From assembly GCF_004010195.1 (NCBI RefSeq), contig NC_057727.1:44904527-44968526 (forward strand): a stretch of DNA of 64,000 nt. Direction: 5' to 3'. The notes beneath the pieces were generated by a model, which worked only from the letters and a program-made list of their open reading frames with translations, had not been told where the DNA came from and did not search any database. Below, piece by piece: positions 1 through 64,000 of the stretch (the stretch's first letter is position 1; every line of letters begins with the position of its first letter). The stretch comes from Chiloscyllium plagiosum. Taxonomy: Eukaryota. The position numbers were made by a program, and so were the translations under genes.

Positions 1-507
1 GGTCTGGGGGGATGGTGAAAACTCGGCAGGGCTGGGAGCTGGGAGCTGGTGTGGGTGTGGAGCTGGGAGTGGGAGTGGAACCTGTAACTGGAGTGGGTGT
101 GGTGGTGGGGGGAATAGGGATGGAGTCATGAGCAGGGTTAGTGTTCCCCTCAGGGTTCTGGGCGGCAGGGATGGTGATAGTGGGATCTGTGGGGGACGTG
201 TCAGCAGAATGCAGGTGAGTGGCGCTGGTGGGGGCAGAAGTGGTGGTGTGTGGCGTTGGTGGGGGTGGAAGTGGTGGCAGACACGGCAGTAGGGGTGGCG
301 GCAGTCACTGAGCATGTGACATCAGTGATTATGTGAGGGGCGGAAGTGATGTCACGTGTGATGCATGATGAATTGTGCGGGGCGGAAGTGGCTGTGGGAA
401 TGGTCATGATGGGGGGCGGAAATGACATCATCAATCAGCGTGGGCGTGGCAGCAGTACCAGCCGCATGGCCAACGGTGTCCGAGCAGTTCCAGAGGCCAG
501 CAGTCAT
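1..507 (-). mobile_element. Penelope-like element, N-terminal part of ORF (Thr/Pro-rich linker leading toward the RT, runs off the left edge)
   Basis: Minus strand at 1-40 reads SQPCRVFTIPPD, resembling the segment just before the RT in PLE ORFs. It is preceded by low-complexity TSAP/TATT repeats (ORF 201..434). It abuts a CR1 fragment at about 507. Confidence 0.6.
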
Positions 508-996
508 GGCACAGGTTATAACAGCAGGGAGGTCATGTTGGAATTGTACAGGATTTTGGTATGGCCACACTGTGTTCAATCTTAGTCATGGGACTCTGGG
601 AAGGTTATGATTGTACTGGAAGGGGAGAAGAGGCTGGATAAATTTGGATTGTTTTCTTTGAAACAGAGAATGTTTAGGGGGTCCTGATAGAGTGTGTAAG
701 ATTGTGAGGGGGATGGACAGGGCAAGAGTTTGGCAGCTGTTCCCCTGAGTTTAAGGTCAATAATAAGGGGTTCACTTTTAAGGTGAAAGGCAGGAGTTTT
801 GGAGGGGGCTTGAAGAAAATCCAGGTGGTTGAGGGAGGAAACCTCATAAGCTTTTTTAAAAGTCCTTGGATGAGCACTCAAAGTGTCATAACATTCAAAG
901 CTGTGGAAATGAAACTAGTGTAGATTTAGTGTATTTTTTGGCAGTACAGGCTAGATGGGCCAGAGGGCCTCTTCCAGCTTGTATGATTCTATGATT
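508..996 (+). mobile_element. CR1-like (HER1-type) LINE 3' fragment
   Basis: GYNSREVMLELYRILVWPH-CVQ is the CR1 ORF2 C-terminal motif. Ends in gggccagagggcct...atgattctatgatt tail. Confidence 0.8.
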
Positions 997-2225
997 TTAA
1001 ATTCAATGGCAAGTGGTGCATTGTCCTGTCTGTTTGTTGGAAGTCATGAAAATCAGAGAGCATCTTCCCTTCTTCTAATGAATGGTTTTGAAAAAAATAA
1101 CCTGACAAACTGAACCAAAAGATAACAAGAGGACATGGAGAGAAGTAAATAGAGAGAATCGTGTGAGGTAAGGGTGAGTGGAGCAAGTGCAAGGGTTTTT
1201 GGAGAGGGGTGTGGTTTGTCTGGCTAGCACAGAGATAAGCAGAGCTAAAGCTAATGAAGTGTGTGAGCAACAAGATGAACAGGAAAGGAAGGTGAGAGCG
1301 ATTGTCTCACTGCAGTCAAATGCCAGTGGAGTTGTTGGAGTTCAGGAAAATCAATGGGCATCTTTGCTTCCCAGATCAGCTGTGGCTAACACTTGAGTTT
1401 ATGATGAGGAGAGGACAGCATACCTTGGATGCTGTGGACAGTGTTGGAGGAAGAATGAATAGTTGTGAACATTTCTCTAGATGCATCAGTTCTTTAGTAC
1501 AAATTGTTCACGATTACCTCTCTGTAACCTTTGGAGAGAAAGGGCATTATGAAATTTTTAGGCTGTCCTTTTGGACCAGTGCTGAGTTTTGCTCCTGTTA
1601 CCACACTAAGTTCTCTCTTGTTTGTGGACTTTTTTTTCAGAACCTTTGCTGCACAATCATTGAGTCCCAGTGTAGGAAAGTGAGTCTGTATCAGCAAGAT
1701 CAGAACGGCAGCCACAAGTCTCTTCCTTTTCAGTTTCCACTGCCAAACTTTGGCCCTTGATGCTTTTAAGTCTGAATGCCACAACTGGCAAATAATTGGT
1801 TGACAAACATATATTGTGTTGTAATACTGCACAAGAGTAGGCTCAACAATATAATGCTTCCAAACGGTTCTAAACAACATTGTAGGCAGTTCAACCTAAC
1901 ATTTATTATAGTTTCAAAGCTTAGTATTTATGCTTTCGTCCGGGCTAATTTGTAATAACACTATCAAAAGGAGTGATATACAATCTACAAGAGGCAGGTG
2001 TTTTCATCACTCATTAAGAAATGCAACATACTTGGATTATGTCATTATTCAGATCAGCAACTCAATTGCAGCTACACTGATCGATTAGCAATTTAATTAA
2101 ACATCTGACTGGATTATTTTTTTTTAAATTGTAATCATGTTGACAGTTGTTTTACTACTGATGAGCTGAAAAATGTGTTGCTGGAAAAGCGCAGCAGGTC
2201 AGGCAGCATCCAAGGAGCAGGAGAA

Positions 2226-2258
2226 TCGATGTTTCGGGCATAAGCCCTTCTTCAGGAA
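2226..2258 (-). ncRNA. Minimal hammerhead ribozyme motif in PLE pLTR
   Basis: Minus strand: ttc CTGAAGA A GGGC-TTAT-GCCC GAAACATC ga. Confidence 0.65.
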
Positions 2259-3378
2259 TGAGGACGGTGTGCCAAGCAGGCTAAGATAAAAGGTGGGGAG
2301 GAGGGACTTGGGGGAGGGGTGTTGGGAATGCGATAGGTGGAAGGAGGTTAAGGTGAGGTTGATAGGCCGGAGTAGGGGTGGGGGCAGAGAGGTCGGGAAG
2401 AAGAATGCCGGTCAAGAAGGCGGGGCTGAGTCCGAGGGGTGGAAATGAGATAAAGTGAGGGGAGGGGAAATGAGGAAGCTGGAGAAATCTACATTCATCC
2501 CTTGTGGTTGGAGGGTTCCTAGGCGGAAGATGAGGCGCTCTTCCTCCAGGCGTTATGTTGCCATTGTCTGGCGATGGAGGAGACCAATGACCTGCATGTC
2601 CTTGGTGGAGTCCTTCGTCATTTCCGCCACCTCCAAAGAGACCCCACCACCAAGGATATATTTCCCTCCCCTCCCCTATCAGCGTTCCGGAAAGAGCACT
2701 CCCTCCGCGACTCCCTCGTCAGGTCCACACCCCCCACCAACCCAACCTCCACTCACGGCACCTTCCCCTGCTACTGCAAGAAATGCAAAACTTGCACCCA
2801 CACCTCCCACCTCACTTCCCTTCAAGACCCAAGGGATCCTTCCATATCCGTCGCAAATTCACCTGCACCTCCACACACATCATGTACTGCATCCGCTGCA
2901 CCCGATGTGGCCTCCTCTACATTGGGGAGACAGGCCGCCTACTTGCGGAACGTTTTAGAGAACACCTCTGGGACACCCACCAACCAACCCAACCGCCCCG
3001 TGGCTGAACACTAACTCCCCCTCCCACTCCGCCAAGGACATGCAGGTCCTTGGCCTCCTCCATCGCCAGACCATGGCAACACGATGCCTGGAGGAAGAGC
3101 GCCTTATCTTCCGCCAAGGAACCCTCCAACCACAAGGGATGAAATGCAGATATCTCCAGCTTCCTCATTTCCTCTCCCCCCTCCTTATCTCAGTCCCAAC
3201 CCTCGGACTCAGCCCCACCTTCTTGACCTGCAATCTTCTTCCTGATCTCTCCATCCCCACCCCTTCTCCAGCCTATCACCCTCACCTTAACCTCCTTCCA
3301 CCTATCGCATTCCCAACGCCTTCCCCCAAGTTCCACCTCCCTACCTTTGATCTTAGCCTGCTTGGCGCACCCTCCTAA

Positions 3379-3411
3379 TTCCTGAAGAAGGGCTTATGCC
3401 CGAAATATCGA
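3379..3411 (+). ncRNA. Minimal hammerhead ribozyme motif in PLE pLTR
   Basis: ttc CTGAAGA (3382-3388) A GGGC-TTAT-GCCC GAAA (3402-3405) TATC ga. Confidence 0.7.
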
Positions 3412-4849
3412 TTCTCCTGCTCCTTGGATGCTGCCTCACCTGCTACGCTTTTCCAGCAACAGATTTTTCAGCTCTGATCTCCAGCATCTGCAGTCCTCAC
3501 TTTCTCCTAGTTGTTTTACCACAGTAACCTGTGATATTTCTCCCAAATCCAATAAACAGTACATCATTGTTTAGTATTAAGGTTTCATTTCAAGTCAAAG
3601 ACTCGAACCTAACACAAATGAGTTTGAAGGGCAGATCTCCATTTAGTACTGATAGCCATATATTCAGCATTACATTTGATAGTCAAAATTCTTTTTGAAC
3701 TCCCTTTGGTGTGAGCAGTGCCCAAACTGTGATGTAATTCTTAAATATTTTCTGTTTCTCATGTATACTCATGAAAAACAAGATTCTTTTTCCTTTATGA
3801 AATTCCTACCACAGAATTGTGTACAGCATTAATGGAAGAAACTATTGAATTTGTTAATAGAAATGATCAAAACGTAATTGGCAACTAGTCACTGACAACG
3901 TACTCTGCCAGAACTAACCCAATATATTGCAAAATCTTTGCCCATGGGTTATCTGTTTCAATTACACCAATATGATTTATCTAAAAATGAAGTAGTGGTT
4001 TTTAATGGAGTTGAATTTACTGGAGCTGTATAAGTTGATTTGATGTTTGAGAGAAAAAGAATTACCTGATGTTGTAATCACAATAATACATAGAAAGCAC
4101 TGTCATTCAGTATATTTGTAATTGAAACAGAATCAGGATTTCTAAAAGTAATTTACAAAAACAGAACAATGTTATGTTAAAATGTAAACAATGTTTGCCA
4201 CTAAAAGGTGACAGCAGTAGATTTTACAGAATAATGCAAATGATACCATACCATGCTCTGGATAGTGGGGTTTCTTGTAACTTCTATGTTTGTATATGGG
4301 AGGGGAACTGCAAGTTGATTCTGCAGATCAAAGTTAACGAAGAAGAAGGAAACTGCAACTCTATTTCAAGTGTGTTATAGAAAACTATGTTGAGGCTACT
4401 TATGGCACAGTAAAAGTGTCCCTACCTGGGAGCCTGAAGGTACAAGCTCCACCTGCTCCAATGGTGTAACATAACATTACTGAACAAACTGATTTGGAAA
4501 ATATCTGGAAAATCATGCTGTGCAAAGGGAATACATATTTACATAAATTACAGAATAATAAAGACTCAACAGTGCCATAATAATGGTCCATCCAAAGACT
4601 GGGGGTTAAAGATAATAAAGAATGGCAAATGTCTCTACAATATGTCTGGAGCTGTTTTCATTTGGATAAAGGATAAGTTTGACTATATTTGAATGGGGTA
4701 TCCTATCAGTGTTGCTGCTGACCAACCCTACAAAGTTCTAAGAATGCAACTCGTTTATATATATTGAAGAAATGGTTAACAAAAGTTGTTGTTCATCAGT
4801 ATGAAGACAGATTTACCTGTCTCTCCAACAGCAGTATGATTTTAGTACA

Positions 4850-5400
4850 AGTTCTAAATCAGCATATTTTAATACAAAATGAAGAAAAGGAAATATGGAA
4901 TTTAGTTCTAGAAAACAAAATGGGGCAAGTAGACAATGAAAGGGCATAGGAATATTTATGAAACAGAGATCTGAATACAATTAAATGAATTGGAATGAAA
5001 TACTTGCAATTAGGCGGTGTCTAGTCAATTAAAAATCTCTAAATGTGAGATCATGGTGCAGGCTGCATAAATATCTACAGGACATGGAAAGGGGGAAAAA
5101 AAATCAAAATGCAAACCTGAAGATTGTGAGAAAGGAGGAATAAGAGAACACTGAGAGGGTGAATAGCAACACAAAGGTAGGCAGAGGATATATAAAAAGC
5201 AAAAGTTTCATTAAGTTATTCAAGTGAGGACTTAACGGAGAAAGAATTATTAAACTAAGTTGGGGAGTAGGCATTTCATGACTAACATATGCAAGTACTT
5301 TTGAGAATGATAAGATAAAAACTTGGAGGAGGGAATGGCCTTTGGATCTTTGATTGATACCTGACAAATACTGCACGACGAACAATTACCAGACAATGAT
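4850..5400 (+). mobile_element. Highly decayed CR1-like LINE internal fragment
   Basis: NLVLENKMGQVD resembles the LDLVLxNxxGQV end of the CR1 endonuclease domain. The rest is very degenerate. Confidence 0.35.
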
Positions 5401-6490
5401 CTTTCACTGAATTGGCCAATAAGTTGCCAACAGGCACCCTAATTTTCCGATTAAGGACAGTGGATAAGTTCAGAAGAAGGTACAGTCTCCTGTTTCATGC
5501 AAGGGGGGAAGAGGGTGACTCTCAACATTCTTTAGAACTTTTAACTTAAAAATTATAACAATAGTTAGACCATCACTGTGGAGGAGGATCCTCAATGTGC
5601 CCTGTGCCAATTCTGTGGCCAGGTAAGAAGCTCTCAAAGGCCACTTGGAACAAAAGCCCCCTCACTTTCCATCTGATACTGGGAGGCAGCCTCCAGTCAG
5701 CTGACCTGTTACTGAAGCCACAGGAGGCCTTGCATCCAGTTGGCCTCCATTAATTGACCATCAACTTACCAAACTGGAAACGTATCCACTTCTGCTTCTG
5801 ATCCTACTTTTGCAAAATAAGGCCAGCAACAAGAGTTGGTGCCAGAAAACAGGCATACCATTTGTTAACGTGGATAATTGCACGACCACTCTTCTGCTGC
5901 TCTGCTCCCCTCCCAGAACCCCACCCCTGCGAGTGTTCACAAATGCACACACCCTACCTCTGTATCCACCTGCACATTGAGTCAAAGACTCTGTCTAAAG
6001 AGAGGGTGGAAAGAGACAAAAGTTTAATAGGACAAAGAATAGCACAGAGGAAAGTAGAGATGTAATTTAGTTTTATGTAATTGCTACTGAATTTATGAAA
6101 TTATTTATTTACACATTGACTATTGAGAAATTCAGGAAGAGACATTATTATTTATGGGAATACGTTGTAGCATGGAGTGAGTAGGAGTTCATTCATTATT
6201 GTTATTGATTTTGTAACAAATATAAAGGGGCCAGTGGGAGTAACTTAATTCATGATTGCGAATATTGAGAATTAATATAGTAGCTAACCTACTGAAGTTA
6301 GCATAAATATGTTAAGAAATTAACTCATTAATTATTTTATAAAGTAATAACAATGCTGGGCAGTTGGTTCATGTTAATACAATAAACTTAGGAAGGGGAA
6401 TTAATTGTCATCGTAATTTGAGGAAGATGCAATGAAAATGTGTTGCTGGAAAAGTGCAGCAGGTCAGGCAGCATCCAAGGAGCAGGAGAA

Positions 6491-6523
6491 TCGATGTTTC
6501 GGGCATCAGCCCTTCTTCAGGAA
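6491..6523 (-). ncRNA. Minimal hammerhead ribozyme motif in PLE pLTR
   Basis: Minus strand: ttc CTGAAGA A GGGC-TGAT-GCCC GAAACATC ga. Confidence 0.65.
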
Positions 6524-7885
6524 TGAGGAGAGTGTGCCAAGCAGGCTAAGATAAAAGGTAGGGAGGAGGGACTTGGGGGAGGGGCGTTGGAAATGCGATA
6601 GGTGGAAGGAGGTTAAGGTGAGGCTGATAGGCCGGAGTGGGGGTGGGGGCGGAGAGGTCATGAAGAAGATTGCAGGTTAGGAAGGTGGTGCTGAGTTCGA
6701 GGGTTGGGACTGAGACAAGGTGGGGAGAGGGGAAATGAGGAAACTGGAGAAATCTGAGTTCATCCCATGTGGTTAGAGGGTTCCTAGGCGGAAGATGAGG
6801 CGCTCTTCCTCCAACTGTCATGTTACTATGGTCTGGCATTGGAGGAGTCCAAGGACCTGCATGTCCTTAGTGGAGTGGGAGGGGGAGTTGAAGTGTTGAG
6901 CCACGGGGTGGTTGGGTTGGTTGGTCCGGGTGTCCCAGAGGTGTACTCTGAAACGTTCCGCAAGTAGGCGGCCTGTCTCCCCAATATAGGGGAGCCACAT
7001 CGGATGCAGCGGATGCAGTAATTAATGTGTGTGGAGGTGCAGGGGAATTTGTGGCGGATATGGAAGGATGCCCTGGGGCCTTGGAGGGAAGTAAGGGGGG
7101 AGGTGTGGGCGCAAGTTTTGCATTTCCTGCGGTTGCAGGGGAAGGTGCCGGGAGTGGAGGTTGGGTTGGTGGGGGGTGTGGACCTGACAAGAGAGTCACG
7201 GAGGGAGTGGTCTTTTCGGAACGCTGATAGGGGACGGAAATACATCCCTGGTGGTGAGGTCCGTTTGGAGGTGGCGGAAATGACGACGGATGATATGATG
7301 TATATGAAGGTTGGTGGGGTGGTAGGTGAGGACCAGTGGGGTTCGGTTCTGGTGGTGACCAACCTCCATACACATCATATCATCCGTCGTCATTTCTGCC
7401 ACCTCCAAATGGACCTCACCACCAGGGATATATTTCCGTCCCCTCCCTTATCAGCGTTCTGAAAAGACCACTCCCTCCGTGACTCCCTTGTCAGGTCCAC
7501 ACCCCCCACCAACCCAACCTCTACTCCCGGCACCTTCCCTTGCAACTACAAGAAATGCAAAACTTGCGCCCACACCTCCCCCCTTACTTCCCTCCAAGGC
7601 CCCAAGGGATCCTTCCATATCCGCTATAAATTTACCTGCACCTCCACACGCATCATTTACTGCATCCGCTGCATGCGATGTGGCCTCCTCTATATTGGGG
7701 AGACAGGCCGCCAACTTGCGGAATGTTTCAGAGAACACCTCTGGGACACCCGGACCAACCAACCACCCCCACTCCGGCCTATCAGCCTCACCTTAACCTC
7801 CTTCCACCTATCGCATTTCCAACGCCCCTCCCCCAAGTCCCTCCTCCCTACCTTTTATCTTAGCCTGCTTGGCACACTCTCCTCA

Positions 7886-7918
7886 TTCCTGAAGAAGGAC
7901 TGATGCCCGAAACGTCGA
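7886..7918 (+). ncRNA. Minimal hammerhead ribozyme motif in PLE pLTR
   Basis: ttc CTGAAGA (7889-7895) A GGAC-TGAT-GCCC GAAACGTC (7909-7916) ga. Canonical GUC triplet, one helix II mismatch. Confidence 0.65.
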
Positions 7919-8949
7919 TTCTCCTGCTCCTTGGATGCTGCCTGACCTGCTGCACTTTTCCAGCAACACATATTCAGCTCTGATCCCCAGCATTGCAGTC
8001 CTCACTTGCTCCTAGAAGATGCAATGATGGCAGGTTGCATTTAATTTAAGTAACAACAATTGTGAGATAAAATTATGTAGTATTTATTAAGGAAACACTA
8101 AGTTACAGAAAGGATGAACTGTTGATAAAGACTGGGGAATGAGGTATAGGGGAAAATTCATGAATAAATTATTTACTAAGCCCTTGAAGAAAACGAAGAG
8201 ACTGGGATTTGCTTTAGTGCCTAGTTAAGAACGTGAGCACAATAATCTACGGTGAACTAAATCACATTATTCCAGGAAAGCGCCAAAATGATGGTATGAA
8301 AGTAAATGCAGGAATAGAAAAGCTTTTTTTTTTCAGTAATTTATTATGATGGCAGAAGAAAGCCGAGTAAATCTATATTAATTCTATCATTAGATTAGCT
8401 CTGACTGGCTGTATTAAAGGTAAGTAAACTTGAGATAAGTTGCCAGCTATTGAGGCCAGTTGTCCTGAGATAAAACAGCATGCCAGGAAACCAAAGAGTT
8501 ATAATGGGATGGGAAACGAGGGTCAGGGTAGAAATTGGACTTACAGTGCCTGTATTTTAGACAACATGCGGCCTAAAAACCCTTAAAAATAATGTATGAA
8601 ATATACTAGCATTCTTCCAATTGGGAAATGTGTCAGGCACCAACTTCAGAAAGTGATTTCTAAAGATGCTGCTGATTTGTTGCCAATGCTGACATTGTCA
8701 AAACCCTGCCTCTACCCAATGCCCTAGCCTATGTTTGCATGACCGAACACAACAGGACTCCATTAGATTTATATTTAAAGGGATAATGAGCTACATGCAA
8801 ATTAGCTGTTAACAATTATTTCATTTGGCTGCAGGTATATTTATATGCATTTCTGGATTTTCCCTACATTTGGTTAATGTTTGAAAAGTCCAGGCTGTGA
8901 TTTGGCTGGCATTCAAGTATCTTTTTGTTGACTTAACAGATTTTGACGA

Positions 8950-9322
8950 AGCAACTTCCCTTCGGATACGGATAGTGTAGGAGGTCTTCCTTTGGGAGTT
9001 GAAGAAGATTGGAGAATGTAGAAAGACAATGCAGGGCAAGAAAGGATGTTTGAACAGGGAGGAGGAGAAAGTGAAGAACGCTCCACCTGGAGACATATCC
9101 ATTGGCGGTCTTTGAAGGGCTATTCTTTTAATTAAACGTCAAGAAAAAAAAAACGTGAGACATGTTTGCTTCACACAATTGTGGCTGATAACGTGCCAAA
9201 TTCTGTAGTCATATCGGCAATACTGAAACAGGACAAGGACATTATTGTCTGTGACAGGCAAGATGACCATCACTCTTAACATTGCTGTGTGTGATTCCCT
9301 TAAGGTTGCTGCTGGAGATTTC
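8950..9322 (+). mobile_element. Harbinger transposase 5' remnant
   Basis: 9245-9322 translates LSVTGKMTITLNIAVCDSLKVAAGDF, matching the Harbinger/HARBI1 HTH motif LPVAVKVTxALNFYASGSFQxxxGD. Confidence 0.55.
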
Positions 9323-9324
9323 AC

Positions 9325-9990
9325 TTTATATTCATTAATGAGATGTATGCATTGCTGGTAACGCCAGCATTTGTTGCCCATTCCTCATGACTCCTGAAAA
9401 GATGGTGGTTCACTGACTTCTTGAACAGTTGTGATCCATGTAATGCAGTTAACCTATCGTGCTTATAGGGAGTGAGTTCCAGTATTTGCAATAACAAAGG
9501 ATTAGTGATGTATTTCCAGGTGAGGATGATGTGCAGATAGTTGCAAGGACAGCTCTTCCAACTTTGTCACATACTTCAAGAATTGGGTAAGGAGGATTTT
9601 GTAGGATCAATAAGGTTGGTTTTACATTTGCCATTTACAATGGCTAAGATGATTCTGTGTGATCATTCCATTTCATTCCTCTTTCTGCATTTTGTAGTGG
9701 CTTGATACAACGGAGTGGGTTGATCAGCCTCTTCAAAGGACATTTAAAAGTCAATCTCACTGCAATGGATTTAGAGTTACATATAAATGAAACAAGGTAA
9801 AAACAGCATATTTCCTTCTGTGAAGGAAGAAAATGAATTTTTACACTAATAAAAAGTTGTTTCATAATCACCATTACTCAGACCAGGTATTAAATCATAG
9901 AGTAGAAATTCCACCAGCTGCTGTACTGGGATTTGAACCCTGGTTCCTGAGGCATGGACCTGGTCCTTTGGATCACTAGTCCAGTGATAT
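9325..9990 (-). mobile_element. Old tRNA-headed SINE / LINE-tail repeat
   Basis: Reverse-complement B box (gggatttgaaccc, about 9928-9940). The body matches another fragment at about 25040-25140 (gccagcattt.ttgc.cat). Confidence 0.5.
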
Positions 9991-10036
9991 TATCATTATC
10001 ATTATCCCACCATTCTATTGGTAGCAATCCCCTCTG

Positions 10037-10638
10037 TATTGGTAAAGGGATTGAGCTTCAGAATCATGAGATCATGCTGCAGGTGTACAAAACTCTGGTG
10101 TGGCCACATTTGAACTATTGTGTACAGTTCCGGTTACCGCATTATAGGAAGGATGTGGAAGCTTTGGAAAGGGTTGAGAAGAATTTATTAGGATGTTGTC
10201 TGGTATAGAGGGAAGGTCTTACAAGGAAAAGCTGAAGGATTTAGACTGTTTTCATTAGAGAGAACAAGGTTGAAAGGTGACTTAATTGAGGCATACAAGA
10301 TAATCAGCGGTTTAGATAGGTTGGACAGTGAGAGTCTTTTTCCTCAGATGGTGATGGCTAGCACGAGGGGATTTAGCTTTAATTGAGAGGTGATAGATAT
10401 AGGATAGATGTCAGAGGTAGTTTCGTTACTGAGAGAGTAGTAGGGGCGTGGAACACATTGCCTGCAACAGTGGTAGACTGTTCGGTTTTAAGAGCATTTA
10501 AATGGTCATTGGATAGGCACATGGACGAGAATGGAATAGTGTAGGTTAGATGGGCTTCAGATTGGTTCCACAGATCGATGCAACATCGAGGGCTGAAGGG
10601 CCTGTATTGCACTGTAATGTTCTATGTTCTATGTTCTA
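10037..10638 (+). mobile_element. CR1-like LINE 3' fragment
   Basis: IGKGIELQNHEIMLQVYKTLVWPHLNYCVQFRLPHYRKDVEALERV, with a (gttctat)n tail. Confidence 0.9.
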
Positions 10639-11049
10639 CAAGCTACTTAGGTATTGGACACTTTTCCTGGATTGTCCTCCAGAGTTCTATTGGATTTATC
10701 CAGGCATTGGTACTTCAGAATACCAATCGTCTATTCTGATATAGTCCAAGAACCTCAACATAATTATTGTCTCCCTTTATCTTTGGTTAATACATTGGAG
10801 TCACAAAACCAAGATTGGAGAAGTTCAGCATGATCCCCAATCAATGAACCTATTTTTGTTTTAAGCATCAAGGCTGCCACTATGGATAGACGTGTGATAG
10901 TGATATTATTCTTGAAGTGGAGAAATAGAAATGAAGGGAGAGGACCTAATGTGAGGTTCATTCATTCCTGATTATACAAGGCCTCAACAAAAACCAAAGA
11001 GTATAAATCTGCAGCAACTTACTTGCATAGGGTTCTGTGCCCCATTAGG

Positions 11050-11178
11050 AGACAGTGGGGACCACAGATGTTGGAGAAATCAGAGTTGATAAAGCATGGT
11101 GCTCGAAAAGGCACACATGGTCAGGCAGCATCCAAGGAGCAAGAGAGTCAATGTTTCAGGCCAAACCCTTCTTCAGGG
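11050..11178 (-). mobile_element. PLE family A pLTR fragment with degenerate hammerhead
   Basis: ggtcaggcagcatccaaggagcaagagagtcaatgtttcaggccaaacccttcttcagg matches the pLTR at 2163-2258. Confidence 0.7.
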
Positions 11179-12506
11179 CTCATTAAAAATGCAGACTGCT
11201 CTGTGTCGTGCTGCAGCACTACTGCACTTTGACTTCTTCCTGAGTGGGCTTGTAAATCATCTCACCCCTCCAAACCTCCGCCTCCTAAGAGAAATATAGC
11301 CGCTTTGTAGTGAGTTTGGAGGGTGCGCAGAAATTATGACTCACTGCATTGCTCCATTGGAAGGAAAGCTAGCTCATGATGAACTAGACCTAAACATGGC
11401 ATTAAGGATTTAAATTGAAGGTATAATAAATCCAATTTTGTAAAGAAAATTACCCGAGTTTCAGATTAGGCATTGGAATTATGCGTTGGATGGTCCTTTC
11501 AAATCATTTTATTTGTACTATGGTTAATAGTGATTCAAGTGATGATGTTCAATCACCTTGGGACTACCCTAAAGTTTTGTTCTAGTTCCCATTTTGTTCT
11601 TTTCTGTATCGATGTATTCTTGCAGTCTGCAAAAATCTCTACCCGCCTATTTTTATTTTATATTCATCAAGTTCTTTCTGAGCACATGCCCTCATTGCAC
11701 ACAGCCCTTATTCCTTTCACAATACAATGGTTGAATAATGACAACCTAATCTCTACCTCCTGCAGTGGGACAATGGAAAATGTGATTATTTTATTCTTCC
11801 AGATTGCAGCTTTTTTTCACATGTATGGAATTTCAACTGACAACTATCTTTAGACCTTCATTGATGGCTTTCATTATATTCAATTATATCAAGTGCAACA
11901 CTTGTTTCTTTATTATTTCATGTTAACCACTTTTCTTTTATTAATTTTACTGCCTGAAATGGCAGGCCTGTTTAAGATCTGCGTATGATTGGAAGAAATT
12001 GTACTCTTAATCTACTGGCTGGCTTGCTGTAGTCATGTGATGTCTACCTCTGCTGTTAGTGTCTGTGCACAATCAGTGGCAGCTTTTAAATAAAGGGCAG
12101 TTGGAACATGGTGTAAGAATGTATGTATTTTCAGAGCTGCAAGTGAGCCAATTACTGAACAAAAAAAGAATTAAAGAAAACAGCCTGCAGCTTTGAATTA
12201 CTGGGTAGGTCAAAATGGCTATACATTTTCCATTCCATGGTGGGAGAGAAATGAGAGGAGATATAAGACAGAATTGGATTATTTTCCACTCTGAGTGGCA
12301 AAAGTATGAAATAGCTACATAATTAATTAGAGAACTTGAGCATACTAGAGTTGTAACAATGATATCAGTGCTGGGGGGTCCAAAAAGTGTTTTAACTATA
12401 TTAGAGCCTGGATCGCAATGAGAAATTTTCATACATTTAAGACTCGTTTTGAACTCTAAATTATTATTACATATGAACAATCTCTAGAACTTGCCTCGGT
12501 TGAGAT

Positions 12507-13384
12507 AAGACCATCAGACCATAAGACATAGGAGCGGAAGTAAGGCCATTCGGCCCATCGAACCCACTCCGCCATTCAATCATGGCTGATGGGCATTTCA
12601 ACTCCACTTACCCGCATTCTCCCCATAGCCCTTAATTCCTTGTGACATCAAGAATTTATCAATTTCTGCCTTGAAGACATTTAGCATCCCAGCCTCCACT
12701 GCACTCTGTGGCAATGAATTCCACAGGCCCACCACTCTCTGGCTGAAGAAATGTCTCCGCATTTCTGTTCTGAATTTACCCCCTCTAATTCTAAGGCTGT
12801 GTCCACGGGTCCTAGTCTCCTTGTCTAACGGAAACAATTTCCTAGCGTCCACCCTCTCCAAGCCATGTATTATCTTGTAAGTTTCTATTAGATCTCCCCT
12901 TAATCTTCTAAACTCCAATGAATACAATCCCAGGATCCTCAGCCGTTCCTCATTACATTTTTTTTTACATTACATTCCATTACATTACAGTGTGGAAACA
13001 GGCCCTTCGGCCCAACAAGTCCACACCGACCCGCCGAATCGCAACCCACCCATACCCCTACATTTACCCCTTACCTAACACTACGGGCAATTTAGTATGG
13101 CCAATTCACCTGACCTGCACATCTTTGGACTGTGGGAGGAAACCGGAGCACCTGGAGGAAACCCACGCAGACACGGGGAGAACGTGCAAACTCCACACAG
13201 TCAGTCGCCTGAGGCAGGAATTGAACCCGGATCTCTGGCGCTGTGAGGCAGCATGCTAACCACTGTGCCACCGTGCCGCCCACTCATATGTTAGACCTAC
13301 CATTCCAGGGATCATCCGTGTGAATCTCCGCTGGACACGCTCCAGTGCCAGTATGTCCTTCCTGAGGTGTGGAGACCAAAACTG
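12507..13384 (-). mobile_element. CR1-like LINE 3' fragment (young), interrupted by an HE1 SINE
   Basis: YSLEFRRLRGDLIETYKII...RTRGHSLRIRGGKFRTEMRRHFFSQRVVGLWNSLP, with an agaccat repeat tail at the left end. Confidence 0.92.
12954..13282 (-). mobile_element. HE1-type V-SINE
   Basis: tRNA-derived head with A and B boxes (TGGCACAGTGG, GGTTCAATTCC), V-domain, (cattac)n tail. 5-bp TSD ctcat at 12949-12953 and 13283-13287. Confidence 0.92.
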
Positions 13385-13581
13385 GATGAGTGGATTTTCT
13401 TTATGTCTACTATCTAGAACTTCAGATCTTCATTCTTCCCATTGTTTTGAGCTTGCAACTTTATTTGTTCTCCTGAGATGAGCATCCATTCCATTCAACA
13501 ACCACAACTTTACCTTTGAGTGCTTGGGTCACGACCTTGTATCATTTTTTTACAGGTCAGTGAAGTTCATGTTGACATCAG
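13385..13581 (-). repeat. Inverted duplicate of Gypsy segment 14201-14407 (continues at 12484-12506)
   Basis: Direct reverse-complement match, roughly 90% identity by eye. Confidence 0.9.
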
Positions 13582-15348
13582 AGTTCAAGGGTAAAAGGAG
13601 ACTATTGATAATAACGTGCTTACACTGATATATCTAGCTGAATCCTCTGAGTTTGGACAACTGAAATGTAGTTTAATCTGAGATATGCTGAAGAGATCCT
13701 GCCATGACAACATATCTGCTGAGAACGGAGACCCTTCCTCTCAAGAAAGCTACCAATACGTTCAGAAGTTCTGAGGTAACTAACTGGAAAACAGAAACAA
13801 TTTTGCATTATGCTGAGAGATATTTGAGGCTGAATGAGAAAAACAGACTAGAAATAACAAAATAAATGTTTGCAGAAAGGCTAGCAGAATGATCAAGGCC
13901 AGCGCATGGGATATAAATATTGTGGAGGACATCACACAGAAGAAATAAATCATGGTGAAAGCAGGGCTCTAGCTACAAGTGGCTGAATTCATTTTGCAAA
14001 CAAGCTTTTAAGTAGAAAGAAGTAAGGCAAGCCTTTATAGATAGCTGCTGGAGAGATGTAAACTGTTAAATCTGTCAAATCACTTTACACCGTAGAATAG
14101 GTTAGCAGCTTCAGGTCTAGAAGTGGAAAATGGTTTATGACTGTTATAATGATGACTGTAGAAGAAGAGCGCCAAATAAATGCAAAATGTTCAATAAACA
14201 CTGATGTTTCATACAACAACATGAGCTTCGCAGACCTGTAAAGAAATGATACAAGGTCGTGACCCAAAGCATTCAAAGGTAAAGTTGTGGTTGTTGAATG
14301 GAATGGATGCTTATCTCAGGAGAACAAATAAAGCCGTGAGCTCAAAGCAACGGGAAGAATGAAGATCTGAAGTTCCAAATGGTAGACATAAGGAAAATCC
14401 ACTCATCTCAACTGAGGCAAGTTCTAAAACTTTGACTAGTCACACTAAGGGTGCCAGAAAAGATTTGCAGTGTTTTGCAGGCCACAAATCGATGACTGCC
14501 AAACAGATCAAAGAAGATGACAAATATGCTTTACATTCCTTGCCTGTCTTCCTGGTGAATATCATTTTGAAATAGATGAAAATGTGAGGCTACATTTCTT
14601 ATGAGCAGAGATTCGGCTCGCCCTCAAGGCAAGACAGAAGAGTTGGAAGATTTGAAGAGATTGCACTCCCTCATGCCAATCATTGATGAAATATCATCAG
14701 TACTTGCCAAGTTAAAAGACTTTTAATACCATCAGTACAAAGAATGGTTGCTGGCAAATAAAGCTTGATGGAAGCTATAGTTTGCTAACTACATTCTGGA
14801 TGTGTTTGGATGTAATGATGATCGCACATGCCATCTGGTATTCCTCTGCTCTGGAGAAATATCATCACAGATAGCATGAGATCATAATCTTCCCAGATGG
14901 AAGCTATTGTGAATAATTTGCTGGTCTATAGATGTTGAGACACAATGGAAGAAGCCATCACAGACCATGATCAAAATCAAGTGTGACTTCGAGAGAGAGA
15001 TTTCATCAAAAGAATCTGTAAGTAGACAAAAAAAATGCAATTGAACATGCTTGAAGTAAAATACATCAGTCATGCGACAGCAGCAAAACAAATTACAAAG
15101 ATTTTTGACAAGGTGAGAGCTGTAGCACATGTGTAGTGACCAACAGATGTCTTTGGAAGCTCACTGCTAAGGACATGCAGTGATATCAGGCATAGAACAA
15201 GAAGCAATTTTCACTATAATCAAGCATCTAGTGATGACAATGTAGTGCATAGCTGCTACAATGTCAATTGTTAAATCACCTTGTACTTTGGTGCCAGTGG
15301 GACAGGACTTGGAGGAACTCTTTTGTGGCAAGGATAGCCTGTTACATT

Positions 15349-15580
15349 AGTATGGTAGTTCAGTGGTTAGCACTGCTGCTTCACAACACCAGGGACCTGG
15401 GTTCAATTCCAGCCTTGGGCAACTATGTGGAGTTTACACATTCTCCCCATGTCAGTGTGGGTTTCCTCCCACAGTACAAAGATGTGCAGGTCAGGTGAAT
15501 TGGCTATTGCCTGCAGTATCCAGGGATGTGTAAGTTAGGTGGACTATGCATTGGAAACGTAGGATTACAGGGATAGGGTC
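15349..15580 (+). mobile_element. HE1-type V-SINE (older copy)
   Basis: tggtagttcagtggttagcactgctg...gggttcaattcc...gtggagtttacacattctcccc. Confidence 0.8.
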
Positions 15581-16713
15581 AACATGGATACTACCATTAC
15601 ATGTGGGGACGCCACCCACTATGTATGCAAAGATACCCATGTGACTTGGCCAACGTTGTCTATCTCATACGCTGCAGGCAAGAATGCCCCAAGGCATGGT
15701 ACATTGGCGAGACCAAGCAGGCGCTACGACAACGAATGAATGGACACTGCACACCAATCGACAGACAGGGATGTTCCCTCCCAATCGTGGAACACTTCAG
15801 CAGTGAGGGGTATTCGGCCTCAAATCTTCGGGTGACCATCTTCCAAGGCAGACTTCAGGATATGCAATGATGCAAAGTGGCCAAACAGAAGCTGAGAGCC
15901 AAGTTTGGTACCCATGAGGATAGCCTCACCTGGGACCAAGGGTTCATGTCACACTGCAGGTGACCCCACTACACGATACGCACACACACTCACACACACA
16001 CTCATGCAGACCCTCTCTCAGACACACACATATACAATCCCCACACTCACATCCATGCACATACCCTCTCACAGGCTTATACTCCATCACACCCACACAA
16101 GCACTTTATCAAGCTTTCACACATGCAAAGATGCACTCTCTCATGTGCACTTACGCAACACTCATTCTCTCTCCCTCTCTCCCCCCTCAACACACATGTA
16201 AATCTATGGGGTGAATTTGCATTTGCAGACACACTCTATTTTGTTCAAAAAGCACACAATCTGCAGGCAGTCAATGTAGGCAATCAATCCATGTAACATT
16301 TTACAAATTCCTACATTGGAAATAGAACCAGTCTGACTCAACGTTGGGATACAGACAGATTCTAACCTCACACCTTTAATATATTGTCTGAGCTGAGATG
16401 TCACCATTTTTTTATAAAGCCTGAGGTTATCTCAAGAATGTGTCTTGAAAGAAGTTCTGGGATTTACATACCAAAACCTGCAACCGATTCTAAAAGATAA
16501 AAGACTTAACAGCAATCTAGATTTGTTCAATATATCATTTCAGTTGCATGACACTGTGGTCTTTTGCTATAAATTCTGTGTCTTATGATACTGCTGCACA
16601 GAAGAAGCAGCACTCTGAAAGCTAGTAGTTCCAAATAAACCTGTTGGACTATAACCTGGTGTTGTCTGATTTTTAACTTTGTCCATCCCAGTCCAACACC
16701 GGCACCTCCACAT
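15581..16713 (+). mobile_element. Penelope-like element family B, 5'-truncated (GIY-YIG, CA-rich UTR and pLTR)
   Basis: RYPCDLANVVYLIRCRQECPKAWYIGETKQALRQRMNGH. The pLTR end aaacctgttggactataacctggtg...ggcacctccacat matches 34668-35074 and 38890-38956. Remnant hammerhead half GAAAGCTA at 16617-16624. Confidence 0.88.
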
Positions 16714-17091
16714 ACTGGGAGTGAGATCAGCTGATGTTAACTAATACCAATGAAAATGTACTGGTATGGTACTTGTGTTGATACGTAACTGCAAAACTTG
16801 TGATGAATGACAATAGTCCTCATTTTGTGAGTGAAGAATGGAGCTGCTAGATAAAGGGTTGGGAAATTCACCACCATTATTGGTCTCCACACAATCCCTA
16901 GTCAAATCGAAATGCTGAGAAGGCAACATATTTTATCAAATGGATAATAAGGAAATTGAGCAAATTTAACATGATCTTCTGAAGGGCAATGCTTGAGTGA
17001 AGGAACTGATATGCTGAAGGCATGGTAAGTGGTTCAATTGAAAGGCTAATGTCATGCCGCTCTCAAACTTTGAATGGTGAAAAAGACTACG

Positions 17092-17406
17092 TGGGCGGCA
17101 CGGTGGCACAGTGGTGAGCACTGCTGCCTCGCAGCGCCAGAGACCCGGGTTCAATTCCCGACTCAGGCGACTGACTGTGTGGAGTTTGCACGTTCTCCCC
17201 GTGTCTGCGTGGGTTTCCTCCGGGTGCTCCGGTTTCCTCCCACAGTCCAAAGATGTGCAGGTCAGGTGAATTGGCCATGCTAAATTGCCCGTAGTGTTAG
17301 GTATAGGGGTAAATGTAGGGGTATGGGTGGGTTGCGCTTCGGCGGGTCGGTGTTGACTTGTTGGGCCGAAGGGCCTGTTTCCATACTGTAATGTAATCTA
17401 ATCTAA
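17092..17406 (+). mobile_element. HE1-type V-SINE (young, full length)
   Basis: Complete head, V-domain and gtaatctaatcta tail. actac flanks at 17086-17090 and 17407-17411. Confidence 0.93.
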
Positions 17407-17749
17407 ACTACAGAAAACAGAAATAGTAAGGAACATGAGTGACAAATCAAAGTGAAATGACGGAAAGTCAAATTTTACTTGAATAAAACTGTTATGTTAT
17501 TGCCAGGAGTGAGCACTGGAAAGTCAACCAAAGTGTAAATGTTCATTGCTTTGAACAAGAGTCAGCCCACATGGCAACTCACGACCTGTGTTAAACAGTT
17601 GTCATCTCAATCATATGTGATGAATGGAAATGACCAGATGAGCCAAAGCTACTTCACACAATTACTGAAGATCTGTTTGCCTTAGGTCACAAAGGTATCC
17701 AGGCGAGCCCACATGCTGCAGTCTTGACACATTCCTTGAACTTGAGCAT

Positions 17750-18772
17750 TTGGTGTTGGAAAAGCATAGCCAGTCAGACAGCATTCAAGGTGCAGGAGAA
17801 TCAATGTTTCAGGTATAAGCCCTTCATTAGGAATGAGGCTTGTGGGCCAAGAGGGCTGAGAGATAAATGGGAGGGAGGTGGGCTGGGGGGGAATGATAGC
17901 TGAGAGTGCAATAGGTGGTTAGGTGTCACACACACATGAAGCAACCCCACCACCCCATGGCCGAACACTTTAACTTCCCCTCCCACTCACTCAAGGGCAT
18001 GCAGATCCTGGGCGTCCTCCATCGCCAAACCCTTACCACCCACTGCCTGGAGGAAGGATGCCTTATCTTCCACCTTGGGACCCACCAACCACATGGGATC
18101 AATGTGGATTTCACCAATTTCCTCATTTCCCCTCCCTCCACCTTATCCTTTATGGGCGACATGGTGGCACAGTGATTAGCACTGCTGCCATGCAGCGCCA
18201 GAAACCCGGGTTCAATTCCCGCCTCAGGCGACTGACTGTGTGGAGTTTGCACATTCTGCGTGGGTTTCCTCCGGGTGCTCCGGTTTCCTCCCACAGTCCA
18301 AAAATGTGCAGGTTAGGTGAATTGGCCATGCTAAATTGCCTGTAGTGTTAGGTGTAGGGGAGTGGGTCTGGGTGGGTTGCGCTACGGTGGGTCGGTGTGG
18401 ACTTATTGGGCCGAAGGGCCTGTTTCCACACTGTAAGTAATCTAAAGCTCGAATCCCAAATCCAACTTTCCAAATAGGCACTGCCCTCTTGACCTGTCCT
18501 ACCTGTCCATCTTCCTTCCCACCTGTCCACTCCACACTCCTCTCCAACCTTTCGCTTTTACCCCCATCTTCCTCTACCAATCTCACTCTCAGCTACCTTG
18601 CCCCCAGCAGCACCCATCCCCCTCCTATTTATCTCTCAGCCCCCTTGGCCCACAAGCCTCAGTCCTGAAATGTCAATTCTCCTGGTCCTCTGATGCTGCT
18701 GGACCTGCTGTGCTTTTCCACCACCACACTCTTGACTCTGATCTCCATCATCTGTAGTCCTCACTTTCTCCT
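17750..18772. mobile_element. PLE family A fold-back copy (older) with nested HE1 SINE
   Basis: Inverted pLTR ends. GIY-YIG C-terminus (AEHFNFPSHS..GMQILGVLH..EEGCLIFHLGTHQPHGINVDF). Imperfect TSD acattccttgaa (17729-17740) / acattccctgaa (18775-18786). Confidence 0.85.
18153..18445 (+). mobile_element. HE1-type V-SINE inserted in a PLE
   Basis: gggcgacatggtggcacagtg...gggttcaattcccgcc...gggccgaagggcctgtttccacactgtaagtaatcta. Confidence 0.9.
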
Positions 18773-21664
18773 ATACATTCCCTGAATTGTCTGTTAATAT
18801 GCTATAATTATTCACTTGCTTCTGTTGCTTTTTATACATTGATTAATTTTACCATCAGTATGTATACATTGAGAATAGAAAAGACCTGAATCACTTACCA
18901 GAGATTCATCAAACAGCTAACTCCTTTTGCTGTAATAACCAAGGATCAATTTCAGTTAGCTTCCATGATTCTAGCTCTTTCTCTGACTGACTGACTACCA
19001 TGGGGTCCTTACCTATCTGCTCCTTTCTGGCAACAGCATGGCAAATGCTCAGCAGGGACTAAGTCAAATGGTTTATTTTAGATTTCAAGCTGGAATTACA
19101 GGTCAAGATGACTCAACCATTATATTAACAACACCCCCCCCTCCCACCCCCCACCCCACCCCATTCACCTCTTTGTCCCACCATATAGGCTCATTGTACA
19201 GAAGGATTAAAATGATGGCTACGTAATACACACCTGAACTTGCAGTCAATTTGCGATCATTATTGTCAGCACAATTTAGGTTGGGATTTTATCCTTTTCC
19301 CAAAGTGGACAAGGACCTAATTATTTTGGCCTGATGAAGTCCTTAGCAGCAGATGCCAGACTTGCCAACATTTATGGGTACCAATATTCAGCAAACCTAA
19401 TCATAAAGGTAATTTTTAAAAATCTTTTTGTTTGTGGCCAGCAAGAGAAAGAGTACTACTATTAGCCTTGCACAGAATTGTAGGATCATTGGGATCTCTG
19501 TGCACCCCTCTCACAACATTCCAGACCTGCCTTTGCCAGTGCCTGTTCCCATGGGTCGCTGTTGGCAACCTGCTCTCACTTTTACGTGACAGTTCTATGT
19601 CACCAACTCTAGATTGAAGCAGGAGTGGCCCTAACTTGTGAGTAAAAGTTACCAGACTATTATTTCAGTGAGCTCACCCCTCTGGGTCTACTCACACTCC
19701 AACTAACATCAGGATTACAAACAGAATCATAAATTCCTGCGGTAAAAATATTTTAGAAACTTACACATTACAAAACAAATTAGTAACACAGAGACAATCA
19801 ACAATAAATTAGTTAGCATCAACTGAATGGCCATCAACTTAATATTTACTCATTGTTTTATTGTCACATTTTCTTTCATTTGCAGCAATTGTTTTGGATT
19901 TATTGAGTTATCTTGATTTAATTATTGATTATATACCTGTAAATTCTTTTAGTTTTCAGTTAATAATTAATTTTATGGTATTTAAGTTGCATGAACGCAT
20001 TTTGGAAAAAATCAGCGTTTGTGAAATCCATATAGCTCAAACACATTAGGTAAAGTGTAAAATGTATGGATCTCATTGTTATTCTGTGACTCATAGTTCT
20101 TGATTGACTAATTGCTCATTCCACACTCAGTTATTGATTTAATGCTTCCCCAACCTTAGCTGTTAAAAAGACTGTGGATCAAGAGATTATAAAAGATGTA
20201 TTGAGATGCTAGAATGACTATATCATTCTTTTTAAACACAAGTCAACTTGCTGATTTATCTTGTCTGTTAATCAACTGCTTTTAAGGTGATTTATACTTT
20301 CATTACATTTTTGCAATATTTCTATTCTTTTTTAGATTGCCTCTAACATATACTATTTCCCAGCAGATCAAACATATGCACAATGAGTTCTGTAATATTT
20401 GGCTTTCAATTGTTTAATTTGCTTGTATGACATTGCTCTGTCCACTGTTTTTAATGTTGGCCACTATTAAAGTAGTGGATGGAAAAATGCCACACGAGCA
20501 TGTTCAATGTTTGTCTTTTGATGCTGGCAACAGTAATTTCTAGGCAGTTAAAATGATTGAATATATAACAAGTAAGACAAACACACAGTTCCTTTTTCAG
20601 ATTTCCATTTAAGGTGAAATTAAGCTGTAGAATGACAAAAATCCATTTGAAACTGCCCTATTGCCATACATAGACTCCATATAGCTCAAACATATTATGT
20701 AAGGAATGAAATGACAGACAGAATTACAATATTTAGACCTTTCTGTTCCCTTTATTCCATATTCCACACATACATAATTGTTAGTACTTTACTAAATGTG
20801 TACTCTGGAGACCCATTGTTTCAAAATTAGCCATTTACAGTGCTCATAAGAGAAGTTACATTTCTCTGCTTTGGAAAACTCTTTGGAGATCCTCTTAGAT
20901 TTGTGTCACTTTTTGTTCTCACATCTATTATTTAAAAGGGTATTTTAAAACAGTGAAAGGAACTGTGAAATGCAGATGCTTTAAATGTTACTGCAGTAGC
21001 GGATAGAACAATTGGACTCTCGGGTATATCCATCGTGCTAACAACTAGGCAAAGAGGGCTGTTATAAAAGGTCAGAGTTCAAAATGCAATAATTCTGACA
21101 TCTATTTTATTTCTAAACCTCTCGCTGTGAAATAACTGTTGTTTCTAAACTGTAGTGGCTTAGATAGAATTTTAAACTTAATCTTTCACTTCCATTCCCT
21201 CATGCAATCTTTTAATAAAAAAATTGCATTGCTATACACTTATGTTGCGCTTAACATACAAGTAATATATTGTAATTTATTCATTGCAATATAAAATTAT
21301 GAAATGTCTTATAAAGAAACTAAGCAAGCTGCAATCATACATGACATTGTTTCTTGGCCCACATTTACTATATGCTGTTTTCTCTATTATTTTTGCTTCA
21401 GTTTCACATTTTCCTATTTGTAGTTGCCTCTCTTTGTCGACTCTGATCTCCAGCATCTCAGTTCTCACCTTTTGTTGTCCTGCCATGTGAAAACAAAATG
21501 GCGCAGAAATTCCTCTGGCGTTCCATCAGTCTCTCAACTGTCGTCTAGCAGAATCCCTCCGAGAAACAGTGACCCAGTGGTGCTTTGGAACTTAAACTGG
21601 GAATTTGTTTCAGTCAGGATCCAGTGTATGAGTACTGGACAGCATACCTGGTAGAAGAAAGAAT

Positions 21665-22065
21665 ATAAAAGACTTATATATACAAAGTGAGCTCTTTATA
21701 ACCAGTGAATGTTTCAAGACATTTTATAGCCAATAAACTGCTTTTTGAAGGATGTCACTGTTGTAATATAGGAAACACAGCAACTAACCTGTTCAAAGCA
21801 AACATCCAGAAATAGTATTTAGATATGATAGAGAATCTGTTTTGTGATTATCATTGTGGGTTAGATATTGCCGAGAGCACCATGGATAACTCCTTTCACT
21901 TCTTCAAAATAGAGCCATGGGATCTTTTATATCCATCCAAATAGGCAGATGGTGTTATCAGTTATCCAAAAGATGGCACCTTTACTGCACTGAATTTTTG
22001 ATATTGGAGGGGGACTTGAACGCAGAACTTCTTGATTCAAATGCAAGAATGCTACCAACAGTAAG
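21665..22065 (-). mobile_element. DeuSINE (SacSINE1/AmnSINE1-like), decayed
   Basis: Reverse complement of the Deu core (ggatataaaagatcccatggctctattttgaagaag...aaaacagattct...tttcctatattacaacagtgac), with a B-box-like head near 22010-22025. Confidence 0.75.
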
Positions 22066-22074
22066 GAGACATCA

Positions 22075-22255
22075 ATCATGTCTTAGTCAGTTGTTAGCCC
22101 TAGGGAGGAGATAGACAGATTTTAATCAGTAATGGGTTGAAGAGTTATGGAGAGTGGGCAGGAAATTACAGTTGACGCCAAGATGAGATTCACCATAATC
22201 GTATTAAACAGTGGAGTTGGCTAGAGGGGCTGAATTGCCTACTTCTGCTCCTTGA
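22075..22255 (+). mobile_element. CR1-like LINE extreme 3' fragment
   Basis: gagatagacagattttaatcagtaatgggttgaagagttatggagag...gggctgaattgcctacttctgctcc. Confidence 0.65.
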
Positions 22256-24606
22256 TTTTATCTTCCACCTGTGTCGTTAAAACCAATGTAAGCAGCCTGG
22301 ACCCTGGAAGAAAATTATGAGTTAGTTCTTGAAATAGATTTGGTGCTTGTTCTGGAATTGTAGGTTGGGCTGGGCTTTGGAGGACAGTGCTAATAAAGTG
22401 GGTGTTGGATTTTCTGACTGTCATGTAATGACAGTTACCTGAAATATGGCCCACCTGGCCCTTGTCCAATTTGTCTAATAATGGATTCAGAAAACTCTGT
22501 TGGGCTTAGTGTTGAAGGCATTGTTAGGGTAATCCCAGCAGTTACCAATTTCTTTTAGGGGATATCGACATATCTTTTATACAGGGCAATGCAACACATG
22601 AAATTTCATTGCCTGCAGCAATTCAGCAGTATGATTGCTTTCATTACCATCACATGATCATTTCACATGGAGATTCAACATTAATCTTTACATATAACTC
22701 ACCTGATGCACTTACAGAAACAAATTACACTCAATAATTTATGCTTCCACTAAACTGATCCCAGGTTAAGCATATTAGGCATTAAGCATACAAGGGCTCC
22801 TGTAGTCTCCCTACCTCTGAGTCCAGGTTCAAGTTCTACCTGTTCCAGAGATGTACAATAACATCCCTAAACAGGTTGATTAGAAAATACCTATAAGGGT
22901 TAGAGAAAAAGCTGTACTCAAACACATGTAACTTTTAATTCCTTCAATTTTCATTTTTGCTGAGAAATATATGATAAGAGATGTGTTATTTATCATTTTT
23001 AGAGTTTGGATTTCAAACTAGTGGCATTTCGGTGATGGTTATTTTAGTAATGATCAGAAAGTCCTTCCAGAACTGTGACCTATGTTCCAAAGAGCTGAGG
23101 ATTACAAGCCCCCTGAAGTGTTAATGAAAAATTGTTTATAAAAGGGATTACACATTGAAAGATATTAGTTTGCTTTTGGTTTAGAATGGTCAGATATTGA
23201 TTTTAGCTTAGAGAAACTGAGATACTGAAAGAACTTAGAACAGTTTCACACTGACTAGTCTCTGAAACAAATATAGATTCTCTCCTGCAAAGAAGTAGGG
23301 TAGTTAAGGAAGAATACAGTTATGCTAATGTAGCTGTTTTATTTGTGAACTTCCAGACCAGGAGGTTGGTTAGAAATCAGCAGATTTTTAAAATAATGAG
23401 AAAGTCTAGGTTTTTGGTTTTGTGTGTATTTATGTAAGGCAACAGGACAGAACTGGGAGAAGCAATTAAGTCAAATCTAAAGTTTTTTTTATCAAAGCAT
23501 ATTTTTTCAGGATCTAACTTGTTGTAAAGAGATGGTATAAGGGAATGGATGGAGAAATCTTCATCACTGTGTGTCTATTTTTCAGTGAATGACTACCATG
23601 TTAATGAAAAAAAAAGGATGTATCAAGCCAGATTTCATATTGGGATCTGAATTGTCCAGTAAACATTTCAGTTGTGATTGTAACAAATATAATAATTTAT
23701 AATATCAAGAGATTTAATAATATAACATGAAAGGACATGAATATAAAATAACAACAATGTCACAAAAGTTAATTATTGCATCCACCACCTTCAATATTTA
23801 TTGTCTGCATTAGATGTGCAAATTATTTGTGGTGTAAACAATCCATAAACATTGCATTTCAGAAACTCATTCTTTGACCTCACATCTCAATCTGGCCACC
23901 TCAACTATCTAGATGGATGGGACCATCAACAAGTGCCAGATTCCTTCCAAGTTAAACACCATCCTAATTAATGTTGAAATGTGTAACTTTTCCTTCATCG
24001 AATTCTGGAACCCCCTATTTAAAGGCATTGTGGGAAATGCTTCAATATTGCGGCTGATGAAGTAAAGATTACTGGCCGAGTTGATGTTGGTAATTGTCTT
24101 TTTCTAAGTCTCTTTTTAGAGTCTTGGCTTTGAAATACTTGTCCTGGTTCCTTGCAGTAATAGCCAACCAGCAGCACTCAGAGTGAGTGAGAGTCTGTTC
24201 CTTTATCATTTCCTGTCATGCTGGAATGCTTAGACAGCTGTTCCCAGAGCTATGACTCTCACAGCACATGTCTAGGGTGTCAGATCACTAACATACACAG
24301 ACCAGGATTGAAGCTTCCTTTTAGGCCTGTCTTTTGAACACCTCTGGAGGGGTAAAACAGAAACATGTCACCGGAGATGGTTCCCTGCTGAGACGGTTTG
24401 AGTACTCAATCTCTCTTATATCTCTTCCTTTCTAGGCTTTCAATTTGAAGCTTCCCTGAATCTGTATTTCTGAACCTCTCTCCAGGCAGCCATTGAATTT
24501 ATGTTGGCAGTTATCTTGGCTGTGTTATCTTAGTTTAAAAAATTGTTGTAATTAAAGTTAAATATTATATCCATAGGGTTATGCTCCTCAGTCATAACAA
24601 TATGGG

Positions 24607-24926
24607 TTAGAATCCCTACAGTGTGGAAACAGGTCCTTTGGCCCAACAAATCCACACCAACCCTCTGAAGAGTAACCCACAGACCCATTCCCTCTACCCT
24701 ATATTTACCCCTGACTAATACACTTAACTTACACATCCCTGAACACTATGGGTAATTTAGCACAGCCAATTCACCTAACCTGCACATCTTTGAACTGCAG
24801 GAGGAAAACGGAGCAAACGCATGCAGATATGGGGAGAACATGCAAACTCCATACAGCCTGAGGCTGGAATTGAACCTGGGTCCCTGGCACTGTGGGGCAG
24901 TGCTAACCACTGAGCCACCATGCCAC
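24607..24926 (-). mobile_element. HE1-type V-SINE
   Basis: Reverse-complement HE1 head, V-domain and tail. Confidence 0.85.
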
Positions 24927-26899
24927 TCAAGGTTACTTTGGATAATCATAAACATTGGTTGGAAATTTTAACCATTATCTTCATTCAGGTGCAATTACTA
25001 TAGCTCAGGCATACATGTGCACACATAGTTGCCTTTTAAATTCACTCATGGGTTATGGGCAATACTAACTGGGCCAGCATTTATTGCTCATCCCAAGTTG
25101 CTTTTGAGAATATGGGAGTGAGCTACCTTTTTGAACTAAGGTAGACCATGAAATGCCAACCCAGCACTCCCCCATTGCACATACAATTAAAATAAGGTTG
25201 AAATTACCATTTGAAACTACAAAACATTAATACCAAATTTATGTATTGCTTATCCTGAGAAAAATTTTCAAATTAATCCTTTATCTTAAAATGTCATTTA
25301 TTGAACAATTTCATAAAATAATAGCACAGAGACAGGCAGTCTACAGCAGTTTAGGAACTGTGCCTTTCACGTATCATGAATAAGAATTCTTCACAAATTG
25401 AATTAAGGAATGTTTAGTAACGTTGTTTAATTCATTCTAGCCTGCTTGCCAGTACTATTGTGTTGTCACTCATCTTTGGCATGTCATACCTGGCTATGTT
25501 ATAATTGCTGATTTGCACTCTGATAGCTGTCTTCATGTATGATGTCTGCTGCTCTAATTTTAAAAGGATGTGCCCTAAAGCAACTGGATCAAAGACCTTA
25601 TTTTTTAAAAAACATTTGAGATTCTTTACTCAGTTTGGTTCTGTTGACTCAAATGGTATTCAATAATTAAAACCTCAGTTTTCAATCCTCCATCAAACCT
25701 GCACATGCAGCAGACAATATCAAACAATAGTCTAACGCATGTGCTGGCATGCCAGGTAGAAATGCTGAGTGTTCAAAACAGATTGCACAAACCAATTTGA
25801 TTTGATGCATTTGATTTAGGGGAGTTTTCAAGATTAAAAGCTGAAAATGTTGCCTTCATGTCATCCCTGGATAAACAAGTTTCCATTATACTTATCAAAT
25901 TGAAACAATTGAGAATAAAGCCAGCGGCGGTGTAGAGAACAGGCAGCTGACGTCTCTGAAATAGAGCTAAGCTGAGGACTCATCAAAGACTACTGAACTT
26001 TTAATTTAATTATTAAATTTTTCTAGTTTAAATTAAGAAGGATATTAATGTGAACTATTACTTTACTTTATTTTTTGACTGTTTCTATGAAGGTAATATT
26101 TTTTGAGCTTGTTTCACTTACTAATTTGTACCTAAGTTTTTTGAAACTGGGTATCTTTTGTACTTAAGATACCGCCATGTGTGACAACACTATGCACTTT
26201 TCATGTACTTCTGTACATGAATACACGTGACAATAAATCTAAATCCAAATCTAAAATCTAACCTGATTCTTTATCATGGACTGCAAACTAGGTGTAGAAA
26301 TCAGAACTGTGGCCATCTCACTTAATCATAAATTTTGGCATGATAACATTAAGTTGTGAACTCAACATTATCATCCCTGTCTCCCATAATGTGGAAGTCA
26401 CATTATGATTTAAATAAAAATCTGATTACTGAGCTTTTAGGCTTGCTCACCTGGTAATTGACCCAAATAATATGACACTCATGCCAGAATGCCCGATAGG
26501 AAACTCAACTGGTGCAAGTCAGTTTTTTTTAAATCAACATATGTTGCAATGGTGGATCTAAAAACTGCCAGTCGGACTATCGCTGACTTGAGTGGCCCAG
26601 GGCTGGTTGACTTTGCTATTGCTGATCATTGTCCATTTCGATCTACATTAGGAATTTCTTCGGGAAGTAGGGAAGTGGGGTATCGAATAGATAGTGCTGC
26701 AAACAGCACTGAGCTCTATGGCATTCCTGCTGTCCATTAATGTCCCCAACAAGAACTGTACATTCCAATAGGGACACAAGGTGGTGGAGGGACTTTGCTG
26801 GCCAAGGACATGTACAGCCTATGGTACAGGAACCCCAGTCACCTGTCTCTAAGCAAGGTTTTGTGGAGGGGAAACAATAGCAGCAGGGAGAGTGGGGAG

Positions 26900-27700
26900 A
26901 AGGCACAGTGATATTAATTAAGTATTCTGGCCGAGGCTGAGATACCTTCAAATGTCAGAGCTCCTGTGCCTGAGGGGACAGGACCATTACTCTGTGACAG
27001 GCTGACTGTGGAGATATTATCAAATTGTGTCAGTCGACACCCGATGCTACATTTTTTCACCACAAAGTCTTCCAGGCATCCTGGAGACGATTGTAAAGTC
27101 ACTCAGACATCTGTGCACCAAGCTGTTCATGGGTGCAGTGTTCCATTGTGCCCTTGAGATCGTTTTGTTTAGCAATGAAAACAGAAGAAGGAGCCTGAGG
27201 CATCAGTAACATTGCTGAATATGTACGATCCAAGGCTTAATAGATGGCATACATATGGCCATTAAAGCATCCATCAACAGGAAGGGATATTTCTCCATTC
27301 AAATTCAGCTTGTATATGGCCAGAAGCATGGGATAATGCAGGTATGTACACACAGTTCAGACAATAGCCACAATGCCAACGCCCAGGGGTCAGGGATGTT
27401 AATTGGGTTGGCTTCTGGAGAATAAAAAATACCTTTTTAAGGAGGTGACCACCACAGATGGAGCCTGAGAGTCAGTATAGTGAAAGCCTGTCATTACACA
27501 GGGCACCTATTTGGCTAGTGTGTCCGCTATGGTCATTGTCCACAGTAGGTTACCAACCTGACCTTGAAGAGAGGGGAAGCCCTGGCAAAGGGGACAGCAC
27601 TGTCCTATGATGAAGGAAAGGGTAAGTCATGCCAACCAGATTACATGCTAGTCCTCAGGAGGCTCTGGATACCTGGGCAAGATAGATTCTCTTCCCTTCT
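26900..27700 (+). mobile_element. Harbinger transposase pseudogene (element probably spans about 26450-31130)
   Basis: From 27231: QGLIDGIHMAIKASINRKGYFSIQIQLVYGQKHGIMQVCTHSSDNSHNA, matching the DDE_Tnp_4 GAIDCTH...NRKGFHSINVQLVCD...PGSxHDA motif. Upstream HFFTTKSSRHPGDDCKVTQTSVHQAV is the degenerate HTH. Confidence 0.8.
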
Positions 27701-29249
27701 CATGAGAAGATTCCAATGGTGAAGTCTCAGCAGCTCAATAACACCATCATGACCCTTCTCACCTTCACCTCTCATCTTCTTCCTGTGCACCTGCTAATGT
27801 TAATGTGGAATCGCTGAATAGTCTTGTGCATAGGGACCCACACGGACACAAACTCTCACAATAGCAGCAAATACGTCTGATTAAAAATTCACCACGGCAG
27901 AAACACACAATGCATGAATGCAGCCAGATTACCATTAATTTAATTATAAAATGAATTAACATTCTGCATTCGTCTCAAATATATAAAGTGTCCATGTGAA
28001 CCCATGTGTGACTAATGTGTATTTACTTCTCTTGGAGATTCTGTGGTCTGCTGACGGTGTTGGAGATGGGCTGCTAATTCAAATGTCCACTTTCTTGGAA
28101 TGACTTTGACAGCTGTCTGCTGGTCGCCTGAAGCTATGAGGACTCTGGCAATGCTGGGAGAATCCTACATAATGGCATGAGGCCATTTATTGTTGCAGCA
28201 CTTTGGGGTATTTATGCCATTGGTGCAGAGGCAAGTTGAGGCTTTCCCCATCACAAATGGCCTCAGAGCACCCTCTGATGATACTAGCAACTGCTTAATC
28301 TCTCTATGAGGATAATTTCCCTCCCTACTTTTCTGGGACAATGCAAAAACCGAATGTGACTCCATGCTCTTCATCCTACTACACCCCCCGCCCCCCCCTG
28401 ACAACTCCCCACCCCCCTCACCTGGTTCTGGGCCCTGAAACCCAGTCATAAGGCAATAGAGTTCAGGTCAGAACTTATATTCAGTATCCTTTCAGTGAGC
28501 TGCTGGGTCCAGTCCATCATAATAGTCACTGGTCTGCCATTGAGGAAGATTCTGAATTCTGAGAGTGGATGGAGTCCTCCATCATCCATACCATCCCACA
28601 ACCTCACTGGTACCTATGCCACATCTCCATGAATGTCTTGCTGTATGTTCATCCACTGCCTGGTGGATGACTCCAGAGTTTGTCATATGCCTGAAGCTAA
28701 GCACCTAGGTCACCTCCAGTACTCTTTTGAATGTGACAGAGACTTGCACAATTTCAATCTCTGACAGCCATTCTTCTGACTATGATCTGCTCTCACTGGT
28801 GTGTGGAGTTCTCATGCATACCCACCAAGGTGCCAGAGAATACCCACCTTCAGTAGTGCCCATGGAGCATTTTGTACCTCTTCTGATGAAAATAATGGTG
28901 ATGCTGTGCTGCAATCATTGCCTTCAATTGTGTGACCAACTTCTGTTTTGTCAGCGGCCAGCATTTCTCAAGGCTCCTTGCAAATGGACAAATGTTGTCA
29001 CTGAACTGCAGCCCATCCCCAAACCACTCCAGCAATGCAGAATGACATGTTTGCATCAAGTCACCATTTATAGTTGGTCAATACACCATCCAATATTGGA
29101 AACACTTCACACCCTCACACCCATCCATACAGGTTCAACTCCAAGATGTTGCATACTCACCCTGGAAGATCTCAAGACAGAGTCGTTTCTGACACTGCAG
29201 CCCTCCTGGCAAACCCATGGCTTTTTAACTCTACTGGAACTTCTACCCA

Positions 29250-29460
29250 GGGAGAAAGTGAGGACTGCAGATGCTGGAGATCAGAGTCGAAGAATATGGT
29301 ACTGGAAAAACACAACCGGTCAGGCAGCATCCGAGGAAGAAGAGAATCAACTTTTTGAGAATAAGCTCTTCAGGAATGAAGCTGATGAAGAGCTTATGCT
29401 CGAAACGTTGACTCTCAGATGCTGCCTGACTGGCTGTGCTTTTCCAGCACCACATTCTCA
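29250..29460. mobile_element. PLE family A mini fold-back element (two inverted pLTR pieces)
   Basis: ggagaaagtgaggactgcagatgctggagatcagag... followed by an inverted copy. Flanking repeat actggaacttctacccagg (29233-29251) / actggaacctctacctagg (29461-29479). Confidence 0.85.
29381..29411 (+). ncRNA. Minimal hammerhead ribozyme motif (variant helix II)
   Basis: CTGATGA (29382-29388) A GAGC-TTAT-GCTC GAAACGTT. The helix I 5' strand is disrupted by the inversion junction. Confidence 0.55.
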
Positions 29461-30253
29461 ACTGGAACCTCTACCTAGGCTAATTTGGCTGTAGTTTTCC
29501 TCTGCCCATCTGCTGACATGAGGACCTGTACTTACCATTCCTAGTCTACAGGATGACAGACAGGGAACCTTGGCCTGGTCCTTCAATAGCTGGTGACTCC
29601 ACTCCTTCCACTATCTGTGGGAAGATAAAGAGAGAAAATGATTGCACTTTGAGTTTTTTTGCTGTTTGTTTGTTATTCACAAGGTGAATGGATTAAATGT
29701 ATTCAAATCACCTTTCCTCCCTGGCATGGATCCTGAATGCTTCACTATTAGCACATTTAAAACCATGAACTTCCCTGCTGCAGATAATAGATACATTTAA
29801 TCATCTTCTTGAGGAAATGTTTCAGGCTCCAAGCAATGAGTTTTGTTGCCACAGTTCTGCTTAACCAGATATCAGAGATTGATGCTTGGTACATGCCCTG
29901 CAGCTTCTGCACCCAGGTATTCTGCCTTTCCTCACCGCTCAGTTGTACTCAGTTGGCACAGTCACTCAGTAGTTAGCACTGCTGCCTTGCAGCACCAGGA
30001 ACATGGAATCGATGCCATCCTTGGATGACTGTCCATGTGGAATTTGCACATTCTCCCTGTGCCTGCATGGGGTTCCTCCGGGTGCTTCAGTATTCTCTCT
30101 CAGTCCAAAGATGTGCAGGTTAGGTAGATTGTCAATAGTGTCCAGGGATACGCAGGTTAGGCGGATTAGCCAAGGAAAATGCAGAGTTGCAGGATAGGAT
30201 AAGGGTTGGGTCTGTGTGGAATGCTCTTTGGAAGTTTAGTGTGGATTCAATGG

Positions 30254-30960
30254 CTGAAAATGTGTTGCTGGAAAAGCGCAGCAGGTCAGGCAGCATCCAA
30301 GGAACAGGAGANNNNNNNNNNNNNNNNNNNNNNNNNNNNNNNNNNNNNNNNNNNNNNNNNNNNNNNNNNNNNNNNNNNNNNNNNNNNNNNNNNNNNNNNN
30401 NNNNNNNNNNNNNNNNNNNNNNNNNNNNNGGCGGAAGATGAGGTGCTCTTCCTCCAACCGTCGTGTTGCAATGGTCTGGCGATGGAGGAGTCCAAGGACC
30501 TGCATGTCCTTGGTGGAGTGGGAGGGGGAGTTGAAGTGTTGAGCCATGCGTTGGTTGGGTTGGTTGGTCCGGGTGTCCCAGAGGTGTTCTCTGAAACGTT
30601 CCGCAAGTAGGGGGCCTGTCTCCCCAATATAGAGGAGGCCACATCGGGTGCAGCGGATGCAATAGATGATGTGTGTGGAGGTGCAGGTGAATTTGTGGCG
30701 GATATGGAAGTATCCTTTGCCTTGTAGGAAAGTAAGGGGGGAGGTGTGGGCGCAAGTTTTGCATTTCTTGCGGTTGCAAGGGAAGGTGCCGGGAGTGGAG
30801 GTTGGGTTGGTGGGGGGTGTGGACCTGACGAGGGAGTCACAAGGGAGTGGTCTTTTCGGAATGTTCCGAAAAGACCACTCCCTTGTGACTCCCTCATCAC
30901 ATTTTCAGCTCAACACATTTTCAGCTCTGATCTCCAGCATCTGCAGTCCTCACTTTCTCC
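30254..30960. mobile_element. PLE family A fold-back insertion, right arm largely missing
   Basis: GIY-YIG on the minus strand and a central 32-bp perfect palindrome. Exact 13-bp TSD gtggattcaatgg at 30241-30253 and 30962-30974. Confidence 0.9.
30312..30429. other. Assembly gap (118 N)
   Basis: Run of N inside the PLE. Confidence 0.99.
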
Positions 30961-31701
30961 GGTGGATTCAATGGGCCAAATGGCCTGATTCCACACTGTA
31001 AGGATTCTATGATTCCTTTACTTGCTGATGTCAGCTGACTCCTTACCAGGTGGCCATTAACTGATATTGTCACAGGCTTTCAAAGACAGTGGGCAGAATA
31101 GGTGATCCTTGTGTGTGCAGGTCAGACTCCTGCCCATATTAAGCAATGTAATATTCAGTTCTATAAGTCTGAGCCAACAGTATATTTTAATACAAGCCAA
31201 AGAAAATAATTCACTGTTTTCCAATTTATATTACGCTTACATTTCGCTTATGGTCATCTAGCATTCCATCTATCTTAAATTGGATATCTTAGACATGAGT
31301 TTCATTAAAAACTGATTATCACTTGTCTGGTAACTATTACTTTTGTAGGTAGCTATTTTCAATGTTAAAGATGTCATTCCGCTTGACACACAATGACTGA
31401 TATTTTATGTAAGACCATATTGTCCTGAGATTGTGCAGTCTTTAATTTCTCTCTACAAGGATTTTCTAATAGCCAAGTTTAAATAAAATCAAAGATTCAA
31501 CAAATTAAATATTTCATAGTAGTATGATAAAATGTATCAATCTTTAAAATCTTTAATGCCTTCATTAGAGATTTTGCTTGAAGCACTCAGACTCATGTAA
31601 ATGCCTGGGCTTGGATTTGATGGCAGGAATTTCTTTCTCCTGCCATGTGTCCTGACCCTACCACAATTTTGCAGGATTGAGATTTATTAGCTATTCAGAG
31701 T

Positions 31702-32040
31702 GGGACGATGCCACATTGGCTAGCACTGCTGACTCACAGCGCCAGGGACCTAAGTTCAATTCCAGCCTTGAGTTTGCACATTCTCCCCGTGTCTTCGTGG
31801 GTTTCTGTCGGGTGCTCCAGTTTCCTCCCTTAGTCCAAAGATATGCTGGTTAGGTGGATTGACCATGCTAAATTGTCCATAGTGTCCAAGGGTGTGCAGG
31901 TTTTGTGGATAAGACATGGGGAATGCAGGATTACAGGGTTAGCATCAAGGTGTGAGTCTGGGTGGGATCCTCTTTGCAGGGTCAGTGCAGACTCAACGGG
32001 CCGAATGGCCTGTATGTGCACTGTAGGGATTCTATGATTC
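31702..32040 (+). mobile_element. HE1-type V-SINE (older)
   Basis: tagcactgctgactcacagcgccagggacctaagttcaattcc...gggccgaatggcctg...gattctatgattc. Confidence 0.85.
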
Positions 32041-33477
32041 ACGTGGACACACAGCAGGATTCCTACCTCAAAGTCCTCCTTTGGATCTGAGAGAATGTTG
32101 ATAGCTGTAGCAAACTTGCATTAAATAAGCAAAACAGTCAAAGAGTATGGAACAGTTATCCTAATAAAGGTATTACAATCACGTGAGGAGGTTCTCTTCA
32201 TTTTAACGCCCTAACTTGGTCACAGCAAACGTTTTCTTGAAGTTTCTTTTAGTACACAGCTGTATCACTCTTCAAATAAAAGAGCTAATCAAAATTAAGA
32301 ATCAAATTACAGGATGTTCCTGAGTTGAAAGGAAGACAAACATGTGAACACATAAAAAGCAGAAAATCTCCAAAACAATATAATAATCAAGATTCTGCTT
32401 AGAATCCTTGAGTTGTTACAGTTGAACTTGAAATCACAGTCATTTAGTTCTGTCTCTTCTGAAATGTTGAGGTGTTTTGTGAAACATGCACAGGGAAAGT
32501 ATAATTTTCCTTGCTGCTAAACTTTTGCCCAGTGGCGGCACTTTTCCACCACTGTTACAGCACAATCGAAAGTCATTCAGCCTTCTCACTTGCCTGAACA
32601 GCGTTGTTGCACCGATACACTCAACTGCATAATCAACCAATTTTCTTAGCTAGAATAGAGCTGAGGAATCATTTAGGTGATAGTTATTAGGTACCATTCA
32701 TTGTGGACAAAATGTGAGATAATGAATAAGGAAATGCCTGGGCTCCTCTGTCCTACTTCAATAGTAATACCATCCTACTTGCTATCCACAGATGTACCTA
32801 CCAAGGAGGCTAAAATGCACCATTCAGTAAAGCAAATGACTTCAAATAAACAACCTCAACATTAACAGGCAAAGTGAAGAGGCAGCATAATTTTCCAGCA
32901 TTTTTCCTTCGTTTCAACTGTCATCAGCAAAACGCAAGTTACCATTTGTGCTGCTATGCACACAAAAGTAGGCCAAAGAATATTTGTTTATACTGTGTAT
33001 GCATGACATTTTGTTATTAGCACAGAATCATGTACGTAAATAGTTACTTTTCCAAAATATCCACAGCCTCCTTGTTTTGATACAGTAATCACCGTCACCT
33101 TCATTTGAAGGACAATAATGAACGAACCAAAGACTGTTGGAAGACCAAGTCTACTCTAAGCAACAAAACATGAGTGGAAGAAGAACTGACAAGCAGAAGC
33201 CTTGCAGCATAAATCTACCTTGAGGGTTACTTATTGTCTGCTGTGAGTTTTCTCTGAAAAGAGTCAACATTCTCCAAATTGATCATTAGAATTGCAAAAC
33301 CAGCTGGGGAAAGAAGTTTAAAATTCCAAAAAATACATGTCAGTGGATCAAAAATGTACCAATGATTAATTTTATATGCCTTTTAAATTTTATCACTGCA
33401 AATTGATGAAGGAAAATGTAAGGTGGAAGCAAACATTGGGGAGCAGAAAGGAATGGCAATCACTTAAAAAAATATAT

Positions 33478-33750
33478 GATGGCATGGTGGCTCATTGGTT
33501 AGCACTGCTACTTCGCAGTGCCAGGGACCTGGGTTTGATTCACACTTGGGCGACTGTGTGGAGTTTATACATTCTCCCTGTGTCTGCATGGGACCCCTTC
33601 AAGTACTCCAGTTTCCTCCCACAGTCCAAAGATGTACAGACTAGGTGGATTAGCCATAGGAAATGCAAGTTAATGAGATAGGATACAGGTTAGATCCGGG
33701 TGAGATGTTCTTCAGAGGTTCGGCATGAACATGATGGGCCGAATGATCTA
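33478..33750 (+). mobile_element. HE1-type V-SINE (older)
   Basis: ggcatggtggctcattggttagcactgc...gtgtggagtttatacattctccc. Confidence 0.8.
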
Positions 33751-34757
33751 CAATCTCTGGTATAATTTCTTGGAAGACAAACATCTGCAGTAAATGTGAC
33801 CAGGTCGTGTACTTTCATGTTCCCTGCTTCAAGTTGTTTTATTCCCAATTATATTGGGTGCCTACCACACTAAACAAATCTTCGCTTCAATGTTCAAATC
33901 AAAATGAAACATTTGTCTCTTATATAATGTTTGAATGTTGTCAGCTTGTATTCACATAAGACTGACCCTTGTTGATGCTATGTTCCAATGGGAGGCACTT
34001 AAGTTTTCTTACTAAGAACCATCTCATATACTTAGTTCATATATTGAATGACGTCAAGGTTTCAGAGACAAACTGCCATTTCGGATTCTTGCTGTGGATT
34101 AGAGCTGTCCATTTCCATGTGCCTTCTTTCATTCTCTGTGACCCGTTGTTTGTTAGAGGCAATGGGAAAATCCCTACAAATCATATGCTTTTTTCCTTAA
34201 TGCCTGGATCCATTGCTGGAAGTCACAACCTACCACCTCACATTATGCGGGCCTTCTAAATATTAAACAAAAGATTACATTTCAAGTTTGACACAATCAG
34301 TTGCAAAATAAAACACACAGGAAAAAAGAAGACTCCTTATGATAAACATCTCCATCCTGATATGACAAAAATGTACTGATGTGACTGGGCAATAATTATA
34401 TAACAAATCCTGCTTTGACACTAAACATGATCCAAATGCTTCGATTTACTCCCAGACTCCATTCAACAAATGCATCACTCAGTCTTTCAGGTTTATGTGT
34501 CTCCAAATGATGAACTGTAGTCCAATATATGCAGGTTAACAGTACATCTGCAGTTCTTTCCCTTGAACTTAAAAAGCCACATGATCCATTTAGACACTAC
34601 AATTTCAAAAATTATATAAACTTTTCTTTGCTTCTGCAAAGTGTTGACCAGTACATAAATAATTTTATGATTTGGAGATGCCGGTTTTGGACTGGGGTGT
34701 ACAAAGTTAAAAATCACACAACACCAGGTTATAGTCCAACAGGTTTAATTGGAAGCA

Positions 34758-34792
34758 CACTAACTTTCGGAGCGACGCTCCTTCATCAGGTG
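34758..34792 (-). ncRNA. Minimal hammerhead ribozyme motif, family B
   Basis: CAC CTGATGA A GGAGC-GTC-GCTCC GAAAGTTA GTG. Helix I is CAC/GTG and helix II is 5 bp. Confidence 0.75.
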
Positions 34793-34988
34793 ATTATGGA
34801 GGGCTCGATCGTAACACAGAATTTATAGCAAAGATTTGCAGTGTGATGTAACTGAAATTATACTTTGAAGAATTGATTGTCTGTTAAGCCTTTCATCTGT
34901 TAGAATACAGTGATAGTTTCACTTCTTTCATGTGTAAATCACAAAACCCTTTTTTTAAAAGTTGCATTACGATCGAGCCCTCCACAAT

Positions 34989-35023
34989 CACCTGATGAAG
35001 GAGCGTCACTCCGAAAGATAGTG
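34989..35023 (+). ncRNA. Minimal hammerhead ribozyme motif, family B
   Basis: CAC CTGATGA A GGAGC-GTC-ACTCC GAAAGATA GTG, two substitutions relative to the inferred consensus. Confidence 0.65.
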
Positions 35024-35189
35024 TGCTTCCAATTAAACCTGTTGGACTATAACCTGGTGTTGTGTGATTTTTAAATAAATAATTTTAGGTCATGATTCCA
35101 CAGTATCAAACATCTTTCTGACATGAGGTGGCAAGCACATGCAAAGACTACCTCAGCCATATTCTAAGAATCATGGCTCCATTATTAGT

Positions 35190-36312
35190 GCTTCCATTCA
35201 TCTGCATACTGATGACAATGAAAAAGGTAATTCAAGGTGAGAAGCTGGCATTCTGCAGGAAGAGATGGAGGAATTAAAGTTTGTATTCATGTTAAAACAT
35301 TGGGATTGCTTGTTAGACCATTGCACAAAATCAGCAATACCCTGCAGGATGTATAGATAGCGCTTAGTATATGTGCAAAGACTTACACATCATTCTCAAT
35401 TCTTGAAAGCAAAGTGAGAAAGTTCTGATGAATCTTTTATATTGCTCTGATTGATGCACTTGAAACCAACTTGAAGAAAAGAGCAATCATGCATGAAAGT
35501 GTTGCAAACAGTTTTTCATTTTTGATTTAGATGCCTAGGGAAAAAAAAACCAGCTGTGTGAAGGTGTAAAGCTTTTGATAAAGGATTATCCTGGTGATGT
35601 TGATGTTAACTGTACTACAGTAATAAAGCATTTCCAAGCTTATATCAAGCGAAGTTGTTCAGATAAAGGGCATTAATGCTACCAGAACCTGAATCAAGTT
35701 GTCATCTAAGATAAGATTCAGTTACCTTTTGCTAAAGTAGAAGCAATTCTGCGACTGTTATTGAGTATAATGCTAACAAACTGCTCAGGAGAAATGTCAT
35801 TTTTGCAGCTGAGAAACATCAAGAATGAACTGCAGGCAAAAGAAGTGTAAGAAAAGCTGCCTGCAGTGAGTGTTATGTGTATAGAAGCTGAGAAACCTTA
35901 CAGCTCACTATTTGAGGACATCATCAGTGACTTTGTTATCCAAACATTCATGTAATGTAATGTAATGCAGGTTGTATTGCTGCTACCATCTAGTAAGTGC
36001 TGACCTGTGTAATTGCTCTTATGTTGTTGTTGATTAAAAGTTTTTATATACACTAAGAAATCATGAGGTTATTTCAATTGAATGTATTTCATATTGCAAA
36101 TAAATGTAATGCAAGATATATAGTTTAATTAAATTATTAGACATTTGTTGTGCCTTCACAGACACACAGATATATAATGCAAATGTAAAACTTTGATATT
36201 TCTGTTTTCTTTTCCTTTCTGCCAGAACAAAACATATTTTTTTGTAATGTTATGAGGCCTCTTACGTTTGACATAGCTTAGGGCCTCAGTCTTTCAGTAC
36301 CAGACCTGCCCT
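35190..36312 (+). mobile_element. hAT transposase remnant (C-terminal dimerisation domain) and probable 3' end
   Basis: 35728-35940: FAKVEAILRLLLSIMLTNCSGEMSFLQLRNIKNELQAKEV*EKLPAVSVMCIEAEK...FEDIISDF, matching the hAT dimer motif TNCSGERSFSxLKRIKNxLR. Confidence 0.8.
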
Positions 36313-36469
36313 AACCTAGGACAGTGTTAATTGTTCAGTTATCTGTGGTGATTACTATATCATTCTTAACTTAGATGCTTGGTTGGAGCCTGGTTGAAGT
36401 TCACAGTTAAGATAGTTCATGCTTTGCATTTCCATTCCCTTATGGAAAAGATATGGTGATATTTTAGGG

Positions 36470-36624
36470 TTAGATTAGATTAGATTAACCGGAGCACCCG
36501 GAGGAAACCCATGCAGACACGGGGAGAACGTGCAAACTCCACACAGTCAGTCGTCTGAGGCGGGAATTGAACCCGGGTCTCAGGCGCTGTGAGGCAGCAG
36601 TGCTAAGCACTGTGCCACCGTACC
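36470..36624 (-). mobile_element. HE1-type SINE with internal deletion
   Basis: (ttaga)n tail joined directly to the V-domain. Head intact. Confidence 0.85.
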
Positions 36625-37771
36625 GGGTTCTGGGATGAAAACAATTAAGTTGAGTTAGCCAGCAAACTTTACTACTTCTGTGAATTGTTTTTTTGTTATC
36701 CAGAGTTAACACTTAATGTTGCATGGTGGATACGTTTTGTAGGCTTTTAAGGAGACATTTCACAACAGTGTTCCAAAGCACAGTGCTTAGTCCTTTAGGT
36801 ATTTGTTATAGAATAAAAGCATTTTTTATAGTATTCAATTCAATTCAAAAACTGAACACAATATTTAGGTGAGAGACATACATATAATCAAAAATAGCTA
36901 GTTTTAAATGTAATTAAATCATTGGATAAATCGCAAGCCTCATGTGTTTCCTTGAAGACATTTTGCTCCCAAGGCAGATGCTGACAACTCAGTTAAAGCA
37001 TTCAAAACTATAGGGAAATAGCTATAGATATAAAACTAGCAATTGTCTCCCCAAACACTGAACTTTGAGCTATTTTACATATTAATAATGAAGTGCCCAC
37101 TAAAATAAACTATCAACATTCGTATTTTTTTCCAGTTTTGGAAACAAATTTCAAGAATGTTTTCTTTCAGGAGAATAAACACAAAACAAATTTTAAAGCA
37201 TAGTGAAGTTCATCAACACAAGTCAAAAATTAACATTCACAGCCTTCACAGTTTTATGAAAGAGAAGGATAATGTTGGGCAGATTTTTCCACATCTTTAA
37301 GTGGTATGGACAATGGTGAGAAAGTTGGAAAAATACAATAAAAATGAAAAGTTAGATTAACAAGTCAAGAAAAATTTTGTGTAGCGAGTTCTGAATCTTA
37401 CTAATGAGCAGTGACTACCCTATTTATATGCATTTACATCTCATTATTAGGTAAATTCACCTCATGGCTTTGCAATTCTCAATTCTCCTTTACTTCCCTG
37501 AGAAACTAGACTGCACTAATGCCTTCATGAATTCTGAGAAACTAGCTCAGGTTAAGGTTCTGGATGTAGGTTTGCTCATCATGCTGGAAGGTTCATGTTC
37601 AGATGTTTTGTCACCATACTAGGTAACATTTCCTGCTCTTTTTCTCAGGGGTTGATAAATCAGGTCCAAGTCAATGTGTTTGTTGATAGAATTCTGGTTG
37701 GAATGCTATGCTTCTAGAAATTCTCGTGCGTGTCATTCTCTCCGATTTACCACCCCCTGAGAAAAAGAATG

Positions 37772-37825
37772 GGAAATGACATCACCATAGGAAATGACAT
37801 CACCACAGGAAATGACATCACCAAC
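37772..37825 (+). repeat. 3 x 18-bp tandem repeat ggaaatgacatcacca(ta/ca/ac)
   Basis: Units at 37772, 37790 and 37808. Confidence 0.92.
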
Positions 37826-37887
37826 CCAAGGAAACCCAAACATATAAATAAAAAGCAGGAATCGTCAGCAATGCTTCATCCGTAGGC

Positions 37888-37927
37888 TCACTGAAGATGT
37901 TACCCAGTATGGTCACGAAAGGTCTGA
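37888..37927 (+). ncRNA. Minimal hammerhead ribozyme motif, family C
   Basis: TCA CTGAAGA T GTTACC-CAGTAT-GGTCAC GAAA GGTC TGA. Helix I is TCA/TGA. The inverted partner near 37598-37630 has GTTACC...GGTGAC. Confidence 0.65.
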
Positions 37928-38889
37928 ACATGAACATTCTAGCTCAACGAGCAAACCTACATCCTGCAATAATTTCTGATGTAGAAGGCAAAGCCAGGAT
38001 TCCAGTTCAGGTTTGGCAATGATCAGTCCTGCAGGTCAAGTACAATGAGTTCAGGGATGACAGCTACATTTTTCTGAGTGGTGTGGAGATATAAGTCTGG
38101 AGGCTGGATTGTCCTTGGTCAGGTCTGTTCAGCACGACAGTCCAGATGATGGTCCATGATCAGTCTTGGATGCTTAGCAACTGATGGTCAGGGAGCATGC
38201 AGTTCTGTGAAAAGTGAGAAGCTCAAGTCTTGAGTTGGGTTCATTGTGCTGGTTCACTGAGAAACTTATTACAGTGAAACTAGATAGAAATGTGAAATCT
38301 CATAGTATATAAGAGATGAGTGGAAGTATTTTACAAATCATAATCACTCTCTCCTCAATATACGAAGAATTTATAGCCAAATTTGGGTTGAAAAATCACA
38401 AAACCACGGGCTCAGGGGTCAACTGGAGACTTTAGCGTTATATGGAGGAGGTAAGTAGAAAATAGGGAAGGCTAAAAGGTTAACAGGAACAAAAAGGAAA
38501 CTTAAAGGATGGAAAGATTATTCTGAAAATCAGTCATGAGCACATAAGGTTGAAAACTTGCCATCTTGACATCAAACTGCAATAATGAAACAGAATCTCT
38601 TTCACAACTTGCAGAGTGTGTGGAGTAAGTCACTGTATTTCAGAAATGAAGTTAAATCCTTTGAATGTGAGTCCTTGATGGAGGTAATTGTGTTAATCTT
38701 GCTTCCACTGTGCATCCACTGATTCAGCAATGCCAGCCTTATGACATCAAAATGCAATTCAAAGAATGGCATTTCTAATGATGGCCTCAAAATATCATTC
38801 TTATGTCAGATAAGCCTATTTATTCAGATGTCAACTTAAACGTTTCATCTGGGTTTTCTATTTCTGAATCATATTACATACCTAATACA

Positions 38890-39812
38890 TGATGTGGAGG
38901 TGCCAGTGTTGGACTGGGGTTGACAGAGTCAAAAATCACACTATACCGGTTTATAGAGTCATAGAATCATAGAGATGTGCAGTACGGAAACAGACACTTC
39001 AGTCCAACTCATCCATGCTGACCAGATATCCCAACATAATCTAATCCCATTTGCCAGCATTTGGCCTATAATCCTCCAAACCCTTCCTATTCATATACCC
39101 ATCTAGATGCCTTTTAAATGTTGCAATTATACCAGCCTCTACCACTTCCTCTGGCAGCCCATTCCACACATACACCACCCTCGACGTGAAAAAGTTGCCC
39201 CTTAAGCCTCTTTTATATCTTTCCCCTTTCACCCTAAACCTATGCCCTCTAGTTCTGGACTCCTCCACCCCAGGGAAAAGACCTTGTCTATTCATCCTAT
39301 TCATCCCCCTCATGATTTTATAAACATCTATAAGGTCTAACAGGTTTATTTGAAACCACAAGCTTTCGGAGTCCCCCTTCTTCCTCAAGTAGGTAATGAG
39401 GGAGAATACATTGGACACAGAATTTACAAGTAAAAGATAAAAAGATCATACAACTGGTGCAAATGTATTGATCAAACCTAGATGGCTATTAAATTTTTAA
39501 TCGGTTAGAATGGAGATGTAGGTTTTGATTTATTAATTTGTAAATCCCAGAATTTCTTTGAAGTCACTGCACCAAAATAACTTAAGGTTTTATCAGTATA
39601 AAAGTGTTATCCCAGTCAGACAATGCATTTTAGGTGTGAGGCCTTGTTTCAAGCTTGTTCGTGTCTCAACCTGGAGTCAGACTAGTTTTATTTCCAAAGT
39701 AGGAATTTAAAAAATGCCACATTGACTGACTGTCTACAGTTTGTATGCTTTTTGAACAAAATAAAATGTATCTGCAAATGAAAATCTCAAATGCAAATAA
39801 AAATTCACACCT
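38890..39812 (-). mobile_element. PLE family B 3' end / pLTR, interrupted by a CR1 fragment
   Basis: atgtggaggtgccagtgttggactgggg...ttatag | gtctaacaggtttatt...agctttcgga. The body matches the reverse complement of 16200-16713. Confidence 0.8.
38957..39333 (-). mobile_element. CR1-like LINE 3' fragment
   Basis: DLIDVYKIMRGMNRMNRQGLFPGVEESRTRGHRFRVKGERYKRGLRGNFFTSRVVYVWNGLPEEVVEAG, with a (catagaat) tail. Confidence 0.9.
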
Positions 39813-40429
39813 AATACAGGAAGACAACACTTTGAAGCTGCCATATTTGCATGCTGAACTGTAAGTATGCAAGGACATGGTCTGTTATGTTCAAAGATGG
39901 CTATTTTTGAGACAGATTGCTGGGTTAGTGCCAGAATTTGACACCCCCTGTGTAGCATTATCACTTTAGCTTTACAGATTGCACCTAGATAAGGTTATAT
40001 AGATCCATGTTGTTAATAGGCACAAGTCACTGACCTCCTTTCAAAGCTCAATGGCACATTGTGTCAGGGCATAATGTTATTGATTCATTGTAATTAATGT
40101 GAGGGCTCAAGAGTACTGTTACTGAAGTACTGTTCTATTTCTGACATTCCCCACATTTGATACTGTCTTTGTAGTTGGGGGAATTCCTTGTGGCATTTCT
40201 CAACAGTCAAAGATAGTGTTTGATGAGAGAGCAATCATGATATCATCAAGAAAAATGGCAAGAACAGAGACAACATTTAGCATCTAGAAGAGCAGGCAAA
40301 GACTTCCAAAAGAGGTGGAAAGGAATGATCAGACCTGACATTTGCAGATCTCTGTCATTATCTCTCAGAAACACAGTGCAGGCGCTGATGAACAACATCC
40401 TGGGCTGTCATCACTGACTGTGTCATCTA

Positions 40430-41200
40430 ATGGAGTAGGACTTGCACTCAAAAAGACTGGGTTGCTATTCATTCCTGATACCTGTCAAGGTTATCGATGC
40501 CCTGAATTTTCATGCCAGTGGCTTATTTCAAGGAGCAACTATAGATCTGTGTGACATCCTTCAATCCTCTACTTACATGTACATGAATGACAAGAATGTT
40601 ACTAATGCCATTTCTTAGCAAGTAGTCTGGGCAGTGAGATGCTCCACCATCACTTGTTCTCTCCTGGACCACGTACTACTTTGACAGCACCCTATTACCA
40701 GACAGCACAGTTTGTAAAGACTTCCATTCCAATGATGTCCACCCTATCTGTGACTAACGATGCTAGATTTCGGAGTTTTGTGTCAGATATCCAGAGACCC
40801 ACAATTATTTATTCATACTGGAGAACTCACAGGCTCTGGCCTCTTTCAAATGTGCTCGAACCAAACAGGAATGGCAGTTGGGAGATAATTGGAGCTCCCT
40901 CAAAAAACTGGTGATAACACCTTTACAAGACCCTTAGACTGAAGTAGATGCTGTTCCTGCTTCCGTCGGGGGCAGAGTGAAACAGAACATCGACCTCCTT
41001 AATACATTGCTTTGATGCCTGGACCATGCTGACCTGCAATGTAGCCCAGAAGGATGTGCCATATCTTAATGACATGTTATGCCCTTCACAACTGGCGTCA
41101 ACACGTGGGCTTGTCTTGGATGTAGAGGAGATGAGAGACTGACATCAGTCTTCTAGGGATGAAAATGAGGATGAGAATCAGAACATTGACCAGGAGGGAT
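40430..41200 (+). mobile_element. Harbinger transposase pseudogene
   Basis: From 40484: VKVIDALNFHASGLFQGATIDLCDILQSS. Near 40980-41097: VKQNIDLLNTLL*CLDHA-DLQCSPE..CHILMTCYALHNW, matching IEQTIGLLKxRFRCLD...LQYSPE...CCALHN. Confidence 0.82.
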
Positions 41201-41429
41201 GTCAAAGAGATAGAGTTATGCTCTGTTGAGTAAAAGAAACCAGACACAGCCTCATTGAAATGCACATCCACGATGAACAAATGGTTTGGACTTCATTTCA
41301 TTGTGTTACTTTTATGGGAAGCAGCCCAGAGTAAGAAGTTTGTCCATTGGCAGAGTTTGAATGAGTGGCAATCCTGTGAGAGTGAGGAAGCAGAGAGAAA
41401 AGGGTGGCACTTATCCTTGTGAAATGCTC

Positions 41430-41580
41430 CTTCCTTCACTGTTGGGCACTTATTCTGCACTGCAGTGGATGTCACTGTATTGACCCGGGCTGTTATCTCC
41501 AGGTTGGCTTAGTCTGGTGGCGCTGACACCGTTGCCAATCAGCTGGCCCTTCTCATCCCATCCAGCAGCACCCCTTTGAG
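41430..41580 (-). mobile_element. Harbinger second gene (Myb/SANT-like) remnant, convergent with the transposase
   Basis: Minus strand GVLLDGMRRA...HQTKPTW.ITARVNTVTSTAVQNKC resembles Myb_DNA-bind_5 (AWxEIAxxVNAV...QCxKK). Confidence 0.55.
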
Positions 41581-42537
41581 CTTCCAGGCAATACTTCAGG
41601 GAGCTAACTTGTTTTACTAGGACAATTCCTCAGGGATAATGCTAAAACATCACAGTGGGAGGGGCAGTTCCTGGCTTGCAGCATCTGAAGTACTCTGCCG
41701 TTGGGCAGAGTACTGAACCAGTAGCATGATCAGTGCAATGATCCAGGAGTAGTGAACCTCTCCTGCTGCACACTTCCATGAGATGGGCAATAAGGAGGCC
41801 AGTTGCACAATAATGCAATGAAGAGTGGAAGATTGCATGAGGAAAAGCAACAAGGTTATGGTGGACCTGCTGCCATGCATGTATCTTTCCCAAAAAAATG
41901 GGAAAAAAAGTTCAACCCAATATTTCCATTTTACAGCAAATATACCACACACATGAATGGGAAGCATTGACATATAAAAATGTAGAATTGAAGGATGGTA
42001 ATGGCAGAGTGATCCATATTCAAAATGTGGAACTGCAACATTTTTTTTAATGGTATCACACATCTCAGAAGAAACAGTGCTTAAATTTTGTAAAGTTTAT
42101 ATTTTGCTCTCAAATTCATCTACAATCAATGAAGGAAAGTTCTTCCAGGGCCATGACCAGTATTTAATATTTAATTCCATTGAAAGAGATTTCCATTCAT
42201 TTTCACTTTCATAAGCTGAATGGTTATTTAGTTGAAGAGCTCACTCATTCATGACAGAACCCATCCAATTTTAATCCCATTTGAGTCAATTGGTTGACAA
42301 CTAGTTTAGTTCTAAAATAGGCAGATGATTCGTCAGGGTTTGAAAGTAAAACCATTTGCCATGTTGATCATTTACCTCATTTTTGTTGTTTACAAGTTGA
42401 CAACTGTTTTTCACAACAGTGGATTTATTTTGTAATACAATATGTTGGTTGCAAATTAGGAAGTAATGAGATCATGAAAGATACCATATAAATGTAGATT
42501 CACATTTTATGTTTTTTTTTCCTTAATGTTTAGTTTG

Positions 42538-42846
42538 GATTAGATTCCCTACAGTATGAAAACAGGCCCTTTGGCCGAACAATTCCACATCGACCTTCTG
42601 AAGAGTAACCCAACCAGACCCATTCCTCTACATTTACCCCTGACTAACGTACCTAACACTATGGGCAATTTAACGCAGTCAATTCATCTATCCTGCACAT
42701 CTTTGGATAGTGGGAGGAAACCAGAGCACACAGAGGAAACCCACACAGACACAGGGAGAATGTGCACAGACAGTCACCCAAGGCTGGAGTTGAACCCTCT
42801 GTCACTGTGAGGCAGCAGTGCTAACCACTAAGCCATTGTGCCACCC
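42538..42846 (-). mobile_element. HE1-type V-SINE
   Basis: Reverse-complement HE1 sequence. Confidence 0.85.
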
Positions 42847-43174
42847 AATGCGTGAATGGCTTCATTCCACTGTGGCCTATTTGCTTACTAAGCCATCAGG
42901 GGAGCAAAATTGGGTTTGCTTAAGCAGCATATCCATCATATAATGTCTAAAACCTATGCTAAAAGATATACATTCATTTTTTAAACAATATTTTAAATGC
43001 CATTATGTCTGAATGCAGCTGGAGAAAATAGAAGGAGAAACTTGCCATAACACTTAATACACAAAGGGGTTTCATTTCCTTCATCTGCTATTTTTAGCAC
43101 AGTGATTAACATGTTTGCATTAAGTTCTAATCAGTACGACTTAAGCGTAGATGCTACTTATTTTAGATAAAATG

Positions 43175-43484
43175 AGATTAGATTAGATTAGATTACAGTG
43201 TGGAAACAGGCCCTTCGGCCCAACAAGTCCACACCGACCCGCCGAAGCGAAACCCACCCATACCCCTACATTTACCCCTTACCTAACACTATGGGCAATT
43301 TAGTATGGCCAATTCACCTGACCCTGCACATCTTTGGACTGTGGGAGGAAACCGGAGCACCCGGAGGAAACCCACGCAGACACGGGGAGAACGTGCAAAC
43401 TCCACACAGTCAGTCGCCTGAGGCGGGAATTGAACCCGGGTCTCTGGCGCTGTGAGGCAGCAGTGCTAACCACTGTGCCACCGT
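43175..43484 (-). mobile_element. HE1-type V-SINE (young)
   Basis: (gatta)n tail. Near-identical to the 12954-13282 and 17092-17406 copies. Confidence 0.93.
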
Positions 43485-43639
43485 AAGTGAACCATATCAT
43501 TACAATAGTACAGGCAGGGAGATAACACACAAACCTTTAAGCAATGCATTGAATTAAATTTATTTTAAGTGAAAGGATTTACAAACTGCATGGAGAGCAC
43601 ATGTATCCAATTTAGGTAACACTTCAAAGCCAATCAATT

Positions 43640-44800
43640 TCCGTCTTCTACCTGCTCGGTGATTGAGGTTCCACAGTCCTCTGGGGCAGAGAATTCCAAA
43701 GACTCACCATCCTCTAAGTGATGAACTTCTTCCTCATCTCAGTCTTAAATGGCCTGTCCCTTATCCTGAAATTATGTCACCTGGTTTTAGACCCAATAAC
43801 TTTGGGAATAATCTTATCTACATCCACCCTGTCATGCCATGTAAGAATTTTCCAAGTTCGAATGAAGTAATTCCTTATCTTTCGAAGCTCTATGGAATAC
43901 AGACCAAGAATCCTCAATCTCTTCTCAGTCTGCCATCCCAGAGATTAATCTGTTGAATACCTGTTGTACTCCCTCCATGCCAAGTCCATCCCTCCTGAGA
44001 GATGGGAACAAAAACTGCACACAATGCTCTAGCTGAGGTTTCACTAAGCCTTCCAAAAATCCACTAGTCCTTCTTTATAAATACTCCAAATAATATCCTC
44101 AAAACACTCCAACAAGTTTGTCAATCATGATTGTCTTTTAATAAACTGACATTAACTCTGCCCAATTTTACTTTTCTAAATGTTCAGTTATGACACCCTT
44201 TATCATAGAATATAACATTTTCCTTACTACTGAAATCAGGTATGTGGATCTATATTCTCCCTCTTCCTCATTACTTTCTTAGTGGATTACATTTGCTACT
44301 TTCCTAAACCGATGCATCAATTATATCTCCAGCCATCACTTCAATACTTGGGATGAAAATCTGAAAATTTTTAAAAATCTTAACAACTTAAGTCCAGTTT
44401 ACTTTTCAAGTACTACCTCTTTATTAATGCCAATATATTATGGTTCCTCAGTTTCACAAGTCTCTTGGTCACATAGTGTTTTCGGGAGACTTTCTGCATC
44501 TTCTTTTGTGAAGACTAACAAAGAGTGACATTTTAGTTTCTCTGCCATTTCCCTGTTTTCCACTATCAATTTTCTTTCATATGTTTATCCCAGCTAATCT
44601 TTTCCTATGGACATATCTAAGTTTTTATGTCTACCTTTAAGTTACTCACTAAATTTACTTTCATACTTTTCCCTATTTTAATCATTTTGGTCTTCCTTTG
44701 CTGGGTTCTAAATTGACCAAATCCCCAGGTTTTCCATTTTTACTGGCATCCTTATGGACAACTTCCTTTGAGTTAATGCAACCTTTAATTTCTTTTGTAA
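43640..44800 (-). mobile_element. Decayed CR1-like LINE
   Basis: gggcagagaattccaaagactcaccatcctc...cttcctcatctcagtcttaaatggcc and caaaaactgcacacaatgctc are reverse-complement CR1 ORF2 motifs (WNSLP, EHCVQF). Confidence 0.6.
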
Positions 44801-46070
44801 ACCACAGTGATTAACCTGTCACAGCTGGAATCTATCCCTTTGTTTCTAAGATGTCAGATAGTAGTCATCATAGATGAACATTTCTACAGTAATACAAAGC
44901 TAATGTGTTTCCTGTTGCCATGGAAAATGTATAGAAAAAGCGAATTTGAGATCAGATTTTTGGATGTCCTATAAATCCAGTTGTATCATATTGACAGGCG
45001 ATTTGCAGCTTTAGTCTGTGTGTTCCAAAGTTGACTGGGAAATGGGGACAAAAAGAGATAGATATCTAAGAAGCATATGAAGCAGAGAAAGTGCAGACTC
45101 TATCATTCACCACATGGCATCAGAACAGGAGTTCGAACTTAGCTGGAAGACTGATTGTGAGGAGTTTAAACATGTTTGAAGGGTTTGCCTAGCTAAAGTA
45201 TAAGGGAGAAACTCAGGAAAATGTTTACAGTTAGGAAAGAAAATGAACAAAAGAAAACCCTTGGAAACTGCAAAACATTTTAAACTGGTTCCAAGAGATT
45301 AGATATCTATTAAAGAGACTAATGTAACAAAATTGAGGTTTTGATTTACATTGAAAGTAGAAAGGTGCAAGTCCTGTTCAGTAGTTTAAAATATAAGTTG
45401 TTTATGAGAAAAAAACATGTTGCTTAGTTTTGTCATTAACTTTTGATTCAGCAAAGGTCCTATTAAAAGATCAAACCTTGACATGTCTTCCTCTCAAAGA
45501 ACTAGAAGGTTTGTTTCTCTTTTAAAGGTTATCATTCTTTACAAAGAGCACATCAGGCCATACGTTTATCAGTCCTTTGAAATTGCCACAAGTGTACAAC
45601 TGCACAAAAACAAAGTGAAAAGGTTATATATTTTAAAAATTCATGGCACCCCTTCCCCCAAAAGAAGTGAAGATTGCTGAAGGGTACTGACAGTCTCAGC
45701 TCACCAGCACAATACTGGCAATTGACCGCAAGTGAAATTTTGGTGGCATGCCATTTTTTCTAATTGCATTGAGGAAATTATAAGTGCCTAGCAATTTGCA
45801 AGCATTGCTCACCACATAGTAATTGGACTCAAATTGATTTTGGCATCTCCGCAGACCACTTCTCCACAGGAAATCCCTGACCAGTGTCCTTAATGGAATT
45901 GGCCAGGCTTTCAGCTGAACAAAACAAATATGCTGCAGTGTCTGAATTGTCTATAAGCAGTGTCACAGGAGATCAGCTGGGGCTACTCAAAGTCATCTGA
46001 TTTCTTGGGAAACCGCCTATTGTCTTCCTTGCATAAATGACTCTGCAAATGTGAAGCGAATCATTTTATT

Positions 46071-46372
46071 TTAGATTAGATTACTTACAGTGTGGAAATA
46101 GGCCCTTCGGCCCAACAAGTCCACACCGACCCACCAAAGCGCAACCCACCCATACCCCTTCACCTAACACTATGGACAATTTAGCATGGCCAATTCACCT
46201 GACCTGCACATCTTTGGACTATGGGAGGAAACCAGAGCACCCAGAGGACACCCACGCAGACACGGGGAGAATGTGCAAACTTCACACTGTCAGTCGCCTG
46301 AGGCGGGAATTGAACCCAGATCTCTGGCGCTGTGAGGCAGCAGTGCTAACCACTGTGCCACCGTGCTGCCCC
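46071..46372 (-). mobile_element. HE1-type V-SINE
   Basis: Reverse-complement full HE1 with a ttagattagatta tail. Confidence 0.92.
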
Positions 46373-46679
46373 ATCTAATGGAATTTTTGACTTGCAAGGA
46401 ATCAATTATGCTCAAGCACTGCTATAGTTCATGATCATTTTGATTATAGCCCACATATCTGTGTTCACTGCTTATCGACTATTAAGTAGGAAGTCAATAA
46501 ATTCCATTTACCTTGCCAAAATTAACATAATATTGAAAAGAAATGGATTTAAAACAATGAGCTGGATTTTACACTGCTTGGCATTGGGTGAGAGTCTGAT
46601 TGGAAGTGCTTGGATCACCAGCTCCCACCCCTCTCCACACATTTTAGAAAGATGGCTGATCATATATGTAGTGGGGTTG

Positions 46680-46890
46680 GAGCTGAAAATGTGTTGCTGG
46701 AAAAGCGCAGCAGGTCAGGCAGCATCCAGGGAACAGGAGAATCGACGCTTCGGGCATAAGCCCTTCTTCAGGAATCTTATGCCCGAAACGTCGATTCTCC
46801 TGTTCCCTGGATGCTGCCTGACCTGCTGCGCTTTTCCAGCAACACATTTTCAGCTCTGATCTCCAGCATCTGCAGACCTCACTTTCTCCC
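46680..46890. mobile_element. PLE family A mini fold-back element (81-bp hairpin plus tail)
   Basis: Arms 46680-46760 and 46776-46856 with one mismatch and a 15-nt spacer. Exact 13-bp TSD atatatgtagtgg at 46662-46674 and 46892-46904. Confidence 0.93.
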
Positions 46891-48459
46891 TATATATGTA
46901 GTGGCCAATTCATGCTCTCCTGATGGGACACCAGCCAATTCCATTCAGGAGTTATATTCAACACCCAGTCACTGATTAGATGGCAGGAATCTAGGGATAG
47001 GCAAGCCATGAACCAGAAGTTATTCATGGCCACCGGTTTATAATAACTTCTGGCACATATCTTCGTCACCTGAAACAGAGAGTGCAGCTTTGAAATTGCA
47101 GGGTGTTTCCGAAGGAGGATTTAAATTGCACTGACCTATTGCAGCTGGTTAGAGCTTGCTTTTAAGTGTGGATGACTTCAGAGCTGGTCTTGAAGCATTC
47201 AGTTCCTTTGTCAGGATGAAAAGAACATTGGAATGCAGCTGACCCACTCCCATTATAAGTAGCAAGAATTGAGGGAAACATTCTAAATTGACAGATTAAC
47301 TCTTTGCCTCTCCACAAACAGCAGAGAAAATGGAATAAAGAGCTGGAAAGGTTCCCAGATCAAGGACAAACTAATGATTTGACAATGACTCCTTGCAATT
47401 CCTCCTCCTGGCTCTAAGTCCTCATGCCCACTGGTAGGAAGAGGAAATCTCCCATCAGACAAGAGCCACCGGACTGAGTGGAAGTCAGCAACCTTAAGGT
47501 CATCCAACAAATGTGGCTTCAGTGCCAAAAAAGATTCAACAGCCTCGTGAGATATGAAAACAGGAGTGTGTAACCATTCTAGAGACAGATATACATATAT
47601 AAGTGAGGGGCGTTAATGAATGAGACGTTTTGTATATTTCTCAAATGTGGAAAGTGACATGATACAGACATGTCACTCTGCATGGCAATGCGGTTTCTTA
47701 GGGAGTGGGTTTGTGGTGTTTGAAACAATTCACTGATAAGGAGCACTCAGAAGAGGTAGCCTTGAATATAGTATATATTGGCCACATTTTAAAGGCATAT
47801 ATATAGCACAGTATCATTGAAATTTTGCTCTACTTGCAGAAGAGGGCATACAATGTCTGAGTAAGGGTCAGGACCAGACTGTGCGTAGGTAAACCCGGGA
47901 CAGTCTAACCTCATTCTGGAGGAGGGTCTGGCATTGGCAGCAAAAGATTGGAGTAGAGCCATTAGTTGCAGCAAGTTGGGAGAAAGCCCAAGGTGATGAA
48001 ATACCAAGGACACATAAAGATCAAACCTGCCAACAGTATAGGGGAGGAAACTGGGGTGGGAAGTGTCGGAAAGACAGCTTTCATGGATTTTGAGAATGAA
48101 GGCTTGCAGAATTTAAAGAGGAAAGTGTGGTTACCACCTCCCAGTGGTGCCAGTTTGAGTTTTAAAATAGCATGATTCTCCAAGCTTACCTCAAGTGATG
48201 ATGACACCCCTCATTCTCATTGCTTTTGTTTCCTTATGGGTGACATGTTGCAGTTTAGACAGTAGCCTCAAAGGGCTAACAGTAGATTTTGAGGAGCAAG
48301 AAGTAACATTTGAGGATGCAGTATCACATTCTTACACAGTATTTAACATCAGTACAGACACACACAACTTGGCGGGTAAGTGTCAATTGGCGGCAAGTAA
48401 CTAACACTCTGGTGAACAAACATCGCAGTCAGCAGAACTCAGATCTAGCAGCTTCTGAT

Positions 48460-48860
48460 GTTTTGAATTCATGTATTATCTTTATTTGGTGAGTTTTTAA
48501 TCAGCCATATTAGCTACTAATGTGAGAGATCATGTCCATGTGTGCACAGCATTGACATTAACAAACAGCCCAGATGTTTATGGGAAGGAGCTGAAAGACG
48601 AAGGTGAAAAGGGTCATGATGGTGTTATTGAGCTGCTGAGACCTCACCATTGGAATCTTCTCATGAGAAGGGAAGAGAATTTATCTTGCCCGGGTATCCA
48701 GAGCCTCCTGTGGATCAGCATGTAACCTGATTGTCATGACTCACCCTTTCCTTCATCATAGGACAGTGCTGTTCCTATCAATCCTCCGTTGCTAGGGTTT
48801 CCCCTCTCTTCAAGATCAGTTTGTGTAAGACAATGCAGACAATGACTGTAATGGACACTT
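48460..48860 (-). mobile_element. Second copy of the Harbinger element at about 27515-27920, inverted
   Basis: Reverse-complement match, e.g. ccattggaatcttctcatgagaagggaagagaat versus attctcttcccttctcatgagaagattccaatgg. Confidence 0.82.
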
Positions 48861-49636
48861 ATGAATATTTAGACCTCTATTTGGTTTGTCCAAAAAATTG
48901 TTTTATTAAAAGGCAAATCGCATCTGGCTAACTGAGTTCATTTTTTTGAAATATAGAAATATTTGATCCAGGTTATGAAGTAAATTGTGTAAATGGGCTT
49001 ACAGAAGGTAGCCAAAAAAGTGCCATGAAAGAGGTTTATTAAAAATTTGGAATCCGAGGAAACTCAGGGAGCAAAAGACTATATGGATACAAAATTAATG
49101 CAGCATAAAAAACAAATTGTGAAGGGTAGATGTTTTTCAGACTGAGGGTTGGTCTGCAGTGATATTCCACAAGTATAAGTTTTGCACACAATTCCATTTC
49201 AGTATGGATGAATCACCTGTAGACAGCAGTGTTATAAAGTTGGAAGATGGTAGACCTCTCATTGCCTTCACATACCTTCTGACTGCTCATCTATGATAGG
49301 CATATCTCCCAAACACGGTCCAACACAATGATTGGCATTCTCCTCTCTGCTTTGTAGGACAAGTTGATGCAAAACAGAAAAAAAAAACCCATAACATCAG
49401 TGGGCAGCAAAAATGTCTGTATCTCCTGAGATCTATGGGTGATGGTTCTTCCCATCTTCAGACTGCCTACAGCAGAGTCCGTAGTACCTAGTGTAGCTGA
49501 GAACCTAAAGGATGATACTATATTTCTCTCAATTACTCTCTTCTCAACTCCTGACACATACTGATCTTGTTATTTAGCATGATAAGCAAAATGTTGATGG
49601 ATCTATTGCTTTTCAGCCCACACTCCCATTCCTCAC

Positions 49637-49934
49637 GGGCGGCACGGTGGCACAGTGGTTAGCACTGCTGCCTCACAGCGCCAGAGACCCGGGTTCAATT
49701 CCCGACTCAGGCGACTGACTGTGTGGAGTTTGCACATTCTCCCCGTGTCTGCGTGGGTTTCCTCCGGTTTCCTCCCACAGTCCAAAGATGTGCAGGTCAG
49801 GTTAATTGGCCATGCTAAATTGCCCATAGTGTTAGGTAATAAAGGGTAAATGTAGGGGTATGGGTGGGTTGCGCTTCGGCGGTGTGGACTTGTTGGGCCA
49901 AAGGGCCTGTTTCCACACTGTACTGTAATGTAAT
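49637..49934 (+). mobile_element. HE1-type V-SINE (young)
   Basis: Full head to gtaatgtaat tail. 5-bp TSD ctcac at 49632-49636 and 49935-49939. Confidence 0.93.
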
Positions 49935-51039
49935 CTCACACCATCCTTTTCCTGATTTCCTGCCTTCAGACACCCAATAATTGGAACAGCAGTTTTAGGA
50001 GGATGAAGGGAGCAACAGCTTGTCACTGATAAAGATGCCCCGTCACTAAATCTGACACTGACAGCCACCAACACACATACTCCAGGTACCTTAAAGGCTT
50101 CGATCGGATCACTCTGCAATGAGTCACCAGGCACGAGTTGGCTGCAGTCAGTTCAGGGATAATGAATGGTTTGTTTGCCATCTCATCAGAGGATGGCATT
50201 GTAAGTGTGTTTTTATTACAAGAAGTTCAGATGAAGACATTGATAATGTGGCAGGGTGCAGGAGTGGGGTGTTGATGGTGGGGGGGGGGTCATGAATATC
50301 AAATATCATGATATAGAGCCTTTTGCTGGCCTATTGCTCAGCCTCCTGTCACTGTCAGGAAGCATGGAGGAGTCTGGCTCCAACTTGACAAAGGGTATTG
50401 ATCTGAGCTTTCTCCCTCAGCAGCCTCTGCGCCATTTCCCTGCTGCTTTGCTCATCCTGACAGCAACCTTTGTGTAGGCTTGTTGCCTACTCCACTTTCC
50501 CCCCTTTGAATAACCAACAGCAACACTGCCACATCTAGAAACACAAAAACAGCTCCAAAAACGCTCCAAATAAATTCATGCCCCCTCTCTTGAGATTACC
50601 TTATTCTTAACTCCATATAAGGAGTTTGCTTTTTAATTTTAAACTTTCCTTTTTTATCCACAGTTGTGTATTTTTTAAACATCTTAATTGTTTTTCATGT
50701 AAGTCATTGAAAATGCCTGCAGATTTTGAGAAGAATATTTGATTTAAGCTGCCAGATGCATATGTATATTTGCATGTATGTCGTAGCAGCATATTCCTTA
50801 ACTGTATGACTTATTTTCTGTGATCAAAGAGAGTAAGGTGCCTTCAGATGTTCTTATATGGTTCATAACCTGACCTAAATATAGCACAGAATAAACAAAA
50901 TATTAAGTTTGAAATGAGTAGTAGTTTGCCATTTTAATGGTTGGTTAAAAAGTAGTCCTAACCACAGAATTATGGCGGTTTTCCCATTAAAAAAAATGGA
51001 AAAATAATATTCCACATTTTTGCTGCCACCACATTCCTA

Positions 51040-51760
51040 GAATTATTGAATCATGCTGAACAGAAGAGGCTATTTAACTGATCAAGTCTGCCCTGACAAA
51101 ATGTACTCCACTTGTCCCACTTTTCAGTATTTGACACATAGCCTTGAATGTTGTGACATTTCAAGTTTTCATCCAAGTACTTTTTAAAGGTTGTAAGGTT
51201 TCCTGCCTCATCGAACCTCCCAGGCAGTGCTCTGCAGATTCCCACCACGGTCTGAGTGAAAACTCCCCTCTAAACCCACTGCCTTTCCTGCTTGTTATTG
51301 ATCCTTCACCTGAGGAGAACAACTGCTTCATATCCACATTGTCCATGCCCCTTATAATCTTATTGACGGCAATCAGGTCCCCTTCCAGCTGCTCTAAAGA
51401 AATCTGCATTATCCCAAGCAACATCCTGGTCAATCTCACCTGCACCCACTCCAATGTATTCACATCCTTCCTGTCATGCAATGACCAGAACTACACACGG
51501 TTGTGGTCTAACCAAAATCCTGTATAGCTCCAATATAACCTCCTTGCTCTTATAATCTATGCCATGTCAAATAAAGATAGGTGTCACTTGTGTATTCTTA
51601 ACCATCCTACTAATCTGTCTTGCTGCCTTCAGGATCTCTCAACAAGCACTCTAAGATCCTCTGTTCTTCTGAGCTTGCTAGTGTCCTGCTATTTATTGAA
51701 TACTCCTTTGAATTGTCACTCCTTCCAAAGTTCATCTCCTCACACTTGTCTGTTTTAAAG
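51040..51760 (-). mobile_element. CR1-like LINE 3' fragment
   Basis: RKDVNTLEWVQVRLTRML...EGDLIAVNKIIRGMDNVD. Confidence 0.8.
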
Positions 51761-54066
51761 CTGAATAGATTCTCAATGCCTCTACTTTACTGTTAAAGAC
51801 CACAGAGTATGGCGCACATGGCTACAACATGTGGCACAAATAAATAGCACAGCTCAATGCACTTTAGCAAAATTCTTTGCATTGCCTCAAGGTATCCAGA
51901 AGTTATATATGCAACAATACAGATCCTCCTGGTGATGATTTTTGAATTAATCTTTATTACAAGGTAAGCAACCCCCAGGAAATACTCCTATTATCTATGC
52001 AAGGAGAGTATGGGTCAAATCATGAAGGAGTTGAAGTGGGACAGAAACTCCCATGTAGTTTTCTGGGTGCCTGGAAGGTAAAATATGGTTTAAATTAATC
52101 ATATTCATTGCACCTGCATTACAAGAAGACAGATTATCATTACATATACAAGTACAGAGGGAATTGTGACATACCTCAGGGGATACGTCAGTTCAGTGGT
52201 AAAGCCCAGGCTATCATAGTGCAGCAGCATCCTGACATATACTCGTGTTACTTAATCTATTCACAAATCATAATTGTTTAATTCTTTCATGTAATTATAT
52301 GCGGAAAGAAAGAAATACTAAAGGAAAATCTTCATTCATTGTTGCTTGCAAGTTCTAGGGATTGACTTTCATTTTAGCAAATTTGTAAAAGTATTTACAT
52401 CATGTTCTTTCCTGGCTGCTTTGACGAAGTTTATTTTTAAACTCTGGTCTTACAGTTCTTCAGAAAATGTACCTGCAATCCGCAACATAGTTTAGGTATG
52501 GAGCATGGAAGCAAAAACAGCATCTTGCACTTCTTTCTCATTCATCATCTTTTATGCTGTATTCATCAGGTTCAATGATTATCAGTGATCCCACAAGTAC
52601 AGTAAATTAAATGCAGAAGCTATTTTTTTGTATTGGTCAGTTGTCTACATAGCAAAGAAGCTCACTTATTTATTTCTATCAAGTTAATTATTTGTATGAA
52701 GTCTGAGCAGTGTTACTTTCTCTTATAAGTTATATTGTAAATACATGCATAAAATAAATTATATTGTAAATATTTCAGTATTGAATATTTCCTTGAATGT
52801 TACTGATAATGAAGTTGTTTAATTTACATCAATAATAAATTCAACCTAATTAATAATGTAAATATATTTAATGATGCTATCAAAACAACTTATGTGAATA
52901 ATGTTAGCACAAATTTACTACCACTTGTAGTTTCTTGCAATTAGCGGTAATCAAACACTTACAGCAATTTGAGTTACTCACAATGTCCATATAATATTAA
53001 ATACAGTTGTAATTGAATAGATATTAACTAAAACACTAATTACAATAATTAGTAATGTGCAGATCCTGTTTGAATTATACAGCCAAATTCTAAATTGTCT
53101 TCAGGCATTATAACACAGATTTTTAAATACATTTTGTAAAGCAAGTGTTGAAATACATGGTCTATCCAGAGAGATTAATTTTCTGTGCACTTCTCTAGAA
53201 CTCACTCCCTAAATATCTCCATCTCACTAGCATTCATTTTTTCTTTCAAGAAGGTCTTTAAAATGTACCGTTTTGACCAAGAACTCTGTGAAGTTAGGGA
53301 TTTTTTGTTGTTGTGTTAAAGCTGCTATATAAATCCAAATTGTAATTGTTGTCTGAAGTGTGATGTATGTGGCACTGAGTGACACAGAATAGGAAGATCT
53401 TGAGTTTGATTTTCAATTTGAGATGAGCTTACAGTCAGACTCAGAGTATCAGGAGTCACAAGACGTTGGCCCCAATCTCCCCAAAAGTGAAAGGGGAAAA
53501 AAAGCAATCATAATTTCTCACATTTAATTGTTATTCAGTGACCCCTGCTGGATATGGAGAGAATCAACTGTGAAAGTGTTGCCTCTTTATCTTCAAGTAG
53601 CCTGCCACCATTTCACTATCTGGACTCACATGAAGAATGACCATAAGGGAGTAATAGCAATGAAAATGTCAACTGAAAGGAATGGTCTCCTGGTCAAGAG
53701 CTGCATTTGAATGGAAGATGAGTTAGAGAGTAAAGTACTTTCCTTGAGTATGTAGGATTGTTAGGTTTATCCTTACACTCCAGCCTGAATCCTCAATTTA
53801 GTGATGTCAGTGACGTATCAAAATGAACTTATTACAATATGAATTTCTTAATTGCCACCAGGGACATCAACTTCAACTGGGAACAATTAAGAAAAGCAGG
53901 CCACAGAAGACTAAAGACTATCACCATCAGGAAAGATACGTTGGCCTCAAAGGAGGAACAGTGCAGAATTCCTAGAATATTGGTTGAGACAGGTTACATA
54001 AACTTGGTTTGTACTCACTTGAATTTAGAAGGTGAGAGATTATCTGATTAGTATTTAAAATTATAA

Positions 54067-54232
54067 ACAAAATCAGAACTTGCTGGAAAAACCTAGCAGG
54101 TCAGGCAATATCTATGGGAGAAAACAGAGTCAATGTTTTGGGTCCAGTGACCCTTTTTCAGAGCACCTGAGTTCTTTCAGCAATTTCTGATTTATGTTCC
54201 TGATTTGAGTGTCTGCAGTTTGTTGTTTTTTG
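54067..54232. mobile_element. PLE family D mini fold-back element inserted in a CR1 remnant
   Basis: aaatcagaacttgctggaaaaacct...ctttcagcaatttctgattt inverted ends. Degenerate hammerhead on the minus strand (CTGAAAA A GGGTC-ACTG-GACCC AAAACATT). Exact 13-bp TSD tttaaaattataa at 54054-54066 and 54233-54245. Confidence 0.72.
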
Positions 54233-54264
54233 TTTAAAATTATAATGGGATTTGAGATGGTGTA

Positions 54265-54558
54265 GGGTGGCATGGTGGCTCAGTGGTTAGCACTGCTGCC
54301 TCAGCACCAGGGTCCCAGGTTCGATTCCAGCCTCAGCTGAGTCTCTGTGTGGAGCTTGCACATTCTCCCCGTGTCTGCGTGGGTTTCCTCTGGGTGCTCT
54401 GGTTTCCTCCCACAGGTCAGGTGAATTGGCCATGCTAAATTGCCCATTGTGTTAGGTGCATTAGTCAGAGGGAAATGGGCCTGGGTGAGTTACTCTTCGG
54501 AGGGTCGGTGTGGGCTTGTTGGGCCGAAGGGCCTGTTTCCACTCTGTAGGGATCTAAT
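54265..54558 (+). mobile_element. HE1-type V-SINE
   Basis: gggtggcatggtggctcagtggttagcactgctgcc...ggttcgattcc...gggccgaagggcctgtttcc. Confidence 0.9.
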
Positions 54559-56172
54559 ATACACAGTGGAATCACAGTAAGCCAAACTGCAGGGAACCTA
54601 TTCACAAATTTGTGTTGTGAACTTTGAGATAACCAAGGAAGCCCCTGTTTGCTGACAAATATATTCTATGTGTATATAAAAAACAGGAGATTTGAGAAAA
54701 TCTTCATTTTTAAATTTGTTCACATTGTACTATTGTTTTCACAGACCACTGTCCCTTTGTGGAATTAAATAACATAAGACTTTCAGAGTTTTAGAAAGAT
54801 TTTATTGTAAGTTTACAGTTTAGCAAAAAACACCAGCTTCCAACTTTCCCTTCTGGATCCTTGCCTGGTCCAGATGTCAACCTCAACTGGGAAGAACCTA
54901 GCTGTGCTTTTTTCTTAAATAAACCAACTAAAACAAATAAAAGGAAAACAACACCCCCATCCTCAACAATGTAACAACTAAAAGAAATCTGAAGGAGAAA
55001 ATGAGAGAAACCAAGTCAAAATATCACAGGGAAAAAAAAGCGGCCAAAGTGCCTACTTATCTTCAAAAGAGAGGAAGGCAATTGAAAACTACAACCCTCT
55101 TCTGCAGCATGCTGCCTGGACTTCTTCATCATTATTTGAGCAGGCCTCAGAACCTAACTCCTTGTTTTTAAAACCTCACCACCAATTTGTCAAATTATCC
55201 AATTAACAATTAACAATGAACATTGCTCACCAGGAGCAGCATGACAATTAAAATAAAATGCAGAAAGGCAGGGAAAACAAAGGAGGGAATGAAATCAAAA
55301 TAGTGATGGAGGACAGGATATTACGCTCCAACCCTCTCTTAAAGCAAGAACCCAGCTGGTGTGGTAATTTTATCATTAATTTAGTTCTTCACCCAATTAA
55401 CCAATGAACAAGCATTGCAAAACAGGGTGGTGGTGGATGTCCAGCTCATGGTCAATGCCATCCATCAATGAAAATGGCAGTGCTCAGCCTCAATATTGTG
55501 CACTGGTTGGAGCATGCTGAGCTGTGTGGTGGGATACTGTCTGTGTGTATTGCTGCTCGGATGGAATTTCACATCAGCACTGGGTTTCTGAGCCTCTCTC
55601 AGGAGCATGCACTCCACAACCTCAGACATCCCATTGGAATGCCCTATGTTTCTTTCTGCCTGGTCCGAAGGTGATTTTTGTATACTCTACTGCTGCATAT
55701 CATCCACTTCTACTGTTCTTTCAGCCACCTCGGCAAACCTTGTCATGCCTATTTACTGCCTGAGATACTGGTGGAGTTTTGAGTGGAGGACTTTCTATGT
55801 AGGAGGGATCTGGGTAGAGGGTATTGTATGCAGCAGTCTGATGTAATCGCAGATTGCAGCAGTTCACAGACTCCCAGCTTAGCTGTTCATTTTGGGGTGC
55901 CATTGAGTCTGTGGACCAGGTATATGTTGGTGGTGGGTGATTATGCCCCCATTTCAGTTATTGGAGAAATCTTTTGTCATGCTTTTGGCTGAACTTCAAT
56001 CCCATGCTCCTAATCTTTGGGCACCTGATACGGAGGGGTGTAGGCAAATGAGAATATCTTCTTGTGTATCTGCTTTTAGGCCCAACTTGGTTGGCTATAA
56101 ATAGGCCCAGACAATGGGTTGTGGAGGAGATTCGCAGCTATTGTCTGCCTGTCCCTGTTCTGTCGTTACTTC

Positions 56173-56814
56173 TGAAATAACTCCACAGAAGCCAGCCACC
56201 AAATCACCCTTTATTTACACATGGACAGTCCTTGACACCAATCCAGCTCCTTCAGAGCCAGCTCTCAGAGTGAACAAAGCCTCTGACATCCCTGTTCTTT
56301 TGTTTTCTTCTTTTTCTTCTTTCTTTTACTCCCACACTACTGCCGGACAGTGGTAGTGCTTATTGTTCCCCAACACCCATGTTGTGTATCCGCGGGTGTT
56401 GGACACAGTGAAAAACAACAAGTGTGTAAATCTTTATTTATATTCCACTACCAGGAAGAAAGGAAACACCCGAGTGGCCAGTGACAAGCAATGCCCTTCT
56501 CAGAGGGCAATGCTGCATGATCAAACAGTGAAGGAGATGGCAGGGATTAAATCAAAATAGAGTTGGAGGGGGAAATAGTACACTCCACTCCCTGCGGTGC
56601 CCACTTTTCCCTGAAAATCTCAAGAGTGTTAGTCAATGTGCTCCTTCTCCAGTGTCACCTGGGCTCTGATATAACCATGGAAGAGGGGCAGGCAATTCAC
56701 CATAATGACCGACGTCCCTATTCTTATCGGTAAGCCAGAGCTCCATGATTGGACCAGATTAACAGCCCCAGTCAGAGAACTCATATGCTATGCGATCTCA
56801 TTATAATCACTACA
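56173..56814 (-). mobile_element. LTR (Gypsy-type, probably solo), interrupted by a LINE fragment
   Basis: Minus strand begins TGTAGTGATTATAATGAG, contains CCAAT and AATAAA, and ends GGAGTTATTTCA (TG...CA). No clear TSD. Confidence 0.6.
56300..56710 (-). mobile_element. Tx1/L1-type LINE 3' end
   Basis: VNCLPLFHGYIRAQVTLEKEH..LEIFREKWAPQGVECTISPSNSILI*, with an A-rich tail. 15-bp imperfect TSD gacatccctgttctt (56285-56299) / gacgtccctattctt (56711-56725). Confidence 0.65.
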
Positions 56815-57409
56815 GTGTCCATGCCCAGTTGCCTTTGCAAAAAGGATGTCCATCAATGCTCTCGATACCTTTAGAGATAAGTGGGAACCACAGGTTATAG
56901 TGCTTTATCTCCCCTTCCAATTCAATTCTGAATTAGTCCCCTCCCCTTATATTGCCCCTGCTGGGCTTTGCTGTACATCATTCAATTGGAAACACTGCTA
57001 ATTTACTGGCGATGGTCAATAGGTGAAAAAATTACTGTGGGTGATTTGGTGATGGGAAAAAAACATTCAGCTGTGTGTAAGAGCATTTCTGGATTGAATA
57101 AAAAAGAAAAGAAGACACCAAAGAGAAAAGAAAATGAACAAACATTGCTCACTAGGAGCAGGGTATAACAATCATAAAAAATAATAATAACAATAATAAA
57201 AAGTAAAAGAAGGAGAGGAAACAAGGGATGTGACTATACCAGAATGGTGTCAGAGAGGGAAATAATTCACTCCAATCCCCACAATGCCCACTTCTGAAAG
57301 CTTTGCAGGTACTAGTGAACACCCAGGCAAAAATCCAGCACATTTTTATTAATTGTGAAAATCTACCACTAAATCGCCAAATTAAAACAAATAACAAACT
57401 ACCAACAAC

Positions 57410-57525
57410 TAAACAGAGATTGTGAAAAAAATTCAACAGGTACAGCAGTGTCTGTGGAGAGAAAGCAGAGCTAACATTTTGGATCCAATGACTATTCTGA
57501 AGATGAGTCACTGAACACAAAAAAA
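57410..57525. mobile_element. PLE family D pLTR remnant
   Basis: Similar to 54067-54165 (aaacagagattg...gagaaagcagagctaacattttggatccaatgac), followed by ctgaagatgagtcactgaac. Confidence 0.5.
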
Positions 57526-59224
57526 TAGTCTTTAGTCTTACTGTCCTACTGTCGCCATGTCCTGGAAGAAAAAGACTAGTGATTGTCAATGAATGCATTG
57601 GCAGACGAGTCAATTTCTATGCAATATCCTGCATGGTTGAAGAGCTATGAGATGTGCCTGAGGTTTAAAGGATGCAATAGAGAGGGATGTATGAATGTCA
57701 CTGTATAGTTCGACAAATATGTTGAGGTTGTGATGCAAATGCAGTTATTAAGAAGTTACTTGTGAGAGAGCTCGTCCCTTGACCACTCATGTCTAATCAT
57801 TACATTTCTGGTGTATTTGGAGTCATATAATAGAAAGGAAATTTCTGGCTTTCACCATTTCAACTATCTCCTCCCATATCCACAGTATTATTTGCCTCTG
57901 TCTTTCTTCACCCCTCTTAGTGCAGGACATCTCTCCTCTGGTGCACCTCCTCTACTAAGGCTTACAATGTGATGTATCAGAACTTGCAAACATTCTTCCT
58001 TAATCCCAGTAGATGCTGTTTTCAGTCAGCTATTTTACTCTATACTTTTTAAGTATAAGGATCAAGGTTACATACAATTATTACATGAGAAACACTCCTG
58101 ACCAACACTTGAGTACTAAATGTCTAAACTTCTAGTTTTATGCCTCCAGGATGGTTAACTTGTCCTAAAAACTAATAAACTCCGATGTTGCTAACTAAAA
58201 TTAGACTTATACCCAGCATGCCAAATTAGTACAATACCCACTTCATGTATCAATCTCTCCCCTTAAATAACACCAATAATGCTTAATTAAAAAAGAAATT
58301 GTGCTCTTCATAACTTCAAACTGTTTCTGTGTTGTTATTGCTAAGGCAAAATTAAGAGCCTTACAACTGTGTTGGTGCAAAACCTTTTTAAACATTACCC
58401 AAAACCTCAAAGGGCAGTTGTAGGGAGATAGACTAACATTAAGGTCAAGTAGCTGCAATCAAAAATTGCTTTAGATCTCAATTTGCCTCATAACAAATTT
58501 GTCTTATCTGATTTTACAGTAATATGCAGCAATAATATACAGCATGCCACAGATAACATTACAACTTGGTGCTCGATTTATTCAATGGAAAATAACCTTG
58601 AAACATATTTTTCTTGTTGTCTCTCCTCACAGCAGTAATAAATCATGGACTATAAACTGCATCTTGCATAATCATTATGACAAGCTTTAACAATCTTTTG
58701 AATATCCAAACAGCTGTTTTAATTGTGCTGATTTAATATTTTAGTGACTGCCATCAAATTAATTCTATCCCAAAGAAGGAGCAGTGAATATAGAACTGTA
58801 AAATAGATAAAAGACTATAATTCACAATGTGAATAATTTTCTTCTAATTTATGCCATGCAATTGTTTACAGCAGTGGTTTCTATTTCACATGCCTATACT
58901 TATGTTGTTATAGAACTTTATTAGCCGTGCTAAATCCAAATTTTTAAAAATGTTCCTGGAGTACTACATACATCTCTCAGCTTGTCCTTTTCCAAAAAAA
59001 CATCTTTCTTCAGATTTTAAACTTGTTTGTTTTATTTTCTCTGAAACTCTATGGCATAAATATTATGGGATACATCACGCAATATACTAAACCTCTAATA
59101 GAATTTGTGACCATCCTGCCGGCAATAATAGTAAAGATTTTAAATTTAAGATAATGAGAAATGTGGTCATCCATGAGCATATTAACATTCAAAATGTCAT
59201 AACCTGAAATTTGGAAGATGACTT

Positions 59225-59600
59225 CAGCTGTGGTTCAGTGATAGCACTTGTGTATGTGAAAAGAGAGTTATGGGGTCAATCCCATTCCTGAGACTTAGGT
59301 CTGTAACTTTAGGGTGACAATTCAGTGCAGTACTCATCGAAATATTATCTTTCAATTGAGATATTAAGCTAAAGGCTTATCTGCCATCTTGGGTGGACAT
59401 ACAAAATCCCAGAGCACTATTTCAAAGAAAAGCAAAGAAATTCCACCTGATATTTTAGGGATGGTCTATTTCTCAAAGAAAAATAGGCTATGGGATCATT
59501 ATTTTTACTGTTTGAAGGAGGTTATTGAGTGAAAATTACATCCTGCATTTCTAAACAAGTTAATTAGCTGAAAAGCACTTTTCTCATCAGGAAATAAAGT
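59225..59600 (+). mobile_element. DeuSINE (SacSINE1-like), decayed
   Basis: tRNA-like head, then the Deu core gggtggacatacaaaatcccagagcactatttcaaagaaaagca. Confidence 0.7.
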
Positions 59601-60074
59601 GAAATTTTACTTAACGTTTATCAATTAGTTGTTTATTTTTGTGACTTAGTGTATTGCTGTCAACTCTGATAATTGTTGCTTATTTGAGAATCTTCAACTA
59701 TAATCCATATTATACACAAATATAGAAAACTTCCCAACAGTTTAAACAACACACTCATATACTACATTCATCTTAAGTGGAGGGTTGGTGGGATTGTTTT
59801 TCTAAATGTAATATGCAATGCTACTGTCAGAAGTTGCCATTGGAGCCAAAATCTTCTATCAAAAATAAAGGATTGGTAGACATCTCAGAAAAATATTAAA
59901 TATCAAAGGTTAGGGGAAGAGAGAATTATCAGAGAACTTGTGCTAATACAGATACCTAATTTTTAAATCAAACTTTCTATTACCCAATATTTAGAGCTAA
60001 TTATTCATTTGTCATAGTTGGAATGCTGATGAATGTGAAACAAGTGCTGGGAATGTGAGGAATATGAAGTAATG

Positions 60075-60293
60075 ATCATAGAATCCCTACTGTATGGAAA
60101 CAGTATGTTTGGCCCAACAAGTCTACACTGACCTTCCAAAGAGTAACACACCCATTCACCTCCCTATTACCCTATATTTCCCCTGACTAATGCACCTAAT
60201 CAATACATCCCTGAACACTATGGGTAATTTAGCCTGGCTTATTCACCTAACCTGCACACTTTGGACACTGGGAGGAAACTGGAACACGCTGAG
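60075..60293 (-). mobile_element. HE1-type SINE, 5'-truncated
   Basis: catagaatccctactgtatggaaacag...ttcacctaacctgcacac...gggaggaaactgga. Confidence 0.8.
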
Positions 60294-60589
60294 GTTCACC
60301 AAAAGTAGTTGTCACAAAATGTATGAGCGAGGGTCAGCTTCTTATTATCCACTCTGCTGAAGACCTCAGTGGGGTGGCAGGTCTTTTTGGCCGTCAAACT
60401 GCTGATGAAATTGAATTTTCCCACCTACAATGGGTATTCACGGTTGGAATTTTCTTCTGGACATCACAGGCTAATAAAATATTAAGTTGAGTACAAGCCA
60501 CAGTCAGTACAACACTGAAACAGACCTTTCGATCCAACTCATCCATATTGACCAAATACTCTATATACATCTAGTCCCATTTTGGCCCA

Positions 60590-61950
60590 TGAAGGTGGGG
60601 TGGGATTGCCTATCAAACAGGTTGCTTTGTCCTGAATGATGTTGAGATTATTGGGTATTCTTAGAACTGCACTCCTCTAGGCAAATGGAAAGTACAGCAG
60701 ATCCTCTGTATCCATGAGATCACAACTCGTGAATTCTCATATCTACACCAAAAATAATTAAAAACAAAATTCAACATCCGTGGACAAACTCGCATATTTG
60801 TGAGTTTTAATCTATTTTAACCTGTATTTTAAATGGGGTCTGCACTGGTGAATTACACCATTAGCAGGGATTCTCAGAAATGGAACCCTTGTGGAAACAG
60901 ACAATGATTGTATTCCATCTCAGTTGTGATTTATGCCTTGTAACTGGTGGACAGGGATTGTGGAGAGAGGAAAGTGAGTTACTCACTGGAATCTGACCTG
61001 ATTTTATGAAGATGTCCAGTTTAATTTGTGGTCAATTCTAAAACTCAGGATGTTCACAGTAAGGGATTCAGCAATGGTAATACCACTAAATGTCAGGAGC
61101 AATGGTTAGGTTCTCACTTGTTGGAAATGATCATTGACTGGCTGTTGTATGTTGTGAATACAATTTGCCCTTTATTAGTCCAAACTTGGATATTGTCCAG
61201 TGTCCTACAGCATTTGGAGACAAACTGCTTCTGCAGTTGAAGAATCACAAATGGTGTTAAACATTGTGTAATCATCAAAAAAAAACTACTTCTAAGAATT
61301 TGATAGAGGGAAGCTCATTGAAGAAGATTGAGCTAGGACACTACCCCAAGGAACTCCTGCAGTAAAATTGTGGGTGTGAAATGAGTGGCCTCCAGCAATG
61401 ATTGCCCACTTGCTTCGTGAGAGTTATAGCAAAGCCTCCAACAATAGGTGGCGATGGTGGGGAAAGCATGAGTTCCTATATGCATTTTCCTGCAAGACAA
61501 TGCGTCTTTGGCAAATGTGGAGGAATAGAATACAGTTAGAAATCATGGGCAAAGGACAATGAAGAAGGAGTAGATAGAGTGAGGGAAACAGAAGAAGAGT
61601 TATGAACCAGCAGGAGGGTTTCTTGCTCATGTTTGACCTGATGCCAAGCATTTTCACAGATTTCAGAGCCAGTAGTGAGGACTCCCAGGATGACTCCCTC
61701 CTGACCATTTTATTGCTGCGCTACCACCTCCATGAGAATTGTTCTGCTGTAGGATATACGTGAGGATGTGGGTGGAAGTTTGGGGTATTATGTGTCAGAT
61801 ATGCTTTCATGAATATGACCATGTCAGGTTGATGCTTAAATAGTTTGTGGGGTAGACCTCTCAATTTTGGGTTGAACTTCACTGGGTCAACAGAGCTGAG
61901 TTTGTTTCTGGTGCCTGGGTTGATTCTCAGTGGTCTTTCTGCTGCAATTC
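60590..61950 (-). mobile_element. Old non-LTR retrotransposon (APE-type), decayed
   Basis: ORF 61721..62008 contains KLRGLPHKLFKHQPDMVIFMKAYL, resembling the PDIVILTESYL start of an AP endonuclease. The flanks of the MITE below rejoin cleanly. Confidence 0.55.
60695..60910. mobile_element. Tigger/pogo-like MITE
   Basis: TA|cagcagatcctctgtatcca ... tggaaacagacaatgattg|TA: degenerate TIRs with a TA duplication at 60693-94 and 60911-12. Confidence 0.5.
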
Positions 61951-62057
61951 TGGTAATTTGGAACAAGAAAGATAGTATAAATATAGAATCAGATGTATAA
62001 TCAAACACAATTGCACAGACTTGGCTGCAGAATGACAGAGTGGAAATGTCATTCAGA

Positions 62058-62848
62058 TGTAAAGGATGGAAACAGACCTTCGGTCCAACTCATCCATGCC
62101 GACCAGATATCCCAACCTAAATCCAGTACAATTTGCCAGCACTTGGCCCATATCCATCTAAACACTTACTATACATATACTCATCAAGATGCCTTTTAAA
62201 TGTTGCAATTGTACTAGCCTCCACCACTTTTTCTGGTAGCTCATTCCATACACACACCAACCTCTGCGTGAAAAAATTGCCCCTTACGTCCCTTTTAAAT
62301 CTTTCCCCTCTTACCCTAAACCTATGCCCTCTAGTTCTGGACTCCCCCATCCCAGGGAAAAGACATTGTCTATTTATCCTAACTGTGCCCCTCATGATTT
62401 TATAAACCTCTATACAGTCACCGCTCAGCTTCCAACACTCCAGGGAAAATAGCTCCGGCCTATTCAGCCTCTCCCTGTAGCTCAAATCCTCCAACCCTGG
62501 CAACCTCCTTGTAAATCTTCTGAACCCTTTCAAGTTTCACAACATCCTTCCGATAGGAAGGAGACCAGAACTGCATGCAATATTCCAACAGTGGCCTAAC
62601 CAACGTCCTGTACAGCCGCAACATGACCTCACAACCCCTATACTCAATGCTCTGACCAATAAACAAAAGCATACCAAATGCCTTCTTCATTATCCTATCT
62701 ACCTGCGACTCCACTTTCAAGGAACTATGAATCTCTACTCCAAGGTCTCTTTGTTCAGCAACACACCCCAGGACCTTACCAATAAATGTATAAGTCCAGC
62801 TCTGATTTGCCCTTTCCAAAATGCAGCAGCTCAGGTTTAACTAAATTA
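62058..62848 (-). mobile_element. CR1-like LINE 3' fragment
   Basis: EQRDLGVEIHSSLKVESQVDRIMKKAFGML...LYRTLVRPLLEYCMQFWSPSYRKDVVKLERVQK and RTRGHRFRVRGERFKRDVRGNFFTQR. Confidence 0.93.
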
Positions 62849-62850
62849 AA

Positions 62851-63690
62851 GAAGTGTGGCACTGGAAAAGCACAGCAGGTCAAACAGCATCCGAGGAGCA
62901 GGAGATTTAATGTTTCGGCCATAAGTCTGTCATCAGGAATGTGGAATGGGAAGGGAGCTGAGAGATAAATACGGGGGTAGGTATGGGGCATGGGGTAAGG
63001 TAGTTAAGGAGGTGCAGGTGGAAGGTAATTGTGATAGGTCAGTGGGGAGGGTGGAGTGGATTAGTGGGAGGGAAGATGGACAGATAGGGCAGGTCAAGAG
63101 GGCAGTGCTGAATTGGAGGGTTGAATCTGGGATATGGTGGGGGGAGGGGAGATTTGGAAACTGATGAAGTCAGTATTGATGCTGTGTGGTTGAAGAATCT
63201 CAAAGTGGAAGATATTGGGTGGCTTTGATTTGGTGGTGGAGGAGGCCCAAGACTTGCATGTCCTTGGTGGAGTGGGAGGGGGAGATGAAATTGTTGGTAA
63301 CAGGATGGTGGGATTGTTTGGTGCATGTGTCCCAGGAATATTCCCTGAAATGTTCCATGAGTTGGCATCCTGTCTCACCAGTGTAGAAGAGAGTACCTTG
63401 AGAGCAATGGACAGAGTCAACAAGGTGGATGGATGTGCAAGAAATTTTCTGCTGGATGTGAAGAGATCCTTTGAAAGCCATGGATGGAGGTGAGGGGGGA
63501 GGTGTGGGCACAAGTTTTACAACTTGAGTAGTGGCAAGGGAAGATGCTGGGAATGGAGGGTGATTTGGTGGGGGGTGTGGACCTAACCCATGAGTTGCGG
63601 AGGGAATGATCTCTGCTGAACACAAATATGGGTGAGGAGGGAAATATATCTTTGGTGGTCAGTTCTGACTGTATGGCAGAAAATAATGCA
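62851..63690 (-). mobile_element. PLE family A-related 3' part (older)
   Basis: CHYSSCKTCAH and LFYTGETGCQLMEHFREYSWDT. pLTR with a degenerate hammerhead at about 62908-62938 (CTGATGA CAGAC-TTAT-GGCC GAAACATT). Confidence 0.85.
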
Positions 63691-63699
63691 CTGTATCCA

Positions 63700-64000
63700 G
63701 AGATTATTGGGGTAGACCATGACAGGGACTGGGACCTGAATATTGATGTCTACAGGCATTTTATAAAGGATGGGCGATTGGAAAAGATGTGGGGATGTTT
63801 CTGTGAATTAATTATGAACTTAACACACTAGACAGCAATGATTTAAGTTCCATAAACCAAGATATAGAAGCAGTTTGGTTAGCAATGAGAAAGGATAAAG
63901 GCAAGAAGTTACTTCCAGAAATGTTGACACTTCAATAATAATGTTATGGCAGGATGATGTACAAATGAAAAATTAATAGGAGTTGACCAGAAAAGTACAG
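63700..64000 (+). mobile_element. CR1-like LINE endonuclease fragment
   Basis: DRDWDLNIDVYRHFIKD (cf. WxLNIxGYxxFRKDR) and EAVWLAMRKDKG. Confidence 0.6.

Follow-up and report, generated by a model that had tools for sequence, protein, structure and literature searches.

Does the short ribozyme-like motif that recurs on both strands of this DNA belong to Penelope-like elements (PLEs), how many element lineages carry it, and does any inserted copy still cut RNA? In the window (the whole stretch of DNA analysed, 64,000 nt), the pattern CTGANGA-N-helix II-GAAA-NN-T-H occurs with both boxes intact in 10 PLE termini: 2255-, 3382+, 6520-, 7889+, 11176-, 29382+, 34789-, 34992+, 37891+ and 62936-, each designated by the position of C3 and its strand. 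Two relics are one change away, 46771- (GAAG) and 17830- (CTAATGA), in line with the preliminary description, which had placed the catalytic core at about a dozen sites. The full CUGANGA/GAAA..UH core is lacking in these relics and in 54161-, 37629- and 29373-.

Such motifs might be chance matches in ordinary repeats. CTGANGA alone shows only a mild excess (57 versus 41.5 ± 6.9), even the strictest descriptor accepts one unrelated site (32927-), and an Rfam search of the window returned no hammerhead at E up to 1, only hairpin look-alikes. However, a strict descriptor (core, helix II of at least 4 bp and GAAA) finds 8 sites, whereas 200 block dinucleotide shuffles average 0.25 and never exceed 2, and adding UH and a 2-bp helix I leaves 6 sites versus 0.005. 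Three unrelated termini also place the motif at the same position with respect to endonuclease and tail. The lack of an Rfam match is expected, as these motifs have neither helix III nor loops. The descriptor count and the match to the published consensus refute the chance reading, to which we assign virtually no probability. Site 32927- itself lies in no repeat family; we rejected this lone site as a PLE hammerhead, and it is probably a chance match.

The published consensus for minimal hammerheads is CUGANGA-H-G...C-GAAA-N-palindrome-NUH, with an extra base after A9 and a G10.1-C11.1 pair (PMC4209133, Fig. S3). All window motifs fit it, and the extra base (n = 1) and the G10.1-C11.1 pair closing helix II are found throughout families A, B and C. 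Together with the position of the motifs behind remnants of GIY-YIG endonucleases, this bears out their earlier identification as minimal type-I hammerheads of PLE pseudo-LTRs (pLTRs). The window motifs are thus the minimal hammerhead known from PLEs since 2014. They share with the metazoan pLTR motifs of Cervera and De la Peña (2014) the type-I core, a helix II of 4–6 bp, a helix I of 2–3 bp and a palindrome for helix III, as well as the occurrence of several families per genome, mostly as single copies or as opposite-strand copies 100–700 bp apart. Features of canonical type-I hammerheads (a 6-bp helix I, loop-loop contacts, an Rfam match) are absent; helix I is 2–3 bp, including CAC/GTG in B and TCA/TGA in C, as first described.

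The copies assigned to family A, and the A-lineage relics, are as follows.

2163-3507: insertion whose left inverted arm holds the 2255- hammerhead.
2224..2259, minus: A minimal hammerhead (C3 2255); core and helix II intact; predicted cut between 2228 and 2227; tetramer ACAT, non-palindromic.
2669..3114, plus: broken Neptune-type linker (C-x4-C-x2-C) and GIY-YIG remnant of A (PF01541, E 1e-4 for 2831-2974).
3378..3413, plus: A minimal hammerhead (C3 3382); predicted cut after 3409; tetramer ATAT, which probably arose by double CpG decay.
6489..6524, minus: A hammerhead (C3 6520); ACAT; left arm of insertion 6428-8012.
6788..7237, minus: A endonuclease remnant, frameshifted.
7441..7765, plus: A linker and GIY-YIG remnant, right arm (E 0.03).
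7885..7920, plus: A hammerhead (C3 7889); ACGT; A.C mismatch in helix II, pair probability 0.0.
11146..11178, minus: older A-lineage stub (C3 11176), starting 1-2 nt before C3; helix I broken; ACAT.
17799..17834, minus: A-lineage relic (C3 17830); core CTAATGA; helix II broken.
18634..18771, plus: A-lineage terminus that has lost the CUGANGA region; 17738-17916 is its partner arm.
29249..29377, minus: A-variant arm with tail; 3-nt core deletion; GAGC/TCTC; AAAA.
29382..29413, plus: A-variant hammerhead GAGC/GCTC, ACGT; helix I lacks its 5' strand, lost at the inversion junction.
30250..30960, unstranded: A inverted insertion; the minus-arm hammerhead falls in an N gap (30312-30429).
30431-30838, minus: GIY-YIG of that insertion (E 2.4e-7).
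46680..46892, unstranded: A fold-back mini-insertion; the minus arm starts 4 nt before C3 (46771, GAAG; tetramer ACGT), and the plus arm starts inside helix II (46776) and bears the tail.
62905..62940, minus: old A-lineage hammerhead (C3 62936); core boxes intact; 2 of 4 helix II pairs broken.
63209-63632, minus: endonuclease remnant upstream of 62936-.

The sites 29373- and 29382+ are two arms of one insert. Helix II reads GGGC/GCCC at 3382, 2255- and 6520- and GAGC/GCTC at 29382, exactly as claimed. The remaining copies are assigned to B, C and the proposed family D.

15631..15957, plus: B GIY-YIG endonuclease remnant (E 4e-4; 26% identity to that of A over 68 aa).
16430..16713, plus: B 3' terminus, 3' of this endonuclease; degenerate hammerhead near 16599, AGCT.
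34758..34792, minus: B hammerhead (C3 34789); helix II 5 bp, helix I 3 bp; AGTT; in arm 34660-34960 with tail.
34989..35023, plus: B hammerhead (C3 34992); C.A mismatch in helix II; AGAT; in inverted arm 34967-35074.
38889..39560, minus: old B-lineage terminus, split by a later LINE-like insertion; core TTGAGGA near 39388, AGCT.
37562..37629, minus: C inverted arm with helix II GTTACC/GGTGAC and tail; CUGANGA deleted; AAAA for GAAA.
37622..37750, minus: C-terminal remnant of a Penelope/Poseidon-type endonuclease; two stops.
37888..37927, plus: C hammerhead (C3 37891); T.C mismatch in helix II; AGGT.
54058..54198, minus: 'family D', a fold-back stub (C3 54161); GGGTC/GACCC paired; G8 and G12 mutated; no ORF.

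The helix II sequences given earlier for B and C hold at one site each. GGAGC/GCTCC is present at 34789-, but 34992 has ACTCC with its mismatch; GTTACC/GGTGAC is found only at the partner arm 37629-, whereas 37891 has GGTCAC. As the helix is mismatched at 37891 and CUGANGA is deleted at 37629-, no C copy is whole.

How many lineages are represented? The A and B termini lie behind Neptune-type GIY-YIG remnants and the C terminus behind a Poseidon-type remnant, and the position of terminus 16430..16713 behind an endonuclease ties B to a PLE ORF. At E up to 0.01, blastn finds no match between the termini of A, B and C. D matches the A tail over 63 nt (76%, E 2e-5); an nhmmer link to A used a model that included D. 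Judged by these matches, D is a relative of A. Its helix II is paired as reported, but its core reads CTGAAAA...AAAA, and neither a working hammerhead nor a separate family can be upheld. Being A-related and without an ORF, D leaves three lineages rather than the four PLE families originally proposed. That each lineage keeps its own motif is upheld for these three, which have a common core and unrelated helix II and flanking sequences.

With no reverse transcriptase domain found in the window, the clades were called from pieces of endonuclease and linker. The CX2-5CxxC linker that precedes the C-terminal GIY-YIG is seen directly in A, and in B through its homologue P0001 and a broken upstream stretch. 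For the C remnant, a word-based homologue search found none and a full scan gave 39 protein matches; the linker is present in 0 of these 39, many of which are fragmentary. Among the roughly 14-15 homologues scanned for domains, 6 match GIY-YIG and 2 RVT_1. By its homologues, then, C appears to be of Penelope/Poseidon type. Craig et al. (2021, PMC8557442) describe Neptune and Penelope/Poseidon EN+ PLEs with a C-terminal GIY-YIG, 5'-truncated inverted insertions and a 30-40 bp tail, all shared with the copies here. Set against their clades, the linker occurs in A and in B's homologue and is absent among C's homologues; the window holds endonuclease-side fragments only, and Neptune and Nematis cannot be told apart by the linker.

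The preliminary description had reduced helix III to a palindromic tetramer, ACGT or AGCT. Most single copies lack one: the tetramer is palindromic at 4 of the 13 scored sites (PLE termini plus 32927-), namely 3382 (ATAT) and 7889, 46771 and 29382 (ACGT), and AGCT is confined to the two degenerate B relatives (about 16600+ and about 39390-). At the family level, the claim fares better. In the genome-wide per-position table for A (40 of its 121 variant rows), ACGT is the majority tetramer, with 65% and 60% of DNA depth in two species, and it is present in 71% of A-terminus RNA reads. The B palindrome comes from 2 of 4 copies, and for C one would follow by parsimony from AGGT and ACAT only.

Visible covariation had also been claimed. 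There are two real double changes, at pair 10.2 in one insertion and at pair 10.4 between A and D; a third pair in the count arises from misalignment, and 79 of 500 shuffles reach the observed pair count. The claim was overstated, as the two compensated changes lie among at least six broken helices. Nor is the core better conserved than its flank across A copies, with differences at 8/118 core versus 60/579 tail positions (P = 0.31). One caveat here is that this comparison of 12 of the 14 aligned rows (D and the tail fragment 21400+ were left out) has little power, and the tail may itself be constrained.

We consider it very probable that these motifs are termini of 5'-truncated, mostly inverted insertions from three PLE lineages, in which a minimal hammerhead that was likely active in the donor elements is now decaying neutrally and the copies are predicted to be silent. 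An inverted arm with a tail is the textbook PLE insertion, as described in PMC8557442 and PMC3846280. Published work suggests how the hammerhead would act in the RNA of a tandem donor: the 4-nt palindrome lets two motifs pair, which builds helix III, and slow cleavage after NUH then processes the element RNA. By the same inference, the motifs of the shark donors would have been active, and published activity of PLE minimal hammerheads is low even as dimers (PMC4209133), with 1 of 9 Xenopus dimers cut (bioRxiv 2026.07.22.740005). Selection may have maintained the core in donor lineages only, which would explain why it is common to the families yet decays like the tail within a family.

It had been proposed that some copies still cut transcripts that read through the region. 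Copy 3382+ is complete, the only one with every feature sought, and 29382+, 34789-, 2255- and 6520- also retain core and helix II; in local folding, helix II forms in the best copies (P 0.88–1.0 in 5 copies). High copy number could enable dimers between insertions or cleavage in trans, and A-terminus RNA of both orientations is plentiful (∼2% of run X21 yields 3,196 reads), meaning that partners exist in the nucleus. Against this, same-strand neighbours form no clean helix III, as ACAT with ACAT gives two C.A mismatches and ATAT with ACGT gives one, and 3382+ has no compatible same-strand partner. When whole insertions are folded in silico, the inverted arm displaces helix II in 8 of 8 predictions, and in 7 of these 8 the motif has 30-36 nucleotides in distant pairs; at 3382+, the antisense arm is transcribed first and pairs with 36/36 motif nucleotides. 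Folds of monomers and dimers did not reproduce hammerhead geometry, as expected of nearest-neighbour models, and hence were not used to judge activity. No pile-up of RNA ends was seen in the 3,196 reads, a weak test given the single-cell poly(A) library and family-wide mapping, and no host exon scored above the Pfam cut-off in 300 of the 307 non-repeat ORFs of at least 50 aa, a search that would miss short exons. A run search listed no run with RNA from 33700-38100, which we take as evidence neither way. Mutations, the lack of a matching same-strand partner and pairing by the first-transcribed antisense arm thus predict silence. Cleavage of host transcripts by the inserted copies, nearly all of which are mutated or predicted to be folded shut, is unlikely, and we regard live copies, in cis or trans, as very improbable.

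The ends of the copies bear on what the motif did in donors. Copies are single or head-to-head, with the tail on one arm; no head-to-tail hammerhead units were found, and no same-strand pair is closer than 4.2 kb. The 5' ends form a cluster a short way upstream of the core, at an initiator-like motif rather than at the cut, which suggests capped, uncut templates. This is in keeping with a motif that donors retain for a function in cis, be it as a promoter, in reverse-transcriptase binding or as a template structure, and that cleaves little if at all. In Anolis carolinensis Poseidon, hammerhead mutants leave insertion in vitro unaffected and uncut RNA is the main substrate, and Naiads thrive without a hammerhead. 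However, A, B and C have just the catalytic bases in common, in vitro cleavage is seen for the Anolis motif and is rescued by C3G/G8C, and in 10 of the 10 opposite-strand joints listed one arm ends at or downstream of the cut site. On balance, we think a cis signal with little or no cleavage unlikely, and favour donors whose hammerhead probably did cleave. A speculative and rather doubtful extension is that the ends record both RNA forms, a TCATTC start 4 bases before the core with an extra G marking a capped uncut transcript and the inverted partner arm, which tends to start at or after the scissile bond, a cut 3' product. If true, this would provide a genome-scale fossil record of PLE transcription start and germ-line hammerhead cleavage, and a handle on how head-to-head insertions form. 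Should the end distribution hold, the findings would matter more, as the in vivo role of the PLE hammerhead (dispensable in vitro in Anolis) is at issue. Family A is abundant enough to offer sufficient junctions for testing transcription-start versus cleavage-site templates by counting alone.

As they stand, these data add further families, from a cartilaginous-fish-type genome, to the known range of a motif described in 2014, and leave the model unchanged. Neither Table S1 nor the 56 rows of Fig. S3 in Cervera and De la Peña (2014) include a cartilaginous fish. Reported counts are ∼4,000 for coelacanth and ∼9,000 for Xenopus; here, ∼100,000 and 92,000 contig records in two species match the A terminus, although these are records and not copy numbers. 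Anolis Poseidon (Frangieh et al. 2024, PMC11167929) likewise has a pLTR hammerhead, two 3' end positions about a tail apart and no RNA reads ending at the cut site, but that element is intact and assayed, whereas the window copies are dead fragments. Non-LTR retrozymes (Li, Clavereau, Pollet 2026, bioRxiv 10.64898/2026.07.22.740005), reported from one chondrichthyan, are also non-autonomous, pLTR-derived hammerhead repeats; they are defined by head-to-tail tandems, unlike the copies here. A 19-nt A-tail pattern was found at 1 viral and 114 metagenome loci, 0/115 of which have an upstream hammerhead, and we treated these matches as chance. Among the published motifs, that of Acropora Neptune (PMC4209133, Fig. 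S3) has a helix II nearly identical to that of family A.

On both strands of the window we searched for the CTGANGA box with a hairpin and the GAAA box downstream of it. Both boxes are intact at ten repeat termini, listed here by the position of C3 (hammerhead numbering), and all ten carry an extra single base after A9.

Repeat termini with both boxes intact, and the predicted fold or pairing of helix II in isolation
2255, minus strand; helix II forms
3382, plus strand; helix II forms
6520, minus strand; helix II forms
7889, plus strand; helix II not formed
11176, minus strand; helix II not formed
29382, plus strand; helix II forms
34789, minus strand; helix II forms
34992, plus strand (family B); C.A mismatch in helix II
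37891, plus strand (family C); T.C mismatch in helix II, helix II not formed
62936, minus strand; helix II not formed

A strict descriptor matches 8 sites, compared to a mean of 0.25 and a maximum of 2 in 200 block-wise dinucleotide shuffles. Adding UH and two helix I pairs leaves 6 sites (0.005 in shuffles), and adding the palindromic tetramer that stands in for helix III leaves 2 (0 in shuffles). These data bear out the recurrence of the motif in the preliminary description, which had reported hammerhead cores in the termini (pLTRs) of four families, A to D, of Penelope-like elements (PLEs). Several of the helices drawn there merge two copies into one, those at 34992 and 37891 are mismatched, and two cores are damaged: 37629(-), the inverted partner in C, has lost CUGANGA, and D has both G8 and G12 mutated. 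An Rfam search of the window gave no hammerhead match with E up to 1. One lone sequence, at 32884-32931(-), passes the strictest descriptor. It belongs to no repeat family, lacks the extra base, has a long loop II and shows helix II pair probabilities of at most 0.05; we rejected it (32927-) as a PLE hammerhead, and the match is probably due to chance. Because it is treated in this way, 3382+ is the sole complete copy in the window. The palindrome of that copy (3382-3409) is ATAT, which looks like ACGT with both CpG bases decayed.

The same description had held that a core no more conserved than its flank would speak against ribozymes, and among 12 A-lineage copies (D and one tail-only row excluded) this is what we see. 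Cells off the majority number 8/118 in the core and 60/579 in the tail (p=0.31); at non-CpG cells the counts are 7/106 and 40/507 (p=0.84), and in helix II 15/87. However, this comparison is the wrong test of the ribozyme reading, since inserted copies decay neutrally and selection is visible between lineages. The termini of A, B and C gave no blastn matches to one another and have only the catalytic bases in common.

The claim of visible covariation goes too far. Two compensated helix II changes are real: pair 10.2 goes from G-C to A-U in both arms of one insert (29249-29463), and pair 10.4 from C-G to U-A between A and D. A third counted pair was the product of misaligned rows, and helix II is broken at 7889, 17830, 29373, 62936, 34992 and 37891. 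The pair count was reached in 79/500 shuffles and the covariation score in 11/500, and relatedness of the copies alone can yield such values.

Upstream of the A termini, on the same strand, lie remnants that combine a C-x4-C-x2-C linker with a GIY-YIG domain (Pfam E of 2.4e-7, 1e-4 and 0.03 for three pieces). This order is that of Neptune/Nematis in PMC8557442. Most insertions consist of two head-to-head arms with the tail on one side, as in PMC8557442 and PMC3846280. An assembly gap (30312-30429) falls exactly on the hammerhead arm of one inverted A insertion, whose junction is marked by a perfect 36-bp hairpin (30827-30898). At 46777-46859(+), a 26-codon frame is opened by an ATG in loop II of family A and stops within the tail; in Anolis Poseidon the ORF begins in stem II. 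D lacks an ORF and has its tail in common with A, and we therefore count it, on sequence, as a relative of A; it is probably non-autonomous. At 2179-2196(-), in the A tail, a 5-bp hairpin overlaps a stretch of CTGAC, a pyrimidine run and CAG, which resembles a 3' splice site with its branch point; this stretch is the one that D and A share. Introns in PLE pLTRs are known.

The B pair (34660-35074) has no ORF. Its terminus is homologous (242 nt, 76%) to 16487-16713. Upstream of that segment sits another GIY-YIG remnant (E 4e-4) with 26% identity to that of A over 68 aa; the linker is present in the one homologue of this remnant. An old B terminus also holds a LINE-like 3' fragment (38956-39335), 85% identical to 62120-62419. 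The C insertion contains a broken 43-codon piece that matched 39 proteins. Of 14 scanned, 6 have GIY-YIG and 2 RVT_1 (one carries both); the linker was found in 0/39, which points to a Penelope/Poseidon lineage. An 18-nt unit stands in three tandem copies at 37770-37830(+), upstream of the AT-rich box and hammerhead of C.

Sequencing runs were aligned at 80% likeness to the A terminus (2140-2480), which matched 100,227 contig records in one species (organism A), 92,120 in another (organism B), and 3,196 RNA reads from a single-cell poly(A) run, of which ∼2% was covered; a second RNA run yielded no matching reads. Among the 40 of 121 variant rows listed, motif variants are limited to N7, which is free to vary, and to CpG decay in the reference itself, and four lie in the tail; these rows fit an invariant core. 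The ACGT share is 65% and 60% in DNA of the two species and 71% in RNA. RNA reads run in both orientations, and their starts and ends pile up nowhere on the terminus, a weak test with this one run.

Depth falls 2.7-, 2.1- and 3.6-fold from bin 2248-2259 to bin 2260-2271, in part because other subfamilies diverge upstream. Loose ends accumulate at 2250, 2259 and 2260-2263, with a consensus agreement of only 0.31-0.4. In 10/10 opposite-strand joints (among 15 of 64 joints listed), one arm lies at 2257-2263 and the second ends at 2206-2227, 2227 being the first base past the predicted cut. These second-arm ends may be a contig artefact, as gaps of at least 32 might be favoured by 31-mer contigs, and the 46776 arm in the window is an exception to the rule that the second arm ends at or after the cut. 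Five short window arms start at about -8 to 0, one at +11 and none at the cut. A-lineage 5' ends cluster immediately upstream of the core at 2257-2263, and also at 46775, 29377, 11178 and 54161. The initiator-like motif TCATTC has its A at 2259, four bases before C3. Inr-like motifs are reported in rotifer pLTRs (PMC3846280). Immediately behind 2259 the loose ends begin with C in both DNA runs and with A in the RNA run; all three inserts listed there start with C. Read on the element strand, this is a possible additional G, such as copying of a cap would give.

Helices II listed as forming have pair probabilities of 0.88-1.0 in isolation. Arms point outwards, so the antisense arm comes first in any read-through transcript, and in all 8 folds predicted for whole insertions, pairing with that arm displaces helix II. 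A copies on the same strand lie >4 kb apart with mismatched tetramers, and a search of 300 of the 307 non-repeat ORFs of at least 50 aa turned up no host exon. Published activity is poor: monomers of minimal PLE hammerheads show none and dimers little (PMC4209133), 1/9 Xenopus dimers cut (bioRxiv 2026.07.22.740005), and in Anolis the hammerhead is dispensable for insertion, with no RNA ends (PMC11167929); the dimer model is reviewed in PMC6765202 and PMC6155905.

A literature search, with most subscription journals outside it, found no paper specifically on shark PLE hammerheads, bar one chondrichthyan among the hammerhead families of bioRxiv 2026.07.22.740005. The hammerheads of this window are further members of an already known kind. 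The window also holds many copies of a tRNA-headed SINE (13067-13253, 17097-17391, 43177-43484, 46069-46371, 49641-49928, 54267-54549 and others), which presumably resembles the elasmobranch HE1 family.
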